From: Acidobacteriota bacterium | GTDB lineage: Bacteria; Acidobacteriota; UBA4820; DSQY01 | Assembly: GCA_040752915.1 (NCBI GenBank) | Contig: JBFMHB010000002.1 | Coordinates: forward strand, 13,967 to 77,966 | Direction of reading: 5' to 3' | Length of the DNA stretch: 64,000 bases | In this document: positions 1 to 64,000 of the stretch, one piece after another | Position numbering within the stretch: the stretch's first letter is position 1 | Layout: each line of letters opens with the position of its first letter | Translations under genes and position numbers: made by a program | The notes under the pieces: model-generated | What the model was told of the DNA's origin: nothing | Databases searched by the model: none | The model's input: the letters and a program-made list of their open reading frames with translations, nothing else

Positions 1-758
1 TCACCGATCTCGCCCTGGCGGTGAATTCCATGCTCCGCGAGCTGGAAGCACAGCAAAACCAGATGGTTCAGGCCGCCAAGCTCACCACCGTGGGCACGCT
101 CACGTCGGGCATCGCCCACGAGCTCAACAACCCGCTCAACAACATCGCCATCACGACGGAAGCCCTCATGGAGGACTTCAAACGGCTTTCCGAAGGGGAG
201 AAATGGAAGCTCCTTCAGGACATTTACTTCGAGACCGAGAGGGCCGGCGAAATCGTCAAGAGCCTCCTCGACTTCACCCGGGAGGAGAGGCCGGAATCGG
301 TTCCCGTGTCCCTGGCGGAGGTCGTGGAATCCACCCGGCGGCTTCTTCACAACGAGATGGACCTGTCGGGGGTGAGGTTCGCGGCGGAGATTCCGGAGGA
401 CCTGCCCACCGTGCGCGCCGCCGTGAATCCCCTTCGGCAGGTCTTCTTGAACCTCTTCATCAACGCGGTCCACGCCATGCCGCGGGGCGGAACTCTTTCC
501 GTCCGGGCCATGAGAACCGACTCGGAGCGGGTCTGCGTCGACGTGACCGACACGGGCACGGGCATTCCGGCCGAAGTGCTTCCCCGAATCTTCGATCCCT
601 TCTTCACGACCAAGGAACCGGGCAAGGGAACCGGCCTGGGGTTGAGCGTATCCCTGGGCATCCTGCGAAAGTACGGCGGGGAAATGCGCGTCGTCAGCGA
701 AGTGGGCAAGGGAACTACGTTTCACGTGTGTTTGCCGGTGATGGAGACATCCGGTTGA
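1..758 (+). CDS. Sensor histidine kinase, C-terminal part (5' end lies outside the window). It has a HisKA-like H-box (SGIAHELNNPLN) and a HATPase_c region (DTGTGIP...GTGLGLSVS).
   Basis: The reading frame is open from base 3 with no upstream stop. H-box and N/G1/G2 ATP-binding motifs are readable in the translation. The stop is at 756-758. Confidence 0.85.
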   Translation, partial: TDLALAVNSMLRELEAQQNQMVQAAKLTTVGTLTSGIAHELNNPLNNIAITTEALMEDFKRLSEGEKWKLLQDIYFETERAGEIVKSLLDFTREERPESVPVSLAEVVESTRRLLHNEMDLSGVRFAAEIPEDLPTVRAAVNPLRQVFLNLFINAVHAMPRGGTLSVRAMRTDSERVCVDVTDTGTGIPAEVLPRIFDPFFTTKEPGKGTGLGLSVSLGILRKYGGEMRVVSEVGKGTTFHVCLPVMETSG

Positions 759-1150
759 TGCCGAACCCGGAGGTGGTCATGGCGGCCCAGAAGCGCGTGA
801 TGGTCCTGGACGACGAGCCCATCGTGGGCGAAAGATTGAAGCCGGCGCTGGAGAAGGAGGGCTTCGAGGTGGAGGTCTTCACCGACAGCGAAAGGGCCGT
901 CCAGCGTCTCGCAGAATCACCTTTCCATGTGCTCGTTACGGACCTGAAAATGCGCGGCCCTTCGGGAATGGACGTTCTCCGCTACGTCAAGGAGACCGCC
1001 CCCTCCACGGCGGTGATCGTCATCACCGGCTACGCCACCATCGAGACGCACCACGAGGCCGAGGCGTGGGGCGCCGCGAAGTTCGTCCCGAAGCCCTTCA
1101 AGATTCAAGAAATCGCCCGACTCGTTCGGGAGGCCGCCGGCCCGTCCTGA
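758..1150 (+). CDS. Single-domain response regulator (CheY-like receiver).
   Basis: The ATG overlaps the kinase stop (TGATG). Receiver motifs are present: VMVLDDEP, VLVTDLKMRGPSG and the conserved K in KPF. The protein is about 130 aa with no output domain. Confidence 0.85.
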   Translation: MPNPEVVMAAQKRVMVLDDEPIVGERLKPALEKEGFEVEVFTDSERAVQRLAESPFHVLVTDLKMRGPSGMDVLRYVKETAPSTAVIVITGYATIETHHEAEAWGAAKFVPKPFKIQEIARLVREAAGPS

Positions 1151-1221
1151 GCCTCCCGATCCAGACCCTCTATCCGATCCCGCCGCCAGGGAGCGCCTCT
1201 CCACGCCCGGTGAGGACCCGG

Positions 1222-2073
1222 TCAAGCCAGCCGGGACATCCTCAGCAACCTTCGTCCGACGGGCGCGACGGGCATGAGGACTCGGCCGATGGCCACGTCG
1301 GCTGGGTTTGCGGGATAGCTGTCCCGGAGGTAATCCCGCACCTTCCGAAGAACCGCGTCTCCGGTTCTCCCGAGCGTGACATGAATCCGTCCGCCCCGGG
1401 CGATCACTTCCACGGGGACGCGGAGGCCGCAGGGCTCTCCGGTGAGGTCGAGCAGTATCCGGGATTCCAATGCAAGATCCCGCATCCGGCTGCGGCTCTC
1501 CTCCGTGGGTTGGAATTCCGCTCCGACGGCGAGGGCGCCGAGAATGGGCAAGGCCGTCCGGAAGGAGAGCCTTCCCGTCCAGAGGACCAGGTCAAAGCCG
1601 TCGGCTTCCTGGACGGCGACGCCATGGACGTAACGGACCCACGATTCGATGTCCCGATCCACGGAGGTCAAGAACTCCTCGGCCTTGGCGCTCGGAAGCC
1701 TCAACCGCTCCTGCACACGCTCCACTCGGAGGCTTCTTGGGGAAAACACACCGACCCTGGACACATGCCGAACTCCCGGCAGAAGCCTGTGGCCCGCCCT
1801 ACCGTAGTAGACCAGGGGACCCCTGGACCACATTTCGCAAAGCAGGGCCGTCATTCCTGCCAGATAACGCCTCCGGAGGTAATCGAAGCGGGGCCCGGAA
1901 ATGCGGCCCCTGGAGGCCGCCACCTCCAGATCCCCCAGGTGCACGTCCTGTTCCGCCAGGCGCGAGATGGCCTCCTCCCGCGTAAGGAGATTCCACCCGA
2001 TTTCTCTGGCCAGGCCGGCGGCCAGGCGTTCTCCCCCCCCAAACGGGAGCCCCGCGATCATCAGTATGGTCAT
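1222..2073 (-). CDS. Cytidylate kinase-like family protein (Cytidylate_kin2-like, degenerate P-loop GLPFGGGERLA) with a BON-like C-terminal region.
   Basis: It is a paralogue of the 6655-7464 gene, with the same architecture and about 30% identity by eye. The start is taken at MTILMIAG. The longer ORF runs to 2115. Confidence 0.55.
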   Translation of the reverse strand: MTILMIAGLPFGGGERLAAGLAREIGWNLLTREEAISRLAEQDVHLGDLEVAASRGRISGPRFDYLRRRYLAGMTALLCEMWSRGPLVYYGRAGHRLLPGVRHVSRVGVFSPRSLRVERVQERLRLPSAKAEEFLTSVDRDIESWVRYVHGVAVQEADGFDLVLWTGRLSFRTALPILGALAVGAEFQPTEESRSRMRDLALESRILLDLTGEPCGLRVPVEVIARGGRIHVTLGRTGDAVLRKVRDYLRDSYPANPADVAIGRVLMPVAPVGRRLLRMSRLA

Positions 2074-2173
2074 GCACGCTCCCCATGAACCGTCCCCGAA
2101 GGGCGGCCCCATCATACATCGAGCGGAGTGGGACCTTCACACAACGGGGGCGGGACCGCCCGCGCCCGTGGAT

Positions 2174-4744
2174 CTACCGCCCGCTTTCCCGGGGGGGGCG
2201 ACAAGGCGACGCTTCCGGGTCGAATCGGTAATTCCCCGCCATGAACTGGGCCACATACCATTCCATCGCCTCGTGGCTCTCCATGTACATGTCCAACTGG
2301 CTGGAGCAAGCCATCAAGCGGCCCAGGATGTCCAGGGCCGCCGCGGTCTCCTCCGCGGTGCCCTTCCTGTGCCAGGCGTTCACGACGTCCCCTCTCCGGT
2401 CCGCCAGGAATCCCTGGCGAGAGAGCACCTTCTCGATGAAGACCGCCCGGAGGTTCCTGCGCCACCGGGTCGCGCCGCCGCCGGCGAAACGGAAGGAGAT
2501 GTAGTTGGCGTTGGCCTGATCCGAGAGGCACGCGTCCACGAGCGTGAAGTGGTAGGCCAGACGGCTGTTGAGGTTCATGTACTCGTCGGCCACCAGGAGG
2601 TAGCTCCGCTCTCCCAGGGCCCTCCGGGCGCTGGAGTGGGATGCGAAGGATCCCGCCACCACCGAGGCGAGGCCGTTCAGGCTGGCCGGCATCTGCCGGC
2701 TCCAGGACACGCCGGGATGGGTGACTCCGCACCAAAAGGCCGCGAAAGGCCGGGATGTGATTTGCTCGGGCAAGATCTCCCTCGTCTCCGGGTCCTCAAG
2801 CCGCACCCCCCCTCCCAGGTCCAGGACGAAGAGGCGGATGGGTGTCGCCGCGACGAGCCTCCTTGCGCTCAGGGGCGACCGATCCGCCGCCCTGTCGTTC
2901 ACTGAAAACATGGTTTCGATGGCCTTCTCGTGGGAAAACCGGAGGATATCGTGGGCGGACCGGCACCCCGAAGCCCGAAAATTGAAGGCCGACGGGTCCA
3001 CGAGGTTGAGCGTCAGCAGGCTGGAGTGGATCGGATCCTCCCTGAGCTCGGCGTACCTCTCCCCGAGGGGGACTTCGGCGGTGGGAGCGGCCCAGAGAAT
3101 CCCGCCGTAAAGGGCCGGACTGCCGGCGTCCAGGCTCACCTCCGAACCGTGGGACGTGCGCTCCATCGCGTGGGCCATCTGAAACGCGGACGGGATCTTG
3201 AACTCCCTGAGGAGCGCAGCGCCGTGGCCCGTGACGATCCCCCGTTCCGCAACGACTCCGGCGATTCGGTTCAGGACCTTGACGATGTCGGGCATGGGGC
3301 GCCGCACGAAAAGAATGGCTCCGGAGGGCACGTGGGCGAGGGATTCAACGTCCTCCACGTGAAACGCCGGTCCCGAGGCCCGGCCGCCGTAGATGGTCTT
3401 CCCACCCTTCAGGAGGGGCTCGGCCCTGGGGTTTCCCCTGGACTTCCCTCCGCCTGACTTGAATCCGAGGGCGAGGTCCCGAGTCTGGACGATCCACAGG
3501 GCGCCGTCTTCGTCGAGGACCCACTCCACGTCCTGCGGGGCCTTGAAGTGGGCCTCGAGCCGCACCCCCCAGTGCGCCAAAACCTGCAGATCTTCCGTTT
3601 CCATGGAGGATCCTCTGGACTCGTTCACGTCGAGGATTCTCCTCGCTATCCCCCCCCGTTCCCCGAGCACAACTTGGGATTCCTTTCGGGTGATATGCCG
3701 TTCAAGGACCGCGTGGCTCCGACCCCTCGCCAGTACGAACAGGTCGGCGGAGGCGCTCCCCCCGGCCAGGTCCACGCCCAGCCCTCGAGTGGCCGTGATG
3801 AGAAGGTTACCCGAGCTCGGCTGGTTCGGGTCCCTCGTGTACAGAATCCCCGCCGCCTTCGCTCGCAGGACGGGAATCACCAGGACCGCCATGGGGCTTT
3901 CCACCTCCCCGATGCCCCGCGAGCGGCGGTACGCGATGGCCCTCTCGGAGAAGCGGCTCGCGAGCACCTTCCGGTACGCGTCGAGGAGCTGGTTCTCCGG
4001 AACGTTGAGGAGGCTCAAGAACTGTCCGGCGAAGGTCTGCGGCCCACCTTCTCCCACTGCGCTGGAACGGACCGCGAAGCCCTGGCCGAGTGTGTCGAGG
4101 CGCTTGGCTCTCTCCATCAGAGCCACTTCCACGGCCCGGGGGATGGGCGCCTCGAGCACTTTGGCGACCAGACGCCGGGAGGCCTCCCGAATCCCCTCGA
4201 GATCGTCCGGATCCACCTCCCTCAGGGCATCCCGGATCTCCCGCCAGAGCGGGATGCCCACGGTCTGGCGATAGGCTTCCGTCGTCAGGACAAAGCCCTC
4301 TGGAACGGGCAGTCCGACGTGGTTCCGAACTTCTCCGAGGTAGGCCGTCTTTCCGCCCACTTCGTCCGAAGCACGAAGGTCTATCTCCGCCAGGGATGCG
4401 GCGAGCCGCGGAGTCTCCCTCTCCTGCCCCGCCGCGACGAAGGCCTCCACCTCATGGCGCTGTCTGGCCAGGAGCCTCACCAGCCGCGGGAACTTGTTCT
4501 CCGTGAGGGTCTCCAGTGCCTCGACGGTCCCGCGGGCCCGGTCGAAGACCTCGGCGATCCTCGGACCGATCACGTCCCGGAGAGGGGGGACGTACTGGAG
4601 ATCCTCCTGGAGGGACGCCATGCGTTCGAGGCACTCGTTGTTGTAGGCGAGGAGGTCGCGGAAGCACCGGTAGTGCTCCCGCATGCGGGCCTCCGCGGAA
4701 CGGACTTCCGCGTCGGTCCCCTTGCCTCTCCACGGAAGCCACAT
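2174..4744 (-). CDS. PEP-utilizing enzyme family protein (pyruvate, water dikinase-like). It has a PPDK_N ATP-grasp domain plus a phosphohistidine mobile domain, then a C-terminal ~330 aa region that is not the canonical PEP-binding TIM barrel.
   Basis: DEVGGKTAYLGEV at the start of the PEP/pyruvate-binding domain. GGRASGPAFHV...VTGHGAALLREFKIPSA is a mobile His domain. No SxNDL-type PEP-utilizers_C motifs are visible in the C-terminal third. Confidence 0.7.
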   Translation of the reverse strand: MWLPWRGKGTDAEVRSAEARMREHYRCFRDLLAYNNECLERMASLQEDLQYVPPLRDVIGPRIAEVFDRARGTVEALETLTENKFPRLVRLLARQRHEVEAFVAAGQERETPRLAASLAEIDLRASDEVGGKTAYLGEVRNHVGLPVPEGFVLTTEAYRQTVGIPLWREIRDALREVDPDDLEGIREASRRLVAKVLEAPIPRAVEVALMERAKRLDTLGQGFAVRSSAVGEGGPQTFAGQFLSLLNVPENQLLDAYRKVLASRFSERAIAYRRSRGIGEVESPMAVLVIPVLRAKAAGILYTRDPNQPSSGNLLITATRGLGVDLAGGSASADLFVLARGRSHAVLERHITRKESQVVLGERGGIARRILDVNESRGSSMETEDLQVLAHWGVRLEAHFKAPQDVEWVLDEDGALWIVQTRDLALGFKSGGGKSRGNPRAEPLLKGGKTIYGGRASGPAFHVEDVESLAHVPSGAILFVRRPMPDIVKVLNRIAGVVAERGIVTGHGAALLREFKIPSAFQMAHAMERTSHGSEVSLDAGSPALYGGILWAAPTAEVPLGERYAELREDPIHSSLLTLNLVDPSAFNFRASGCRSAHDILRFSHEKAIETMFSVNDRAADRSPLSARRLVAATPIRLFVLDLGGGVRLEDPETREILPEQITSRPFAAFWCGVTHPGVSWSRQMPASLNGLASVVAGSFASHSSARRALGERSYLLVADEYMNLNSRLAYHFTLVDACLSDQANANYISFRFAGGGATRWRRNLRAVFIEKVLSRQGFLADRRGDVVNAWHRKGTAEETAAALDILGRLMACSSQLDMYMESHEAMEWYVAQFMAGNYRFDPEASPCRPPRESGR

Positions 4745-4889
4745 GGGCAGGCCACCTCCGCGATCGGGTCCTCGGGCCAGGTGATCACCGCTGGAGTGGG
4801 GACCCTTAGCGGTCTATTCCTCCCCGTGAGCGATTTTGGCCGTACCCGCCGGAAATGCCCTCGGGCGCCTTTCCCTCCCGGCGTGTCTC

Positions 4890-5672
4890 TTAGTGGGCGG
4901 AGACCTTTCCGCCCAGCCTGGAGGCGATGAAATCGATGCCCAGGCCCGCCAGCGTGGCCACGAGAATGCACAGAATGCCGTACAGGACCGCCCGGTCCTT
5001 GGCCATTCCGGCCATCTTCTCGGGGAACCCCACCTTCAAGACCTTGAGGGGAAGTTCCGCTCGAGACAGGACCCTTCCGTCCCTGCAGGCGTACACTTCC
5101 AGCCGGTAGTCCGCCGGCGGGGCCACTTTGGGCCAGGCGAAGGAGACGGCGTAGCGGCTCGAGTTCTCCCCCGGCGTCACCGCAACGGTGCCCTCGTTCA
5201 CCTGGAGGATCCCCTGATCGGATTTGAGCTTCAGGTAGTTCTCCCTCACGAGCGGCTGGTCCATGACCGGCGGGTCCACCTTCATTTGGGCCTGGATCGA
5301 GGTCACGTCCAACTGGCCCGCCTCGAGGGCTTCCCGGGAGAGGAGGTCGGCCAGCGGGGCGCTCGAGAAGCCGATGAAGAGGGCGGGGACGCCGGCGATG
5401 CGGACCTTCCCCGCATTGGCCCAGATGGGCCCGAAGCGGCCCTTCTTGTTGAAGGACTCCTCGATCTGAGGTCCTTTCACGACGAGGTACACGCCGCTCC
5501 CGGCGGGCACTTCGCCCTCCACCCGGATCTGGGCCCCGCCGTAGAAGGCGTCCATCCGGATCACCTCCGGACTGATCCGGGCCGTCGGTGCGGCGGGTTC
5601 CTGAGAGAATCCGGAAAGCGCAAAGGAAAGAACGGCCAGGGCAACCAGCGATGCGGTTCGTGCGCGCTTCAT
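4890..5672 (-). CDS. Secreted or membrane hypothetical protein (TIGR02186-like putative transmembrane protein), with an N-terminal signal peptide and a C-terminal TM helix.
   Basis: Signal peptide MKRARTASLVALAVLSFALSGFSQE. C-terminal hydrophobic helix LYGILCILVATLAGLGIDFI. The gene ends 2 bp from the TauE gene, suggesting translational coupling. Confidence 0.5.
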   Translation of the reverse strand: MKRARTASLVALAVLSFALSGFSQEPAAPTARISPEVIRMDAFYGGAQIRVEGEVPAGSGVYLVVKGPQIEESFNKKGRFGPIWANAGKVRIAGVPALFIGFSSAPLADLLSREALEAGQLDVTSIQAQMKVDPPVMDQPLVRENYLKLKSDQGILQVNEGTVAVTPGENSSRYAVSFAWPKVAPPADYRLEVYACRDGRVLSRAELPLKVLKVGFPEKMAGMAKDRAVLYGILCILVATLAGLGIDFIASRLGGKVSAH

Positions 5673-5673
5673 G

Positions 5674-6594
5674 TCAGTGCCCTCCCCCCGTGGCGTACGA
5701 AAGAAGGCTCGCCGGCGTGACCACCAGGCTGAACGCCATCTTCACCATGACCAACAGGACGATGGAGGCGAGGAGAATCTTGAGCTGATCGCCCCTCAGC
5801 CGCTTGCCCACCCGGGCGCCGATCTGGGCCCCTATCGTGGATCCGATCATGAGGAGCAGGGCCAGGACCAGGTCCACCGTATGGTTCGTGGTGGCCTGCA
5901 TGAAGGTGACCCCGGCGCAGGTGAAGAAGATCTGGAAGAGGTCGGTTCCCACCGCCACGTGCATGGGCATCCGCAGGAGGTACACCATCATGGGGACCAT
6001 GATGAAGCCGCCCCCCACGCCCATGATGGCGGCGAGAATCCCGACGACCATGCACAGGAAGAAGGGAACGAACACCGAATGCTGGACCCCGGCGGTGGGG
6101 AAGTTCATCTGGAACGGGAGCCGGGAGAGTAGCCCGGGCTTCTTGACCGCCCCCGACTTCTTCGGGGCCATCCCGCCGCGCCGGAGGGCGTTGAGGCTTT
6201 CGAAGAACATGTACCCCCCGACGCTTCCCAGGACCACCACGTAGGTCACCGTGATGAGGAAGTCGGCGTTGCCCATGGCCCGCAGGACCTTGATGATCCG
6301 CACGCCGATGGCCCCGCCCACGAGTCCCCCGATGAGGAGAATGGACCCCAACTTCACGTCCACGTTTTTCAGGCGGAAGTGGGCGGCCGCCCCGGACGCC
6401 GAGGCCGCCACGATCTGGCAGGAGTCCGAGGCGGCCGCGACGGTGGGCGGGATGCCCATCATGATCAGGATGGGCGTGAGCAGAAACCCGCCTCCCACCC
6501 CGAACATCCCGGACATGAAGCCGACGATGGCTCCGGCCCCCATGACCAGGAACAGGTTGATGCTGATTCCGGCGACAGGTAAGAAGATCGACAT
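5674..6594 (-). CDS. TauE/SafE (DUF81) family sulfite/anion exporter.
   Basis: Duplicated 4-TM halves with GxGGG motifs (GMFGVGGGFLLTPIL and IMGVGGGFIMVPMMV), typical of TauE/SafE. Confidence 0.85.
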   Translation of the reverse strand: MSIFLPVAGISINLFLVMGAGAIVGFMSGMFGVGGGFLLTPILIMMGIPPTVAAASDSCQIVAASASGAAAHFRLKNVDVKLGSILLIGGLVGGAIGVRIIKVLRAMGNADFLITVTYVVVLGSVGGYMFFESLNALRRGGMAPKKSGAVKKPGLLSRLPFQMNFPTAGVQHSVFVPFFLCMVVGILAAIMGVGGGFIMVPMMVYLLRMPMHVAVGTDLFQIFFTCAGVTFMQATTNHTVDLVLALLLMIGSTIGAQIGARVGKRLRGDQLKILLASIVLLVMVKMAFSLVVTPASLLSYATGGGH

Positions 6595-6654
6595 GTCCCC
6601 CCCTGCTCGGCCACGCCCCCCATGATTTCCGCGGGTGCCGGGCCCTCTCCCGGG

Positions 6655-7464
6655 CTACGCGCTGGGCGGCTGGACCAGTCCCTCCAAACTCACGCTCGTG
6701 ACCCCCTGAATCTTCCAGACCACCTCCTGGACCTCCTTCACTTGTTCGCGGTTGGCCAGTTTCCCCCGAATGGTCACCGCCCCCCCATGAGCCTCCACGT
6801 CCACTTCCAGCGTGCCCGTGGCCGGATGGGTGACGAGGCTGGCTCGGATCCGGCTGGCGAGGGCCAGGTCCTCCATGGCCGCCATCGAATCCTCCGTTTC
6901 CTCGAACACCCGCTGCCTCGCGACGGAGGCGATGATGTCGCACGCCTCCTTGATGTCCATGTACTCGAGGTTCAGCACGATATCGTAGAGGGAGGGTTCG
7001 CCCCAGTCCACGCCGTAGAGATAGTGGGTCCACTTCTTGCGGTCCTGGTCCATCTTCTGGATGTAGGCGACGGATTCCTCGCGGGTCATCTTGAGCCGGT
7101 CCTGGACCATGGCCACCCGGTGTTCGAAGGGCGCGATGATGCGGGTCCTCAGGACGTGGCTCACTCCCCGAAGCAGAAGGTGGCCCGCGTTGCCGTGGTA
7201 GATGGCTTTCCCCCCCCGGACCTCCTCCGTCAGCGCGGCCTGGATCAGGGTGAGGTAGACGTACTTCTTGTGGTTGAACCGGTCCCAGAACCCCGGGGGG
7301 TTCATGAGGGCGCTCCGGAGTTCTTCCTGGGTAACGCCGTACGCGGCGGCCCGCTCCACGATCACGTCGCGGTCCACGCACCGGTAGCTCAGGTTGTCGG
7401 CCAGGCACTCGGCCAGGATCTTGCCGCCGCTGAAAGACCCGCGGGAAATGGTGATGACCGCCAT
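6655..7464 (-). CDS. Cytidylate kinase-like family protein with a C-terminal BON domain.
   Basis: MAVITISRGSFSGGKILAE is a Cytidylate_kin2-type N-terminus. The C-terminus GTLEVDVEAHGGAVTIRGKLANREQVKEVQEVVWKIQGVTSVSL has a BON-like pattern. It is a paralogue of 1222-2073. Confidence 0.6.
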   Translation of the reverse strand: MAVITISRGSFSGGKILAECLADNLSYRCVDRDVIVERAAAYGVTQEELRSALMNPPGFWDRFNHKKYVYLTLIQAALTEEVRGGKAIYHGNAGHLLLRGVSHVLRTRIIAPFEHRVAMVQDRLKMTREESVAYIQKMDQDRKKWTHYLYGVDWGEPSLYDIVLNLEYMDIKEACDIIASVARQRVFEETEDSMAAMEDLALASRIRASLVTHPATGTLEVDVEAHGGAVTIRGKLANREQVKEVQEVVWKIQGVTSVSLEGLVQPPSA

Positions 7465-7707
7465 GGCCGACCCCCTCCGTATAATTTGGACACGCCCCGC
7501 ATCGGCGTCAACAGGATGCACCCGGGCGAGGCCTCAAAGCAAGGGGTTTCGAATCCTTTTTCCGCGCCTTTTCATAACATTTTGTTACAATCCCCCACCT
7601 CGGACCGCGGGCCCGTCCTTCCATTGACCCCTGCCGGCCCCCATGCTACACAGGCCGCTCGGTGATCCCCATCCCCCGAAGGGAAGGACCCCGAAGAGGG
7701 ACATCGC

Positions 7708-9414
7708 ATGAGACCCGGCAAGGTGTACATCGTGGGCGCGGGCCCGGGCCACCCCGAACTCCTCACTCTCAAGGCCGCGGCCCTCCTGCGCCAGGGCGAC
7801 GTGATCGTGTACGACCGCCTGATCCAGGAGGAGGTCCTCGCCCTCGCCAAGCCCTCCGCCGAACGCCTCTACATGGGGAAGCCCGTAGGCAAGCACGACT
7901 CGCGCCAGGACGAAATCCACGAGGTGCTCGTCCGGAAGGCCCGAGAGGGGAAGGTCGTCGTGCGGCTCAAGGGCGGAGATCCCTTCGTCTTCGGACGGGG
8001 GGGCGAGGAGGCCGAGTACCTGGCCGCCCACGGCGTGGCCTTCGAGGTCATCCCCGGCGTCTCCTCCGCCCTGGCGGCGCCTCTCTCGGCGGGCATCGCC
8101 GTCACCCACCGGGAGAACGCCTCCTGCGTGGCCATCGTCACGGGCCACGAGGCCAAGGACGAGGAGACCCGCATCGACTGGGAGGCCCTGGCCCGCCTCG
8201 ACACCCTGGTCTTCCTCATGGGCGTGAAAAACGCGGGGCGGATCGCCTCCCGCCTCATCCGCCATGGGCGGAGCCCCAAGACCCCGTGCGCGTTCATCCA
8301 GATGGCCTTCTGGCACGACGAGGCCGTCCTCGTCAGCACGCTGGGGCGCGTGGAGGAGGACCTCGCCCGGGCGGGGATCCGGCCGCCCGCCACTTTCGTC
8401 GTGGGGGAGGTGGTGCGCCTGAGGGAGAAGATCAGCCATGCCGAGCGGGACCTCGCACGGCGCGCCGACGGCTCCGCCCGCTTCGACCCGTCCCCCGTAC
8501 CCGATCAGCTTCTCCGCCTGGCCTCGGCGGGCCTCGGCTCACAGGCTTTGGGTCTCGCCCTCGAGGTCTCCCTCTTCGACCGCACCGAGACGCCGGAACC
8601 GCCCGAGTCCCTGGCCGCCGCGCTGGGCTGGGACGCGTCCGCCGCCGTGGAGATCCTGGACGCCCTCGTGGCCTTGGGACTGCTCGAAAAGCGGGAGGAC
8701 GGCTACGGCAACCTGGAACTCTCCTCCCGGTACCTGCGGGACGGTTCGCCCCATTCGCTCCGGCCCACGCTCCTCCACCAGGCGTCCCTCTCCGTTTCCT
8801 GGGACCGCCTGAAGGCGTACGTCCAGGAGGGGTGCCGCGACTTCGTGGCCCCCGATCCGAACCCTGCGGGGGCCGCCGCCTGCGAGGCCCTCGCCCGATT
8901 CGCCGCTCCCGCCGTCGTGGAGAAACTCGATTCACGGCCTCCGGGCCCCGTTCTCCTGATTGGCTGGGGAGGGGAAGCCTATGCCGAGGCCCTCCGCACC
9001 CGATGGCCGGACCTGGCCTTTTCCCACCGGAACCCCTTGGAAGGCCCGGACCGCGGGCTTCGCATGCTGGCCCCGATCCCAAGGGAGGGCGCCCCCTTCG
9101 GTACGATCTTCCTCTCGGGTCTCCTGGCCTCCTCCAGCCGCGGCGACGTGCAGAAGATCCTGGAATGCGCCGTTGAAGCCCTCGATTCCGGCGGCCGGGT
9201 CTTCCTTCACGACGCCTTCCTGCCCTCCAGCGTCCTGCCTCCCCCCGAGGTGGTCCTCGGCGCCCTCGGGCGGCGGGTGGCCCAGGGAGGATGCCGCACC
9301 TGGAGCGTCAACCGGCTCGTCCAGACCCTGGACGCCCTCGGCCTCTGCGGGGTGAAGGTCCACTCCCTTCCCGCGGGCACCCTTCTGGTGGAAGCCGGAA
9401 AGGCGTCGGCGTGA
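7708..9414 (+). CDS. cobA: Uroporphyrinogen-III C-methyltransferase (SUMT/CobA, residues ~1-250) fused to a C-terminal ~300 aa region resembling a winged-helix dimerisation domain plus a class-I methyltransferase-like domain.
   Basis: VYIVGAGPGHPELLTLKA, GDPFVFGRGGEE and VIPGVSSALAAP are canonical SUMT motifs. The C-terminal half has an OMT-dimerisation-like winged-helix segment (ILDALVALGLLEKREDGYGNLEL) and a degenerate nucleotide-binding loop (LLIGWGGEA). Confidence 0.75.
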   Translation: MRPGKVYIVGAGPGHPELLTLKAAALLRQGDVIVYDRLIQEEVLALAKPSAERLYMGKPVGKHDSRQDEIHEVLVRKAREGKVVVRLKGGDPFVFGRGGEEAEYLAAHGVAFEVIPGVSSALAAPLSAGIAVTHRENASCVAIVTGHEAKDEETRIDWEALARLDTLVFLMGVKNAGRIASRLIRHGRSPKTPCAFIQMAFWHDEAVLVSTLGRVEEDLARAGIRPPATFVVGEVVRLREKISHAERDLARRADGSARFDPSPVPDQLLRLASAGLGSQALGLALEVSLFDRTETPEPPESLAAALGWDASAAVEILDALVALGLLEKREDGYGNLELSSRYLRDGSPHSLRPTLLHQASLSVSWDRLKAYVQEGCRDFVAPDPNPAGAAACEALARFAAPAVVEKLDSRPPGPVLLIGWGGEAYAEALRTRWPDLAFSHRNPLEGPDRGLRMLAPIPREGAPFGTIFLSGLLASSSRGDVQKILECAVEALDSGGRVFLHDAFLPSSVLPPPEVVLGALGRRVAQGGCRTWSVNRLVQTLDALGLCGVKVHSLPAGTLLVEAGKASA

Positions 9415-9448
9415 CGCCCCCTCCTTCAGGGTCCGAGGGAGGAGAACC

Positions 9449-10084
9449 GTGAGCTACTTCGTCAACCTCAACGTCAAGGGCCGCAAGGCCGTGGTCGTGG
9501 GCGGAGGGAACGTGGCCCTCCGGAAGGTCGGCGGCCTCCTCGCCGCCGGAGCCCGCGTCTCGGTGGTGGCCGAATCTCCCCACCCCGAGATTCGCCTCCT
9601 GGCCGCGGCGGGGCGCCTTCGCCTGGAAGCCCGCCCTTACGCCGATGGAGATCTGGAAGGCGCCTTCCTGGCCGTGGCCGCCACCGACGACGAGGAGGTG
9701 AACGCCCGCGTCTCCGCCGAGGCGGTGCGGCGCGGGATCCTCGTCAACGTGGCCGACCGACCGGCCCTCTGCACCTTCACCCTGCCCGCCGTGGTGCGGC
9801 GGGGGGACCTCACCCTCGCGGTGGCCACCGACGGCCGTTGCCCGGCCCTTTCCCGTGCCCTCCGGGAGGAACTGGAGAACACCTACGGGGAGGAGTACGC
9901 CGGGCTGACGGACCTGATGGGGAGCCTTCGAGGGCGGCTCATGGCCGAGGGACGCCCCTATGGCGAAATCCAGAAGGCCCTGGAGGCCCTCTACCGCGGA
10001 GGGGCCCTCCGCCTCCTGGCGGAAGGCGACCTCGAAGGGCTCCGCGACCTCATCCGGCGAACCTGCTCCCTCGAAGAAGATTAG
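9449..10084 (+). CDS. sirC: Precorrin-2 dehydrogenase / sirohydrochlorin ferrochelatase (siroheme synthase N-terminal domain; SirC/Met8-like).
   Basis: GTG start preceded by GGGAGGAG. Rossmann NAD motif VVVGGGNVALRKV. Length and domain order match the CysG N-terminal domain. It lies immediately downstream of cobA. Confidence 0.75.
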   Translation: MSYFVNLNVKGRKAVVVGGGNVALRKVGGLLAAGARVSVVAESPHPEIRLLAAAGRLRLEARPYADGDLEGAFLAVAATDDEEVNARVSAEAVRRGILVNVADRPALCTFTLPAVVRRGDLTLAVATDGRCPALSRALREELENTYGEEYAGLTDLMGSLRGRLMAEGRPYGEIQKALEALYRGGALRLLAEGDLEGLRDLIRRTCSLEED

Positions 10085-10244
10085 GCCCATCCGCACGGCT
10101 GTCCGGGGTTTTCTTGACCCGTCTTGCGCTACCCGCCTTCCGGAACGAAGCGGAGGAAGGCGCCTCCCGACGGCGGTGGGCCGAGTGCAAGGAAGCCGAC
10201 GCGGCACCCGACCTCATGGACCGATCTTCCCGGTCGGAGAACCC

Positions 10245-12452
10245 TCAGGGGCACGTGCTCGTTGTGTCGATCAGGCTGTTTCCGCACAGCCCCGAAGCGC
10301 TCGTGCTCCGCTGGCTCTCCACTCCGCCGACGCGCTTGAGCCCCCAGGAACTCTCCATGGGGCCCGAATCGCCCACGATGATCCAGAAGGTGTTCCCCGA
10401 GGGCGGGGTCCAGGAGGAGCCGCTGGTGATGCCGCACACGGAGCCGGTCCAGCCATAGGTGGACACGCTCGAGAGGGGGCCGTAGTACAGGTTGTAGGAG
10501 GGGGCCGGACAGGTCGTGGAGTCGAAGGTCACCGTGATGTCCGACCCTGACTTGACCCCGCGCGCGGGCGAGGTGCCTCCCCGCCCGTCGGGCGCCGGGG
10601 CCACGGAGCAGGTCTGGATGGTCACGGCGTGCCCCGCCGAGGTGCCCGAGCACCCCGAGCCGTTGGTATAGGAGACCGTGTAGGTTCCGCTCTCCGTGGC
10701 CGTGTAGGCGGCGCTGTTCGTCCCCACGGGGTTCCCGTTTTTTCTCCACTGGTACGAGGACATCCCGCTTTCCGTGCTCAGAGCCACCGTGGTGGCCGGG
10801 CAGGTGTTGGTGGAGTCCCCCGTGATCGTGGGGGTGGCGGGCTGGTAGGCGTCGGTGCCCGACACCGTGGACGTGGACGCCTCCTCGCCGCAGGTGTTGA
10901 TGTACTTCACCGAATAATCGTAGGCCGTGTTGTTCGTGCCGCCCGTGTCCACCCAGGAGGTGGCGCCGTAGGCGATGTAGCCCGAGGCGTCGGTGGCGCC
11001 GCGGAAGACGCGATAGCCCCGATCGGGGCTGGAAAGGCCCTCGTCCCCCCAGGCCGTGGGAGCGGCCGCCCAGGTGATCCGGGCGCCGTCGTCGGCGCAG
11101 ATCCCGTTCTCGTCCGTGACGGACGGGGCGGACAATCCGGAGGGCACGTCGCAACAAGGCGTCGCGGAGCAGGATCCTCCGCTCTCCCAGGCCGCCACCT
11201 TAACGTCGTCCACCATCCAGTAATACCCGTAGTGGCCCAGGTACCGGAAGCGAACGCGGACGTCGGAGTGGCCCGCGGCCAGGTCGCTGAGGTCCAGGAC
11301 CACGGGAACGGACTCGCCGGGATCGGCTTCCGGCGGGAACCCCCCGGCGGGAGGATTCCCCACGCTCACGCGCCAGGTCTCCACCGTCTGCCACGTGGTT
11401 CCCCCGTCGGTGCTCACGTCCACGAACGCCGACTCCTCGTGGCCCGTTTGGAACGCCCAGAGAAAAGAACGGAAGGTCAGGTCCACGGAAACGGCGTCCG
11501 TGCAATCCAGGGACGGCGAGACCAGGCTGTCTTCCTGGATTCCCCCCTCCCCGTAGTGGTCCGAGTCCAGAATCTCCACGTACCCGCTCATGCCCTCGGG
11601 GAGGGGACGCTCGGCCGGATTGGCGGTGGTCCAGGTCTGGCCCGCGTCTCCACCGTCCTCGAGGCTCCAGCCCGTCGGGGGATCGTCTTCGGAGAAGTCC
11701 TCCTCGAGCAGGTACGCAGCCGGGGACCCCACCGGAATGACGAAGGTCTCCTGCCAGGACCCCTGTTCGCAAGTCATCGTCACCGTGAAGGACATGCGCG
11801 CGCCGCAGGGAACGTCTCGGCCGATGTCGACGGTGAACGAAGCGTCCTCCGGCTGGAAAAACAGGGTGGTATCGTAGGCCTCCACCGTGTCGAGCGAAAC
11901 GGAGGAGGGGGTGACGGTCACCCCGGACGTGGAGGTGGACACCGCGACCTGAGCGGCGGTGGCATCCGTTCCCCCCCGGTTGAGGATCCTCAAGGTCAGA
12001 TCAAGGGTCTCCCCCGGGCCGGCCAACCCGTCTCCGGGACTTGAATCGCAGGAGTCCATCCACCAATGGGAAGCGACCTCCAGCCGGGCGCAGTCCAGCG
12101 TGAACAGGTGGTACTGCCCCCCGTCGTCTTCCGTGGTGGTTCCATCCTGGTTGCTGGAAGTGACCGAGAAGAGGTACGTGTCGCAGGGCAAATCCGTGAG
12201 CGTGATGGAATGGGACGTGCCCGCTTCCTCTACTTCCACATAAGAGCCCAGGGCGCGGGTGGGACCGAAATCCACGCGGCTGTCGGCGGCCTCGTTGGTC
12301 GTCCAGGTCACCGTGGCCGTGGTATCCGTGATTTCGCTGACCTGCACGTCCGTGATGACCGGCCCCGCCCACAAGGCGGACGAAAGGGCCGCAATCCACA
12401 CCGCGACCGAGAAAAGCCCCGCCCGGGTTCCCCGTCTTTTTGCCCTACCCAT
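10245..12452 (-). CDS. Large secreted protein 'A' (~735 aa): signal peptide, Fn3-like repeats, MAM-like/choice-of-anchor-J-like domain (YWMVDDVKV), and the shared C-terminal Cys-bearing domain.
   Basis: Signal peptide MGRAKRRGTRAGLFSVAVWIAALSSALWAGP. TDVQVSEITDTTATVTWTTNEAADSRVDFG is an Fn3 module. The C-terminal domain ends ...GLCGNSLIDTTSTCP. Confidence 0.7.
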   Translation of the reverse strand: MGRAKRRGTRAGLFSVAVWIAALSSALWAGPVITDVQVSEITDTTATVTWTTNEAADSRVDFGPTRALGSYVEVEEAGTSHSITLTDLPCDTYLFSVTSSNQDGTTTEDDGGQYHLFTLDCARLEVASHWWMDSCDSSPGDGLAGPGETLDLTLRILNRGGTDATAAQVAVSTSTSGVTVTPSSVSLDTVEAYDTTLFFQPEDASFTVDIGRDVPCGARMSFTVTMTCEQGSWQETFVIPVGSPAAYLLEEDFSEDDPPTGWSLEDGGDAGQTWTTANPAERPLPEGMSGYVEILDSDHYGEGGIQEDSLVSPSLDCTDAVSVDLTFRSFLWAFQTGHEESAFVDVSTDGGTTWQTVETWRVSVGNPPAGGFPPEADPGESVPVVLDLSDLAAGHSDVRVRFRYLGHYGYYWMVDDVKVAAWESGGSCSATPCCDVPSGLSAPSVTDENGICADDGARITWAAAPTAWGDEGLSSPDRGYRVFRGATDASGYIAYGATSWVDTGGTNNTAYDYSVKYINTCGEEASTSTVSGTDAYQPATPTITGDSTNTCPATTVALSTESGMSSYQWRKNGNPVGTNSAAYTATESGTYTVSYTNGSGCSGTSAGHAVTIQTCSVAPAPDGRGGTSPARGVKSGSDITVTFDSTTCPAPSYNLYYGPLSSVSTYGWTGSVCGITSGSSWTPPSGNTFWIIVGDSGPMESSWGLKRVGGVESQRSTSASGLCGNSLIDTTSTCP

Positions 12453-12637
12453 GGACACCCCTCCCCCGCCCCGCCGGGGCGACTCGAAGGTGCTGCACGG
12501 GAACAAGATAGCCCCGGACGGGGCGGAGGGCTACTCGAAGGGACCTCGGGCTCGGCGGGCTCGCGTGAAATGTGCGTGGGCTCACGGACTTGCACGCGAC
12601 CAGAGCAGGCTCCGTGCCGGCCGGACGCCCAGGCGCC

Positions 12638-15535
12638 TCACGGACAGGCGGTTGCGGTGCTCTTGGCGGTGAAGCCGCACTGGTTGGAGGCGGCGGGGTG
12701 GCGCTCACTCCCCGCCGAGTCCCTTCCCCAGTGACTTTCCATGGCCTCCCCGTCGGTTCCCACGAGGACCCACCAGATGAAGGCCTCCCCCACGGGCACG
12801 GAGGGAGAGGTCCACGCATAGGTCCCCGAGGGCCCCATCCCGCAGACGGCGCCCGAAAGCGCACAGGCCGACAGACCGCTGGCCACGCCCCAGTAAAGGT
12901 TGTAGTCCGGGCTCGCGCAGGTGAAGACGTCCCACGCGATGTCCACCTGGCTTCCGTCCCCATTGGCTTTTGAGGCCCTCGCCGCCGTTCCGGTCACCCA
13001 CCGGCCGTCGGGCACCGGCTTGACCGCGGCAGTCCCCCCCGCGGCGGCGCACGGCTCCACGCTCTCCGCCTCGACGCGCACGTTGTCCACCATCCAGTAC
13101 CACTCGTAGCTCCCGTTGTAGTACCGGAAGCGCACCTGGGCGTCGGAGGCCCCCGCCGCGCGGCTCGTCAGGTCGAGCGTCTCGTGCTCCGGATTCGCCG
13201 TGCTCGCCCCCGTCCACCGGCCCACGTTCTGCCAGGCCCCCGACGTCCGGCTCGACCGGACGTCCACGTCGCACACCTCGCTCTCGTACCGGTAGAAGTA
13301 GTGGTCGAACTCCAGCGTCACCGACGTGGCCGCCGATAGGTCCAGCACCGGCGTGATCAACTGCTCGTCTTGTGTCGCCCCCGTTCCCGCCTCGTCGCTG
13401 TCCACGATGGCGAAGGGATCCGTGATGGGCGCCGTGGCGTTTCTCCCCCCGGGGTTCGACGTCGTCCACGTGGAGGCCGCGCCCCCTCCCGATCCGCCGT
13501 CCACCACCGTCCACGTCCCGGGGATCCCCGACCCGAAGTCCTCGTCCAGCGCCGTGAAACTCGAGTGGCTGCCGGTGGGGGTGCCGGAACGGACGAGGAG
13601 GTTCCCGTCCTCCTGACCGGTCCCGCCGTCCACGGCCCGAACCACGTAATGGTACGTTGTCCCAAGGGCCAGGCCCGCCGCGTCCCGGAAGGCCGTCGCC
13701 ACGATCCCCCTGGCGATGCGGGTCGAGGCATCGGGGACGAATCCCGCGGAGGTGGACCGGTACACGTTGTAGGTCACCGAACTTCCGCAATACGAGGCGG
13801 CCGCTTCCCAAGACAGGTCCAGGGAGCAGGTCGCCTCTCCAGGGTTCACCACGGAGGACAGGCCCGAAAAGGAGGGGGGCTCGGTGCAGGGCCCCGTGGT
13901 CACCGCTTCGGCGCAGTCGCTCGGGGCCGAAAGGCAGTGGCCGGTGGCGTCCAGGGCCTGGATCCGGTAGGCGTAGGGGACGCCTCCCGAGGCCCCTTCG
14001 TCCGTTAAGGCCGCGGAGGCCGTTTCGCCGAGAACCAGGGCCTCCTCCCCGGATGCGCACCCCCCCCTCGTCCGGAGGACCCGGTAGGTCAGGCCACCTC
14101 CCCCAGGGGTCCAGGCCACCTCGACGCGGTTCTCTCCGGCCGGCGTCGCCGAAACGCCGGTGGGAACGGCGGGCGGTCCGCACAGGGGGTCCGCCAGGTG
14201 GGCCAGGGTGGCCACGTAGGCCTTCACGGCCGAGTAGAAGAAGCCGGGCGATCCGCAGTTCGCCCGGGTGTCGTTGGACGTGTGGTAGTAGGGATAGTGG
14301 CCGGCGTGGCTGCAGTATCCCTCGTTGTCCGTGATCCCGCAGACGGCCGACCACCCTTTCTGCCAGAAGGGATAGTGGTCGCTGGCCGTCAGGCTCGCGC
14401 AGGAGAAGGCATCCACCGGACAGCCGGTGGCATACGCCGAAGCGCAGTCCGCAAACAGGAGTCCGAGCCACTGGGAAGACGCGTTGTAATTGAGGTCCAG
14501 GTTTTCCGCCGCGGGAGAGCCATCCCCCTGCCAGCCGATCATGTCCGCGTTGAGGACCGCCTGGATTTGCTCTCCGCGGGCCTGGGCGTCGTCGGCGTAC
14601 GCCGCGCTCCCGTACAGGCCCTGCTCCTCCCCCGTGCAGGCGATGAACTTGACGGTATTGGCGAAGGCGTAGGGCGCCATGGCCCGGGCCGCGGCGGTGA
14701 CGACGGCCGCACCGCTGGCGTTGTCGTCCGCCCCGGGGGCGGCCCCCGAGGAGGGCATGTCATCCAGGTGGCCGATCACGATGTAGACGCGTTCCGGATT
14801 CGTCCTCCCGGTAAGGGTCCCGATGACGTTCGGCGCGTAGCCCGCGCGGTAATCCTGGAGCGACGGGCTCAGGCCCCATTCGGCGAACTCGTCGAAGACG
14901 CCCTGGACCGCGGTCTGGCACCCGGAACTCAGGGAGTGCCGGGTGGTGTAGGTATTCGGGAACCGGCCGCCGATGACCGCGTCCCATGCGCCCGAAAGGG
15001 TGGAAGGGTCCAGGGAGTCCACGAGGGACTGGACGAGAGGCTTGGGCGTGACGGCCAGCGGCTCTCCCCGTCTCTGCCTTTCTGCGTACTCCGGCGGAGG
15101 CGGATCTGGAAGCGCAAGCGGGCGAAAATCCAGGATCTGGAAGAACCAGCGGGGAGACTGGACGCATTCCTCGGGGACATCCCCCTCGAAGCGGAGGAAC
15201 GCGAGATTCTCTTCGAACCGGAGGACTTCGCCGCACGCTCTCTGGAAATCGGGCGACCATCCATCCCTCAACCCCGCCACCGCGTAGGTGGCGCCCTCTT
15301 CCCGGTGATCCAGGATTTCGGCATCGTATCCGAGACGGCGGAGGGTGTCCTCCGGGCCCGCTCCGTCCGCCAGGGCCAGAAAGCCCGACTCGTACTCGTA
15401 AACCAGTTGGACTCCCGCGGAGAGCAGGAGGGCGCGGTCCTCCACGGTGCGCCGTTCGATGCGGAGGATCTCCGCGGCGGCCGTCCCCGGCGGTGCCCAC
15501 AGAATCAAGCCCAATGCCAGGGCCGGCCACTTCAT
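12638..15535 (-). CDS. Giant secreted M28-family aminopeptidase-like protein 'B' (965 aa): signal peptide, M28 zinc-peptidase domain, Fn3 repeats, MAM-like domain, shared C-terminal domain.
   Basis: M28 motifs VIGHLDDMP (His-Asp), DDNASGAAVV (Asp), ACTGEEQGLYGS (Glu-Glu) and VLNADMIG. Signal peptide MKWPALALGLILWAPPGTAAA. The C-terminal domain ends ...NQCGFTAKSTATACP. Confidence 0.8.
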   Translation of the reverse strand: MKWPALALGLILWAPPGTAAAEILRIERRTVEDRALLLSAGVQLVYEYESGFLALADGAGPEDTLRRLGYDAEILDHREEGATYAVAGLRDGWSPDFQRACGEVLRFEENLAFLRFEGDVPEECVQSPRWFFQILDFRPLALPDPPPPEYAERQRRGEPLAVTPKPLVQSLVDSLDPSTLSGAWDAVIGGRFPNTYTTRHSLSSGCQTAVQGVFDEFAEWGLSPSLQDYRAGYAPNVIGTLTGRTNPERVYIVIGHLDDMPSSGAAPGADDNASGAAVVTAAARAMAPYAFANTVKFIACTGEEQGLYGSAAYADDAQARGEQIQAVLNADMIGWQGDGSPAAENLDLNYNASSQWLGLLFADCASAYATGCPVDAFSCASLTASDHYPFWQKGWSAVCGITDNEGYCSHAGHYPYYHTSNDTRANCGSPGFFYSAVKAYVATLAHLADPLCGPPAVPTGVSATPAGENRVEVAWTPGGGGLTYRVLRTRGGCASGEEALVLGETASAALTDEGASGGVPYAYRIQALDATGHCLSAPSDCAEAVTTGPCTEPPSFSGLSSVVNPGEATCSLDLSWEAAASYCGSSVTYNVYRSTSAGFVPDASTRIARGIVATAFRDAAGLALGTTYHYVVRAVDGGTGQEDGNLLVRSGTPTGSHSSFTALDEDFGSGIPGTWTVVDGGSGGGAASTWTTSNPGGRNATAPITDPFAIVDSDEAGTGATQDEQLITPVLDLSAATSVTLEFDHYFYRYESEVCDVDVRSSRTSGAWQNVGRWTGASTANPEHETLDLTSRAAGASDAQVRFRYYNGSYEWYWMVDNVRVEAESVEPCAAAGGTAAVKPVPDGRWVTGTAARASKANGDGSQVDIAWDVFTCASPDYNLYWGVASGLSACALSGAVCGMGPSGTYAWTSPSVPVGEAFIWWVLVGTDGEAMESHWGRDSAGSERHPAASNQCGFTAKSTATACP
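13078..13556. repeat. Copy 1 (in gene B) of a ~480 bp near-identical nucleotide cassette encoding the MAM-like domain. Copy 2 lies in gene C at 15966-16442.
   Basis: Read directly: long runs such as gttgtccaccatccagtaccactcgtagctcccgttgtagtaccggaa...ctcgaccggacgtccacgtcgcacacctcgctctcgtaccggtagaagtagtggtc occur in both genes with only scattered mismatches. The encoded peptides are about 98% identical. Confidence 0.85.
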
Positions 15536-15572
15536 GTCCTCGCCCCTCCTATCCTGGATGCCCTCCCACCCC

Positions 15573-18500
15573 CTACGGGCAGGCGCCCGTGGGATCGATG
15601 TGGCGCGGGCCGGCGGATGCGCTTCCGGGGTGACCGTCCCCCCCGGGATTCCAGCCGGTGACGAGGTACCAGAGGACTCCTCCCGGGGCCGCCGCGGGAT
15701 CGTCTGAAAGACCCGTGGCTTCTGGCAATCCGAGGTTGTCCAGGCGTTTGCAGGAATCCAGGCCGCCGTCGAGCAGGGCCGAGAGGTCCGCGAGGACGCC
15801 TCGGTAGAGGTGGTAGTGATAGGCTTCTGTGTTGGAGCCCCATTCCAGGGTCGAATCGTCGGTCCACTTCATGTGGGTGGCCGGAGTGCCCGCGGTTTCG
15901 CCGGGGGCCGCGGCGGGCACGCAGGCGCTCATGGCGCACCCTCCGGGAGCGGTGTAGGTGACCCGAACGTTGTCCACCATCCAGTACCACTCGTAGCTCC
16001 CGTTGTAGTACCGGAACCGCACCTGCGCGTCGGAGGCCCCCGCCGCGCGGCTCGTCAGGTCCAGGGTCTCGTGCTCCGGATTCGCCGTGCTCGCCCCCGT
16101 CCACCGGCCCACGTTCTGCCAGGCCCCCGACGTCCGGCTCGACCGGACGTCCACGTCGCACACCTCGCTCTCGTACCGGTAGAAGTAGTGGTCAAACTCC
16201 AGCGTCACCGTCGTGGCCGCCGATAGGTCCAGCACCGGCGTGATCAACTGCTCGTCTTGTGTCACCCCCCAGCCCGCCTCGTCGCTGTCCACGATGGCGA
16301 AGGGATCCGTGATGGGCGCCGTGGCGTTTCTCCCCCCGGGGTTCGACGTCGTCCACGTGGAGGCCGCGCCCCCTCCAGATCCGCCGTCCACCACCGTCCA
16401 CGTCCCGGGGATCCCCGACCCGAAGTCCTCGTCCAGCGCCGTTCCGGACCCTGGTACGGGCTGGCCCAGCATCACGGAGAAGGTGTCGTCCCAGGCGCCC
16501 TGGTTCGAGACCAGGTGCAGGGAGAAAGTCGCCGACGTACCGCAGGAGACCGAGGGGTCCGCGAAGACCCGGAAGTGGGGCGGATCGGAGGCGCGCTCCT
16601 CCCCGGAGGGAATGTCGGAATAGGATGCCGAATCGACCAGCACGAGGATGCCCGGCGTCGAGGTGGAGAGGCTCCCCAGGACCGCCGTGGCGCCGGAGGT
16701 TCCCACGTTTTCCGCCGTCACGGCAAGGATGGCCTCCTCCCCCGCGTCCCAGACGCCGTCTCCGCCTCCTCCCCCCGAGCCGGTGCAGGCGTCCGTCAGG
16801 AGGTGGGAGGCGTAGGCCAGTTCGGCCCCACAGGACTGGGCGGGGAAGGTGAAGCTCAGGCTCCAGGAATCGATGGTTCCCGTGTCCGAACCTGCGTCGT
16901 CCACGACCTTCAGGCCCCAGTTCCCCGCCGCCACCTGGCCGTCGAAGGCCGACAGGGAGCCCTCGGGACGGAAGGTGCCTGTGAAGGGAGCCGTCCCCCC
17001 CGTGATGGACGAGGAGGCCTCGTCGTCCAGGACCGTCTCCGTGAAGTTCTCGCCCGAGCCGCCGTTGTCGGTGGAGAGTTCGACCTGGGTGCCCTGGGGG
17101 CTCACGAGATAGATGTCCAGATCGCCGTCGTAGGTGTGGGTGATGGAGTGGATGGTCACGTTCACGTCCACGATGACCTTGTCGTCGGGCACGGACAGGA
17201 CCGAGGTCACCCCTGCCGGGTTCGCGTCGGGAATGGCCAGCCCCGGGGTCTCGGTGCGCGTGTAGGTGGGCGCGCTCGTGACGCCCGTCGTAAAGGCGTA
17301 GTAGGCGCCCCCGTTGTCGTCGGAAGAGGAGTTGCCGGCGGGGTCCGCCGAATCCACGGCGTAGTAGTAGCCCCGGCAGGCTTCCAGGGCGCTCAGCGTC
17401 ACCGAGTGAGCCGTCCCGTACGCCGCGTCGGACCCCGTGGAGGAAGGCGGGACGGATGTGCCGTACCGCACGCGCGAGTCGGCGGGCTCGTCCGTGGTCC
17501 ATGTGACGGTCACGTTTTGGCCGCTCACGGAAGCCGAGACGTCGGAGATGACCGGGGCCCGGCAGTCCCCGGAGGCCGTTCCGTCCACGTCGACGTTCGG
17601 GGTCCCGCAGTAGTCCGCGTCCACGTAGCGCACGGTCAGGGTGGCTCCGTCGGTCATGCGGACCTCGGAGGGACCGGGTGTGGACGAATCCGTGGTGGCG
17701 ACGGTGCCCGTGTAGACAGCCGACCCCGGTGGAGTATTGGACAGGGTGAAGCTCTTGTGGCTTCCGTCGGCGGTGGACCAGGCTTCCACCGCAAGGGTGG
17801 CGGGCGAGCCGGGGACGTTCGAATCCACTACGGTCACCCCCACGGAGTCCGTGCACCGGACGACCGCCTTGGACAGGGACACGGATCCCGCGCAGGGCAT
17901 GGGGGTCACCGTCGCGCAGGCGCTCATGGCGCTCACGCAGGAATCGCTTGCGGTCGCGGCCTGCACGCGGTAGAAGTAGGTGATCCCGTTGACAACGGTC
18001 GTGTCCGTGTAGGCGAGGGAGGGGGCGTTCACCGTGGCCACCTTGGTGAACCCCGCGTCGCAGTTCATCTCGTTCCGGTAGATGAAATAGCGCGTCGCGT
18101 TCGGCCCGCCGGAGGTCCAGGTCAGGAGCGCCGAATCGCTCCCCGCGGCCACCGAAGCCGTGGGAACGGTCAGGGAAGGACAGGAGGTCTGGTTCTGGTT
18201 GGTGGCGTCGCCCGCGGACCCGCAGGCGATTCCGTGGCGGGCGAGGCTGGAGTAGATCGCCGCCGCGTGGGGCGTCCCGTTGGCCGTCCCGTCCCCGTCG
18301 TCGTCGAAGGCCCTCATGGTCGAATACAGGCTCCCCCCGTTGCAGCCGTTGGAGGTCGGGGGCGTGCAGGTGTACATGTTGCCCAGAGTGGGCATGCTCG
18401 AATAGAAGAGGCGGTCCGCGAGCTGCCAGGCCGTGGGAAGGTCCAGGCCGCACAGGGCCGGCAGATCCCGGTTCACGAAGTCCCACAGGGCCTGGGTGGA

Positions 18501-20234
18501 GAGGCCCGATTCGCAGTGGTCCTCCCATCCGCAAGGCCCGTTGTAGGAGCCCGACCCGCCGCAGTTCCAAACGCCGCCGGACCCCTGATTTTGCGGGGTC
18601 CACGGCGTCTGGGAGGCGTGCATCATGTAGTCCGCGTCCCGGATCCCCGAACAACCCGTGCAGGCGTCCCCGTAGCCGTCGCAGTTCCCGCTCGTGAAAG
18701 CGCCGCGGCCGGTGCAGGAATCGTGGAGCTGCAGGGTCGCGGTCCAGTCGGCGCGCGTCTCCACGGGCGGGCTGTCTCCCCCCGAACCGTCGTAGTCGTC
18801 CATGCTGTGGCCCCACTCGTGGAGCGACACCCCGGGGATCTCTCCCAGGTTCCAGCACCCCGCGGCGGCCTTGTAGAAATTCAGCGTTCCGCCCCCGGAG
18901 GTTGCGTTGCACCAGGCGTTCTGATTCACGTTCACGTTCATGTGGCTCGAGTTCAGCCAGGTGTTTCCCGGCATGTAGGTCCTGGCTTTGATATTGATGT
19001 TGGTGAGGTGGTAGTACTGGATCTTGGCCGACCACGTGTTGCCGGGACCTCCGGGATTGGGGCTGGGCACTCCGCAGTCCGTGCCCACGCTCTGGCCGTA
19101 GTCCGCGTCGCCCGTCGTGGTCGACAGGCTCGTGGACCCGCACGAGTCGTTGATCCAGGTGTATTTCCCCTGGGTGAGATCCACGGTGGCCGAATCGCCC
19201 GGGAAGAGCCCGCCCACGTCCGCGTAATCGTTGGGTGCCGGCAAATTGGTCCGGACGAAGGGAAAGGGCCGGTCGGAGGGGTTGTTGTGGTTGTCGCCCG
19301 GATAGACCACGCCGTGGACCCGGCCGTAGCGGTTGGCATCGACAAAGCGGACGATCTCCCCCGAATGGGCGTCCACGAGAGCTTCCCACATGCCCACCAC
19401 ACCGGGGCGCCGGAACGAGAGCCGGTAGCAAAGGACGTGGTCGAGGCCCGCTCCCACCTCTCCCTCGTAGCGGTTTGGATCGGCTCCCCGAGGCAGGACG
19501 GGGATCAGGAGCAGGGAGCCCGTGTCGAGAATTTCGTCCTTTTCTCTCGGGAAATCCTGGAGGTACCCGGCCAGAATCTGCCAGGCGGTCTCCAGGCTGA
19601 GGGCGGGCCGCGGGTCCGTCCGGACGGCGGCCACCTTCTCGGTGACCACCTGGATCAGGTTTCCGTTGTTGATCCGGAAACGGATGACCGCCCCCTCCAC
19701 CGGCACGCCCGCGACGACCTGCTGGAAGTTGGCGTAGGCCATGTGGCCCGCCGCCCCCAGGCCGTCCCGGATCGGCACGAACTGGGACGGATCGACCTGG
19801 AAGAGATCCCGGTGGCGCCAGAGGAATTCGAGGGCCAGGGACTCGACGGTGCCGGCGGGCAGGCACTCGGGGTCGGGGCAGGCCATGCCCCATTCCGCCG
19901 GGTCCAGATCGTTCGCCGGCCCCGGAATGAAGGGTATGGCCCCGCCTTCCAAGAGAGAGGGAACGCCGCGACGCAGGTCCATCCACGCGCGCCACTGGCC
20001 CCCCGCCTCCGCGCGCAGGGCTCGCAACCCCTCCGCCTGGGCGGCGGCGCCCTCCAGGAGATCCGCATCCGCCTGGATTTCCACCACCCGAAGCTCGGGC
20101 CGGACGGTGGTCAAATGGTCGAAGGGATGGAGCGGCTCCTTGGCCCTCTGGCTCCACGTGGCGATCGAAACCACGGCGAACCCGGCGAGAAGCGCAACGA
20201 CTGTAAGGCAGGACCGTCTGATGGTGGCGCGCAT
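15573..20234 (-). CDS. Giant secreted HExxH zinc metalloprotease 'C' (1553 aa): signal peptide, FTP/PepSY-like propeptide region, Cys-rich catalytic domain (HEWGH), Fn3 repeats, proprotein-convertase P-domain, MAM-like domain, shared C-terminal domain.
   Basis: GVSLHEWGHSMDD is an HExxH motif. TYDGDLDIYLVSPQGTQVELS...GNWGLKVVDDAGSDTGTIDSWSLSF is P-domain-like. The signal peptide is present. The peptidase family is not resolvable by eye. Confidence 0.75.
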   Translation of the reverse strand: MRATIRRSCLTVVALLAGFAVVSIATWSQRAKEPLHPFDHLTTVRPELRVVEIQADADLLEGAAAQAEGLRALRAEAGGQWRAWMDLRRGVPSLLEGGAIPFIPGPANDLDPAEWGMACPDPECLPAGTVESLALEFLWRHRDLFQVDPSQFVPIRDGLGAAGHMAYANFQQVVAGVPVEGAVIRFRINNGNLIQVVTEKVAAVRTDPRPALSLETAWQILAGYLQDFPREKDEILDTGSLLLIPVLPRGADPNRYEGEVGAGLDHVLCYRLSFRRPGVVGMWEALVDAHSGEIVRFVDANRYGRVHGVVYPGDNHNNPSDRPFPFVRTNLPAPNDYADVGGLFPGDSATVDLTQGKYTWINDSCGSTSLSTTTGDADYGQSVGTDCGVPSPNPGGPGNTWSAKIQYYHLTNINIKARTYMPGNTWLNSSHMNVNVNQNAWCNATSGGGTLNFYKAAAGCWNLGEIPGVSLHEWGHSMDDYDGSGGDSPPVETRADWTATLQLHDSCTGRGAFTSGNCDGYGDACTGCSGIRDADYMMHASQTPWTPQNQGSGGVWNCGGSGSYNGPCGWEDHCESGLSTQALWDFVNRDLPALCGLDLPTAWQLADRLFYSSMPTLGNMYTCTPPTSNGCNGGSLYSTMRAFDDDGDGTANGTPHAAAIYSSLARHGIACGSAGDATNQNQTSCPSLTVPTASVAAGSDSALLTWTSGGPNATRYFIYRNEMNCDAGFTKVATVNAPSLAYTDTTVVNGITYFYRVQAATASDSCVSAMSACATVTPMPCAGSVSLSKAVVRCTDSVGVTVVDSNVPGSPATLAVEAWSTADGSHKSFTLSNTPPGSAVYTGTVATTDSSTPGPSEVRMTDGATLTVRYVDADYCGTPNVDVDGTASGDCRAPVISDVSASVSGQNVTVTWTTDEPADSRVRYGTSVPPSSTGSDAAYGTAHSVTLSALEACRGYYYAVDSADPAGNSSSDDNGGAYYAFTTGVTSAPTYTRTETPGLAIPDANPAGVTSVLSVPDDKVIVDVNVTIHSITHTYDGDLDIYLVSPQGTQVELSTDNGGSGENFTETVLDDEASSSITGGTAPFTGTFRPEGSLSAFDGQVAAGNWGLKVVDDAGSDTGTIDSWSLSFTFPAQSCGAELAYASHLLTDACTGSGGGGGDGVWDAGEEAILAVTAENVGTSGATAVLGSLSTSTPGILVLVDSASYSDIPSGEERASDPPHFRVFADPSVSCGTSATFSLHLVSNQGAWDDTFSVMLGQPVPGSGTALDEDFGSGIPGTWTVVDGGSGGGAASTWTTSNPGGRNATAPITDPFAIVDSDEAGWGVTQDEQLITPVLDLSAATTVTLEFDHYFYRYESEVCDVDVRSSRTSGAWQNVGRWTGASTANPEHETLDLTSRAAGASDAQVRFRYYNGSYEWYWMVDNVRVTYTAPGGCAMSACVPAAAPGETAGTPATHMKWTDDSTLEWGSNTEAYHYHLYRGVLADLSALLDGGLDSCKRLDNLGLPEATGLSDDPAAAPGGVLWYLVTGWNPGGDGHPGSASAGPRHIDPTGACP
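15966..16442. repeat. Copy 2 (in gene C) of the ~480 bp near-identical cassette shared with gene B.
   Basis: See the copy 1 entry. Confidence 0.85.
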
Positions 20235-20481
20235 GAGTCCCCTCCCCGCGAGGCTGCAGGTTCAGCCAGAGAGGGCCCACACGCTATGCGGAACGAGAAT
20301 CCCACCCAGAGGCCCCCGCCCCTCGTAACCCGACAGCTCCGTATAGGATTCTGGTGCCTCCTGGCGAAGATGTCAAGTTCTTGAAACAATAGAGGTTACT
20401 CCGTTCTCAGCATCCTGTCCGGGCAGGAGGGACGCCCCCGCACGCCTGTCCCCCCCATGAAGACCGATGCGGCAAAGCCGA

Positions 20482-20507
20482 AAGGGCGGCCCCGAAAGGC
20501 CGCCCTT
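20482..20507 (-). terminator. Terminator-like hairpin downstream of gene D (perfect 10 bp stem aagggcggcc / ggccgccctt, loop ccgaaa).
   Basis: The inverted repeat was read directly. It lies 53 bp below the D stop on the minus strand. The T-tract is weak. Confidence 0.5.
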
Positions 20508-20559
20508 GCTTCCCGATTTCCGCGAACCGAGGCCCGCCTCGTTCCGCCTCCGCAACTTC

Positions 20560-23500
20560 TTACGGCATGCCGTCGCAGTAGGAATCGGCGGCGCGGGCCA
20601 CGCCTTCCGACGTGGTTCCCAGGGAGCCCTCGGCGCCCGTCCCGTTGTCGGCCGTGACGAGGAAATACAAAACCGATGGCGTGGAGGTGAGGCCCGCCTC
20701 CAGGTCCACATCGCCCACCTGGAGGAGTTCTCCCGCATCCGTCCAGGAGGACCAGAGGCATTCCTTCTTGCCGACGGAGGCGTCGGTCACCTGGAAGGCG
20801 GTGGTCACCGGCGAGGAGGACACGTAGAGCTGGTAGTGGTAGGCCCCCACGTCCTCGAACTCGAGATCCACGAGGCTCCCGTCCTTGGCGGCTTTGAGGT
20901 GGTGGGAGGCGTCGTCGGAGACCTCGGCGGGGGGCGGGCAGAGGGACCAGGTGACGGACGTGGCGGAGGCGTCCTCCGTGTAGCCCGAGCAGCCGTACCC
21001 GGTGACCCGGCAGGTGTAGGAGTGGGCGGCCGCCGAGGAGAAGACCGGGCTGTACGTGGAGCCGGTGGCCCCGGAGACGGGGACACCGTCTTCGATCCAC
21101 TGGTAGGAAAGGGGAGCCGTGCCTCCCGTGGCGGAGGCGGTGAGGGTCACCGGAACCCCCAGGCAGGGCGAAAGGGGGCCCTCGGGAGCGACCGTAACGG
21201 ACGAGGGGTTCGTGCAGGCGCATCCGTCCTTTTCGTTGATGAGGATCCGGATGTCGTCCACGTACCAGCCCTCGGTCCCCGTGCAGCCCGACCAGCACGT
21301 GTAGGTGTACACCACGAACTTGAACCGGAACTGGGTGGCCCCGGCGTAGGCGCTCAGGGGCACGGCCAGTTCGCCCCAGGTCAGGTCTCCCGCGTCGAGG
21401 TAGAAGGATTCGTTCCGGACCCAGGTCGTCCCCCCGTCGGTGGAGATCCACACCCGGGCGCGGCTGTAGCCCGGACAGGGAATGGCGGCCGCGTGCCAAA
21501 AGCGCAGTTCTTTGAGGACGGTGCCCGAGGGGACGGCGATATTGGGACTGATCCAGGATTCCTCGGGGTTCGTGTAGCAGACGTCGGGGGAGGCCTCGGG
21601 CGTGTGGTAGCTGTGGGTGGCGCTGTGGGCGCGATCGGTGGACCAGATCCAGTCCCCGTGGCCGAGGGCCGTGGTGCAGGCGCTCACGCTCCGGGCCGTG
21701 GTCCCCGCCCAGCCGTTGGGGTAAGCCTCGGCGTCGTCGGAGAAGAGGAGGTCCTTGTCGGTGGCCTTGGCGAAGGTCCCCGAAACGGGGGAGATGTTGC
21801 CGCCCGTGAGCGTGTACGAGAAGGTGATGCTCCGGTCCGCGTACCCCGCCGGATCGCAGGCCAGCGTCACCAGGAAACTGCGCTGGGCCGTGGCCCCCGA
21901 GGCGATGTCCCCGAGAAAGACGGTGGGATTGGCGAGGGTCACGGCGGAGGCCGGGATGTCGCTGTCGGCGGCCACCCCCAAGGAGAGATAGACGGCCGTG
22001 GCGGTCTGGCCCGCGCAGGAGGAGTTGAGGGCGCTCACGGTGAGGGTGACGGTCTCCCCGTTGTCGATGTACCCGTCGCCGTCGCCCGAGAGGTCCAGGA
22101 CCGTGCTTCCGGCGTAATCCACGTGGGGCCCCGACACGGACCCGTAGACGTACCCGATGCTCGAGGTCTCGGCCCCGATGCAGCGCACGTCCATCAGGCC
22201 CGAGGTGGTCTCGTTGTTGAGGGCGTTGTTGGGATCCGTCGTGGAGGTGAATTCGGAAGCCCCGTCCTCGTAGGAGAAGGCGGCCCCCGCCGTGCTCGAG
22301 TTGAGGCCGTCGGCGGTGGTCGTGTTCCACCCCTTGCGCTCCACGTTGGCGGCATACGGCGGGTCGTCGCGGAACCCGTTCACATCCCGGTGCCAGACGA
22401 GAAGGCCGAACTCGGGCAGGTAGGGCTCGTAGTAGCCCACGGGCGCGCGGTTCTCAAAGACGAACCACTCGCTGGAGTCGTTGGGGCAGACGGCCCGGTG
22501 CATGACGTTGTCCTGGGCCGCTCCCGAGAGGGCGTCGATGCGGTAGGCCCCTGGATGATGGCTTCCGCCGGAGTACAGGTCCGTCACGTCTGCGGTGAAG
22601 ATCCACCCGTAGCTGTCCGAGGCGTTCTGCAGTTCGATGTCGAACTTGAGGGGCGTCCCCATGTGAGAGGGGTTCGTGCCCGATTTGACCCCGTTGTAAG
22701 AGCCGTTGTCCATGAGGTCCCACTCGCCCGCCACGGTGGCGTCGTAGTCGTAGTCGTAGAGGTCGGGGCCGCCGAGGGTGTGGAAGCCCTCGTGGGCGTA
22801 GACCCCCACGCCGAACCACTTGTCCGTGACGGCGGGCGGGCTCACGCCGCGGTTGAGGGCCGGCTCGAATTCGGGATTGATGGAATACGTATGCCCCCGA
22901 GGGACAGACTTCCCGTCCACGGTGACGGCCGTGTCGATGTTCCACTGGTGAGACCAGATGTGATTCAGGGGATCGGTCACCCCGTCGCAAGATTCTCCGT
23001 AGTGCTCCTGGCCTTCCCTCGCGTGGATGACGAAGATCATGAGTTCGGCGTCGGAGATCGTGCCGTCGCCGTTCGTGTCGTACCGCGCGTAATCCACGTC
23101 GGGCTCGGCGGCCTTGATGGCCCATTCGATGAGATCCTTGATGTTGTTCACGCTGTCGCTGCTGCAAAACCCCATCTTGTACTTGTCCTCCCCCCAGTAG
23201 GCCATGGTCTGGGGGTTGATGTACCAGCCGTCGTTGACCACGGTGCCCGAGCCGGCCCCGTTTTGGGCCACCGTCACGTCCCACTGGAACTGTCCGTAGG
23301 AGACCTCGTCGTAGTAGTGGTTGAGGCCGCCGGGGATGGCCGGGTCCCCGAAGAGGTCCTGCCAGGCGGAGGCATCGTTGGGGCGGCCCGGGATGGGCTC
23401 GTAGCCGGGCTCGCCCGCGATGGGCGTATTCGGCCCCGTGGTGTGGCGGCTCGCCGTGTCGGCGAAGTCCACGAGGATCACGAGGACAGGGAGGCTCAGG

Positions 23501-24018
23501 GGCGTCGGGTTTACGGCCAGGGGCTCCTCGCCGGGGGCCGGGGGCAACCGGTCCGCCCGCGTTCCGAAGCCGCATTCCAGGAACCGCCGCTTCACCGACC
23601 CGTCGTTTTCCGGGCGCAGGGGGATCTTCAGGTCCGATGGGTCCATGCGGGGACGGATGTGCCGGGGCCATCCCTCGGGAACCGCGTCCCGCCCCGCCCG
23701 CAGCCGCGAGGGAGACAGGGCCTCAAGGCCCCCCGTCGCCGGATCGGCGTACACCCAGAAACCCTCCCCGTCCCGGACCAGGGTAAAGCCGTCCTCGGAT
23801 TCGAAGAAGCAGAGGCGCTCGTCCCCCACCATCCGGACCACCACCGGCGTCCCGTCGGGCTGGAACCTCACGTGGGGCTTGGGGTAGGCCTTCACGGCCC
23901 AGACCGCCACCGAGGCCGACAGGGCGCCCGCGGCCGCCGCCGCGAGCGCAAAGTTCTTCCAGGACAAGGATTCACGGAAAAAGGACCGGCCACGCTCCTT
24001 CGGACGCACGTTCCCCAT
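20560..24018 (-). CDS. Giant secreted M6-family (immune inhibitor A / InhA-like) metalloprotease 'D' (1152 aa) with Fn3 repeats and the shared C-terminal domain.
   Basis: VLVILVDFADT, YDTNGDGTISD and YAHEGFHTLGGPDLYD (HExxH) match the InhA-like M6 layout. Signal peptide or TM helix at residues ~20-45. Confidence 0.75.
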   Translation of the reverse strand: MGNVRPKERGRSFFRESLSWKNFALAAAAAGALSASVAVWAVKAYPKPHVRFQPDGTPVVVRMVGDERLCFFESEDGFTLVRDGEGFWVYADPATGGLEALSPSRLRAGRDAVPEGWPRHIRPRMDPSDLKIPLRPENDGSVKRRFLECGFGTRADRLPPAPGEEPLAVNPTPLSLPVLVILVDFADTASRHTTGPNTPIAGEPGYEPIPGRPNDASAWQDLFGDPAIPGGLNHYYDEVSYGQFQWDVTVAQNGAGSGTVVNDGWYINPQTMAYWGEDKYKMGFCSSDSVNNIKDLIEWAIKAAEPDVDYARYDTNGDGTISDAELMIFVIHAREGQEHYGESCDGVTDPLNHIWSHQWNIDTAVTVDGKSVPRGHTYSINPEFEPALNRGVSPPAVTDKWFGVGVYAHEGFHTLGGPDLYDYDYDATVAGEWDLMDNGSYNGVKSGTNPSHMGTPLKFDIELQNASDSYGWIFTADVTDLYSGGSHHPGAYRIDALSGAAQDNVMHRAVCPNDSSEWFVFENRAPVGYYEPYLPEFGLLVWHRDVNGFRDDPPYAANVERKGWNTTTADGLNSSTAGAAFSYEDGASEFTSTTDPNNALNNETTSGLMDVRCIGAETSSIGYVYGSVSGPHVDYAGSTVLDLSGDGDGYIDNGETVTLTVSALNSSCAGQTATAVYLSLGVAADSDIPASAVTLANPTVFLGDIASGATAQRSFLVTLACDPAGYADRSITFSYTLTGGNISPVSGTFAKATDKDLLFSDDAEAYPNGWAGTTARSVSACTTALGHGDWIWSTDRAHSATHSYHTPEASPDVCYTNPEESWISPNIAVPSGTVLKELRFWHAAAIPCPGYSRARVWISTDGGTTWVRNESFYLDAGDLTWGELAVPLSAYAGATQFRFKFVVYTYTCWSGCTGTEGWYVDDIRILINEKDGCACTNPSSVTVAPEGPLSPCLGVPVTLTASATGGTAPLSYQWIEDGVPVSGATGSTYSPVFSSAAAHSYTCRVTGYGCSGYTEDASATSVTWSLCPPPAEVSDDASHHLKAAKDGSLVDLEFEDVGAYHYQLYVSSSPVTTAFQVTDASVGKKECLWSSWTDAGELLQVGDVDLEAGLTSTPSVLYFLVTADNGTGAEGSLGTTSEGVARAADSYCDGMP

Positions 24019-24123
24019 GACGCCCTCCCACTTGCAGACTATTTGCGGAAGGGCCCCTGAACGTCACGGGGGATTCTCTGGCTGGGGATCGCTCCCAACG
24101 GGGGTGTGGACGCGAAGAAGAAA

Positions 24124-24149
24124 GAGGCGGGCCAAGGCCCGCCCCTTTT
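24124..24149. terminator. Bidirectional terminator-like hairpin between genes D and E (stem ggcgggcc / ggcccgcc, loop aa), flanked by T-rich runs on both strands.
   Basis: gaagaagaaagaggcgggccaaggcccgcccctttt. It lies 26-50 bp downstream of the gene E stop on the minus strand. Confidence 0.55.
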
Positions 24150-24174
24150 CTCCGGTGTTGGACCGACCAGAGCC

Positions 24175-27100
24175 CTACGGGCAGGTGCTCACCGTGCTCT
24201 TAGCGGTGAAGCCGCACTGATTGGAGGCGGCAGGGTGGCGCTCGTTCCCGGCCGAGTCCCTGCCCCATGAGCTTTCCATCACGGAGGCGTCCGAACCGAC
24301 GAGGACCCACCAGACGAAGTCCTCCCCCTCCGGGATGGCCGGGGCTGACCAGCTGTAGCTTCCCGTCGGTCCCATGCCGCAGGAGCTTCCCGAAAGGGAG
24401 TAAGAGGAAAGGCCTCCTTCCGTTCCCCAGTAGACGTTGTAGGCGGGGCTTACGCAGGTGGAGACGTCCCAAGTAAGGTCCACCGTCCTCCCGTCCTGAG
24501 ACGTCTTGGCGGCCATCATCGGTGTCCCCGTGACCCACCTCCCGTCGGGGACGGGCTTGACCGACGTGGTGCTCCCGGATGTGGAGCAGGGGGTGTTTGT
24601 CTGCACGTGCGACACGACGATTTCGTCCACGTACCAGCCCTCGTAGGTCAGGGATCCATCCGTCGAGAAATTCCATCGCACGAGGATTGTCTGGCCGTTG
24701 TAGGCCGAGAGCGTCACGCTGTACTGCGTCCAGGTGAGGTTCGTGCCCGTATAGCAGGGTAGATTGTTGTCGTATCCGCAGGCGTCGCTCGTGTTCCGAA
24801 AGGTGTCTGGATAGGCCGGCGCCGGCGTCAGTTGGGTCCAACTGGAGCCTCCGTCGCTGGACACCTCCACAACGCCGCCGTCGTAACGGCTTTCGATCTC
24901 ATAGGCCGTCCAATACGTCATGCGGGAAAGCTGACCCGCCGTGAGGGTCAGGGGAGGGGTCCGGAGCGCGCCGCAAGAGCTGTCCGCGTACCCAGAGTGG
25001 TACGCGCTGGCACCTCCGTGGACCCGCGCCGCGGTGGTGTGCCAGGTTCCGGTGAGAGTCATGGCCGGATCGCCCACCTCCGCCCCCGCCTGCCAGGTGG
25101 AGTCTCCGATGCTCCCCACGGGAACCGCGGAACGCCGAACGAGATTCGAATCCTCGACCCCATTGGCGTCATCTACGGCCCTCACGACGTAGTAGTAGGT
25201 CGTCCCGCTTACGAGGCCCATGGCATCATGAAAAGACGTCCCCAGGACCCCTGTCGCAATCATGCTCCCAGTCCCCGGAATGAAGCCCGAGTCGGTGGAT
25301 CGGTAGATGTTGAAGGTCACCTCCCCACCGCACTGGGCGGACGCCGCGCTCCATTGGAGATCCAGGGAACAGGGAGACGCCGAGCCGGAGGTAACGGCGG
25401 ACAGGCCTGCAAACATGGGGGCTAGGGTGCATACCCCCTCGGCCGTTTCCGAAGCGCAAGAACTCTGGGCCGACTGGCAACGGCCCGTCGCGTCCACACC
25501 CACCACGTGATAAGCGTACGAGGTTCCTCCCGAAACCTCAGTGTCCGTGTAGGAGGTTGACGTGAGCCCTTCGGCCAACAGGGTCCAGGCCAGCGGCGCG
25601 GGCGAGCAGGTGGAGCCCTGTGCCCGATACAGGCTGTACGTGGCGGCCGCTGGGGAACCTCCCGCCCAGGACAGGTCGATTCGGTTGTCTCCGTTGGCGA
25701 TGGCCTGGAGCGATGAGGGCGCTCCCGGGTCCTCGCATCCGCACTCGTCGAAGCGAAAGGAGGCCACCCGCGTGGCGCTGCTCCCGGACTCCATGTACTC
25801 GGAAAAGAACCAAAACGTGCACTCATCCACGGGATCAACGCCTATGCCCGCGTAGTCACCCCATCTATCGTACGTCGTCTGGGAGGAGACCCCGTCGATG
25901 ATCCGGTGTTCGTAGTAGGGCATGGTTCCCAGGGGGTCCGTGCTGAGCCGACCCGCATAATAGAGAGACGGGTAATAAGGGGTGCTGCTTCCCGTTCGGG
26001 TGTAACCCACGGCGATGTTCCCACTGCCATCCATGGCGGCGCTCGCGACGGACCGATGCACCCCCGGTTCGCCTCCGAGGGTCCCTTCCTGATACAGGTA
26101 CCAGGAGGATCCCTCCTTCCGGAGCTCGAACCACCTCACCGCCGCGTGATCCGTCCCGTCCACGTCCACCGCAAAGGCTCCAACCAGCGTTTCGTGCGAG
26201 CCGAAGTTTCTGTATTGGAGAGGGAAGTGGAGCGGCTCCCGAATGGGGTCGATGGCCTGCGTGGTTCCCGGCTGGGGCATACAGTCCCAGTTTCCCGACG
26301 TTCCGCAAAGGGTGTGATCCCAGTCCGTCATCTGGATGCTGGGTAATTGAGTGACGAAGGAATTGGCCGGTGTGGCCCAGTCCACGAAGACCTCGCGCAT
26401 TTCCATCAGGTCGCATCCCGCGCACGTACCTCCGTGGATCTCGGTGTCCACGGGGCGCAAGAAGAGGCCCCTGGCCCCGGAAGGCGGGGGATTAGGCCCC
26501 TCGTGGCCAGCGGGAAGGAAAAGCTGGAAGCCCCACCCCGCAAGGTCCGGAAGCGAGAACTTCTGCATCGTCGCCGGTTGGCCGGTCAGCATCTTGGAGC
26601 GTTCCATCGCAAAAACGTCGCGCGTCGTGGACGTGCCCGCGTTTACGCCCACAAGGTAAGCTCCGTCGTCGAAAGCCCCGTCCCCATCCTCGTCCAGAGG
26701 CCAGACACCGTACTTGGGGTAATCCGGCACGCTCGAATAACCGGCGTTGAAGGTGTAGGCGTACCATGCGCCCGTCGGGTCCGGGGTCTGGGACACGTAA
26801 ACGCAGAAGTAACTTCCCGTTCCGGAGAATTCACTGATGACCCACCGGTCGGCCAATTGGTCGTAAAGGACGATGGGGTCGCAGTACCCGTTGTTGCAGG
26901 GGGAGGTCGAGGAGAGGCTCTCCATGGTAAAAGAAGTGTCGAATACTCCGTTCTTGTCGAAGACCCATACCGTTGAGTTTGCCGCGTTCACGCCTTGAAC
27001 GACGTGATCCGGCCCGACGTCCCCCGTGCAGTCCGGGGGATAGGATCCGTAGTCCGCCCCCTCCACGTTGACGATCGGTGTGTCAAAGGCACTTGGCGCC

Positions 27101-27378
27101 GGGATGGGAGCCTGGCGCTGCCATTCCACAAGGCGGTCTTCGACGGGGGGGACCACGACCTCCGGCCCAAGAAAGCCCTGCTCGTCTCTCCGCTTCATCT
27201 CCAGTCCGTACAGACCTTCGACCGGAGCCAGGGGCGGAAGGTCCCTGACGCGGGGGCTGAGGGTGGGAAAAACCGGGCCCACCACCTGGGTTGCCCCTGC
27301 AATCCGCTCCTGCGCCCAGCCCGGCAAGACCGGTGAAACGAAGAGTATAACGAACGTCAAGATTGCCAGGCGCCTCAT
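24175..27378 (-). CDS. Giant secreted protein 'E' (1067 aa): signal peptide, ~550 aa N-terminal domain of unassigned family, Fn3 repeats, MAM-like domain (YEGWYVDEIVVS), and a shared C-terminal domain nearly identical to that of protein B.
   Basis: Signal peptide MRRLAILTFVILFVSPVLPGWAQE. C-terminal VKPVPDGRWVTGT...NQCGFTAKSTVSTCP. No HExxH motif was seen. Confidence 0.7.
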   Translation of the reverse strand: MRRLAILTFVILFVSPVLPGWAQERIAGATQVVGPVFPTLSPRVRDLPPLAPVEGLYGLEMKRRDEQGFLGPEVVVPPVEDRLVEWQRQAPIPAPSAFDTPIVNVEGADYGSYPPDCTGDVGPDHVVQGVNAANSTVWVFDKNGVFDTSFTMESLSSTSPCNNGYCDPIVLYDQLADRWVISEFSGTGSYFCVYVSQTPDPTGAWYAYTFNAGYSSVPDYPKYGVWPLDEDGDGAFDDGAYLVGVNAGTSTTRDVFAMERSKMLTGQPATMQKFSLPDLAGWGFQLFLPAGHEGPNPPPSGARGLFLRPVDTEIHGGTCAGCDLMEMREVFVDWATPANSFVTQLPSIQMTDWDHTLCGTSGNWDCMPQPGTTQAIDPIREPLHFPLQYRNFGSHETLVGAFAVDVDGTDHAAVRWFELRKEGSSWYLYQEGTLGGEPGVHRSVASAAMDGSGNIAVGYTRTGSSTPYYPSLYYAGRLSTDPLGTMPYYEHRIIDGVSSQTTYDRWGDYAGIGVDPVDECTFWFFSEYMESGSSATRVASFRFDECGCEDPGAPSSLQAIANGDNRIDLSWAGGSPAAATYSLYRAQGSTCSPAPLAWTLLAEGLTSTSYTDTEVSGGTSYAYHVVGVDATGRCQSAQSSCASETAEGVCTLAPMFAGLSAVTSGSASPCSLDLQWSAASAQCGGEVTFNIYRSTDSGFIPGTGSMIATGVLGTSFHDAMGLVSGTTYYYVVRAVDDANGVEDSNLVRRSAVPVGSIGDSTWQAGAEVGDPAMTLTGTWHTTAARVHGGASAYHSGYADSSCGALRTPPLTLTAGQLSRMTYWTAYEIESRYDGGVVEVSSDGGSSWTQLTPAPAYPDTFRNTSDACGYDNNLPCYTGTNLTWTQYSVTLSAYNGQTILVRWNFSTDGSLTYEGWYVDEIVVSHVQTNTPCSTSGSTTSVKPVPDGRWVTGTPMMAAKTSQDGRTVDLTWDVSTCVSPAYNVYWGTEGGLSSYSLSGSSCGMGPTGSYSWSAPAIPEGEDFVWWVLVGSDASVMESSWGRDSAGNERHPAASNQCGFTAKSTVSTCP

Positions 27379-27399
27379 AGGATCCTCCCCTTCCCCACT

Positions 27400-29748
27400 T
27401 TACAGGTTTCGACTCTCCAGTAACAGCCGAGAGGCACTTCGAACGTACTTGTTTTCCGACCGGGCCAAACGGGAAAGCGCCTGACCGTCCAGGGTCTCGA
27501 GGAGAGCTTCCGCCCAGGCGAGGACGTCCACTTCCGCATACTGACGCCGGATAGTCTCCGCTCCAGAAACCGCCTTGCCCTGGAAGGCCTCCATTTTCCC
27601 AGGTCTACGCCCCCACAGAGTGCGGTCCAGAAAAACACGATCCTCGGGGCCCGAGACACGCAGAGTCAGGACCTGCACCCAGGCGCGTGCCCGGGGGGGA
27701 GGGTAGGGCGTGGCCCCATCCCTGGAATACCTAACGTCCTGCCAGCGGCTTCTGTAGGAGAGATCCAATCGTCCCAGGACCTCCTCCAAGAGTGGATCGG
27801 CCAACATGCGCTGGAGGGGTACGAGCCTCGACACCGACTCGCCTTCTTTTCGGAGTTCCAGGATTCTCCTTGCCGCATCGTCGGGAGAGACCGGTCCCGA
27901 GGGATCGCCCATCCACTTTCGGAGGAGGCCCGTATCCTCGATTCGGGAGAGTGCGGCGGCCCGAACGGCGGGGTCGCCATCAGTCCTGGCGGTGTCCTCA
28001 AGGACCTCCGGGTCCGAGCATTCAAGCACACCTTCCATGCGTCGTTCCGGATCAGCCTGCCGGTGCAGCCACCCTCTCAGTCCGCCGATCTCGTCCAACC
28101 GCCTGATGGCCGCGACACGAACATCCACATCCGGGTCCATCGAGGCGATCCGGCCCAGCCGATCCAGGTTCCTGATCCGGTCGGCCGCTGCCCGCCGCAC
28201 GACCCAGTCCGCGTCAGATTCTGAGACCCGGCCGATGACCTTCTCGTCGTTGATTCTCCGCAAGGCCGCCAGCCGGACGTGCGGGCTGGCATCCTGGAAC
28301 AGTACCAGCGCAAGAGATTCCTCCGAAACCAGCCGGCTCGCAGCAATGGCGCGCACATTCGGAGACGGATCGGTGGAGGCGGCCGTCCGAAAGAGACTCT
28401 GGTCATCCGAGACTTGGAGGAGGGCGGCGGAACGGACCTCCGGGGACGGGTCGTTGCGAGCGGCCGTTGCGAGGACCGCCTCTTCCCGGATGCGCCGGAT
28501 GGCAGAAGCCCTTACCCGGGGGCTGGCATCTCTCCGAAAAACCTCCACGAGGGACTTGGCGTCGGAGATTCGTGAGACGGCCCGCGCCCGGACCTCCGGT
28601 TCGGAGTCCGAGTAGGCGATTTCCAGGAGAAGCTCCGGCAGATCCAACTGCCCCACGGCCGCTGCCCGAACCCTTCCGTCCGCGTCGGATCGGGCCAAAT
28701 GGGCCCGTGTCTCCTGAGAACGAAGGCCCTCCGCCGCCGCTGCTCGAACCAGGGGATCTTCGTCCGCGACGGCCACGGAACTGAGGAAAACCTGGTCGTC
28801 AATCCGGCGGACGGCTTCCCTTCGAACGACGGCGCTCGCATCCTTCCGGACCAGGACCTTCAGAACCTCCTCCGTCGGAAGCAGCTCCACGGCCTGACGT
28901 CGAGTCTCCGGATCGGGGTGGTCCGCGACCACGTGATCCAAGGCGCCCAATTCTCGAAGCCGCCGAAGAGCGAGGGCCTTCGTCTCCCGATCTTGGCTGC
29001 GGTCCAGGAGCACCTTGAGGTGGTCGGGGTTTGACAACCTGGCGATTGCGAGCATTTTGGGCCGTGATTCGACTTCTTGGAGGACGGCGAGGCGGAGAAA
29101 GGAAGGATTTGAAAGGCCTTTGACGGCCGCCTGTCGAACCTCCACCTCAGGATCCGAGACCGCCGCGTGAAAGCGCGCCTCCTCCGAAAGGAGCCTTTCC
29201 ACGGCGTTTCGGCGAACCACCCAATCGGGATCTCCAAGGGCCGTCTGTTCCAAAAGGGCCTGATCCTGGACCCGGTCAATCGCTTCCGCCCTGAGGAACC
29301 AATCGCCCTCCCGAAGAATGTCCTCCAGAAAGACCGGATCGTGGAGGCGCCGAATGGCTTCCATCCTCGCCCCTTTGCTCGATGCGCATCGGGCCACCCG
29401 CCAGAGATCTTCCTGATCCTTGAGTTGCAAGACGGCGGCTACAGCCTCCATTTCGTCCTGGCTTTGAACGGCAACCGACAAGAGGCCCGAGGGGGAGCCC
29501 TCGGGGATCACCTCTCCCCCGAGGCCATTGGCGTTCGATCCGACCACGGGCGGCATCACCTTCTCGCAAGGTTCAGAAGCCTGAGAGGCCGCTGTCCACC
29601 CAAGCATCAGTCCTGTGCCCCATAGGACCATCAGGGGTAACGTGGAGAACACGATCCCGATCCTCCCACCCCACTGAGCACCCCGGTTCACCATGCCTCC
29701 GCCCGCCTTCCCCAACACCCGCCCCCCTCCCTCTGGGCGACCTCCCAC
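27400..29748 (-). CDS. HEAT-repeat protein (about 14 tandem PBS-lyase-type HEAT-like repeats) with an N-terminal signal peptide or TM segment. It is embedded in the protease array 22 bp upstream of gene E. The start is ambiguous: 29748 or 29694.
   Basis: Recurring ~31 aa units: DPDWVVRRNAVERL, DPEVEVRQAAVKGL, EPEVRARAVSRI, SPRVRASAIRRI, DVDVRVAAIRRL and others. N-terminal hydrophobic stretch FSTLPLMVLWGTGLMLGWTAASQA. Confidence 0.7.
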   Translation of the reverse strand: MGGRPEGGGRVLGKAGGGMVNRGAQWGGRIGIVFSTLPLMVLWGTGLMLGWTAASQASEPCEKVMPPVVGSNANGLGGEVIPEGSPSGLLSVAVQSQDEMEAVAAVLQLKDQEDLWRVARCASSKGARMEAIRRLHDPVFLEDILREGDWFLRAEAIDRVQDQALLEQTALGDPDWVVRRNAVERLLSEEARFHAAVSDPEVEVRQAAVKGLSNPSFLRLAVLQEVESRPKMLAIARLSNPDHLKVLLDRSQDRETKALALRRLRELGALDHVVADHPDPETRRQAVELLPTEEVLKVLVRKDASAVVRREAVRRIDDQVFLSSVAVADEDPLVRAAAAEGLRSQETRAHLARSDADGRVRAAAVGQLDLPELLLEIAYSDSEPEVRARAVSRISDAKSLVEVFRRDASPRVRASAIRRIREEAVLATAARNDPSPEVRSAALLQVSDDQSLFRTAASTDPSPNVRAIAASRLVSEESLALVLFQDASPHVRLAALRRINDEKVIGRVSESDADWVVRRAAADRIRNLDRLGRIASMDPDVDVRVAAIRRLDEIGGLRGWLHRQADPERRMEGVLECSDPEVLEDTARTDGDPAVRAAALSRIEDTGLLRKWMGDPSGPVSPDDAARRILELRKEGESVSRLVPLQRMLADPLLEEVLGRLDLSYRSRWQDVRYSRDGATPYPPPRARAWVQVLTLRVSGPEDRVFLDRTLWGRRPGKMEAFQGKAVSGAETIRRQYAEVDVLAWAEALLETLDGQALSRLARSENKYVRSASRLLLESRNL

Positions 29749-29923
29749 GCGCCTGGCCGCCGGCGGCTCGAGCAGATTGCAGCAATCCGCGTCAAAAGCT
29801 TTATTCTAGCAGCCCCCAAGGTATGGGGCTTCGCTCTCCGACTCCTCGTCGCCTCTCTTGGCGAGATCAAACAGGTGGGGCGGGCCGGAGCCCGCCCCGT
29901 TTGAATCCGATGCCGGGCTTCTC

Positions 29924-32900
29924 CTACTTGTCGCAGTACGCATCTGCCGTGCGGGCCGTGCCGGAGGAGTTGTTCCCCAGGCTCCCCTCCGTTCCGAAGC
30001 CGTTGTCCGCCGTCACCAGGAAGTACAGCACCTGCGTGCTTCCCGTGATCCCGCTTTCCAGATCCACCAGGGACATCCTCAGCATTCCCGGCTCCGCGTC
30101 CGGCGTCCATCCCGCCCACGCGCAGTCCCGCTTTCCGTACTGCGGGTCCGCCACCTGGAACGCCGACGTGTTGGGGCTGTTGGACACGTAGACCTGATAA
30201 TGGCTCGCCGTCACGTCCTCGAAGACGATGTCCGTCGCGCTCCCGTTCTTGTACGCCTTCAGCGGGTGGTCCGCGCTTCCCGACACCTCCCCCGCCATGC
30301 AGGGCGAAATCGTCACCGCGTGGCCCCCCGACGTGCCCGCACACCCCGAGGCGTTCGTGTAAGACACGGTGTAGGTGCCCGACGCGGTGGCCGTATGCGT
30401 CGCGCTGTCCGTGCCCACGGGGCTCCCGTTCAGGTACCACTGGTACCCCGTCATCCCCGATTCGGTGCTGAGATTCACGGTCGAAGCCGGGCAGGTGTTG
30501 GACGAAGCTCCTGAAATGGCCGGCGCGGGCGTGGCGTCCTCGTCCGAAGCCGCGGACCCGCCCGTCTCGGCCTCCATCCCGCACGCGTTCTTGTACCGCA
30601 CGCTGTAGGTGTAGCTCACGCCCGGCAAAGCCGTCGCGTCCGTCACCGACGTCGTCCCGTAGGCCACCTCCGCCTGAAGGACGCTCCCGTCCCGTAGCAC
30701 GTCGTAGGTCCTCGTCCCCGACACGTCGCCCCACGACCCCGGGTCCGCCGGCCAGCTCACCGCAATGCCGTCGTTCGCGCAGGCGCTCGCGTCCACGGCC
30801 GTCACGCTCCCCACCGACGAAGGCGCCGCGCACGACGTGCACGTGCCAACGGTTGTAACGCTCACTTCCACGTCGTCGATAAACCACCCGAGGGATGCCG
30901 TATTGCAGTCGACTATTACGCAGAAGGCGATCCAGACGGTTTTTCCGGCCGCCCCCCCGACATTGCCAGAAATGGCGTTGCAAGCAGCATCCAAGTCCAG
31001 GACCGTATTGACCAGCGTGCTTTGTGTGTCTGTCCAAACAGGCAGTCCAGCCGCATAATCAGGAGGACAGCCGTTCGTTCGAATTGTGTTGGTATAGGTG
31101 TTCTGCAAGATGGCGGCGGAGGGAACCAATGTGTAATTCGAAGCGTCTGTTGAAACGGCCAGCAGTGCTCCGTCATACCGATTCTCAAAGCTCCAGCGAT
31201 GCCAGAAACTCATCCTGGCGGACGTTCCATCCGCGGGCACAGCAATCCCAGAAGCGCCGTTTGGCTGTGCAAAGGTGAAGTGTGAAACCACAGTCGTCAA
31301 GCCCGTGCAGGTGGAGGCTCCGTACCGGAATACGTGAGTCCCACTGCTCGAAGGCGAGCAGGACTGTATCCCACGCCAATCGGTCAACGTTCCGGTACCG
31401 CTAAAATACCCTGTTGTCCAGTCGCTCAGCCCCGAGCCGGATTCAAAATCGTTGAAATACAAGATCGAAGTACTCGCCGTTCCCGGCGCGGCGCCGCGCT
31501 CGGTCGCGTTCGCGTCCTCCAGCCCGTTGACCGTCTCCACCGCCCGCACCACGTAGTAGTACGTCGTCCCGCTCTGGACGCTCGCATCCGTCCACGTCGT
31601 ACCCGTCAAGCCGCTCTCGATCTGGTTCGACGGCCCCGGCGTGAAGCCGCTCGCCGTGTCCCGGTACACGTTGTAGGTCACGCCCCCTCCGCACGAGGAG
31701 GCCGCCGCGCTCCAGGCCAATTGCAGGGAGCACGTGGCCCCCGACACCGCCGTCACGGAAGTCAAACCCGAAAAGGTCGGCGGATTGATGCACGGCGCAG
31801 CGGGCGTCGTGGCCTCCGCGCAGGCGCTGTAGGCCGACTCGCAGACCCCGGACACCGCCGTCACCACGTAGGCGTACGTCGTGCTCCCGCCCGCCGTTCC
31901 GTCGCTGTAGGTGGTGGCGGCCACGGGCCCGCCCGTCGTCAGCTTCGTGTAGGCCCCCTGGGGGCACGTTCCCGTGGCTCGGTACACGTGGTACGCGCTC
32001 GCCCCGCCCACGGGGCCCCAGCTCAGGTCCACGTTGTTGTAGGCCGTAGCCGTGGCCGAGAGCCCCCCCGGCGCCCCCGGCGTCCCGTTCGCGTCCGTCC
32101 CCGCCGTCGCGTTCGACCAGGGCCCCGTGCAGGAGGCGCTCCGTCCCCGCGCCGCATACGTGTGCGAGGCCGTATCCCCCGGCGAGTACACGTAGGGACT
32201 CGTCACGCCCGAGAGCGTCGTCGTCCCGTCCACCAGCAGGTCGTACGCCGTCGCCCCCGCCACCGCGTGCCAGGTGACCTGCACTCCGCTCAGCGCGCAT
32301 GCGCTCACGTCCCCCACCAGCGGCGCCGCCGGCGCCAGGAGGCCGTTCACGTCCGTCCCCGCCGTCGCGCCGGACCACGCTCCCGTGCAGGAAACCGTCC
32401 GGGCCCGCACCGCATAGGTGTGCGAATTGGAGTTCCCCGGCTCGTAGAAATACGGGCTCGTCACACCCGAAATCGTCGTGGCCCCGTCGATCAGGAGATC
32501 GTAGGCCGTCGCTCCCGAGACCGGGCCCCAGGACACGTTCACTCCCGTCAAGGCGCAGGCGTCCGCGTCCGTCACCGCGGGCGCCGAGGGCGTCCCCGGC
32601 GTCCCATTCGCATCCGCGTAGCTTTGGGCGCCGGAATCCGTCGTGCACGTCTCCACCACCGCCTGGACCACGTAGCTGTGGGAGGACGTGTCCCCGGGGT
32701 TGTACAGCGCGCCGGAGGCATACCCCGCCACCGCCACCGACCCGTCTCGCAGCAGGTTGTGGCTCGTGGCTCCGGAACCCGCCGTGTACGACACCCGGAT
32801 CCCGCTCTGCGCGCACCCCGACTCGTCGGCGAATCCCGTGATCTCCGGCGCGCCGGGCGGCGTGCATGAAGTGCCGGTGGTGCACGTGCCGTATCCCGTA

Positions 32901-35900
32901 ATCAAGACATCGTCGATGGCGGCCTCGATCAGACCGCCGACGACGGTCCCGTCGGCCGCGCGCACCCGGATCCGCATGGTCGAAGTCAAGCCGACGTAGT
33001 TCTCCAGTTGGAACGTGACGTTCGTCCATGTGTTGTGGCCGGTTACCGAATCCGGCAACGATTCGAGCTGGACCCACGTGGACCCTCCGTTGTTGGACAC
33101 CTCAAGATAGTAGTAGTCACCCGAATCGTCGTTGGTGTATTCGTTGAGAAACCACCGCCACAGCGAGAGCGTCGCCGAGGCATATCCGGAGGCGTCGAAA
33201 ATGGGCGATGTTGCGATGACCTCCCCGCCGTCCACGTCGTCCGTCCCCGCGGCCCCCGCCGGGTTCGCCGCCGTGTACAGGGAGTTCACGCCGGGGGAGG
33301 CGGTGTGGTCGTCCTCCGGCTGAGATGGCTCACCCAGGTTCCCGGTCGTTCCGACGGGATCTCCGATCACGAAATCACCCGTCGTGGCGGCGGGGGAGCC
33401 CTTCGCGAAGGTCCATCCGAGATTGCCCCCCTCAAAGGTGTCCGAGAAGAGCGTCGCGGAGCCGCCCGTGGGCGTCCCCGACCTCTCCACGAGGTTCCCG
33501 TCCTCGAGGCCGTTCGCCGAATCGTAGGCACGAACGACGTAGTAGTAAGTCGTTCCGTTCGAGAGCCCGACGGAGTCGGTGTAGGAGGTCCCGGTCCACC
33601 CCGCGTAGAGGCGGTTGGAGAAATTCGGGGTGAAGCCGCTCGTCTCCGACCTGTATACGTTGTACGTGACACCCCCCCCGCAGTTCGAGGACCCGGCGGA
33701 CCAGGAGAGTTGCAGGGTACACGTGGCGCCCTGGGAGTTCGTCACGGAAGTGACACCCCCGAAGGCGGGAGGAAGGGTGCATACCCCCGTGGCGGTGGCT
33801 TGGGCGCAGGCGGATTGGAGGGACTCGCATCCGCCCGTCGAATCGACGGCGGAGACCTTGTAGGAGTAGGTCGTGCCCCCGCTCACCGTGGAGTCCGTGT
33901 ACGGGGAGGACGTGAGGCCCGAGGCGATGACGGAGAAGGCCCCCGGCGCGGCGCACGTCCCCACGGCGCGATACACCCTGTAGGTGGCGCCCGCCGGGGT
34001 TCCGGCGCTCCAGGGGATGGTCAACTGGTTGTCGCCCGGAACCGAGACGGTGCCGATGGTCGGCGTCCCCGGGGTGGTGCAGGGAGCGGGCGTAACGGTC
34101 ACGCAGTTGCTCATCGGGCTCACGCAGGCATCGCTGGAGCCGATCGCCTGCACGCGGTAGTAGTAAGTCACACCGTTGGCGAGGGGCGTGTCGGTGAAGG
34201 AGGTGGACGGGGCCATCACGGTGCCGACCTTGGTGTAGCCCGCGTCGCACCCGGTCTCGTTGCGGTAAACGTAGTACTTCGCGGCGTTGGCGACCGTCCC
34301 CCACGAGAGGGAAGCCTGCGTATTGCCGGCCGCCCCCGAGAGAACGGGCGCCACCAACGCGGGGCAGCAGTTGGCCTGGTCCGTATTGACCACCGTCGTG
34401 CAAGCGATCTTGTGGCGGTTGAAGGCGTTGAAGATGGCGCTGGCGTGGGGTGTGCCGTTGCTGAGATCTCCGTCGCAATCGTCCACCACCCGGAAGGTCG
34501 TGAAGTAGTTGCTGGTGGCGCAGCCGTTGGAAGTGGTCAGGGACGGGCAAGCGTAGGCCGAACCGGACGTGGACCGGCTGGCGTACCAGAGGCGGTCCAT
34601 CAGCTGCCATGCCGTGGCCGCATCGAGCCCCCACGCCGTCAGGTCCCGCACGGGGAGATCCCACATCGCCTGCGAGGAGATCAGGGACTCGCAGTGGCCT
34701 TCGTAACCGCAGGGCCCGTCGTAGGAGGGGTTCGTGTCGCAATTGAAGCCGCTGGAATTGTCCAGAAAGGTCGGATCGTACGGCGTGTTGGAGGCGTGCT
34801 TGGCGTAATCGATCTCGCGGATGCCGGAGCAGCTCAGGCAGCAGTCGCCGTACCCGGAGCAGTTGTATCCGACGGTGGTCGTTCCGCACCCCCGGTTCAT
34901 CGTGTAGAAGAACCCGCCGCCGGCGCAGGATCCGTGAGTCTGGAGAACCCCCGAAAAGTCGCCGTAGGTTTCCCCGGTGCCGTTGTCCCCTGCCGGCGAG
35001 CCATCGTTGGAGTCCAGCCCGTGGGCCCATTCGTGGAGAGACACGCCGGGCAGTTCGCCGGTGTTCCAGCAACCTCCGCCGGACCGGAAGAAGTTGATGG
35101 ACGTTCCATCCCAATAGGCGTTGCATGTATCCGAAATGTTGACGTGGTCGGTGATCCTTCCTTGGAGCCACGTATTTCCGGGGAGGTACGTGAAGGCTTT
35201 GATCTTGATCATGGATACGTTGTAATACTGCGTCCGGGAGGCCCTCGTGTTTCCCGCCCCGCCTCCGGGGCTGCTGCAGTCGGTCGCGGCGCTGGTTCCA
35301 AAGTTGATGAGCCCCGAAGCGTCCGAGGCGAGCGAGATGGACCCACAATCGTCCACGATGTCCACGCCGCCCACGTTGCCCGCGCTTCCCGTCCTTCCCG
35401 TCATGGTGCTCGTTCCGCTCGTCCCGGGAAAACTGCCGACGATGTCGGCCCAGGCGGACCCGCTGTAGTCCGCGTAAGGGAACGGCACGATGACTTCGGT
35501 GGCGGGCTGGTCGGTCTTGTACACGCCGCCCTGGATGCTCCCGTAGCGGTTCGCGTCCACGAATTCGAGAAGTTCCCCGTTGTGGGCGTCTACCCTGGCC
35601 TGCCACGTGCCCATCACGCCGGGCCGACGGAAGCTCATTTCATAGACAAGGCGGTATCGGAGGCCCTGTCCCCCCTGGACCAAGACCCGCGAGAGAGTCT
35701 CCGGCGCGGAGACGGGGACGATCAAGAGCCGCCCGGGCTCCAGGACTTGATCTTGCGGCGAAGGCCCGCCGATGAACCCGTACAGGATCTGCCAGGCGGT
35801 CTCGGCGGTGATGGCCGGAAGGGGGTCCAGCCCCCGGATGGCCTCGGGGTTCACGAACTCCTGCCCCACCTGCACCAAGTTCCCGTGATTCAGACGGAAG

Positions 35901-36490
35901 ATGAGGTGGGCCTGATCGACGGGGATGCCGTGGTAGGTCCACTGGAAATTCAAGAAATAGAGGTAGTCGAGGACAGGGCCGGAGCCTTCCGTCACCAATG
36001 CCAGATCGTCGGGCTTCACCCCGAAGAGGTCCGGATAGGCCGCGAGGAACTCCAGAGCGCGACCCGCCACCACTTCCACCGGAACATCCCGCCCTTCCAT
36101 GAACGCCGGCAGCCCCAGGTCATCCCCCTGCAGGGTGTTGGCCGTGCCCGGGATCCATGGAATTCCCCGGCCCTCCAAATGCGCGGGCCGTCCCGTTACC
36201 CGGTCAAAAAGCATGATCCAGCGGCCGCCGCGGTCGGTGAAGAAGCGGTCCCAGTCCCCCAGGACCGGAGCGAGCGCTTCGATTTCCGCCCGGGATGCCC
36301 CGGCCCGGTATTCGTCCACGGAAACCGTCTGGGAGGTGACCCATGTTTCCGGTTTCGCGAAGGACAGGGAATCCAGGAGGTCCTTGTCCTCCTTCACCAC
36401 CTGCGCCGCCACGGCCAGGGGCAGGAGTGTCGCCATGCCGAGACCCAGAAGAAACCGCACGCCCCGCCGCGCCACCCAGCATCCGACCAT
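29924..36490 (-). CDS. Giant secreted HExxH zinc metalloprotease 'F' (2188 aa), a paralogue of C. It has a propeptide-like N-terminus, a Cys-rich catalytic domain (HEWAH), more than 8 Fn3 repeats, two MAM-like domains, and a shared C-terminal domain ending YCDK.
   Basis: GVSLHEWAHGLDSNDG aligns with the catalytic region of C. Signal peptide MVGCWVARRGVRFLLGLGMATLLPLAVAAQ. Repeated ~95 aa Fn3-like modules (...TYRVYRA..., ...YNVYRSE...). Confidence 0.75.
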   Translation of the reverse strand: MVGCWVARRGVRFLLGLGMATLLPLAVAAQVVKEDKDLLDSLSFAKPETWVTSQTVSVDEYRAGASRAEIEALAPVLGDWDRFFTDRGGRWIMLFDRVTGRPAHLEGRGIPWIPGTANTLQGDDLGLPAFMEGRDVPVEVVAGRALEFLAAYPDLFGVKPDDLALVTEGSGPVLDYLYFLNFQWTYHGIPVDQAHLIFRLNHGNLVQVGQEFVNPEAIRGLDPLPAITAETAWQILYGFIGGPSPQDQVLEPGRLLIVPVSAPETLSRVLVQGGQGLRYRLVYEMSFRRPGVMGTWQARVDAHNGELLEFVDANRYGSIQGGVYKTDQPATEVIVPFPYADYSGSAWADIVGSFPGTSGTSTMTGRTGSAGNVGGVDIVDDCGSISLASDASGLINFGTSAATDCSSPGGGAGNTRASRTQYYNVSMIKIKAFTYLPGNTWLQGRITDHVNISDTCNAYWDGTSINFFRSGGGCWNTGELPGVSLHEWAHGLDSNDGSPAGDNGTGETYGDFSGVLQTHGSCAGGGFFYTMNRGCGTTTVGYNCSGYGDCCLSCSGIREIDYAKHASNTPYDPTFLDNSSGFNCDTNPSYDGPCGYEGHCESLISSQAMWDLPVRDLTAWGLDAATAWQLMDRLWYASRSTSGSAYACPSLTTSNGCATSNYFTTFRVVDDCDGDLSNGTPHASAIFNAFNRHKIACTTVVNTDQANCCPALVAPVLSGAAGNTQASLSWGTVANAAKYYVYRNETGCDAGYTKVGTVMAPSTSFTDTPLANGVTYYYRVQAIGSSDACVSPMSNCVTVTPAPCTTPGTPTIGTVSVPGDNQLTIPWSAGTPAGATYRVYRAVGTCAAPGAFSVIASGLTSSPYTDSTVSGGTTYSYKVSAVDSTGGCESLQSACAQATATGVCTLPPAFGGVTSVTNSQGATCTLQLSWSAGSSNCGGGVTYNVYRSETSGFTPNFSNRLYAGWTGTSYTDSVGLSNGTTYYYVVRAYDSANGLEDGNLVERSGTPTGGSATLFSDTFEGGNLGWTFAKGSPAATTGDFVIGDPVGTTGNLGEPSQPEDDHTASPGVNSLYTAANPAGAAGTDDVDGGEVIATSPIFDASGYASATLSLWRWFLNEYTNDDSGDYYYLEVSNNGGSTWVQLESLPDSVTGHNTWTNVTFQLENYVGLTSTMRIRVRAADGTVVGGLIEAAIDDVLITGYGTCTTGTSCTPPGAPEITGFADESGCAQSGIRVSYTAGSGATSHNLLRDGSVAVAGYASGALYNPGDTSSHSYVVQAVVETCTTDSGAQSYADANGTPGTPSAPAVTDADACALTGVNVSWGPVSGATAYDLLIDGATTISGVTSPYFYEPGNSNSHTYAVRARTVSCTGAWSGATAGTDVNGLLAPAAPLVGDVSACALSGVQVTWHAVAGATAYDLLVDGTTTLSGVTSPYVYSPGDTASHTYAARGRSASCTGPWSNATAGTDANGTPGAPGGLSATATAYNNVDLSWGPVGGASAYHVYRATGTCPQGAYTKLTTGGPVAATTYSDGTAGGSTTYAYVVTAVSGVCESAYSACAEATTPAAPCINPPTFSGLTSVTAVSGATCSLQLAWSAAASSCGGGVTYNVYRDTASGFTPGPSNQIESGLTGTTWTDASVQSGTTYYYVVRAVETVNGLEDANATERGAAPGTASTSILYFNDFESGSGLSDWTTGYFSGTGTLTDWRGIQSCSPSSSGTHVFRYGASTCTGLTTVVSHFTFAQPNGASGIAVPADGTSARMSFWHRWSFENRYDGALLAVSTDASNYTLVPSAAILQNTYTNTIRTNGCPPDYAAGLPVWTDTQSTLVNTVLDLDAACNAISGNVGGAAGKTVWIAFCVIVDCNTASLGWFIDDVEVSVTTVGTCTSCAAPSSVGSVTAVDASACANDGIAVSWPADPGSWGDVSGTRTYDVLRDGSVLQAEVAYGTTSVTDATALPGVSYTYSVRYKNACGMEAETGGSAASDEDATPAPAISGASSNTCPASTVNLSTESGMTGYQWYLNGSPVGTDSATHTATASGTYTVSYTNASGCAGTSGGHAVTISPCMAGEVSGSADHPLKAYKNGSATDIVFEDVTASHYQVYVSNSPNTSAFQVADPQYGKRDCAWAGWTPDAEPGMLRMSLVDLESGITGSTQVLYFLVTADNGFGTEGSLGNNSSGTARTADAYCDK

Positions 36491-36608
36491 TCGATCCTCC
36501 TGCGCCTGAAGAAAACCCCGACCGGCCGCTCACACCGACCGTCGAACTAGATACTACGTACACATCACCGTGCTAACTCCCACCCCCGCAGGAGGTAATT
36601 CATGGAAG

Positions 36609-36637
36609 AATCTATTTATGATCGCGCAACTTGTCAA
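36609..36637 (-). promoter_or_regulatory. Candidate sigma70-type promoter for giant gene F: TTGACA-17 bp-TAGATT on the minus strand, inside a locally AT-rich intergenic island.
   Basis: Plus-strand 'tgtcaa' at 36632-36637 (-35) and 'aatcta' at 36609-36614 (-10) with a 17 bp spacer. About 110 nt upstream of the F start codon. Confidence 0.4.
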
Positions 36638-36776
36638 GCCGGTAACCGAAAAGCGTATACTTAGTTACCGCTTTTTGGAGGCATTGCGCCGCCGTGCCCC
36701 GGCCCAAGGGATTCGGAAGGACTGTATCCTCCGGAACCGGGCCCCCCGGCCGGTTTTCTCCGGTCCCCAACGAAAC

Positions 36777-36800
36777 CGGGGCGGGCCGAAGCCCGCCCCG
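36777..36800 (-). terminator. Rho-independent terminator-like hairpin downstream of the BNR-repeat gene (perfect 10 bp GC stem cggggcgggc / gcccgccccg, loop cgaa).
   Basis: The inverted repeat was read directly. It lies 45 bp downstream of the 36845 stop on the minus strand. The flanking T-tract is weak (TTTCGTT). Confidence 0.5.
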
Positions 36801-36844
36801 AGGGTTGGATGGAAGGTGGGCCCCATAGGGGCCTCGTCGCCGAC

Positions 36845-39622
36845 CTATTGCGGCTGGGGGAAACCGCCCGGGCCGGGAAGGAGGATGGCGTAGGCGCCGC
36901 GGCCGTACGTGAAGGCCGTGAGGGTGGTGCTGGCGTAAGGGCTCCCGGCGGGCCCGCGGTCCACGGTGAGGTACTGAATGACGGTGTTGGGCAGTCCCTC
37001 CTGGAAGCGGTACCAGACGGGGGAAGCGGCGGAGATGTCGTTGGTGAAGTAGAAGCCCATCTCGGTGCCGACGAAGGCCTGGACCGGGTTGTTGGGGTTG
37101 ATGACGATGGAGTTGGCGGGCACGTCGGGGAGGTTGCCCGTCTTGTCGGTCCAGGTCCAGGCCCCGCCCGAATTGGTGCAGAGGAAGACGTGGCCCGGCG
37201 TCGTGGGTGTGTTGGGGTTGAACCCGCCCACGGCGGCGTAGACCTTGTACTCCGTGGTGGGATCGAAGGCCACCCCCATGACGGCGCGGTTGGGGAGAAC
37301 GGTGTTGCCGCCCGTCAGGTCGGTCCATTTGGACTTGCTGTTGGCCTTGCAGGCAAAGGAGGAGGTGTTGGCCGCCGCCAGGGTGCAGTTGGCTCCTTTG
37401 AACGCCGTGTTACTCCACTGCACTCTTCCGTCGTCGGAGCCGACCACCACGGCCGTGGGATTGGACAGGGCGATGTCCAGGCTGATGAGGCTTCCCTGGC
37501 CCTTGGTGAGGTCCTTCTTCGTCAGGCGCGTCCAGACCCCGCCCCCGTCCACGCTGGCGTACGGCCTGTGGGAGCCGTAGACGAGGTTTTTGCACGCCGT
37601 CGTGTTGCCGTGGAAGACGTCCATCTTGAAGGGCGCGCTCCACCCGTTCCGGTCGCCCGACCACTTGGTGGCCAGACGGGTGTAGTAGCCCGAGGCCCCG
37701 TCGGTGGAGCGGTACATGCCTCCATAGTAGACCTCATAGAGCCAGTTCCCCGCCGTGAGGGTCCCGCCGATGGGGTCGAAGGCCGTGAAGAAGCCGTCTC
37801 CGCCGGCCCCCCTGGCCTGCCAGGTGAGGTCCGGATTGGAGCTGTCCCAGCTCGCCGTGCCGTTGTCCTGGGATCCTGCGAAGAAGTACTGGACCGCCCC
37901 GCCCGCCAGGTCGGCCCCGGTCTGACCCGCGTACCACTGGATCGTACCCACGTCCTTGTTGAGGTCGGTGAAACCGCCCGCCGTGCCGTCGGCGGCATAG
38001 AGGCCCCCGTCGCTTCCGAAGAGGAAGAGGGAGGAGGGGCCCGTGCCGGAGACCCACTCGGCTCCATGCTGGTCCGGGTGGAGCGAGCCGTAGCTCGGGC
38101 AGCCCGTGCTGTACACGTTGCTCAGGTTCGTCAGGGTCATGGAGGTGTAGGTGGAGTCCACAGAGGCCTTGTAGAGGTCCACACGGCCGATGTACAGGGT
38201 CTTGTCATCGCCGGGATCCGTCAGGAGGAAGAGGTTGTACCAGTCCTGCCCCTCTCCCCGCGGAATGTTGTAGCAGTCCCGGTAGTTCGTGTCGGCGCTC
38301 CCCGCGAGCATGCGCCAGGTCTGGCCCTGGTCCGTCGTGACCCAGGTGCCCAGGGCGTTGGTCTGGGAGGCGCTCTGGACCTGTGCGTAGAGGACGAAGT
38401 TCCCCGAGGCGTTCCCCCGGGAGGAGGCCAACCGGATGCGCCCCAGGTCCGTGGCGGCGTTGGTTCCGTTCCCGGTCCCCGCCGGCCATCCGTTGGCCGA
38501 GAGGGTGAGGGTCGGGCAGCCCGAATCGGGGACCGTACCCTTGTACACCCCGTTGTTGCCGTTGTAGGCCGAGGAGGTGAAACCCACGGCCACGTAAAGC
38601 GTGGTGGGGACGGTGGAGGGGTCGAGGACGATGCCGCTGATGCGGTTCAGGGCGCCGATGGGCTGGTCCAGGTTCAGCGGGTCCGTCGGATTGGCCCCGA
38701 AGGGACAGCGGGTCCAGGTGAGCCCGGCGTCGTGACTGATGAAGAGGTCGAAGCGCGTCCCCACGAGGATGTTGTCGCTGTTGTTCGGATCCACCTTGAT
38801 GACGCCGATGTTCTGATTGGCGAAGCGCGGCGTGAGGGCGGCGAAGGGCGTGAAGACGTCGGCGCCCAGCTGGGTCCAGGTGAGACCGCCGTCGGTCGTC
38901 TTCATGATCCCCTGGCCGAACTGGTCGTAGGCGTCGAAATCGCCGGTCCCCACGTAGACCGTGTCCGGATCGTTGGGGTCGATTTCGATGGCGCCCACCG
39001 CCTGGGTCACGAAGTCGAAGTCCTCCCAGAGCGGCGTCCACGCCGTGTCGGGACCACAGCAGTTCTGGGTCTTCCAGAGTCCGCCCGTGGCCGCTCCCGC
39101 GTAAGCCGCGATGGCGCCCGGGGTGCTCGTCGTACGGGGGTCCACGGCGATGGCGTTGAAGCGCCCCGTCACCCGGCCGTAGGTGTACCCGTCGGTCTGG
39201 GTGGACATGTCCATGGGGGAGGGGCCGACGGGAGTCCAGGCGTCGGCGCCGATGGTCAGGCCCTGGGTCCGGGCGGGACGGCTGGTCCCGGCCGCCGGCC
39301 ACCGGCCCTCGGGGACCTTCTCCTTCACCCAGCGCGCCGCCGATTCCATGGCCCCGGTGGGGATGGTGGTGCCGGGATAGGTCATGAGGTGCCAGCGCCA
39401 GGCGCCGTGGCTCTTGACCGCGGAGCCCTCCACCTCGAGGGCCGACCCGGCGGGCGGAAGGTACTTGGGCTTGGGGGCCGCCTTGGCCGAGGGCTTGGGC
39501 GACGGAGGGGGGGCCTTCTTGGCCGCCCGGGCGGGCAGAGCGAGCGCCGAGAGGAGGAGGATCCCCGCCAGGGGAACCGAGGAAAACCGCTTGAACGTAC
39601 GGGTCAATGTGGGCTGAGACAT
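36845..39622 (-). CDS. Secreted BNR/Asp-box repeat protein (sortilin/Vps10- or GH74-like beta-propeller fold) with a Pro/Lys/Ala-rich linker after the signal peptide. An alternative start is at 39676.
   Basis: Asp-box motifs TTDGGLTWT, SHDAGLTWT, TTDQGQTW and STDGASGY. Signal peptide FKRFSSVPLAGILLLSALALPARA, followed by AKKAPPPSPKPSAKAAPKPK. Confidence 0.7.
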   Translation of the reverse strand: MSQPTLTRTFKRFSSVPLAGILLLSALALPARAAKKAPPPSPKPSAKAAPKPKYLPPAGSALEVEGSAVKSHGAWRWHLMTYPGTTIPTGAMESAARWVKEKVPEGRWPAAGTSRPARTQGLTIGADAWTPVGPSPMDMSTQTDGYTYGRVTGRFNAIAVDPRTTSTPGAIAAYAGAATGGLWKTQNCCGPDTAWTPLWEDFDFVTQAVGAIEIDPNDPDTVYVGTGDFDAYDQFGQGIMKTTDGGLTWTQLGADVFTPFAALTPRFANQNIGVIKVDPNNSDNILVGTRFDLFISHDAGLTWTRCPFGANPTDPLNLDQPIGALNRISGIVLDPSTVPTTLYVAVGFTSSAYNGNNGVYKGTVPDSGCPTLTLSANGWPAGTGNGTNAATDLGRIRLASSRGNASGNFVLYAQVQSASQTNALGTWVTTDQGQTWRMLAGSADTNYRDCYNIPRGEGQDWYNLFLLTDPGDDKTLYIGRVDLYKASVDSTYTSMTLTNLSNVYSTGCPSYGSLHPDQHGAEWVSGTGPSSLFLFGSDGGLYAADGTAGGFTDLNKDVGTIQWYAGQTGADLAGGAVQYFFAGSQDNGTASWDSSNPDLTWQARGAGGDGFFTAFDPIGGTLTAGNWLYEVYYGGMYRSTDGASGYYTRLATKWSGDRNGWSAPFKMDVFHGNTTACKNLVYGSHRPYASVDGGGVWTRLTKKDLTKGQGSLISLDIALSNPTAVVVGSDDGRVQWSNTAFKGANCTLAAANTSSFACKANSKSKWTDLTGGNTVLPNRAVMGVAFDPTTEYKVYAAVGGFNPNTPTTPGHVFLCTNSGGAWTWTDKTGNLPDVPANSIVINPNNPVQAFVGTEMGFYFTNDISAASPVWYRFQEGLPNTVIQYLTVDRGPAGSPYASTTLTAFTYGRGAYAILLPGPGGFPQPQ

Positions 39623-39731
39623 GGTCTCCCTCCCGCCGGCGGACCGGCTTTGCAGCGTTGAGATGCCCCGCGGCATCTTTCGACTCCCTCCCCCGGTGGG
39701 GGGATTCGGACCGGCGCGAAAGGCCTTGCGA

Positions 39732-41195
39732 TCAGCCCTCCTTGGGCCGGTAGGTCAGCACGGGGTTCCGGGCCGCCGACACTTCGTCGAGGCGCTTCCG
39801 GAAGGCCTCGTGGGGGGCCTTCTTGACGAACTCCGGGTCTTTTCTCGCCTCGTCCAGGATCGCCTTCACGGCCTCCACGAAGCGGTCCATCTCCTCCACC
39901 GGCTCGGTCTCCGTGGGCTCCACCATGAGGGCCCCGTGGACGATGAGGGGAAAGTACACGGTGGGCGGGTGGAAGCCGTAGTCGATGAGGCGCTTGGCCA
40001 GATCCATGGTGGTGATGCCCCCGGGAAGGCCCTTGTCGCAGAAGACCACCTCGTGGAGCGTGGGACCGTCGAAGCCCAGGGGGAGGTGCTCCCCGAGCCT
40101 CGCCCGCAGGTAGTTGGCGTTGAGAACGGCCATCTGGGAGGCCCGCTTCAGGCCCTCCCCACCCATGGTTTCGATGTAGCAAAGCGCCCGGACGAGGATC
40201 AGGAAGTTGCCGAAGAAGGCGTGGACCTTGCCGATGCTCTTGGGACGGTCCCAATCCCAGCGAAAGCCGTCCTTCCCCCGGACCAGCACCGGTTTGGGCA
40301 GGAAGGGCTCCAGGTGGGCCTTGCAGACCACGGGGCCCGCGCCCGGACCCCCGCCTCCGTGGGGGGTGGAAAAGGTCTTGTGGAGGTTGATGTGCATGAC
40401 GTCGGCGCCCCAGTCGCCTGGGCGGGTAATCCCCATGAGCGCGTTGAGGTTGGCGCCGTCCACGTAGACCTGGCCGCCCTGGGCGTGAAGGATCGAGCAG
40501 ATATCCGCGATGTTTTTCTCGAAGATGCCCAGGGTGTTGGGCACGGTGAGCATGATGGCCGCCACGTCCGGCGCCATGCGGGCCTTGAGGGAGGCGAGGT
40601 CCACGCAGCCGTCGGGCCCGCTCCGGATCTCCTCCACGCGGTAGCCCGCCATGTGGGACGTGGCGGGGTTCGTGCCGTGGGCCGAATCGGGGATCAGAAC
40701 CACTTCCCGGGCGTCCCCGCGGTCCTCGTGATAGGCCCGGATGACCTGCATCCCCGTGAATTCGCCCTGGGCCCCGGCCGAGGGCTGGAGGGTGCAGGCG
40801 TCCATCCCCGCCACGGCGCACAGGGCCCGCTCGAGGGTGTGGAGGATTTCCAGCGCCCCCTGGACCGAAGCGTCGTCCTGCATGGGGTGGAGGCCCGTCA
40901 GGCCCTCGAACCGGGAGACGTCCTCGTTGAGCTTCGGGTTGTACTTCATGGTGCAGGAGCCCAGCGGGTACAGGCCGTAGTCCACCGCGTAGTTCATCAG
41001 GGACAGCCGGGTGAAGTGCCGGACCACGTCCACTTCGCTCAGTTCGGGAAGGCGGGCCGGGGGATCGGGGCGCAAGAGATCCCCGAAGAGAGCCTCGGCG
41101 TCAGCCGTGGGGACTTCCTTGGTGCACAGGCAGACTCCCAGGCGGCCGGGCTTGTCCTTTTCGAAGAGGAGCGGTTCCTCGATGAAGCGGCTCAT
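39732..41195 (-). CDS. gcvPB: Glycine dehydrogenase (decarboxylating) subunit 2 (P-protein C-terminal half).
   Basis: MSRFIEEPLLFEK start. PLP-dependent motifs (NLHKTFSTPHGGGGPG). The longer track ORF upstream of this Met is an open GC-rich frame overlapping gcvPA. Confidence 0.9.
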   Translation of the reverse strand: MSRFIEEPLLFEKDKPGRLGVCLCTKEVPTADAEALFGDLLRPDPPARLPELSEVDVVRHFTRLSLMNYAVDYGLYPLGSCTMKYNPKLNEDVSRFEGLTGLHPMQDDASVQGALEILHTLERALCAVAGMDACTLQPSAGAQGEFTGMQVIRAYHEDRGDAREVVLIPDSAHGTNPATSHMAGYRVEEIRSGPDGCVDLASLKARMAPDVAAIMLTVPNTLGIFEKNIADICSILHAQGGQVYVDGANLNALMGITRPGDWGADVMHINLHKTFSTPHGGGGPGAGPVVCKAHLEPFLPKPVLVRGKDGFRWDWDRPKSIGKVHAFFGNFLILVRALCYIETMGGEGLKRASQMAVLNANYLRARLGEHLPLGFDGPTLHEVVFCDKGLPGGITTMDLAKRLIDYGFHPPTVYFPLIVHGALMVEPTETEPVEEMDRFVEAVKAILDEARKDPEFVKKAPHEAFRKRLDEVSAARNPVLTYRPKEG

Positions 41196-42541
41196 GAAAG
41201 ACCTCCCAGGATCTCGGCGAGCTTCTCGGAGGCCTCTTTCGGCGTCTGCTCGGTGGCGCAGAGGAGGTACCCGTTGGACAGCTCCGGATAGTGGGCCGTC
41301 AGGTCGAGGCCGCCCACGATGTGGGCCTTGAGGGCCTCGGCGTTGGCCCGGGAGGGGGGGATCTTCAAGCCCACCGCGAACTCGTTGAAGGTGGGGCCCG
41401 AGAAAAGGGGCCGGATGCCCCGCTCCGCGAGTAGGGACTTGAGGTGCTCGGCCTTGCTCAGGTTCCTCAGGGCGAGTTCGCGGAGGTTCCGCCGGCCCAT
41501 GAGGGCGAGGTAGATGACCGCGGCGAGCATGCAGAGTCCCTGGTTCGTGCAAATGTTGGAGGTGGCCTTCTCGCGGCGGATGTGCTGTTCCCGCGTCGTC
41601 AGGGTGAGGACGAAGCCCCGCCGTCCCTCGGCGTCCCGGGTCTCTCCCACCAGGCGCCCGGGCATCTGCCGCACATGGGCCTTTCGGGCGGCGAGGAAGC
41701 CGAGGTTCGGGCCTCCGTATCCCAGCGGGAGCCCGAAGGAGCGGGCCTCGCCGCACACCACGTCGGCCCCCGCGTCGCCGGGAGGCCGGATCAGGGCGAG
41801 GGCCAGGGCCTCGCAGACCACCCCCACGAGGAGGGGGCGGTTGGGACCCGCCGGAAGGGCCGCGGCGACGGCCCCGAAGTCCTCCACGACGCCGAAGAAG
41901 TTGGGCTGGCCCACGAGGAGGCAGCACGCCCCCTCCAACCCCGCCCCGGCGAGGGACGGGAGGTCGATCCGGCCGTCGGGCCCGTAGGGCACCTCGGCCA
42001 CGTCGAGGTCCAGGTGTTTGAGGTAGGTGCGGATCACCTCTCGGTAAGCGGGGTGGAGGGACTTCGCCACGAGCACCTTCCGCCCCTTGTGGACCCTCGC
42101 GGCCAGGAGGGCCGCCTCGGCCGCGGCGGAGGCCCCGTCGTACAAGGACGCGTTGCAGACGTCGGTCCCGCACAGATCGGCCATCATGGTCTGGAATTCG
42201 AAGATGGCCTGGAGAGTGCCCTGCGCCAGTTCGGGCTGGTAGGGCGTGTAGGCCGTGTAGAATTCGCTCCTCGAAAGGAGGTGGCCCACCGGGGCGGGGA
42301 CGAAGTGATTGTAGGCGCCCGCGCCCAGGAAGCCCGGACGGCACGTGAGGGAGTGGTTCCGGGACGAGCGGGTGACGAAGCGCTCCCTCAGGTCGCATTC
42401 GGGCAGGGCCGTGGGCATGTCCAGAGGCGCCTTGAGCCTCAGAGGCTCCGGGATGGAGGCGAAGAGGTCCTCCACCTGGGACACGCCGGCGGCGGTGAGC
42501 ATGACCCGGAGGTCCTCCGGACTCTGCGGAAGGTAACGCAT
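41192..42541 (-). CDS. gcvPA: Glycine dehydrogenase (decarboxylating) subunit 1 (P-protein N-terminal half).
   Basis: MRYLPQSPEDLRVML and YTPYQPELAQGTLQAIFEFQTM are typical GcvPA motifs. ATGA overlap with gcvPB. Confidence 0.9.
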   Translation of the reverse strand: MRYLPQSPEDLRVMLTAAGVSQVEDLFASIPEPLRLKAPLDMPTALPECDLRERFVTRSSRNHSLTCRPGFLGAGAYNHFVPAPVGHLLSRSEFYTAYTPYQPELAQGTLQAIFEFQTMMADLCGTDVCNASLYDGASAAAEAALLAARVHKGRKVLVAKSLHPAYREVIRTYLKHLDLDVAEVPYGPDGRIDLPSLAGAGLEGACCLLVGQPNFFGVVEDFGAVAAALPAGPNRPLLVGVVCEALALALIRPPGDAGADVVCGEARSFGLPLGYGGPNLGFLAARKAHVRQMPGRLVGETRDAEGRRGFVLTLTTREQHIRREKATSNICTNQGLCMLAAVIYLALMGRRNLRELALRNLSKAEHLKSLLAERGIRPLFSGPTFNEFAVGLKIPPSRANAEALKAHIVGGLDLTAHYPELSNGYLLCATEQTPKEASEKLAEILGGLS

Positions 42542-42550
42542 GGGAACTCC

Positions 42551-42940
42551 TCAGTGGGAGGCTTCGGCGACGTACTTCCCGTAGGCCTCGGCGTCCATCA
42601 GCCCGCCGATTTCGGCGGCGTCGGAGAGGGCGATCTTGACGATCCACCCCTCTCCGTAGGGATCCTGATTCAGGAGTTCGGGGTGGTCCTTCAGCGCCTC
42701 GTTGGCGGCGGAAACCGTTCCGGATACCGGGGCGTTGAGTTCCGAAACGGCTTTCACGCTCTCCACGCTGCCCATGGGGTTCCCCGCCGTGACGGCGGCT
42801 CCCACCTCGGGCGCCTCCACGAAGACGATGTCGCCGAGTTCGTGCTGAGCGAAGTCCGTCACGCCCACCACGGCCTCCCCACCGCTCGCGCGAACCCACT
42901 CGTGGGTCTTGGTGTACCTCAGGTCTCCGGGCACGTTCAT
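42551..42940 (-). CDS. gcvH: Glycine cleavage system H protein (lipoyl carrier).
   Basis: MNVPGDLRYTKTHEW and the lipoyl-lysine region SVESVKAVSELNAPVSG. The start is chosen by alignment to the canonical GcvH N-terminus. The ORF extends to 42946. Confidence 0.88.
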   Translation of the reverse strand: MNVPGDLRYTKTHEWVRASGGEAVVGVTDFAQHELGDIVFVEAPEVGAAVTAGNPMGSVESVKAVSELNAPVSGTVSAANEALKDHPELLNQDPYGEGWIVKIALSDAAEIGGLMDAEAYGKYVAEASH

Positions 42941-43029
42941 CTGCACCTCCGGAGCCCGGGCGCCTTTCTCCGAAAGTCCCCGGGCCTCACCTCGCCGTCA
43001 CTCCGCTCTTACGTCCTCGCCAGCCCGAG

Positions 43030-44130
43030 CTAGCGGCTTCTCTTGTAAAAAGGCTTGGGGACGACCCGCGCGGCCAGGCGCCTGCCCCGCACGTCCACCT
43101 CGAAGGCCGAACCCGGGGCGGAGATCTCCACGGGCAGGTACGCCATGCCGATGGACTTCTTCAGGAAGGGCGCCTGGGTCCCGCTCGTCACATGGCCCAC
43201 CTTTTCCCCGCCTTGGTAGCAGTCGTACCCGTGGCGGGGGATTCCCCGGTCCACCAGTTCGAAGCCCACGAGCTTTCTCCGGACCCCTTCGGCTTTCTGC
43301 CGCTCGAGGACCTCCCGGCCGTTGAAGGAGGGCTTGCTCAGTTTCAGGATCCAGCCCAAATCCGCCTCGAGGACCGTCGTCGTGGCGTCGATGTCGTTGC
43401 CGTACAAGGCCATGGCGGCCTCGAGGCGCAGGGTGTCCCTCGCACCAAGGCCCGCCGGCTGGAGTCCCTCCTCCCGGCCCTCCTTCAGGAGGGCCCGCCA
43501 GAGTTCCGGGGCCTTGGAGGGGGAAAGGTAGACCTCGAAACCGTCCTCCCCGGTATAGCCGGTGCGCGCCAGGAGGCAGCGCTCGCCGAGCACCGTCCCG
43601 TAGGTGAACCAGTAATACTTCACGGCGGAAAGGTCGGAGTCGGGAACGAGCCTCTGAAGGATGGCTACGGCCAGAGGACCCTGGATGGCGATCTGGGCCG
43701 TCTGCGGGCTCCGGTTGGTGACCGTGGCGTCGAAACCCGAGGCTTCTTTCAGAATCCAGGCGTGGTCCTTGGGCTCGTTGGCCGCGTTGACCACCAGCAA
43801 GTAGCGGTCCTGTGCGACCTTGTGGACCAGCAGGTCGTCCACGAAGGTGCCCTCCTTCGTCAGGAGACCGCTGTACTGGATCTGGTTCACCGCCAGCTTG
43901 GAGGCGTCGTTGCTGCACAAGTGCTGGACGAGGTCGAGGGCCTGGGGCCCCTCGATCCAGATCTCGCCCATGTGGCTCACGTCGAAGAGGCCCGCCCGGG
44001 TCCGGACGGCCTCGTGCTCCTCGAGGATCGACGTGTACTGAACGGGCATGTCCCAGCCCCCGAAATCCACCATTCGGGCGCCCAGGGCTCGGTGCTCCTC
44101 GTTCAGGGGGGTGCGCTTCACGCTGTCCAT
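43030..44130 (-). CDS. gcvT: Aminomethyltransferase (glycine cleavage system T protein).
   Basis: RTPLNEEHRALGARMVDFGGWDMPVQY and ARTGYTGEDGFE are canonical GcvT motifs. The start is at MDSVKR. Confidence 0.9.
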   Translation of the reverse strand: MDSVKRTPLNEEHRALGARMVDFGGWDMPVQYTSILEEHEAVRTRAGLFDVSHMGEIWIEGPQALDLVQHLCSNDASKLAVNQIQYSGLLTKEGTFVDDLLVHKVAQDRYLLVVNAANEPKDHAWILKEASGFDATVTNRSPQTAQIAIQGPLAVAILQRLVPDSDLSAVKYYWFTYGTVLGERCLLARTGYTGEDGFEVYLSPSKAPELWRALLKEGREEGLQPAGLGARDTLRLEAAMALYGNDIDATTTVLEADLGWILKLSKPSFNGREVLERQKAEGVRRKLVGFELVDRGIPRHGYDCYQGGEKVGHVTSGTQAPFLKKSIGMAYLPVEISAPGSAFEVDVRGRRLAARVVPKPFYKRSR

Positions 44131-44253
44131 GATTCCCCTCCGTAAGCCGCCTATTCTAGGCCCCGTTCGGCACAGCGTCAAACGAATTCCCGCCGTGTCC
44201 CACACCCCTGGGTGAGGCGCCGTGGCGGCTGGAATCTCGCGGAGGCGGAGGCC

Positions 44254-45327
44254 CTATTCGGCGGGTTCGTACAGGGTCCTTCGCTTCCGGGGAGTGAATC
44301 CCGCGTCGCGGATGAGTCGCCGCAGCTCCTCCTCGTTGGTCCGGTTTCGGCACCCCGCCGCGGCCACCACGTTCTCCTCGATCATGATGGAGCCCATGTC
44401 ATTGGCCCCGAACCGGAGAGCCACCTGCCCCATCTTCAGCCCCTGGGTGACCCAGGAGGCCTGGACGTTGTCGAAGTTGTCGAGGAAGAGACGGGAGAGG
44501 GCCACCACCCTCAAGTAATCCACCCCCGTGGCGGGGGCTTCCTGGAGGGGGGTGTCCGGTCCGGGCTGGAAGGTCCACGGGATGAAGGCCGTGAAGCCGC
44601 CGGTCTCGTCCTGGAGGCCGCGAAGGTGGCACAGGTGGGTCAAGATGTCCCGCGGCGACTCGATGGACCCGAACATCATGGTGGCCGTCGTGCGCAATCC
44701 CTGGCGGTGCGCCTCCCGCATGACCGCGAGCCATTCCTCCACCGTGGCCTTGCCCCGCGCCATGTCCTCCCGCACCGCGTCCGAGAGGATCTCCGCCCCG
44801 CCGCCGGGAATGCTCATGAGCCCCGCCGCCTTGAGCCGCGCCACCACCTCTTCGAGCGGCAGGCCGAAGCGCTTGGCGAAATAGGTGAGTTCCGGGGGAG
44901 AGAAGGCGTGGACGTGAATCGCCGGGAAGCGCTCCCGGATGGCGCCCAGCATTTCTTCGTAATAGGAGAAGGGCAGGGTGGGGTGGTGCCCTCCCTGCAG
45001 GAGGATCCCCGTGCCGCCCAGCTCCTCCGTTTCCCGGATCTTCTGAAGGATGGCCTCGATGGACAGGACGTAGCCTTCCGGGTCGCCGGGTTTGCGGTAG
45101 AAGGCGCAGAAGGCGCACCGCGCCACGCACACGTTCGTGTAGTTGATGTTCCGATCCACGATGTAGGTGGCCACGCCGTCCCGATGGCGCCGCTCCCTCG
45201 CCCCGTCGGCCGCGGCCCCCAGGTCGAGCAGGGGCGCACTTTCCAGCAGGACCAGGCCCTCGTCCAGGGACAGCCGCTCCCCCGCGAAGGCCTTCTCCAG
45301 CGCCCGGATCGCGTCATTCCCCGCCAT
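44254..45327 (-). CDS. Radical-SAM enzyme of the MqnC/MqnE family (cyclic dehypoxanthinyl futalosine synthase or aminofutalosine synthase; menaquinone via futalosine).
   Basis: The CxxxCxxC cluster (NVCVARCAFCAF) and overall similarity to MqnC/MqnE/CofH-type proteins. It is adjacent to an MqnA-like gene. MqnC and MqnE cannot be told apart by eye. Confidence 0.7.
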   Translation of the reverse strand: MAGNDAIRALEKAFAGERLSLDEGLVLLESAPLLDLGAAADGARERRHRDGVATYIVDRNINYTNVCVARCAFCAFYRKPGDPEGYVLSIEAILQKIRETEELGGTGILLQGGHHPTLPFSYYEEMLGAIRERFPAIHVHAFSPPELTYFAKRFGLPLEEVVARLKAAGLMSIPGGGAEILSDAVREDMARGKATVEEWLAVMREAHRQGLRTTATMMFGSIESPRDILTHLCHLRGLQDETGGFTAFIPWTFQPGPDTPLQEAPATGVDYLRVVALSRLFLDNFDNVQASWVTQGLKMGQVALRFGANDMGSIMIEENVVAAAGCRNRTNEEELRRLIRDAGFTPRKRRTLYEPAE

Positions 45328-46102
45328 ACGGCTCTCCCCACTTGGAGGGCGGGGGCTCCTCGCCCAGGACCTCGCGGGAAAAACGGGCCAGGGCCGCCCG
45401 TTCTTCCCGGCCGAGGGTGAAGGACAGTTGCCGGGTCAGGTAGTGGCGGATGCGCGACGGCGAAAGGTCCAGGGCCAGGGCGTGGCGGGCCACGATGTCG
45501 TCGAGGCAGGCCAGGCCCAGGGCGCACGAAGACGCCAGGACCTCCCGGACCTCGTCCGTGCAGACCTCCCTCCGCCCCGCCCATACGGCGAAGACGAAGG
45601 GCAATCCGGTGCGGGCCTTCCACAGGGAGGCCAGGTCGAGGGCCGGGAGCCGCCCGAGGGCGCCGGGGAGACGAAGGGCGCGGTCCCCGATCACCAGGGC
45701 GGCCTCGCCGGGACCGAGTCGATCCGGGGCGATTCCCTCCTCGAACGACACCCCCTCCGGAAGGGCTTCCTGGAGGAGGAGGCGAAGGAGAGCCTGGGAG
45801 GTCCGGCTCGCCGGATCGAGGAAGACCCTCCGCACGGAGGCGAGATCACCGCCCAGGACGAGAAGGACCGACCCGGCCTCGTCGGGCGCCACCACGCCCA
45901 GGGGGGCGGCCAGGGTCAGCCAGGGCTCCCGCAGAAAGACCACGGAGGGCACGAGGCCCAGGTCCGCCTCTCCCTTGAGGAGCCGCTCGGCGCAGCGCGA
46001 GGGCACGTCGAAGGTGACGTCCCATCCCTCGGGAGCGCGGCCCTCCGAGAGGCCCCACGTGAGGGGGGCCGAATTGAGGAAGCCCACCGCGGAAACCCTC
46101 AT
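45314..46102 (-). CDS. MqnA/MqnD-family menaquinone biosynthesis protein (chorismate dehydratase-like).
   Basis: MRVSAVGFLNSAPLTWGL at the N-terminus and a length of ~262 aa match the VitK2_biosynth family. ATGA overlap with cinA. The long upstream part of the track ORF is shadow frame. Confidence 0.65.
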   Translation of the reverse strand: MRVSAVGFLNSAPLTWGLSEGRAPEGWDVTFDVPSRCAERLLKGEADLGLVPSVVFLREPWLTLAAPLGVVAPDEAGSVLLVLGGDLASVRRVFLDPASRTSQALLRLLLQEALPEGVSFEEGIAPDRLGPGEAALVIGDRALRLPGALGRLPALDLASLWKARTGLPFVFAVWAGRREVCTDEVREVLASSCALGLACLDDIVARHALALDLSPSRIRHYLTRQLSFTLGREERAALARFSREVLGEEPPPSKWGEPYGGE

Positions 46103-47349
46103 GGCGCCGCGGCGCCCCGGACCCGCCGCCAGAGATGGTAGAGCGCCATGTGGGCCGAGAACTCCATGACCGAGAGCCGGTCCAGGGGGAGGTGGACCCT
46201 GTGCGCCCATTCCCCCTCGGGCGTGCCCACCGCGACCCAGACGGTTCCGGCGGGCTTTTCCGGACTCCCCCCGCCGGGGCCCGCCACGCCGGTGGTCGCC
46301 GCCGCGCAGGCGGCGCCGAAGCGCGCCCGGACCCCCCGCGCCATGGCGCGCGCTGTTTCCTCGCTCACGGCGCCAGACCGTTGAAGAATCTCCGGCGCCA
46401 CTCCCAGGAGCGAGGATTTGGCCTCGTTGTCGTAGGCCGTGACCGAGCCGAGAAAGTACCGGGAGGCGCCGGCCACGGAAACGACCTTGTGGGCCAGGAG
46501 GCCCCCGGTGCAGGACTCGGCCGCCGCCAGGGTCCAGCCGCGTCGGAGCAGGGCTTCCCCGAGGGCCGCCTCCAGGGAGGTCCCGTCCAGGCTCACGAGG
46601 TGGCCCTTCCACCCCGCGGCGAAGGCGCGCCGCGCCTCTTCCTCCAGGTCCGCCGCCGATTCGGCGGGAGGGGAGGTGATCGTCAGCGTGACCCGGAGGA
46701 TCCCCAGGTGGGGGAGGATGGACACGGAGACCCCGCGCCTGCCATACCAAGGCGACAGGACCGGCTCCGCCGACGCTTCGGGAAGTCCCGCCAGGACGGC
46801 CCGTACGGTCCGCACTTCGGGCTGCTCCGGGAACGCCTCCCTCAGTCTCGGAAGGACGCCGCCTTCCAGCATCTCCCGAAACTCGGCCGGCACGCCGGGA
46901 AGCAGGATGAGGTGTGCCTTGCCGCGCCTCAGACAACATCCGCAGGCCAGCCCCCGGGGGTTGGGGATCGCTTCGGAGCCCTCGACGACGAGGGCCTGGC
47001 GGCGGTTCACCGCGTCCAGCGCCCGGCCGCGGGAGGCGAGCCGGCGGGTGAGTTCCTCCGCCCAGGCCCCGTCCTCCACGATTCCGACGCCGAGGGCCCG
47101 TGCGGCCCCCTCCCTCGTGAGGTCGTCCCCGGTGGGTCCGAGGCCCCCAGAGGCGAGGACCACGTCGCAGGTCTCGAGGGCCCCGCTCAGGGCCGAGGCG
47201 ATGGCTTCCACCCGGTCCTCCACGCGCGAAACGAGGCCGATGTCAAACCCCGCTTCTTTCAGGCGCGCGGCGGCGAGGACCCCGTTGGAATCCCCTCGAG
47301 CGGGATCCGTCATCTCCGATCCGATGGCGAAGAAGGCGGCCGTGGGCAT
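46099..47349 (-). CDS. cinA: CinA-family protein (competence/damage-inducible; N-terminal MoaB/MogA-like domain plus C-terminal nicotinamide-nucleotide amidohydrolase PncC-like domain).
   Basis: AAFFAIGSEMTDPARGDSNGVLAAARL at the N-terminus. AAAESCTGGLLA in the C-terminal domain. Confidence 0.8.
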   Translation of the reverse strand: MPTAAFFAIGSEMTDPARGDSNGVLAAARLKEAGFDIGLVSRVEDRVEAIASALSGALETCDVVLASGGLGPTGDDLTREGAARALGVGIVEDGAWAEELTRRLASRGRALDAVNRRQALVVEGSEAIPNPRGLACGCCLRRGKAHLILLPGVPAEFREMLEGGVLPRLREAFPEQPEVRTVRAVLAGLPEASAEPVLSPWYGRRGVSVSILPHLGILRVTLTITSPPAESAADLEEEARRAFAAGWKGHLVSLDGTSLEAALGEALLRRGWTLAAAESCTGGLLAHKVVSVAGASRYFLGSVTAYDNEAKSSLLGVAPEILQRSGAVSEETARAMARGVRARFGAACAAATTGVAGPGGGSPEKPAGTVWVAVGTPEGEWAHRVHLPLDRLSVMEFSAHMALYHLWRRVRGAAAP

Positions 47350-47374
47350 GGGACGTCTCCGGGCGGCTCCGGCT

Positions 47375-48034
47375 TCAGCCGCCCGCCGGCGCGGCCTCCA
47401 GGTAGTCTCCGTGTCCGTTGGACTCGAGGAGTTCCGCCAGGGCGTCCATGACACGCTCCGACAGCTCCTCGGGCTTGAGGCGGGCGAGCCCGGTCAAGGG
47501 CTTGCCCACGTAGAGGGTCACCCGGCCGGGTTTGGGGATCGTCCGCCCCACCGGATAGGCCTCCCGGGTTCCCGCGATGGCCACGGGGAGAATGGGGACC
47601 TGGGCGCGGACCGCGAGCAGGCCGAGGCCCGGCTGTCCGGGGAGCAGTTTCCCGGTGCCCGATCGCCGGCCCTCGGGGAAGATGGCCACGACCCTCCCCC
47701 CCTTCAGGAGGGAAAGGGCCTTCTTGATGGGGGCCAGCTGAAAGGCCGCGCCGGCCTGCACCGGGATCACATCCATGAGCCGGGAGAAGAGGTGGACCAC
47801 GGGCTTGCGGAACTGCTCCTCGGCCATGATGAACCAGAGGCGCCGTCTGAGAAACGCTCCCAGGACCAGGGGGTCCACGAAGGAGGCGTGGTTGGCGGCG
47901 ACGAGGACGCCTCCCTGGGCCGGAAGATTCTCGCCGCCGATGACCCGGACCCGAAAGTAGGGACGGAGAAGGGTGCCGAAGGCCCCCTTGGCGGTGGCGT
48001 AGGCGGCGGCTTTCAGGGCTTGCTTCAGGTTCAT
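47375..48034 (-). CDS. plsC: 1-acyl-sn-glycerol-3-phosphate acyltransferase.
   Basis: HxxxxD motif (VAANHASFVDP) and AIFPEGRRS. The start is at MNLKQALK. The track ORF continues upstream as shadow frame over asnB. Confidence 0.8.
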   Translation of the reverse strand: MNLKQALKAAAYATAKGAFGTLLRPYFRVRVIGGENLPAQGGVLVAANHASFVDPLVLGAFLRRRLWFIMAEEQFRKPVVHLFSRLMDVIPVQAGAAFQLAPIKKALSLLKGGRVVAIFPEGRRSGTGKLLPGQPGLGLLAVRAQVPILPVAIAGTREAYPVGRTIPKPGRVTLYVGKPLTGLARLKPEELSERVMDALAELLESNGHGDYLEAAPAGG

Positions 48035-48151
48035 GTTCTGCGGTCGCTCCGGACCTCGTAGCCTATCCCAGGCCGGGCCCCTTGGCAAGGCCGGTCGCCC
48101 TCCGTCCCAAAACGGTCCCAGGGCCGTGTAGAATGCCGGTGGCGGCGTACC

Positions 48152-50029
48152 GTGTGCGGCATCTGCGGAGAGGTGGCCTTCGGAGGCGGAGCGGACCCCG
48201 AGCGGGTCCGGGCCATGGCGCGCGCCCTGGGACACCGGGGCCCCGACGGCGAAGGGCTCTGGTCCTCCCCCGACGCGGCCCTGGGCCACCGGCGCCTGGC
48301 CATCATCGACCTCTCCGACGCCGCCTCCCAGCCCATGGCCAGCCCCGACGGCCGGTACCGCATCGTGTTCAACGGGGAGATTTACAACTTCCTGGACGTG
48401 CGGGCCGAACTGGAATCGCTCGGGGAGCGCTTTTCCACCCGGTCGGACACGGAAGTCCTCCTCCGGGCGCTCACCGTGTGGGGCCTTCCCGGCCTGGCCA
48501 AGATCAACGGCATGTGGGGCTTCGCCCTCTGGGACGCGCGGGAGCGCACCCTTCTCTTGAGCCGGGACCGCGTGGGCGTGAAACCCCTCTACTGGGTCCG
48601 GACGCCCCGGGGCATCGCCTTCGCCTCCGAGATCCCGCCCCTGCTCCTTCATCCGGCCGTGGGCCGCGAGATCCATCCGGCGGCCCTGGCCGAGCAGGTG
48701 GCCTGCCGGTACGTCCTCGCCCCGCGGACCCTTCTGAAGGACGTGAAGAAGCTCCCCCCCGGACACATCCTCTCCATCTCCGAGGGGGGCGTCCGCCTCT
48801 TCCCGTATTGGCGGCTTCCCCTGGAGCCCCCGGAAGGGACGACACCCCTCCGGGAGGAAGAGGCTGTCACCCGCTTCGGAGATTGCTTCGAGGCCTCGGT
48901 CCGGCGCCAGCTCATCGCCGACGTTCCCGTGGGGGTCCTGCTTTCCGGGGGGGTGGACTCCTCTGCCCTGGCCGCGGCCGTGAGGCGTTGCGGCCAGGAG
49001 AAGCTGTCTACGTTCACGGTGGCCTTCGCCGGCAAGGGCGCCTACGACGAGCGGCTGTGGGCCCGCGCCGTCGCCACCACCCTCCGCGCCGACCACCACG
49101 AACTCGTCATCACCCCCGAGGCCTTCGCCGAGAGCCTGGAGGGCGTGCTCGCGCGGCTGGACGATCCCGTGGCCGACTCCGCCGTCCTGCCGCTGTACCA
49201 CGTGTGCGCCCTCGCCTCCCGCCACGTGAAGGTCCTCCTGTCGGGCCAGGGGGCCGACGAGATCCTCGGGGGATACCACCTGGAGCGGGTCCTCAAGCAG
49301 ATCCGGGCCATCGTCCTGCTGAGGGGGATCCCCGGCGCCCGCCACGCGGCGCGGGCCATCGCCCGGCGCGACCCCAAGCGTGCGTATCTCCTTCGTTGGG
49401 AAGAACTGCGCAGCGCGTCCCCGGGGCAGATCCCCGGCCGCATCCGCTACGACCTCACCCTCCCCCTGGGGGAGGCGCGGGTGCGAAGCCTTCTGATCGA
49501 TCCGCCCCCTCCGCCGTACGACCGGACCCTCGACGCCTTCTACATGGAGGTCCCGTCCCACCGGGGCCCTCTGGACGCCATGCTCTCGGTCCTCGTGAAG
49601 GGGTGGCTCGCCGACAACCTCCTCAACCATTCGGACCGCATGTCCATGGCCCACTCCCTGGAGATGCGCGTCCCGTTCCTGGACGGGCCCCTGGTGGATT
49701 TCGCCTTCGCCCTCCCCGAATCCATGAAAGTCCGCGGCTCGGTCACCAAGCACGTCCTCAAGCGCTACGCCGTGGAGGCGGGGGTGCCCCGTCACGTGGC
49801 CTACCGGCGGAAGAAGGGCTTTCCCGTCCCCTGGGGAGCCTGGGTGCGAGGCCCCCTGCGCGAACGCGTGCGGGACATCCTGGAGAACTCGGCCTGGATG
49901 CGGCCCCACTTTCGCATCGAGGGGATCCGCGCCGCCTTCGAGGAGCACCAGCGAGGCGCGGAGCACGATCTCCTGCTCTGGAACCTCGTGGTCCTCGCCC
50001 ACTGGGGCGAGCGCATGGGCCTGAAATAG
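48152..50029 (+). CDS. asnB: Asparagine synthase (glutamine-hydrolysing).
   Basis: N-terminal MCGI nucleophile Cys. The SGGVDSS PP-loop motif. Length 625 aa. Confidence 0.9.
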   Translation: MCGICGEVAFGGGADPERVRAMARALGHRGPDGEGLWSSPDAALGHRRLAIIDLSDAASQPMASPDGRYRIVFNGEIYNFLDVRAELESLGERFSTRSDTEVLLRALTVWGLPGLAKINGMWGFALWDARERTLLLSRDRVGVKPLYWVRTPRGIAFASEIPPLLLHPAVGREIHPAALAEQVACRYVLAPRTLLKDVKKLPPGHILSISEGGVRLFPYWRLPLEPPEGTTPLREEEAVTRFGDCFEASVRRQLIADVPVGVLLSGGVDSSALAAAVRRCGQEKLSTFTVAFAGKGAYDERLWARAVATTLRADHHELVITPEAFAESLEGVLARLDDPVADSAVLPLYHVCALASRHVKVLLSGQGADEILGGYHLERVLKQIRAIVLLRGIPGARHAARAIARRDPKRAYLLRWEELRSASPGQIPGRIRYDLTLPLGEARVRSLLIDPPPPPYDRTLDAFYMEVPSHRGPLDAMLSVLVKGWLADNLLNHSDRMSMAHSLEMRVPFLDGPLVDFAFALPESMKVRGSVTKHVLKRYAVEAGVPRHVAYRRKKGFPVPWGAWVRGPLRERVRDILENSAWMRPHFRIEGIRAAFEEHQRGAEHDLLLWNLVVLAHWGERMGLK

Positions 50030-50134
50030 GGCGGAAGCCGCAAGCCCGGGGCGACTGCGCCGGGCGCGCCCCCGGACCGGGGGGCCGAAACCTTCGACGC
50101 GGGCCTGCGTATCAGCCCGCAGAGGAGGTGCAAG

Positions 50135-50752
50135 ATGAACCCCGCGACCCTTCGAAAAGCCATCCTGACGACGCTCCTGGCGGCCCTCGTCCTGGCTGCG
50201 GCCGCCCCCGCCGTGGCGGGCTCAGACCCTCTGGTCCAGATCCGCGTCCAGGGCGACGGGGAGCAGGCCCTCATCGAGGTCCCCATGAAGGTCCTGGAGT
50301 TTCTGGACAAGAACCAGGTGGGGAAGGAGTTCCACGCCTGCCGCATGCACGGCCAGGACGTCACCCTTTCCCTCGGAGACATGATGAAGGCCCTGAAGCA
50401 GGCCGGATCCGGCGGCGAGACGGTCCTCATGACCATCGAGGAGGAGGGGAAGAAGCGCAGCGTGACCGTGGGCTTCGCCGATGAAAAGTCCCTCCGCCCC
50501 GGCAAGGCGCCCACCCAGGTGGTCCTCTCGGTCCGCGGCGAGAAGGGCGGAAGCGAGCCCAAGGACATCAAAATCAGCGTCCCCCTCGCCACGGTGGAGG
50601 CCATCTTCCAGGGGGTCAAGATCGAAAAGGAGGGCGACGACCAGGCCGGGCTCCTGATCCGCCAGCTCGTCCCCTTCGCCCGGGACCTGGGTACGGGCCT
50701 CCTGGCCCGCGTCGTCTCCGACGACGGCGAAGTCTCCATCGTCCTCGAATAG
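50135..50752 (+). CDS. Secreted hypothetical protein (signal peptide, ~205 aa).
   Basis: N-terminal signal peptide LTTLLAALVLAAAAPAVAGS. No recognised domain. Confidence 0.5.
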   Translation: MNPATLRKAILTTLLAALVLAAAAPAVAGSDPLVQIRVQGDGEQALIEVPMKVLEFLDKNQVGKEFHACRMHGQDVTLSLGDMMKALKQAGSGGETVLMTIEEEGKKRSVTVGFADEKSLRPGKAPTQVVLSVRGEKGGSEPKDIKISVPLATVEAIFQGVKIEKEGDDQAGLLIRQLVPFARDLGTGLLARVVSDDGEVSIVLE

Positions 50753-50820
50753 GTCCTTCGATGCGAAGAAAAGGGGCGGCCGGCGGCCGCCCCTTTTCTG
50801 TTGGCGCGAGACGAACGGTT

Positions 50821-52239
50821 TCAGGCCTTGGTCTTGAAGTCCTTTCCGACCCATCCCTTGGCCAGAAGGAGGAGGAGCGTCGAGCAGATGGCGATGCACC
50901 CGAAGATGAGCCACATCTTCTGGGGCCCGGCGGTGCCCTGAGCCGGATCGAATCCGGCGGGGCAGTATTTCTCGATCATCCACCCCGAGTAGAGGGCCGG
51001 CACGAGCACCTTGGTGAGGAACCAGGGGAGCTGGGCCACACCCATGTATTCGCCGGTCCTCCCTTCCGGCGCGATTTCGGCGGCGTACTGGAGGAACCGG
51101 GGCTGCCACATGGCCTCGCCGATGGTCATCACCACGAGGTACCCGAAGAGCGTCCAGAAGTTCGTTCCAATAGCCAGGAAGAAGGCCGGCACGGCCATGA
51201 CGAAGGTCCCGATGATCATCATCGTGTAGACCTTCCGCTTGTAGGTCAGCGCCGTGATCACCGGAACGGCGATGAAGATCAGGAGGGGATTGAAGTTCGA
51301 GGCGATCTCGAACTTCTCCCCGATCCAGCCCGTGTAGCACCGCGAGACGTACTGGGGAAGGATGAGCCAGTTGTAGGTGAAGAGCGTCTGCACGGGGATG
51401 AGGGCGAAGATGAAGAAGGCGAATTTGAGGTCCGTCAGCGGGTGCGTCTTCAGCCAGTTCACGAACGAGAAGGGCGGCTTCGGCGCCGTCTCGTCCGCCG
51501 GCGCCTCCCCCCGGTCCGCCCGGGCCTTTGCCGCGGCCTCCTTCACGACGGTCCGCGAAAGGATGAAGAGGGTCAGCAGGAGGGAGACGAGTGTAAATCC
51601 CGCGTAGACCCAGAAGGCCCCGTTGATGCCCCAGCCGAGGTACTTCTCGTCCCGGATGAGGAAGGCGAAGGTGGGCAGGTACCCGCCCAGGTTCATCAGG
51701 GCGTACAGCATGGCGAAACCCATGGCGGCGGTCTTCTCGTTCGTGAACTTCCGCACCGCCGCGTAGGCCGCCGGCTGGTACATGCCGTATCCCACGACCA
51801 CGAGAAGGATCCCTCCCAGCGTGGCCAGGTGGATGCCTCCCCAGAGGCCGGGTTGGAGTCCGAGGAGGGGCGCCCCGGCGATGACGAGACGGCCGCACAG
51901 CATCACCACGAAGGCGAGCGCGAGGGCGAGCCTCACGCCGTAGCGGTCCGCCACGAAGCCGAGGAAGAACATGGCGATGGTGATGCCCGCCGTCTGGACC
52001 ATGACCATCCGGTGGGACCAGACGTCCGCGTGGGGGACGCCCGCGAAAACGAAGTCCGAGAAGTAGATGGCGAGGTACCCGAGGATTCCGAAATACACCA
52101 TGCCCTCGAGGAAGTACGGCAGGTTCACGCCCCAGAGCGCCCGGGGGGCGTGGATGAGGTCCACGAAGGGCTGGGTGATCTCCTTCAGCGGAGACGGTTT
52201 CGCATCGGTCTGGCTTTCCACGGCGGACCCTCCTCCCAC
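50821..52239 (-). CDS. MFS transporter, likely of the POT/PTR2 (peptide) family.
   Basis: About 12 predicted TM helices. POT-like motif GEAMWQPRFLQYAAEIAPEGRTGEYMG. A central charged loop. Confidence 0.65.
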   Translation of the reverse strand: MGGGSAVESQTDAKPSPLKEITQPFVDLIHAPRALWGVNLPYFLEGMVYFGILGYLAIYFSDFVFAGVPHADVWSHRMVMVQTAGITIAMFFLGFVADRYGVRLALALAFVVMLCGRLVIAGAPLLGLQPGLWGGIHLATLGGILLVVVGYGMYQPAAYAAVRKFTNEKTAAMGFAMLYALMNLGGYLPTFAFLIRDEKYLGWGINGAFWVYAGFTLVSLLLTLFILSRTVVKEAAAKARADRGEAPADETAPKPPFSFVNWLKTHPLTDLKFAFFIFALIPVQTLFTYNWLILPQYVSRCYTGWIGEKFEIASNFNPLLIFIAVPVITALTYKRKVYTMMIIGTFVMAVPAFFLAIGTNFWTLFGYLVVMTIGEAMWQPRFLQYAAEIAPEGRTGEYMGVAQLPWFLTKVLVPALYSGWMIEKYCPAGFDPAQGTAGPQKMWLIFGCIAICSTLLLLLAKGWVGKDFKTKA

Positions 52240-52372
52240 GGCAAGGCTACTGTATCATGAGGGGGCCGAACCAGACGTCCTCTTGCGCGCGCTTCAGGCC
52301 TCCCCTGGAATCTTTGAAGGAAGTGCGGCGTTGGGGCCGGGTGGGGTGAAGGCCGGCTTCAAGGAGGCACGA

Positions 52373-52978
52373 ATGGTGTTGCTCAAAGTTGCAGCGGGAC
52401 TTCTGGCTCTGGTTCTTGTGGGGGGCGCGCTTCTGTATTCGCGCCTGGACGTCCGCGCCTCGGATCAGAGCGCCGTGGGCCCACGGACCGAAGCCACCGT
52501 CTACGGGTTTACCCTTCCCCTGAACGACGGGACGCCGAAGGCCCTCAAGGACTACGAGGGCAGGGTCCTGCTCATCGTGAACACGGCCTCCAAGTGCGGC
52601 TTCACGCCCCAGTACGAGGGGCTGGAGAAGCTCTACGAGACTTATCAAGACAGGGGCTTCCTGGTCCTGGCCTTCCCCTCCAACGACTTCCTGGACCAGG
52701 AGCCGGGGAGCGATGCCGAGATCGCCCAGTTCTGCCGCCTGAACTACGGCGTCACCTTTCCCGTCTTCGCGAAATCCCGGGTAAAAGGGAAGGACATGAA
52801 CCCCCTCTACCGCTTCCTCACGGAGCGCTCCGGCTTCGACGGGGACATCTCCTGGAACTTCAACAAGTTCCTCGTGGACCGGAAGGGGAGAGTCGTGGCC
52901 CGCTTCGGCTCCCGCACCGCCCCTCAGGATGCCGAACTCGTCCAGGCGGTGGAGACCGCCCTGGGACCCGTGTCCTGA
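52373..52978 (+). CDS. gpx: Glutathione peroxidase.
   Basis: NTASKCGFTPQYEGLE (catalytic Cys), FPSNDF and WNFNKFLV(D) motifs. AAGGAGG RBS at 52361-52367. The start is at MVLLK. The track ORF extends upstream in frame. Confidence 0.85.
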   Translation: MVLLKVAAGLLALVLVGGALLYSRLDVRASDQSAVGPRTEATVYGFTLPLNDGTPKALKDYEGRVLLIVNTASKCGFTPQYEGLEKLYETYQDRGFLVLAFPSNDFLDQEPGSDAEIAQFCRLNYGVTFPVFAKSRVKGKDMNPLYRFLTERSGFDGDISWNFNKFLVDRKGRVVARFGSRTAPQDAELVQAVETALGPVS

Positions 52979-53060
52979 AATCAGGGAGACGCCAGGCGAG
53001 AGACGTGAGCCGGGAAACGAGAGGCGCAAAACGGTAGACGGGAAACGGCTCCTTTTCGTT

Positions 53061-53100
53061 CCCTAGTCCCCTAGTCCCCTAGTCCCCTGGTCCCCCAGTC
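53061..53100. repeat. Tandem octamer repeat CCCTAGTC x3 followed by two degenerate copies (CCCTGGTC, CCCCAGTC), in the convergent intergenic region between gpx and the 53119-54006 gene.
   Basis: Read directly: ccctagtcccctagtcccctagtcccctggtcccccagtc. Confidence 0.85.
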
Positions 53101-53118
53101 CCTCGGGCCCTGGCTCGC

Positions 53119-54006
53119 CTATCTCTTTCGCCTCAGTTCGAAGGTCAGCCGGTCGGGCCGGAAGGCCCAGACGGCCCCCTGGTCGTCCGTGAGGAGGGCC
53201 TCCTCGTTGACGAAAGAGAGATCCTGAACCGCGCCCCGGAACTCCACCCAGGCCTCCCGCTCCCCCGAGTAGGCGAAGGCCCGGTTTCCCCGGGAGAGGG
53301 CCAGGGCCGTGCCGCCTTCGATCTTCACCTCCTGGAGGGGCTCCCTCAGAGGAACGAAGCGGCCGGCGCGCGAGTCGTACAGGAGAGCGTTCGTCCCCGG
53401 CGGGCCGAAGAAGACCGCCAGGCGCTCGCCCAGGGCGCACCGCGTGAAGTCCGAGGCGTCGCTCGCCCACACCCCCCGGGACGCATCGTAGAGGGTCGTC
53501 TTCACGTGCTCGCCGAAGAAGGCCGCCAGCCGCCCCGACAGGGCCACCTGGCACGCCTCCAACACGGGCGTCTGCCAGCGCCCCGACAGGGCGTCGTAGA
53601 TCCCCGGGCGCCCCGGGCCTCCGTATCCCACGGCCAGGTTCTCGCTGACCGCGCCCCGGAAATACCGGTCGAACTGGGGCACCCAGGCGTGGCGGCCCAG
53701 GTCGTAGACGGCGCTCCCAGGCCCGTCGGGCCCGTAGGCCAGCAGGAGCCGGCTCCCCGCCGCCGCGAGGGGAAAGTCTCCCGCCGCGGGCACCCACTTC
53801 TTGGTCTGAGGGTCGTACACCTCCAGCCGGCCATCCCGGTGGGCCCACGCCAGCGTGGACCCTACCGGCTCGTACACCCTCGCTTCGCGGCGATCCCCCT
53901 CCAGCACCACCGGCCCGTCCTGGCTCTGAGTCGTCTGGCCGAGGGCCGGGCCCAAGGCCGAAAATAGAACCGCCAAGGCCGCCGCCACGATCCGACTCCC
54001 CTTCAT
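53119..54006 (-). CDS. Secreted hypothetical protein with repeated degenerate ~45 aa units.
   Basis: Signal peptide MKGSRIVAAALAVLFSALGPALGQ. Recurring pattern '...LYD/VYD...G.W.P...'. No known domain recognised. Confidence 0.5.
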   Translation of the reverse strand: MKGSRIVAAALAVLFSALGPALGQTTQSQDGPVVLEGDRREARVYEPVGSTLAWAHRDGRLEVYDPQTKKWVPAAGDFPLAAAGSRLLLAYGPDGPGSAVYDLGRHAWVPQFDRYFRGAVSENLAVGYGGPGRPGIYDALSGRWQTPVLEACQVALSGRLAAFFGEHVKTTLYDASRGVWASDASDFTRCALGERLAVFFGPPGTNALLYDSRAGRFVPLREPLQEVKIEGGTALALSRGNRAFAYSGEREAWVEFRGAVQDLSFVNEEALLTDDQGAVWAFRPDRLTFELRRKR

Positions 54007-54069
54007 GGCTCACCTCCCCGCCGAGGGTTTCCTTGTGATTCTAGCGCCCACCGGGTGGATTTCACACCC

Positions 54070-55710
54070 TCACCGCGCGAAGGAGAAGGCCGCCGATTCC
54101 TTCCCGTCGGGGTTCACGACCGTCAGCGCCACCGCCTCGCCCTTGGGCAAGAGGTCCTTGAGGCCCGCCCCCGAGGCCACAAGCCGCGTCCGGTTGTTCT
54201 TGTCCGTCCCCCGGTACCGCGTACGGGGGACGGCGACGCCGTTGACCCGCACCTCGGCCCCTTCCTGGAAATTCCACCCGACGACCTTCAGCCGGAAGGG
54301 GTCGTGGAGCACCTTCACCGACTGGATCCCCGGAAAGGCGTCCCCGCAGATCATCTCGGAACGTTGGCTCTCCGTCCAGTCCTCCTGTTCGTGAGTTTTC
54401 ACGTCCGCGGACCACGCGTAAGGGTTGTCCTCTTCCAAGACGTCGTTCATGTCGAGGGCGGTGAAGGAATCGTCTTCCCAAGAGAAAGAGACGGGCAGGA
54501 TGTCATTGGAGTCGCACTCCATGGGAAGGCCGAAGTCCGAATCGTAGCGAGCGTAGTACTGCAAGTCGGCACTAGCGTAATCGTAGAAACCGATGAACCC
54601 TCCCTCTTTCGGCGCAACGGCGACCTGGCCCACCTCCCGTATCGAACCGCCGTAACAGATTCGCTTCACGATGTGGCCGTCCTCTGGGCTCAGCACCAGA
54701 ATGCAGGGAAACCAATTATAGGGATTGCAAGACACATAGGTTCCGCTGAGAAGGATGTTTCCATCAAAGCCCTGCGCGATCAGGCCTTGTTGATAAAGAT
54801 GCAAGCCACCACTGCAGCTTGGATCTGTTCGAGTATATTTTTGCCAGCGGATACTCCCATCGGCATTTAGACAGAGGACCGTCGTTCGGTTTGGAGACGC
54901 ATCGCCCCAACCTGTGTGGGACGAACCAATTACAATCCCCCCGTCTGGAAGGATCTCGAGCTTTCGAGCATCCTGAGGGCATCCATTGCCACCTCCGTCG
55001 CTTTCGCAAAAATCCAGGAAATCATAGGCCTTTGCCCATTGAAGATGCCCTTCGTGGCTCATTTTGAATAGCAACGTGCCGTGTACCCGGTCCCCGTGGT
55101 AGCCGCCTTCCAGCTGCCCAAGGAAAATAAAGCCTCCATCGGGAGTCGCCTTGGCCGTCACCGTCGGATAGTTGAAGGAAACGGGGACCGCTCTTGAATA
55201 GAGGGTTCGGCTCCAAAGAATGCGCCCCGTGGCTGGATCCAGCGCCGTGAACCACCCGGAATCGGGACCGACCGCAACGACGGCGGAGGCATCCAAAGAG
55301 AAGGTTCGGTAGATTCCAAATTCCCCGAAGACCCACTCCTTCTCGACCTCTCCCTGCGCATTGCAGCGGAAGCCCCAGTCTACGGGCCCTCCGATGGTGT
55401 TGTTGTAGGCGAAGGCGAGAAACGAACCATCGGGAAGGGGCGCCAGCGATTCGTAGTAAACGCTGCCCGCGTACTTGCGGAGCCAAAGCAGGTTTCCATG
55501 GGCGTCGAAGCGCCGGATCAGGAGGCCGTCGAGGGTGCAGACGTCGAAGAAGCCCCCCTGGGGATCTGCAACCCATTCAACCGTCGCCCAAGAAGAGCTG
55601 TGCCTAAGGCCGACGGGGTCCGAGTAGGAGCGGCGCCACGCCTCCTCCGCGGCTGCGCCGGGAAGGTCCCAAAGCAACGACAAGAGGAGAAGCAAAACGG
55701 AGCGCTTCAT
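54070..55710 (-). CDS. Secreted hypothetical protein (beta-propeller-like, 546 aa).
   Basis: Signal peptide MKRSVLLLLLSLLWDLPGAAA. Multiple degenerate repeats of the form PDGG(F/I)...G. Family unknown. Confidence 0.5.
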   Translation of the reverse strand: MKRSVLLLLLSLLWDLPGAAAEEAWRRSYSDPVGLRHSSSWATVEWVADPQGGFFDVCTLDGLLIRRFDAHGNLLWLRKYAGSVYYESLAPLPDGSFLAFAYNNTIGGPVDWGFRCNAQGEVEKEWVFGEFGIYRTFSLDASAVVAVGPDSGWFTALDPATGRILWSRTLYSRAVPVSFNYPTVTAKATPDGGFIFLGQLEGGYHGDRVHGTLLFKMSHEGHLQWAKAYDFLDFCESDGGGNGCPQDARKLEILPDGGIVIGSSHTGWGDASPNRTTVLCLNADGSIRWQKYTRTDPSCSGGLHLYQQGLIAQGFDGNILLSGTYVSCNPYNWFPCILVLSPEDGHIVKRICYGGSIREVGQVAVAPKEGGFIGFYDYASADLQYYARYDSDFGLPMECDSNDILPVSFSWEDDSFTALDMNDVLEEDNPYAWSADVKTHEQEDWTESQRSEMICGDAFPGIQSVKVLHDPFRLKVVGWNFQEGAEVRVNGVAVPRTRYRGTDKNNRTRLVASGAGLKDLLPKGEAVALTVVNPDGKESAAFSFAR

Positions 55711-55768
55711 GGCTTTCCCTCGTAATAGAACCGGCCCCCTCCCTTAAGGGAGGGGGCCGGACGAAAGG

Positions 55769-58048
55769 TCAATGGTACAGATTCACGTTGCGCGTCTCCA
55801 CCGTACCGTAGCCCGCCAAGGTGACGGTCACCGGGAAGGTGGCGCTGGCGTTGTACTGGCCTTGGCCGCTGAAGTTGCCGGTGAGGAAGACCTTCACCAG
55901 CGTCCGCCCTTCGCCATCCGTACCGGCGCTTTCCTTGCGCCCTGTGAGCGCGAAGTCGGAGCAGGAACCTTGCTGCGCCTGGCATGTACCCACGTTCACG
56001 TTCACGTTGTTGTATTCCCCGGGGCCTACCCAGAAGGCTTCAATCAAATGCTCGTCTCCGTTGGCCGGGAAACTGAGCGGGCAGGAAAAGCCCTGGGAGA
56101 GGCACGATGAGGAGCCGGGCCCGGCTGCGAAAGAAGGCACTACATCGAAGGGTACCCCCGCGCGCGACGGGTAATCGGGTTGTGGATCCTCCTTGCAGGA
56201 AAGATAGGGCAGAACAAGGTGCGAAGGGGCGTGCGCGGGCGCCCAGGCCTTAAAGCGGTTCCCCCATGCCGTGGGGTCGGAACACTCCCACGTGGGTGAC
56301 ACCCAGCCGTTGGTTCTCCAGTTTTCGCTGCTATCGTAATACCGGATGTTTTTCATCCGATACAAACTTGTACCGTGGAAGGTCAGCCGATTGCTCGCTC
56401 CATTCAGCGGACGGATGGCGATGTCCACTGAATTACTCTGCGCGTCCAAAGCGTACCCGACACTGTTGGCTGGACCGTACTCTGAACCCGGTGCGAAAGA
56501 AGGCGGAGACGGCGCTGGCAAGAACTGCAAGGCGTTCAGCAGAACTCCTGCGTATTTCCGATGCCGCCACGTGTACTGCCGCCAGTCGGGAGATTCCTCG
56601 AACTGGATGTTATCCGGGTTGAGAAGAACGAGACCGGATGCCTGAGGAACCCCGTTTTCATGAATGGTGATACAGGGTGTCGCCTCCAGGCAAAATCCCG
56701 GGGCTCCGTCCCCCGTCCATGTTGAAGAGAAAGGCTCGCCGCAGGTCGCCTGCCAAAGATCACTCCGCCGCACCCGAACCCTTTTTCGATATTCGGGCGT
56801 GGGCTGTACATCTACCGCAGGAATTCCATCTGACTTCACCGCAAAGACAAACGGCCTCACGTAGTCTTCACTGGGTCTTGTCCCGCAGGCGGAGAGGTTC
56901 TTGCGCCACTTGCGGAAGAGCCCGAGGCCGTCGGCCTGGACGGTGAAGGCGTCCCCGCCCAGGATGGAGGGCTGGAGCGTCGAGGCCACCTGGATGTTCC
57001 GAATCGGATCGGGAAAACCGTAGAAGAAACCCGCCTCGACCCAGTCGCCCACGTTGGAATTCCAGCTGCACTCGTACCGCGGCGACCAGACCTTCTTTCC
57101 GTTGCTGGACTTGATCTTAATGGAGGCCGGCCCGAGGTAGTTCTTGTCCCCCGGCGCGTCGGGGACGGTGCACCGAAGAACACCCACCATGGAAGCGCCG
57201 TCGTACGATTCCCGTACCGGATTCGCAATCGTGGCCAGCTTGGCCGAAGTGGGGATTTTGAACTTCACGGTCACGGTGTCCCACTCGGCCTTGGTGAAAC
57301 CCTTCACGGTGATCTTGACCTCCCGGTGCCCACCTCCGCAGTTGCAGACGTTTGGAAAGTCCCGGTTCGGAGCCATGGTGACAAAGGAGAGGCCCGGCGA
57401 ATCTTGCAGCGGCACATCCCCCTCCTCGTCCGGCAGTGTGTCGGGCGGTTCGACGGGCAGGAGCATGGCCGAGGCAGGCGGCGCGAGCGAGACGTCGTCC
57501 ACCTCCAGCCAGGCCGGCGAGGCACCCGGCGCCCCTTCCGCGGCCAGCCGAAGCCAGTAGTCCTCTCCGGCCCTCATTCCCTTCTCTTCGGGCGAGAAGT
57601 CCACCGTCACCTTCTGCCAGGTGGCTTCCGCCCCCTTGAGGGTCGCCAGCGGCACTTCCAGGCCGCTCGATGCTTCGATGAGGGAAATCCTCAGGCCCCG
57701 GCCCGGAAGCGCTCCTTTTCCCCGGCTCCGAACGAAAAGGCTCAGGCGCGCCTGGGACAGAAGGGAGACACCCGCGCCCAAAAACTGCTCCAGCGAATCT
57801 TCCCGCAGGGGTGTGAGCCCCAGCCTCGCGTACCCTTCATTTCCTTCGCCGGAGGCCGGGTCTTCCACAACCAGGGGCGAGGAACCGGCCGGCTCCGCCT
57901 CCCAGGCGAGGTTCCACCCCTCGGAAAACGAACCGTTTCGGATCTGCTCCTGACCGAAAGCCGGAAGTGCGGCCATCGCCAGCGCCCAAACCCCAATAAG
58001 CCACAGCACCGCCCGCTTCCCCCGGCGGCGCCGCATTTCCTTTTCCAT
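55769..58048 (-). CDS. Secreted hypothetical protein with an N-terminal carbohydrate-binding-module-like domain (CBM4/9-like), 759 aa.
   Basis: Signal peptide. QIRNGSFSEGWNLAWEAEP...LEVDDVSLAPP resembles CBM4/9-type sugar-binding modules. The remainder is unassigned. Confidence 0.5.
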   Translation of the reverse strand: MEKEMRRRRGKRAVLWLIGVWALAMAALPAFGQEQIRNGSFSEGWNLAWEAEPAGSSPLVVEDPASGEGNEGYARLGLTPLREDSLEQFLGAGVSLLSQARLSLFVRSRGKGALPGRGLRISLIEASSGLEVPLATLKGAEATWQKVTVDFSPEEKGMRAGEDYWLRLAAEGAPGASPAWLEVDDVSLAPPASAMLLPVEPPDTLPDEEGDVPLQDSPGLSFVTMAPNRDFPNVCNCGGGHREVKITVKGFTKAEWDTVTVKFKIPTSAKLATIANPVRESYDGASMVGVLRCTVPDAPGDKNYLGPASIKIKSSNGKKVWSPRYECSWNSNVGDWVEAGFFYGFPDPIRNIQVASTLQPSILGGDAFTVQADGLGLFRKWRKNLSACGTRPSEDYVRPFVFAVKSDGIPAVDVQPTPEYRKRVRVRRSDLWQATCGEPFSSTWTGDGAPGFCLEATPCITIHENGVPQASGLVLLNPDNIQFEESPDWRQYTWRHRKYAGVLLNALQFLPAPSPPSFAPGSEYGPANSVGYALDAQSNSVDIAIRPLNGASNRLTFHGTSLYRMKNIRYYDSSENWRTNGWVSPTWECSDPTAWGNRFKAWAPAHAPSHLVLPYLSCKEDPQPDYPSRAGVPFDVVPSFAAGPGSSSCLSQGFSCPLSFPANGDEHLIEAFWVGPGEYNNVNVNVGTCQAQQGSCSDFALTGRKESAGTDGEGRTLVKVFLTGNFSGQGQYNASATFPVTVTLAGYGTVETRNVNLYH

Positions 58049-58145
58049 CGAGACACCCCCTTTCGGTTCATCGGTCGCACCTGACGTGATGTATCGAACC
58101 CGATGACGCCAAAAGGGGGGCGGACGCCCCCGCGAGACGCAAATC

Positions 58146-58177
58146 GGTTGGTTGGTTGGTTGGTTGGTCGGTCGGTT
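58146..58177. repeat. Tetranucleotide microsatellite (GGTT)5(GGTC)2(GGTT)1, about 100 bp upstream of the start of the secreted CBM-like protein gene (55769-58048, minus strand).
   Basis: Read directly: ggttggttggttggttggttggtcggtcggtt. Confidence 0.9.
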
Positions 58178-58473
58178 GCAATGACCGTGCCATCATCCCT
58201 CTCCCCGGATCGGCCTGGGGAATCCCCCCACGCTCGCTCGGCCTTTTTTCGTTCTTATACCTCCGTACATGGGGCATGTAAAGGACCGGCGATCCGGATC
58301 TTCTCGGGCGCGGGGCACTCCCTTCGCATGTCGCTCTGCCAAACAGTTGGACAAACAGGTGGCTGTCCCCGCGGCTAATGGGCGGCGGAGGGGCTGGGGC
58401 CGGAGCGCGGGCAGGGCCCGGCCGAGGCTCGAAGGCGACACACCACCCTCTCTTGGGCAGGCGTGGACCGGCC

Positions 58474-60588
58474 CTATGGATTCAGCAGGCGGCCGTAGTC
58501 GCGGGAGTAGGCAAGGACGCGGGCGGTGTAGGCGCGGGTCTCGGCGTAAGGAATCATGGCCACGAAATCCTCCTCGCAGGAAGGGTTCCAGGCCGCCATC
58601 CACCGGGCCACCACGTCCTCTCCGGCGTTGTAGGCGGCCACCGCCCCCGCCGTGGGGAACCGATTCAGGAGAAGGCCCAGGTAGCGGATGCCGAGGGCGG
58701 CGTTCGCACCCGGATCGTAGAGGTCTCCGGGGTCCTCTCCATGGGGGGCCAGGCGCAGGGCCGTTTCGGGCATGAGCTGCATGAGGCCGCGGGCCCCCGC
58801 GGGGGAGAGGGCGGTCTCGTCGAAGCCGCTCTCCTGGAGCATGACGGCCAAGACGAGGGCCGGAGGGACGCCTTCGGCTTTGGCGAGGGGGCGGATTTTC
58901 CCCAGTAGAGGAGCAGGGTAGAAGGCTTCCAGGACCGCATTGGGGCAGGCCCAGGGGCCCTCAACTCCCGGCGCCGCTTTGTGGAGGGCCGATTCGGCGG
59001 CGGCACGCCGCCCGGCGCGCCCGCACAGGAGCGCGTAGGTGAGGGCGACGTGGGGCGAGCGGCTTCCGGCCTTCCGGTACAGAACCGAGAAGGCGTCGGC
59101 GGCGTCGGATTCCAGGCCTGCCCGGTCCAGGGCGCGGGCCAGGAAAGACTCTTCCCCGCCCGCGGCCTCCGTCCAGGGCTCCGGAAGGACCGCCGGCGAA
59201 TCCTGCGCGGCCTTCTCGCCCCGTTCCCCGAGCCGCCGCAGGGCCGAGGCGCGCCAGTAGCCCTCCGGACCCGCGGCCAGGCGGAGGAGCGCCTCGACTT
59301 CCACGTCCCGGCGGCCGGAACGCCCCGCCGCGGAGGCCAGGCCCCACAGGGCGCTGGATCGCAAGAGGCCGGCCCCGGGGTTTTCGACGACGGAGCGGAA
59401 GAGGGACAGGGACTCCTCCCATCGGCCGAGCTGGTGGAGGGCCCATCCCCGGCGGAGGCAGGCGGCCAGGAGAAGGGAGTCTCCCCCGCCCAGGGAATCG
59501 AGCCGCGCCCACGCATCCTGCGCCTCCTCGAAGTTTCCCGCGGCGTAGGCCGAAACGGCCCATGCGTTGAGGGCTTCGGCGTGGAGCCCCTCGTGGCCCT
59601 TCGCGGGGATTTCCAGAAGGGCGCGGCAGCGCTCCGCAACGGCCCCGTGGTCCCCTTCGCGGACGAGGGCCCAGGCGGCCTTCAGGCGGGCGCGGAGGGC
59701 GGCCTCCGTGTTCCCCCGGGCGCGGGCCAGGGCGTCCGCCGCCTGGACCGTTTCGTCGTTGCGCCGCAAGGCGTGGAGGACCTCCACCCGCAAGAGGGCG
59801 GCTCGCTCCCCCGAGGCGCCCTCGAAGGCCTTAGCCGGCAGGCTCAGGAGGAGGTCCCAGGCGTCCTCCCGGCGACCCGATTTCAAGAAGCGCCGGGCCA
59901 GGTCCAGGGTCTGGTCGGCGCTTCGGGTCGGCGGCGCGAAATGGCCCTCCTCGGCGAGGCGGTTCAGCCGGAGCCCTGCCTCCCTCCCGAGGACGCAGTC
60001 GGGCCGAAGGTAGAGGTCCCGCAAGGTCCCCCCCGCCTCCCTCCACCGCTCCAGCTGGAGGAGCCCCAGGGCCCTTTCCCACCGGACCCGGTCCCGGTCG
60101 GCGCCGCGCGAGAGGTCCACCAGCCTGGACAGGGTTTCCAACCGGGGCGTGAGTCGGCCCTGGGCTTCCTGGGCCCGCGCCAGGAGCCTCAAGGCCCGAA
60201 GGCGCAGGCTCGGAACGGGGGATCCCGCCAACCGGACCGCCAGCCCTTCGGCCTCCTTCGCCCTCCCCAGGTCCAGGAGGGCCTGGGTGAGCAGGAGTCG
60301 GCCAAAGGGGGCCAGGGGACCCGCGGAGTCGGCGGTCTCCCTCAGGGGGTCCACGGCCGCGGCCGGGTCTCCGGCCAGGAGAGCCATTCTGCCGTAGGCC
60401 AGGGCGGCCGTCTTGTCCGGCCCGGCGGGAGAGGAGGCCCAGGCATGGCGGAAGGCGGCCAGGGCCTCGGGCCACCGGCCCTGGCGGCGGAGGGCCGCGG
60501 CGTGGTCGAGCTCCGAGGCCCCCTGCGGCGCAGGGACCGCGGGGAGCGAAGCGCCGGCGGTCGCGAGGGAGAGCCCCAGGCACAGCAA
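58474..60588 (-). CDS. slt: Soluble lytic murein transglycosylase (Slt70-like): alpha-superhelical TPR-like N-terminal region plus a C-terminal GH23 lysozyme-like domain.
   Basis: The catalytic region AVMLQESGFDETALSPAGARGLMQLMPETA has the ES-GLMQ motif. AYNAGEDVV is an AYNAG motif. Confidence 0.8.
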   Translation of the reverse strand: MLCLGLSLATAGASLPAVPAPQGASELDHAAALRRQGRWPEALAAFRHAWASSPAGPDKTAALAYGRMALLAGDPAAAVDPLRETADSAGPLAPFGRLLLTQALLDLGRAKEAEGLAVRLAGSPVPSLRLRALRLLARAQEAQGRLTPRLETLSRLVDLSRGADRDRVRWERALGLLQLERWREAGGTLRDLYLRPDCVLGREAGLRLNRLAEEGHFAPPTRSADQTLDLARRFLKSGRREDAWDLLLSLPAKAFEGASGERAALLRVEVLHALRRNDETVQAADALARARGNTEAALRARLKAAWALVREGDHGAVAERCRALLEIPAKGHEGLHAEALNAWAVSAYAAGNFEEAQDAWARLDSLGGGDSLLLAACLRRGWALHQLGRWEESLSLFRSVVENPGAGLLRSSALWGLASAAGRSGRRDVEVEALLRLAAGPEGYWRASALRRLGERGEKAAQDSPAVLPEPWTEAAGGEESFLARALDRAGLESDAADAFSVLYRKAGSRSPHVALTYALLCGRAGRRAAAESALHKAAPGVEGPWACPNAVLEAFYPAPLLGKIRPLAKAEGVPPALVLAVMLQESGFDETALSPAGARGLMQLMPETALRLAPHGEDPGDLYDPGANAALGIRYLGLLLNRFPTAGAVAAYNAGEDVVARWMAAWNPSCEEDFVAMIPYAETRAYTARVLAYSRDYGRLLNP

Positions 60589-60670
60589 AACCCCCGGGAG
60601 GAGGGGAAGGACCCTTCTCCCGGGGGCTCGGGGTGAGGTGTGCCCGCCGGCGGCCCTGGGGCCGCGGGCG

Positions 60671-62509
60671 TCAGAAGGCGACTTCCCAGACCGACTGGTC
60701 GTTGGTCTTGATGGCCAGGGACTGGGCGTAGACCTGGGGCACGGCCCGGTGCATGAAGCAGGCCGCCGCCTGGATCTTGTTGTGGTAGAACTTGGCGTCG
60801 CCGTTCTCCTTCAGGAAGGCATGGTAGGCCTTCTTGTCGGTGGCGTCCACGTCCTTCTCGCGCAGGATGGCCTTGAGCTTCTTGCCCGCCACGGCGGCCT
60901 GTTCGAGGAGGAGGGCGCCGGCGAAGACGTGGCCCATCATGTCGAGGATGCCGCAGGCGTTGGGGAGCAGGACGAGGGGCGCGTCCATCCGCTTGCCCAG
61001 GTCGGCGAGAATTCCGGAAAGCTCCTTCACGGCGTTGGCGAGGTGGATGGCTGAGGCCCCCAGCTCCGTGTCCGTCACGTATTCCTGGGCCGTCTCCTGA
61101 ACCTTTTGCAGGAAGGCTTTCACGAGGGCGCCGTTCTCCATCTTCATCTTTCGGAAGCAGAGGTCGAGGGCCTGGATGCCGTTCGTGCCCTCGTAGATGG
61201 GGGCGATGCGGGCGTCGCGGAGGTACTGCTCCGCCGGGTACTCCATGGTGTAGCCGTAGCCGCCGTAGCACTGGAGGGCCATGTCGGTCATGCGCACGCC
61301 CCAGTCCGTGCACCATGCCTTGCAGATGGGGGTCAGGAGCTCCACCCAGCCCTGGGCCGTTTTCTTGGCTTCGCCCTCGGAAACGTGGGCGAGGTCCAGC
61401 TGGCAGGCGGTGAACGAGACCAGGGCGCGCATGCCGTGGACGTAGGCCATTTGAGTGAGGAGCATGCGCTTCACGTCCGGGTGCTCGATGATGGGGACCT
61501 GGGGACCGTCCGCGGAGCGGTCCTTGAAGTGCTTGCCCTGGAGCCTCTCCTGGGCGAAGGCGAGGGCGTGCTGGTAGGCGGCCGACGCCAGAGCCATGCC
61601 CTGGACGCCCACTTCGTAGCGCGCGGCGTTCATCATCTGGAACATGAGGGACATGCCCTCCTGCTCCTTGCCCAGGAGGAAGCCCTCGCACCCGTCGTTG
61701 GCCCCGAAGACCATGGAGCAGGTGGGGGACCCGTGGATGCCCAGCTTGTGCTCGATGTTGCTCACGGCCACGTCGTTGTACTCGCCCAGGCTCCCGTCCG
61801 GGTTCACGCGGAACTTGGGGACGATGAACAGGGAGAGCCCCTTCGTTCCGGGAGGGGCGTCCGGAGTGCGGGCGAGGACGGCGTGGATGATGTTGGGGGT
61901 CATGTCCTGGTCGCCCGAGGTGATGAAGATCTTTTCGCCCGAGATCTTGTAGCGGCCGTCGGGGGATTTCACGGCCTTGGTGCGGCTGGCGCCCACGTCG
62001 GAGCCCGCGCCCGGCTCGGTGAGGCACATGGTACCGCCCCACTTCCCCGTGTAGAGCTTCTCGCAGAAGAGGCCCTTCATTTCGTCGGTGCCGAAGCTCT
62101 CGATGAGGTGGCCCGTGCCCCGGCCGAGGAGCATGGTGAGGGCGAGGGAGGGGTTGGCGCCCACCATGAACTCGAAGATGCCCGTGCCCACGGACTCGGG
62201 CAGGCCCATGCCGCCGTACTCCTGGTTGGCGGAGGCGCCGATCCAGCCGGCCTCGGAGATGGTCTTGTAGGCCTTGTGGAAGGAGGGAGGCAGGAGCACC
62301 TTCCCGTCCACGAATTTCGCGCCCACCCGGTCGCCGTCGGCGTTGGTGGGCCCCATCTCGTTCTGGACGACCTTGAGGGCCTCCTCGAGGATCATCTCCA
62401 GATCGGACCGCTCGAAGCCGCTGAACTCCTCCGCCTTGAGGATCTTGTTCAGGGGCAGCCACTCGAACAGGTTGAACTTCACGTCTCTGAGGTCGTCCTT
62501 GTAATCCAT
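60671..62509 (-). CDS. Acyl-CoA dehydrogenase (long FadE-type with an extended C-terminal domain).
   Basis: ACAD motifs (LTEPGAGSD; YGGYGYTMEYPAEQYLRDARIAPIYEGTNGIQ). Length 612 aa. Confidence 0.85.
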   Translation of the reverse strand: MDYKDDLRDVKFNLFEWLPLNKILKAEEFSGFERSDLEMILEEALKVVQNEMGPTNADGDRVGAKFVDGKVLLPPSFHKAYKTISEAGWIGASANQEYGGMGLPESVGTGIFEFMVGANPSLALTMLLGRGTGHLIESFGTDEMKGLFCEKLYTGKWGGTMCLTEPGAGSDVGASRTKAVKSPDGRYKISGEKIFITSGDQDMTPNIIHAVLARTPDAPPGTKGLSLFIVPKFRVNPDGSLGEYNDVAVSNIEHKLGIHGSPTCSMVFGANDGCEGFLLGKEQEGMSLMFQMMNAARYEVGVQGMALASAAYQHALAFAQERLQGKHFKDRSADGPQVPIIEHPDVKRMLLTQMAYVHGMRALVSFTACQLDLAHVSEGEAKKTAQGWVELLTPICKAWCTDWGVRMTDMALQCYGGYGYTMEYPAEQYLRDARIAPIYEGTNGIQALDLCFRKMKMENGALVKAFLQKVQETAQEYVTDTELGASAIHLANAVKELSGILADLGKRMDAPLVLLPNACGILDMMGHVFAGALLLEQAAVAGKKLKAILREKDVDATDKKAYHAFLKENGDAKFYHNKIQAAACFMHRAVPQVYAQSLAIKTNDQSVWEVAF

Positions 62510-62804
62510 CGCTCACGCCTCCTTCAAGAAACACCCGTCCGGCCGCCGCCGGCGCCCCGAGGATCCGATCCGCCCGATTCCGCCTTTCCCAAGGGTTCCT
62601 GAGCCTCCCTTGTCACCCTGTCCAGCTGGGCCGACCCGGGGGGCGGGGAGCCCTGCATACGAAAGTAAGTAAATACTCACGAAAAATCAAGCCCCCCCTT
62701 TCAACCGCCCTCCAAAAGCCGCCACGGTTACATCCGGGACCCAGGCGCATCTTGGCTCTCCTGAGCGCCCGGCGGCGCCGGGCCCGTCGTGAGGAGAACG
62801 CCCA

Positions 62805-63203
62805 ATGGAGCTTACCGTCACGTTTCCCGGAGGAAAGCGCGTGGACGCCCAGTTCCTCCACCACACCATCCGGACCGATCAGTCCCGCGAATCGGGGGGA
62901 GAGGGATCCGCCCCCGAGCCTTTCCTGCTCTTCCTGTCCTCCATCGCCACCTGCGCCGGCATCTACGTCCTCTCGTTCTGTCAAAGCCGCGGATTGCCCA
63001 CGGAGGGCCTCTCCCTGACGCAGACCGCGGAGTTTCACCCGGTGACGGGCCGGCTCGAGAGGGTGGGCCTGGACATTCGGGTCCCCCCTGGATTCCCGGA
63101 GAAGTACCGAGAGGCCCTGGTGCGCGCCGCGGACATGTGCGCCGTCAAGAAGGCCCTCCAGGACCCTCCCGCTTTCGAGGTCAAGACCTCGACGGCCTCC
63201 TGA
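62805..63203 (+). CDS. OsmC/Ohr-family peroxiredoxin-like protein.
   Basis: About 130 aa. The two conserved Cys in LSSIATCAG and ADMCAVKKAL are typical of OsmC/Ohr. Confidence 0.7.
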   Translation: MELTVTFPGGKRVDAQFLHHTIRTDQSRESGGEGSAPEPFLLFLSSIATCAGIYVLSFCQSRGLPTEGLSLTQTAEFHPVTGRLERVGLDIRVPPGFPEKYREALVRAADMCAVKKALQDPPAFEVKTSTAS

Positions 63204-63296
63204 CCGGGCCTCCGCCGCGTGGTATCCTCGACCCCTCGGGGTCCCCGTCCCCTTCCGGGAGCGGGGGCCCCGGGATTCCTTTTCCGGAGGACCGTC

Positions 63297-64000
63297 ATGA
63301 TCGCCCGAGCCGCCCGCGTCGCCCTCGCCGCCTTCGCCGCCGCCCTCGTCTTCGCCGCTCCCTTCGCCTCCCCTCCACCGAAGGACCGGGGACAGTACCG
63401 CCCCGCCGTGAAGGACCCGGTCCTCCAGGAACTGGAGGAGGCGAATGCCGCGGCGGAGGATGCCGCCGCCAAAGTCACCGACGACCTCCTCGCGGCCCAG
63501 GACCAGGAGGAAAAGGCGAGGGAAGCGGCGCGGCGTGATTTTCGCATGGATCTCTCCGGACTCCGCCGTCCCCGGGGGCCGGAGGATTTTCCCGCACGGG
63601 CCTGGGCCTTTCCGCCGGTGGCCCAGTACCTCACCGGCACTTGCTGGTCCTTCGCCACGACCTCCTTCTTCGAATCCGAAATCAAGCGGCTTTCGGGAAG
63701 AGAGGTCAAACTCTCGGAGCTCTGGTCGGTCTATCACGAGTACCTGGACAAGGCCAGGCGCCACGTCGCCACCCGAGGCCGATCGGTCTTCGAGGAGGGG
63801 TCCGAATCGGAGGCCATCCCCCGCCTTTGGAAAACCTACGGCGTCGTCCCCGAATCGGCCTATCCGGGCGTCCTCGCCCCGGACGGGCGCCACAACCACG
63901 CCCGCATGATGGACGAGTTGAAGGCCTATTTCGCCTACTGCGAGGCCAACAATTACTGGAACGAAGACCAGGTGCTGTCCGCCGTGCGAGGCATCCTGGA
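63297..64000 (+). CDS. C1-family (papain-like / aminopeptidase C-like) cysteine peptidase, partial (3' end outside the window). Secreted.
   Basis: ATG at 63297 with the frame open to the window end. Signal peptide. Active-site Cys motif QYLTGTCWSFATTSFFESE. Confidence 0.65.
   Translation, partial: MIARAARVALAAFAAALVFAAPFASPPPKDRGQYRPAVKDPVLQELEEANAAAEDAAAKVTDDLLAAQDQEEKAREAARRDFRMDLSGLRRPRGPEDFPARAWAFPPVAQYLTGTCWSFATTSFFESEIKRLSGREVKLSELWSVYHEYLDKARRHVATRGRSVFEEGSESEAIPRLWKTYGVVPESAYPGVLAPDGRHNHARMMDELKAYFAYCEANNYWNEDQVLSAVRGIL

Follow-up and report, generated by a model that had tools for sequence, protein, structure and literature searches.

Genes B and C are neighbors on one strand of a 64-kb stretch of DNA from Acidobacteriota (64,000 nucleotides, referred to here as the window), and they share a domain-sized cassette that is almost identical at the nucleotide level. 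The best explanation, in which we have considerable confidence, is concerted evolution, in which gene conversion acted on domains already present in both genes. According to the repeat search, the MAFFT alignment and self-BLAST, the copy in gene B (13073-13555, residues 661-821) aligns with that in gene C (15960-16442, residues 1265-1425), both on the minus strand, over 483 bp with 97.3% identity, 13 mismatches and no gaps. A preliminary description, made from the sequence alone, had reported a near-identical block of ~480 bp in these two genes and proposed self-BLAST as a check, with ~85% identity as the limit below which its claim should fall. The block is borne out above that limit, its coordinates lie within 6 bp of those measured, and the encoded peptide had been quoted correctly.

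No self-match in the window comes near the cassette pair in strength, all other DNA matches between paralogs being at most 75% identical. The copies are direct repeats with a start-to-start spacing of 2887 bp; the segment between them (13556-15959, minus strand) consists of the C tail and the B body, separated by 37 bp that include a GGAGG ribosome-binding site, and makes up a 2887-bp repeat unit together with one cassette. The cassette is in frame (161 codons, T-ALDEDF...MVDNVRV), and its copies are 98.1% identical in amino acids, with synonymous changes in nine codons and three amino-acid changes (T/W, A/V, S/T). Third codon positions account for 9 of the 13 mismatches (P=0.009 vs. random errors), and the longest exact run common to both copies is 128 bp. 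The mismatches are spaced unevenly, the first 164 nt having just one; a nesting of tracts that differ in age was considered as a reading of this pattern and rejected as not significant (hand estimate, Poisson P about 0.07). At both ends the borders are knife-edge, i.e. the sequences are unrelated from the first codon outside the cassette, and they coincide with positions 2-162 of the 162-position model of the choice-of-anchor J domain (NF038128).

Outside the cassette the two genes have almost nothing in common, and their catalytic parts are unrelated. Gene B (12638-15535, minus strand) encodes a protein of 965 aa with a signal peptide, an M28 peptidase domain, FN3 repeats, the cassette, and a Cys-rich C-terminal tail; an identical protein is recorded as MEW5763511.1 and MFZ5983505.1. 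Gene C (15573-20234, minus strand), a paralog of gene F, encodes 1553 aa with a signal peptide, a fungalysin-like (FTP/M36-type) region and FN3, followed by a proprotein-convertase P domain, a CARDB-like domain, the cassette, and a divergent tail; the exact protein (P0419) is recorded as MEW5763512.1 and MFZ5983504.1. The B tail (12641-13072, minus strand; 144 aa) belongs to an unannotated family of C-terminal domains and is 73% identical in nucleotides to the tail of gene E (24177-24563), and the C tail (15576-15959, minus strand; 128 aa) is a divergent member of the same family, with 34% amino-acid identity to the B tail and saturated synonymous sites. Neither tail matched any Pfam or NCBIfam family, and the predicted structure of the tail domain has a pLDDT of 46.8. 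The preliminary description had called the rest of the two genes diverged, which is apt for the tails as distant homologs and has to be corrected for the remainder, which is mostly non-homologous, with different catalytic domains. A promoter-like site (TTGACA-17-CAGAAT) lies upstream of gene C (20348-20376, minus strand), and C and B probably form one transcript, because the promoter/terminator scan found no terminator-like site between them; promoter-like sites occur in the window at chance level, so co-transcription is supported weakly.

Both cassette copies contain the complete choice-of-anchor J domain and match the full-length NF038128 model above its curated cutoff of 30 bits (45.9 bits for the B copy, 41.2 bits for the C copy). 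Scanned against Pfam with E-values up to 1, the 161-aa cassette gave no match to MAM (PF00629), InhA-like MAM (PF20773) or Cleaved_Adhesin. In a Foldseek search with the AF2 model (pLDDT 93.3), the top five PDB matches were chains A-D of 3m1h together with 4itc (E-values 5e-8 to 9e-8, 22-23% identity), i.e. the K3 and K1 cleaved adhesin domains of Kgp, with TM-scores of 0.64-0.69 against the cassette model. Matches with the MAM fold followed from neuropilin (5l73, TM-score 0.69), meprin (4gwn and 4gwm) and InhA2 (4yu5), all with probability 1.00. The cassette is thus predicted to adopt a MAM-like jelly-roll beta-sandwich, with the "cleaved adhesin" domains of gingipains as its nearest neighbors in structure; the label "MAM-like" given earlier stands at the level of the fold and fails at the level of sequence, where the domain is choice-of-anchor J.

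The similarity of the cassettes extends to silent sites. The copies differ with dS 0.079 and dN 0.011, and at 8 of 91 four-fold sites (8.8%), and in the adjoining tails 56% of the four-fold sites differ and dS is above 1.4, therefore protein-level selection cannot explain the likeness. A paralog of the cassette in gene A (11196-11708, minus strand), old and unconverted (38% amino-acid identity, about 70% nucleotide identity over 129 bp), illustrates the divergence to be expected without homogenization; gene E possesses an InhA-like MAM domain (PF20773) at the equivalent position. GC3 is 0.93-0.94 in the window cassettes vs. 0.80-0.88 elsewhere (Fisher P=0.0009 for B and 0.04 for C); it is also raised in the cassettes of the related contigs L001 and L016, and it is not elevated in the gene A paralog (0.86). 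The raised values are consistent with GC-biased conversion.

Comparison with relatives indicates that paralogous copies within one genome are closer than orthologous copies between genomes: the window copies are 97.3% identical to each other, 92.1% and 90.9% identical to the cassette of L001, and 85-91% identical to those of L016, whose C-linked cassette is equidistant from the B and C copies of the window. The four-fold difference between the window copies is lower than the value of about 26% for orthologous flanks of the window and L001 (P=0.0002) and marginally lower than the 18.6% for the cassette in the same comparison (P=0.078). Contig L016, collinear with positions 13428-16210 of the window, carries the cassette in its C-type gene as well as in its B-type gene, at a flank dS of 0.87-1.11, which is near synonymous saturation; its cassette fragments do not overlap, so identity within the L016 genome is inferred solely from contig breaks. 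Finally, in P0111, a full-length ortholog of C with 44% identity, the domain occupies the same position. The segment was thus present in both loci before the copies were homogenized, and the recent gene conversion between paralogs proposed in the preliminary description is supported. Its suggestion to date the event by orthologous loci places homogenization after the split from L016, with the cassette dS of about 0.08 set against the dS of the L016 flanks.

The same relatives bear on the view that a segment was inserted into, or replaced a domain of, the other gene in a single recent act of domain shuffling by illegitimate recombination, with no prior homolog and no ongoing conversion. As this view would have it, the borders lie exactly where the domain begins and ends, and no homology exists between the flanks. 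Most M28 homologs of gene B carry the InhA-like MAM domain (PF20773) instead of a choice-of-anchor J match, so a domain replacement occurred sometime in the history of B. An initial non-homologous step is perhaps needed in any case. However, at a flank dS of about 1 the cassette is already found in both genes of L016, the distant ortholog P0111 has the domain too, and a single event at dS 0.08 accounts for neither; we regard this scenario as unlikely.

Between the window and L016 the cassettes differ at 29-32% of four-fold sites vs. 50-60% in the flanks (P=0.002), which would also fit an import of the cassette into both genes from another lineage, by horizontal transfer and homologous recombination, without any exchange between B and C. 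This would take two independent imports of one allele, or a single import with subsequent B/C conversion all the same, and the low divergence can equally be explained by GC-biased conversion or by faster-evolving flanks. Three collection scans and the searches revealed no donor closer than 92%, and such an import is in our estimate extremely unlikely. A metagenome scan with the cassette recovered just relatives at no more than 70% identity, each with one copy, and in the search with the cassette protein most matches were fragments at contig ends. Domain-sized blocks of a similar kind are present in an unrelated lineage with 34% GC. The closest named relatives of the host lineage are annotated as Thermoanaerobaculia or Polarisedimenticolaceae.

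The window comes from a contig of a metagenome-assembled genome (MAG), and both cassette copies are spanned by this contig only; independent contigs each cover part of a cassette. Repeat-induced misassembly or strain mixing could in principle have created the duplicate, or joined cassette halves to the wrong flanks. All independent short-read assemblies break within the cassette (at least eight contigs, L016, L017 and L029-L034, end there), the 128-bp exact run has about the length of common k-mers and reads, and in L029 site 249, beside the contig end, is in the C state. The Logan contigs, built with k=31, stop exactly 30 nt beyond whichever distinguishing site or stretch of unique flank is nearest. 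Against an artefact, the 13 differences are biased to third positions and both genes are in frame, the B protein appears at full length in a JGI source as well as in two GenBank records, and the adjacency of the C tail and the B body, flanked by cassettes, recurs in L016, i.e. in another lineage. Given single-copy unique flanks, the order in the window is moreover the sole linear arrangement that uses every piece once. The caveat of misassembly had been raised in the preliminary description, and the independent assemblies, each of which breaks inside the cassette, largely answer it: L032 and L033 join C-specific states (coding positions 66, 171-173 and 179) to the C body, and L029, L030 and L031 join B-specific states to the B tail. 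Since the differences between the copies reappear in separately made assemblies, an artefact is very unlikely.

The setting, a pair of near-identical repeats that differ at scattered sites and lie in genes for secreted or surface binding proteins, with 3 of the 13 mismatches clustered in one loop (codons 55-58), is also reminiscent of the template and variable repeats of a diversity-generating retroelement (DGR), or of other programmed cassette switching. We give this reading practically no credence, because no large ORF of the 64-kb window contains a reverse transcriptase domain and the mismatches show no adenine bias (adenine at 2 of 13 in copy B and at 1 of 13 in copy C). They are mostly synonymous, and each copy is a full coding part of an intact gene, with no silent donor present. 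A mobile element was rejected as an explanation as well: the window contains no integrase or transposase, and the flanks are housekeeping genes.

In the gene conversion model, homologous recombination would copy one domain-coding segment onto the other (non-allelic gene conversion) and so keep the B and C segments near-identical. The converted tract would fill all usable homology and stop at the domain boundaries, because the adjoining sequence is unrelated or saturated. We infer that such recombination has acted recurrently. The last homogenization would be recent (dS about 0.08), later than the divergence of the L016 lineage and probably also than that of a sister genome, MAG014 (GCA_040758175.1), of about 90% identity; the latter timing draws its support mainly from the flanks, because the difference in cassette divergence against L001 is marginal. 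The model needs either continuous homogenization since the duplication of the module or an initial non-homologous domain replacement, because domains as diverged as the tails (34% amino-acid identity) could not start homologous recombination.

Crossing-over between direct repeats 2.9 kb apart, as these copies are, would remove the C tail and the B body and fuse the C body in frame to the B tail. The predicted product corresponds to the form seen in L001, an in-frame hybrid of the C body, one cassette and the B tail that lacks exactly the 2887-bp repeat unit. The deletion hotspot predicted in the preliminary description is thus matched, with the proviso that an assembly path skipping the loop could produce L001 as well as a true deletion. 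A switch point between B-like and C-like states, as the mark of a crossover, was looked for inside the L001 cassette and not found; at the 13 distinguishing sites L001 equals B at nine, C at three and neither at one, without order. In the close relative L028, gene A directly follows gene D, and a segment of ~8 kb (12512-20483, minus strand) with genes C and B and the upstream region is missing; no direct repeats or microhomology are evident at its borders. The direct repeats appear to behave as a hotspot of both recombination and assembly breakage, and the protease island appears structurally fluid, combining a hybrid form, the loss of the 8-kb gene pair, and concerted evolution.

The cassette is a clean and well-bounded case of domain-level concerted evolution between otherwise dissimilar proteases in an uncultured lineage of Acidobacteriota. 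Concerted evolution of this sort is a real but well-known behavior of bacterial genomes, and current understanding is not overturned. Its practical side is that the repeat explains the fragmentation of assemblies at the B/C locus, and that hybrid "genes" in MAGs (e.g. MEW6758931.1) should be viewed with caution, as either real recombinants or repeat-skipping paths. Functionally, the pattern suggests that a single binding specificity is maintained in two co-expressed peptidases, and a specificity common to both proteases may be the selective benefit of homogenization. A bolder and in our view unlikely possibility is that the cassette serves as a portable recombination "joint" for swapping catalytic bodies and tails among secreted peptidases, with selection maintaining combinatorial protease targeting and with the tails forming a large, undescribed, strictly C-terminal sorting/anchoring family. 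On this reading, such a joint would have yielded both the L001 hybrid and the variable presence of the C-B pair, with the blocks in the 34%-GC lineage as a third sign.

Among known systems, both copies are full members of the NF038128 family, with nucleotide-level homogenization lying outside the family definition, and the C-terminal module that follows them, which has no Pfam or NCBIfam match, does not belong to the known sorting signals. MAM and InhA-like MAM domains (meprin, neuropilin, Bacillus InhA2) have the same jelly-roll beta-sandwich fold and are also placed after a metallopeptidase, but the cassette shows no significant Pfam sequence match to them. In Helicobacter pylori, RecA-dependent intragenomic recombination between babA and babB leads to gene conversion and chimeric genes (PMC3960876), and these pairs (also sabA/sabB/hopQ and homA/homB) resemble our case in that one segment is identical within a strain and the rest of the paralogs is diverged. 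They are, however, whole-gene paralogs at dispersed loci in families of outer-membrane proteins, whereas B and C are adjacent, otherwise unrelated, and have one domain in common. The cassette also mirrors the structurally related gingipain adhesin domains of a distant phylum. In Porphyromonas gingivalis, hagA, kgp and rgpA encode secreted proteases and adhesins with identical or near-identical DNA for beta-sandwich adhesin domains; these repeats break automated assemblies (PMC5266723), and homologous recombination between them at the tandem hagA-kgp locus yields in-frame deletion derivatives (PMC9328147). P. gingivalis belongs to Bacteroidota and its enzymes are C25 cysteine proteases with domain arrays and a T9SS C-terminal domain, whereas the acidobacterial proteins are M28 and fungalysin-like metallopeptidases with one domain per gene, a different C-terminal module, and no match to Pfam Cleaved_Adhesin. 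In B and C both adhesion and recombination are putative.

Repeat finding, pairwise alignment and self-BLAST of the window all agree that the adjacent genes B (12638-15535, minus strand, 965 aa) and C (15573-20234, minus strand, 1553 aa) share a cassette of 483 bp (13073-13555 in B and 15960-16442 in C), whose two copies lie on the minus strand in direct orientation, 2887 bp apart, and align without gaps at 97.3% identity, differing at 13 positions. The near-identical segment of about 480 bp reported in the preliminary description is therefore real. All other self-matches across the 64-kb window (67% G+C) are at or below 75% identity. The paralogous repeats detected by self-BLAST at 73-75% nucleotide identity are not homogenised; they comprise a tandem repeat within gene F (32069-32334 vs 32321-32592), an Ig-like domain common to A and F (10618-10810 vs 30309-30501), and the tails of B and E (12640-13026 vs 24177-24563). 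Self-BLAST also revealed two short, perfect or near-perfect palindromes (50767-50799, 33 bp, and 55731-55760, 30 bp).

The cassette is read in frame as 161 codons, and B and C are unrelated from the first codon outside it on both sides. The sharp borders mark the limits of homology, since B has an FN3 domain upstream where C has a CARDB-like domain, and since the tails downstream are saturated. In both genes the cassette spans the NCBIfam model NF038128 (choice-of-anchor J domain; 162 positions) from position 2 to 162, with scores of 45.9 and 41.2 bits for the two copies (cutoff 30), so the repeat corresponds to exactly one domain. A Pfam scan gave no significant match for the encoded domain. 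An AlphaFold model built with 19 homologues as input is confident (pLDDT 93.3). Of experimentally solved structures it most resembles two "cleaved adhesin" domains of Porphyromonas gingivalis Lys-gingipain, K3 and K1 (E ~5e-8, TM 0.64-0.69); next come the Bacillus InhA2 MAM-like domain, the MAM domains of meprin and neuropilin, and carbohydrate-binding modules. The earlier label "MAM-like" is thus appropriate for the fold, but not for membership of the sequence family. A 59%-identical homologue of the cassette occurs in contig L011 (10001-10474), which is assigned by binning to a Methanomassiliicoccales archaeon; this could reflect cross-domain transfer or mis-binning. A related copy in L017 (GCA_030153585.1) is interrupted at ~3559-3564 by an in-frame stop past "...LITPVLNL", after which the domain resumes in frame; this is either a pseudogenised copy or a sequencing error.

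B and C belong to a group of six genes at 10.2-36.5 kb, all on the minus strand, that encode large secreted proteins of modular build: A, with a diverged choice-of-anchor-J-like domain and a catalytic part of unknown type; B, an M28 peptidase; C, a fungalysin-like protein with a P domain; D, an M6/InhA-like peptidase; E, with an InhA-like MAM domain; and F, a paralogue of C, separated from E by a HEAT-repeat gene. The source is an Acidobacteriota MAG, in which genes A-G (MEW5763510-517, again as MFZ5983506-499) lie on a 94,985-bp contig. C and B are likely co-transcribed, since the 37-bp gap between them contains a GGAGG ribosome-binding site and a promoter/terminator scan found no terminator-like site in it. 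Elsewhere the window carries housekeeping genes, such as those for glycine cleavage, sirohaem synthesis and asparagine synthase, and no reverse transcriptase, transposase or integrase. A DGR is excluded by the missing reverse transcriptase and by mismatches that are neither adenine-specific nor mainly non-synonymous.

All six proteins end in a Cys-containing tail of ~110-145 aa, which in A, B, C and E comes straight after the MAM-like or choice-of-anchor J domain and in D and F is separated from it by an Ig-like domain. By alignment the six tails, all on the minus strand (A, 10245-10600; B, 12641-13072; C, 15576-15959; D, 20560-20930; E, 24175-24560; F, 29924-30290), form one family, which has no match in Pfam or NCBIfam. 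A profile search with this family retrieved 1491 cluster representatives, 505 of them at E<=1e-10, nearly always at the extreme C-terminus. The structure prediction is of low confidence (pLDDT 47). The tail may be a sorting or anchoring module, so far undescribed, that comes after "choice-of-anchor" domains.

Third codon positions hold 9 of the 13 mismatches between the cassettes (P=0.009), which amount to nine synonymous codon differences and three amino-acid changes (T/W, A/V, S/T). Evolution under purifying selection gives such a pattern, and noise from sequencing or assembly does not; this codon-position bias conflicts with the view that the second copy is an assembly artefact. That view could draw on the fact that no independent contig crosses a whole cassette, the longest exact run common to both copies being 128 bp. 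It also conflicts with the copy-specific linkages, which are reproducible, with the presence of full-length B in two GenBank records and a JGI record, and with the same layout in the related contig L016. Three assemblies from the same strain (L032, L033, L034) are 99.994% identical to 16217-34018 and end within the cassette at positions 226, 207 and 30, respectively, all with C-specific bases. Three others from that strain, which match the A side at 99.2-99.7% identity, begin within the cassette, at position 237 (L029) or 447 (L030 and L031), with B-specific bases except at site 249 of L029. The latter, an independent assembly from the same population, has within its nucleotides 1-13 the C-type base at site 249, and B-type bases at sites 378-480 linked to the B tail, i.e. 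either a polymorphic boundary of a conversion tract or a contig-end artefact. The Logan contigs L030, L031 and L034 all stop exactly 30 nt beyond the closest site that tells the copies apart or the closest unique flank, which is what k=31 should give with a second copy in the reads.

Four of the mismatches and two of the amino-acid changes fall in one loop, at codons 55-58 (13376-13387 and 16263-16274; G-T-G-A vs G-W-G-V, after a DSDEAG motif). These positions also vary in L001, L017 and the related protein P0001, and this could be a specificity loop.

The two cassettes differ at 8.8% of four-fold degenerate sites, compared with 56% for the tails next to them, ~26% for the flanks orthologous between the window and contig L001 of the sister genome GCA_040758175.1 (P=0.0002), and 18.6-21.4% for the cassette itself between the window and L001, where the difference is marginal (P=0.078). 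Cassette copies cluster by genome, not by gene. L016 (JGI 3300037310) is collinear with 13428-16210 and runs from position 235 of the cassette of a C-type gene through the tail of that gene and the body of a B-type gene to position 129 of the latter's cassette, and P0111, an orthologue of C with 44% identity and equal length, has the domain at the same position. A one-off recent insertion of the domain into one gene conflicts with its occurrence in both L016 gene types and in P0111. The domain already resided in both genes long before the copies turned identical, and conversion between the B and C cassettes would make them alike. An old domain in both genes, copies that differ little at four-fold sites and grouping by genome are together the hallmark of gene conversion driving concerted evolution, which supports the earlier suggestion of conversion between paralogues.

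The L016 flanks are distant from the window (dS 0.87-1.11, 50-60% of four-fold sites differing), while its cassette fragments (3-251 and 2666-2794) are nearer, with 29-32% (P=0.002 vs flanks). Possible reasons are GC-biased conversion, inter-lineage recombination or fast-evolving flanks. Cassette import from another lineage may have contributed, with low probability; collection scans and searches found no closer donor. GC3 is raised in the cassettes, at 0.93-0.94 vs 0.80-0.88 (P=0.0009 and 0.04), and is raised in the L001 and L016 cassettes too, but not in the unconverted gene A paralogue. This is compatible with GC-biased conversion, which might also be why the cassette diverges more slowly at synonymous sites between lineages.

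Direct repeats would be expected to allow deletion of the intervening unit, and L001 (3275 bp, 87-90% nucleotide identity) has exactly such a form: it lacks precisely one 2887-bp repeat unit, and a single intact reading frame (30-3131) joins the C body, the cassette and the B tail. Its GenBank entry (MEW6758931.1), labelled as a partial protein, also serves as representative of the 90% cluster of gene C. The L001 form matches the proposed deletion hotspot, but the hybrid could be either a genuine recombinant or the outcome of an assembler skipping the loop. In L028 (GCA_964589625.1, 85-87% nucleotide identity) the order is F, HEAT-repeat gene, E, D, A; the C-B pair of ~8 kb (~12512-20483 in the window) is missing and D is followed directly by A (L028, 9883-9942), with no obvious repeats seen at the junction. 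This state reflects either loss or gain of the pair.

A domain-sized block is also repeated in L018, an unrelated contig with 34% GC, where 343 bp (9638-9979 and 14373-14714) are 87% identical in two neighbouring genes on one strand (2194 and 1202 aa) and encode a CARDB-like domain, the type that precedes the cassette in gene C; therefore, homogenisation of such blocks appears to recur in this protein class. The cassette adds a fresh case of a known phenomenon, from a phylum that has been little studied, and the hybrid gene, the missing gene pair and the C-terminal tail family are side observations of use. Segment-limited concerted evolution, as in the cassette, together with chimera formation, has been described for babA/babB, sabA/sabB/hopQ and homA/homB of Helicobacter pylori (PMC3960876). 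The closest system is that of the adhesin-domain repeats of P. gingivalis hagA/kgp/rgpA, in which identical repeats within and between genes break assemblies (PMC5266723) and in-frame deletion derivatives arise by homologous recombination where hagA and kgp stand in tandem (PMC9328147). By Pfam the cassette falls outside the gingipain adhesin sequence family, and the likeness between the two systems is structural and behavioural.

Follow-up and report, generated by a model that had tools for sequence, protein, structure and literature searches.

Two paralogous secreted proteases of an Acidobacteriota bacterium very probably belong to a thermolysin-fold family missed by M4 and M36 models

The M4 metalloproteases (thermolysin, vibriolysin MCP-02, pseudolysin LasB, aureolysin, ProA and protealysin) have a two-lobe thermolysin fold and a collinear arrangement of signal peptide, FTP/PepSY propeptide and catalytic domain, with zinc ligands in HExxH and in the Glu of ExxxD. 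The M36 (fungalysin) family, including the NF038113 (T9SS-dependent), NF038111 (rhombosortase-dependent) and NF038112 (myxosortase-dependent) proteins, has the same fold and propeptide type, and its large bacterial members are very large secreted multidomain proteases with MAM-like accessory domains. We found these features, the fold as predicted by modelling, in C and F, two genes in a window of 64,000 nucleotides (the whole stretch of DNA that was analysed). C and F very probably encode paralogous secreted zymogens of a thermolysin-fold zinc endopeptidase (gluzincin, clan MA(E)-type) from a large family that is nearly confined to Acidobacteriota, is homologous to M4 and M36, and is missed by the models of both.

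15573..20234, minus strand: gene C, 1553 aa, predicted to encode the prepro form of a thermolysin-like zinc metalloprotease whose long tail has several domains (ORF and translation; 44% identity to F)
29924..36490, minus strand: gene F, a 2188-aa paralogue of C (ORF and translation; paralogy by BLASTP)

ORF calling and translation gave intact reading frames for both genes, and their surroundings are a co-directional cluster of further large secreted peptidases (M28 and M6), with a neighbouring M6 (immune inhibitor A) gene at 20560-24018. BLASTP aligned C and F with 356/810 identities (44%, E = 0) across the signal peptide, propeptide, catalytic region and first Fn3 domain, and the catalytic domains were 49% identical. 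Each protein contained a single HExxH motif (HEWGH at C 472-476 and HEWAH at F 486-490), in keeping with the initial annotation of the pair as paralogous HExxH metalloproteases. The motifs quoted there were also found in the translations, namely GCWN(L/T)GE(I/L)PGVSLHEW(G/A)H, ETAWQIL(A/Y)G(Y/F), CGST/CGSI, DCG/DCS, SC(T/A)G... and CSGIR(D/E)(A/I)DY, except that C has CDGYGD where CSGYGD had been given.

20157..20234, minus strand: putative signal peptide of C, about aa 1-26, MRATIRRSCLTVVALLAGFAVVSIA, read from sequence as a basic n-region and then a hydrophobic core; boundary approximate
19332..20156, minus strand: propeptide of C, about aa 27-301, FTP plus PepSY type (AF2 model, Foldseek, hhalign, sub-threshold Pfam FTP)
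35549..36403, minus strand: propeptide of F, about aa 30-314 (phmmer 3.1e-50 to the C propeptide; sub-threshold PepSY and T9SS-M36 propeptide matches)

The N-termini of both C and F look like signal peptides. The N-terminal region had been described as propeptide-like, and the AF2 model of this region in C (pLDDT 86.6) was matched by Foldseek to the YpeB PepSY domain (5boi, 4.4e-7), the fungalysin (M36) propeptide (4k90_B, 5.6e-5) and the vibriolysin (M4) propeptide (3nqy_A, 6.7e-5), supporting that description. Comparison of the propeptide to one prepro-thermolysin sequence by hhalign gave 93.9%, and Pfam FTP and PepSY matches for C and F were sub-threshold only. Together the models point to an FTP plus PepSY propeptide of the M4 kind in the C/F family.

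18216..19331, minus strand: catalytic domain of C, aa 302-673, predicted thermolysin fold, 14 conserved Cys (AF2, Foldseek, hhalign)
34394..35548, minus strand: catalytic domain of F, aa 315-699 (identity to the C domain; residue mapping)

In neither protein did a Pfam or NCBIfam model match the catalytic region at E <= 0.1. The earlier difficulty in placing this domain in M4, M36 or another MEROPS family was therefore real, and the sequence models for M4, M36 and M6 do not capture it. For this region PDB sequences, M4 chains included, were matched neither by phmmer nor by hmmsearch with the family profile at E <= 10. The AF2 model of the C catalytic domain (pLDDT 87.5, pTM 0.89) is predicted to have a beta-rich N-terminal lobe, an active-site helix and a helical C-terminal lobe, and the structural part of our argument rests on such predicted models. 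Foldseek against the PDB returned 29 matches at E <= 1e-3, every one M4 or M36, with the first match beyond this set at E 0.25. The M4 structures ranged from 4.5e-10 to 1e-6, with vibriolysin MCP-02 the best match (E 4.5e-10) and LasB, ProA, thermolysin, aureolysin and protealysin also matched, and the M36 structures 7qfy, 4k90 and 7z6t ranked below M4 at about 1e-6. Foldseek probability was 1.0 to the 29 chains over approximately 380-440 alignment columns, with a TM normalised to target of 0.53-0.70 and a sequence identity of 10-14%. Profile-profile comparison by hhalign of 135 aligned family members, spanning propeptide and catalytic domain, with 120 prepro-M4 sequences gave a probability of 97% (E 8.8e-11) over 471 collinear columns, in which C 80-669 corresponds to prepro-thermolysin 32-549, that is, to both propeptide and catalytic domain. 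With the M6 protease encoded in the window as a control, the probability was 0.65%. M6 membership was rejected, as PF05547 was silent on C and F in addition to this low hhalign probability.

These matches raise the question of whether C and F are simply divergent M4 members that need no separate family. The best structural matches were all M4, hhalign covered the whole prepro unit, and homologues had sub-threshold matches to Pfam PepSY, FTP, Peptidase_M4, M4_C and M36, those to PF01447/PF02868 occurring in 6/25 homologues of one set and 2/45 of another. However, PF01447 and PF02868 were silent on C and F at E <= 0.1, the family profile retrieved zero M4 chains from the PDB, the structurally aligned identity was very low, and the family differs in its ligand spacer, in 14 Cys that thermolysin lacks and in an Fn3 domain that nearly always comes next. 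Only the profile-profile comparison detected M4 significantly from sequence. We consider simple M4 membership unlikely. Assignment to bacterial M36, next to the large sortase-dependent members that NCBIfam models for that family, has some basis in one homologue (P0032, 1/25) that matched PF02128 at 2.6e-6, in the M36 structures matched by the C model, in the fungalysin propeptide match, and in the F propeptide and a MAM-like domain of F, which matched sections of the M36 models for T9SS-, rhombosortase- and myxosortase-dependent proteins. These NCBIfam matches were to propeptide or accessory domains only and reached 17-36 bits versus cut-offs of 885-1700, PF02128 was found in 0/45 diverse representatives and was absent from C and F, and Foldseek placed M36 under M4, with the profile-profile comparison covering M4 and the window's M6. 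Bacterial M36 membership is therefore improbable. A thermolysin-fold family homologous to M4 and M36 but outside their models remains the preferred reading.

18807..18821, minus strand: HEWGH of C; H472, E473 and H476 as predicted zinc ligands (the two His) and catalytic base (invariant in 145 homologues; aligns with thermolysin H142/E143/H146)
18747..18761, minus strand: ETRAD of C; E492 as predicted third zinc ligand and D496 as Asp of the gluzincin ExxxD (aligns with thermolysin E166/D170)
18516..18518, minus strand: H573 of C (in EDHCES), predicted equivalent of thermolysin His231, transition-state stabiliser (145/145; aligned to thermolysin GGVH)
35021-35035, minus strand: HEWAH of F (residue mapping)
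34970-34972, minus strand: predicted third zinc ligand of F, E507 (residue mapping)
34694-34696, minus strand: H599 of F (residue mapping)

Counterparts of thermolysin H142, E143, H146, E166, D170, R203, H231, N112 and A113 were aligned in the family. In C numbering, H472, E473, H476, D479, E492 and H573 were conserved in 145/145 homologues, D496 and R532 in 144/145, A444 in 140/145 and N443 in 138/145, so that the N112/A113, D170, R203 and H231 equivalents were each present in >=95% of the 145. The third zinc ligand, which the initial annotation had left to be found by alignment, is the Glu of ExxxD when aligned to thermolysin, and an HExxH with a downstream Glu in an ExxxD context places the family among the gluzincins. 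The His-to-Glu spacer was 13-20 residues in the homologues with a mode of 15, as compared to 19 read from the thermolysin sequence. No counterpart of thermolysin Tyr157 was identified, as the stretch from HExxH to the Glu is shorter. The domain had been called one of unresolved family, and this no longer holds, as the AF2 model matches M4 and more weakly M36, hhalign aligns the family significantly and collinearly with M4 precursors, and all of the zinc ligands and most of the catalytic residues can be assigned. A confident match of this kind was what the initial annotation had said would make the domain not novel, and having largely found it we regard most of the novelty as removed, with the family still outside the curated models. 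C and F could instead be non-catalytic adhesins or pseudo-proteases keeping only the fold, as suggested by the very long adhesin-like tails (Fn3, MAM-like, P-domain) and by a catalytic domain that takes up under a quarter of either protein. The zinc ligands and catalytic base are, however, invariant and the D170, R203 and H231 equivalents are present in at least 144/145 homologues with only about 24-40% identity. One would not expect this degree of conservation in proteins that had lost catalysis, making loss of activity extremely improbable.

We infer an active protease with the following mechanism. A Sec signal peptide would lead to export of the protein, and the FTP/PepSY-type propeptide, like its counterparts in M4 and M36 enzymes, would serve as a chaperone for folding and as an inhibitor before a presumably autocatalytic removal. 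In the mature enzyme the zinc ligands would be the two His of HEW(G/A)H together with the ExxxD Glu downstream, and the HExxH Glu would activate a water molecule. The invariant His (C H573, F H599) may take the role of thermolysin His231 and the Arg (R532 in C) that of Arg203, and the C-N-A edge strand (C 442-444) may bind the substrate backbone like thermolysin Asn112-Ala113. The catalytic domain had been noted as cysteine-rich, and the 14 conserved cysteines, an even total, would form about 7 disulfides, probably stabilising the enzyme outside the cell. Four of them (C507/C518/C525/C528) fall within 22 residues and include a CxxC (C525/C528), which could mean that this cluster binds a second, structural metal ion instead of forming disulfides. 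We give this little chance, as one subclade lacks both C518 and C525, which is expected of a disulfide pair, further Cys columns are lost pairwise (558/623 and 631/671), the total is even and an extracellular location is predicted for the protein. In the long tails, the beta-domains (Fn3, P-domain, MAM-like and others) probably serve in substrate binding or cell-surface retention.

17889..18182, minus strand: first Fn3 domain of C, aa 685-782, family core (homologous domain in 137/144 representatives; profile matches PDB Fn3-like 3mpc)
16851..17168, minus strand: proprotein-convertase-type P-domain of C, aa 1023-1128 (PF01483 E 4.8e-16; 20/144 representatives)
15945..16448, minus strand: choice-of-anchor-J / MAM-like domain of C, aa 1263-1430 (NF038128 E 1.9e-10)
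15576..15929, minus strand: C-terminal domain of C, about 118 aa, ending ...GACP (common to five neighbouring secreted proteins)
30314..34366, minus strand: tail of F, aa 709-2059, with approximately nine Fn3-like modules and two MAM-like domains (phmmer modules, repeat, sub-threshold matches)
29927..30313, minus strand: C-terminal domain of F, aa 2060-2188, ending ...AYCDK (phmmer 1.1e-43 to the neighbouring M6 protein C-terminus; alignment)

The P-domain reported for C was recovered with 59.1 bits against a PF01483 gathering cut-off of 21, and the added comment that such a domain is unusual outside subtilases carries little weight here given its homologues among the family representatives. 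The choice-of-anchor-J domain of C was nearly identical to aa 659-821 of the adjacent M28 protein, with approximately 98% identity between the proteins and 97% at the DNA level across the 300 nt reported. The C-terminal domain of C had zero matches in the Pfam search. For F, more than 8 Fn3 modules had been proposed and the number holds approximately, with only six reaching E <= 0.005 by phmmer, others weaker, and the Pfam fn3 model giving only 1.8e-7 overall. An 86-aa unit is present as two tandem copies in the DNA (258-nt repeat, 32061-32576), with a third copy seen by eye in the translation. The two MAM-like domains proposed for F do resemble InhA-like_MAM, in both cases below threshold (E 0.0067 and 0.081), and the second also resembled an accessory domain of the NCBIfam large bacterial M36 model NF038111 (2e-9).

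The family comprised no fewer than 144 clusters at 50% identity. Species-representative genomes contained at least 428 copies, some of them five or more each. The hosts were nearly all Acidobacteriota MAGs, and members were mostly named "hypothetical protein" in public records. The family is thus an annotation gap and neither a new kind of enzyme nor a new catalytic mechanism. Because members are "hypothetical" and missed by Pfam and NCBIfam models, the numbers of extracellular peptidases counted in MAGs of Acidobacteriota, a basis for inferring soil and sediment protein degradation, are probably too low. MEROPS-based surveys would probably miss the family as well, judging from Pfam, NCBIfam and PDB sequences as stand-ins. 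A broader proposal is possible but doubtful: that the clade is a new thermolysin-fold family at the MEROPS level and the chief family of extracellular metalloproteases in Thermoanaerobaculia, Holophagae and related Acidobacteriota, invisible to Pfam/NCBIfam surveys and with about 7 disulfides in its catalytic domain, and that a new, strictly C-terminal domain of about 115 aa ending in Cys-Pro routes or anchors its members, together with unrelated hydrolases of the cluster, acting as a secretion or sorting tag. The family may also interest protease engineers as a natural case of the thermolysin scaffold in which the ligand loop is shortened and many cysteines are conserved.

The neighbouring M6 protein is, like C and F, a large secreted HExxH zinc protease and has a C-terminal domain in common with F, whereas its catalytic and propeptide regions have no detectable relationship to theirs by hhalign. 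As compared to M36, the catalytic region of the family is unrecognised by PF02128 and the NCBIfam M36 models, and in contrast to the large bacterial M36 proteins its members have no recognisable PEP-CTERM, GlyGly-CTERM, MYXO-CTERM or T9SS tail and end instead in an unannotated domain of about 115 aa with Cys-Pro or similar as last residues, located at the extreme C-terminus in 26/30 matches among family representatives. The M4 enzymes share with C and F the predicted two-lobe fold, the order of prepro and catalytic domains, the zinc ligands and the N112/A113, D170, R203 and H231 equivalents. The family differs from them in falling below the PF01447/PF02868 thresholds, from thermolysin in its shorter spacer, the missing Tyr157 equivalent and 14 conserved Cys where thermolysin has none, and again from M4 in that an Fn3 domain almost always comes directly behind the catalytic domain, followed by long and variable tails that bring total length to 730-4450 aa.

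C and F, the two paralogous secreted HExxH protease genes, sit in a co-directional minus-strand cluster of large proteins that covers ~29 kb of the GC-rich (~67%) window. The N-termini of most cluster proteins are signal-peptide-like.

Genes of the cluster
10245-12506, minus strand, 753-aa protein, no Pfam match
12638-15535, minus strand, M28 peptidase
15573-20234, minus strand, C, long ORF, 1553 aa
20560-24018, minus strand, M6/InhA-like peptidase
24175-27378, minus strand, ORF E, 1067 aa, Fn3 and InhA-like MAM domain (2.8e-17), signal-peptide-like N-terminus
27400-29748, minus strand, HEAT-repeat protein
29924-36490, minus strand, F, long ORF, 2188 aa
36845-39676, minus strand, BNR-repeat protein

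This cluster looks like a protein-scavenging island. ORF E lacks an HExxH, and no catalytic domain was recognised within its first ~540 residues; it may itself be a hydrolase that has so far escaped recognition. BLASTP aligned C and F at 44% identity over an 810-residue stretch that runs from the signal peptide through the first Fn3. Each protein contains one HExxH, and the initial annotation was right to call them HExxH metalloproteases. The motifs that it quoted were found with a single slip, as C reads CDGYGD and not CSGYGD, and its P-domain in C was matched by PF01483 (4.8e-16). F also carries a tandem 258-nt (86-aa) repeat at ~aa 1306-1477 (window 32061-32576, 73% DNA identity) encoding repeated Fn3-like modules, and a third copy was seen by eye in the translation.

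The initial annotation could not place the catalytic domain by eye, which mirrors a true gap in Pfam, NCBIfam and PDB sequence matches. When C and F were scanned with Pfam, residues ~300-700 were matched by no model; apart from the P-domain, C gave an Fn3-like match and a sub-threshold FTP match and nothing else, and F gave weak fn3 and PepSY matches. NCBIfam likewise left the catalytic region of both proteins without a match, detecting choice-of-anchor J in C and, in F, fragments of M36 models that covered the propeptide or accessory domain only and fell far under the cut-offs. With C 1-688 as the phmmer query, the full set of PDB sequences gave no match at E <= 10, and PDB sequence searches with C alone or with the family profile returned only Fn3 chains plus an HExxH match to M13 that was not significant. 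Among 45 diverse family representatives the Pfam M4 model made two matches, both sub-threshold, PepSY matched 13 and FTP four, and the Pfam M36 model matched none of the 45.

The fold of the catalytic domain was modelled with AlphaFold2 using the family alignment as input (C aa 302-673; pLDDT 87.5, pTM 0.89). Foldseek of this model against the PDB gave 29 matches at E <= 1e-3, all of them M4 or M36 peptidases, and the next match had an E of 0.25. The M4 matches were vibriolysin MCP-02 (4.5e-10), PlM4P, ProA, LasB, aureolysin, thermolysin, gentlyase, B. cereus neutral protease and protealysin, and the M36 matches were three fungal enzymes at ~1e-6. These matches spanned the whole domain with target-normalised TM scores of 0.53-0.70 at 10-14% identity. 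The propeptide of C was modelled with a pLDDT of 86.6 and by Foldseek resembled the PepSY-repeat protein YpeB, the fungalysin propeptide 4k90_B and the vibriolysin propeptide 3nqy_A.

The propeptide-plus-catalytic alignment of the family (135 sequences) was compared by hhalign to 120 prepro-M4 sequences and reached a probability of 97% (E 8.8e-11) over 471 collinear columns, with C 80-669 aligned against prepro-thermolysin 32-549. In local mode against mature thermolysin, where the template was a single sequence, the probability was 50%, and this was overcome by using propeptide and catalytic profiles on both sides. As a control the same family profile was compared to the window's own M6 protease, and at the resulting probability of 0.65% a relationship to M6 was rejected. 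In a 25-sequence alignment the HExxH, an Asp at second His +3, a Glu ~16 residues downstream and an Asp at Glu+4 (ExxxD) were invariant; the HExxH and downstream ExxxD are the gluzincin signature. Residues of C were matched to a thermolysin reference checked against the PDB (316/316 residues aligned, one known variant position).

Residues of C, their thermolysin equivalents and roles in thermolysin
C442-N443-A444; N112-A113 (NAFW strand); substrate backbone binding
H472, E473, H476; H142, E143, H146; two zinc ligands and catalytic base
E492, D496; E166, D170; third zinc ligand and ExxxD Asp
R532; R203; substrate binding
H573; H231; transition-state stabiliser

Across 145 sequences every one of these residues is either invariant or conserved to at least 95%, and on this conservation the reading as a pseudo-protease is rejected. 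The third zinc ligand, which the initial annotation had left to be found, is E492 in C (18759-18761) and E507 in F (34970-34972). What had been described as an unresolved family is thus placed in the thermolysin superfamily with every zinc ligand accounted for. A DDDDGNLxNGTPH loop, a further difference of the family from M4, may be a calcium site.

The family contains 14 Cys columns conserved at 84-100%. Cysteines that are absent tend to be lost two at a time (C numbering 558/623, 631/671 and 518/525), which fits disulfides in an exported protein, and the cysteines of the catalytic domain probably form such bonds. There is a small chance that the C-x-x-C at C 525/528, in which 525 tends to be lost together with 518, is a structural metal site.

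A word-indexed search with the catalytic region of C found 75 relatives, mostly without a name or called "hypothetical protein", with a few called "endopeptidase" and single entries named after accessory domains. When 1.84 billion representatives were searched exhaustively with the profile, 2608 proteins passed E <= 1e-30, a count inflated because the profile also included the Fn3 domain. The catalytic domain was present in 144 of the 150 best profile matches (733-4458 aa). The conserved core consists of propeptide, catalytic domain and first Fn3 and was present in 137-142 of the 144, and the tail domains occur in varying combinations (P-domain 20/144, choice-of-anchor J 8/144). Scanning a single genome for each species confirmed at least 428 genomic copies, with multiple copies per genome and tandem pairs common. 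Acidobacteriota MAGs (Thermoanaerobaculia, Holophagae, Aminicenantes and Fischerbacteria) contributed nearly all of the best 80 of these, along with one Eiseniibacteriota MAG. An exact look-up for protein C in public assemblies gave no match. The nearest relatives of C among the matches listed were a 91%-identical JGI metagenome fragment and a 65%-identical Holophagae MAG copy, around which gene order was not conserved with that around C. The Holophagae copy (contig_12396, locus L080 10001-15024) was annotated as a pair of genes (645 and 981 aa), probably because a long-read assembly introduced a frameshift. Frameshifts also seem to affect several homologues in the databases, P0054 and P0010 among them, suggesting that public gene calls for the family are often fragmented. 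Literature on the HEWGH motif, Thermoanaerobaculia peptidases and Acidobacteria thermolysin/fungalysin yielded no published description of the family.

Six large secreted cluster proteins of different catalytic classes have a related C-terminal domain of ~110-130 aa in common.

Shared C-terminal domain
10245-~10600, minus strand, 753-aa protein
12638-~13030, minus strand, M28
15576-15929, minus strand, C
20560-~20950, minus strand, M6
24175-~24570, minus strand, ORF E
29927-30313, minus strand, F

Its pattern is ...Y-x-(L/V)-Y ... (W/Y)(W/F)xLV ... E(G/S)xxG..S.G..R ... C, followed by 0-3 residues (e.g. CP or CDK), and it had no Pfam match at E <= 1. It was found in 27 of 144 family representatives, and 26 of 30 domain matches lay <= 11 residues from the protein end. 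We consider it a candidate undescribed secretion, sorting or anchoring domain. Separately, the choice-of-anchor-J/MAM-like domain of C (15960-16448, aa 1263-1425) has a near-copy in the adjacent M28 gene (13073-13561, aa 659-821), with ~98% protein identity and, across the 300 nt reported, 97% DNA identity. The flanking sequences are unrelated, and the comparison suggests that a domain-sized segment was duplicated or gene-converted between these neighbours very recently. The 753-aa protein shares three accessory domains of C (the second Fn3-like domain, the aa 1136-1262 domain and choice-of-anchor J), a further sign of module shuffling within the cluster.

By sequence-based membership tests the family falls outside both M4 and M36, and judged by Pfam, NCBIfam and PDB we treat it as a separate gluzincin family with the thermolysin fold. 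It is M4-like in its working, with M4 membership not demonstrable. What is new is a large Acidobacteriota clade that is uncurated and structurally embellished. The His-to-Glu spacer is 19 residues in thermolysin and 13-20 (mode 15) in the C/F family, an equivalent of thermolysin Tyr157 was not found in the family, and unlike M4 it has an invariant Asp at His+3. The C/F family is remotely homologous to M4 and M36, with the full zymogen architecture in common.
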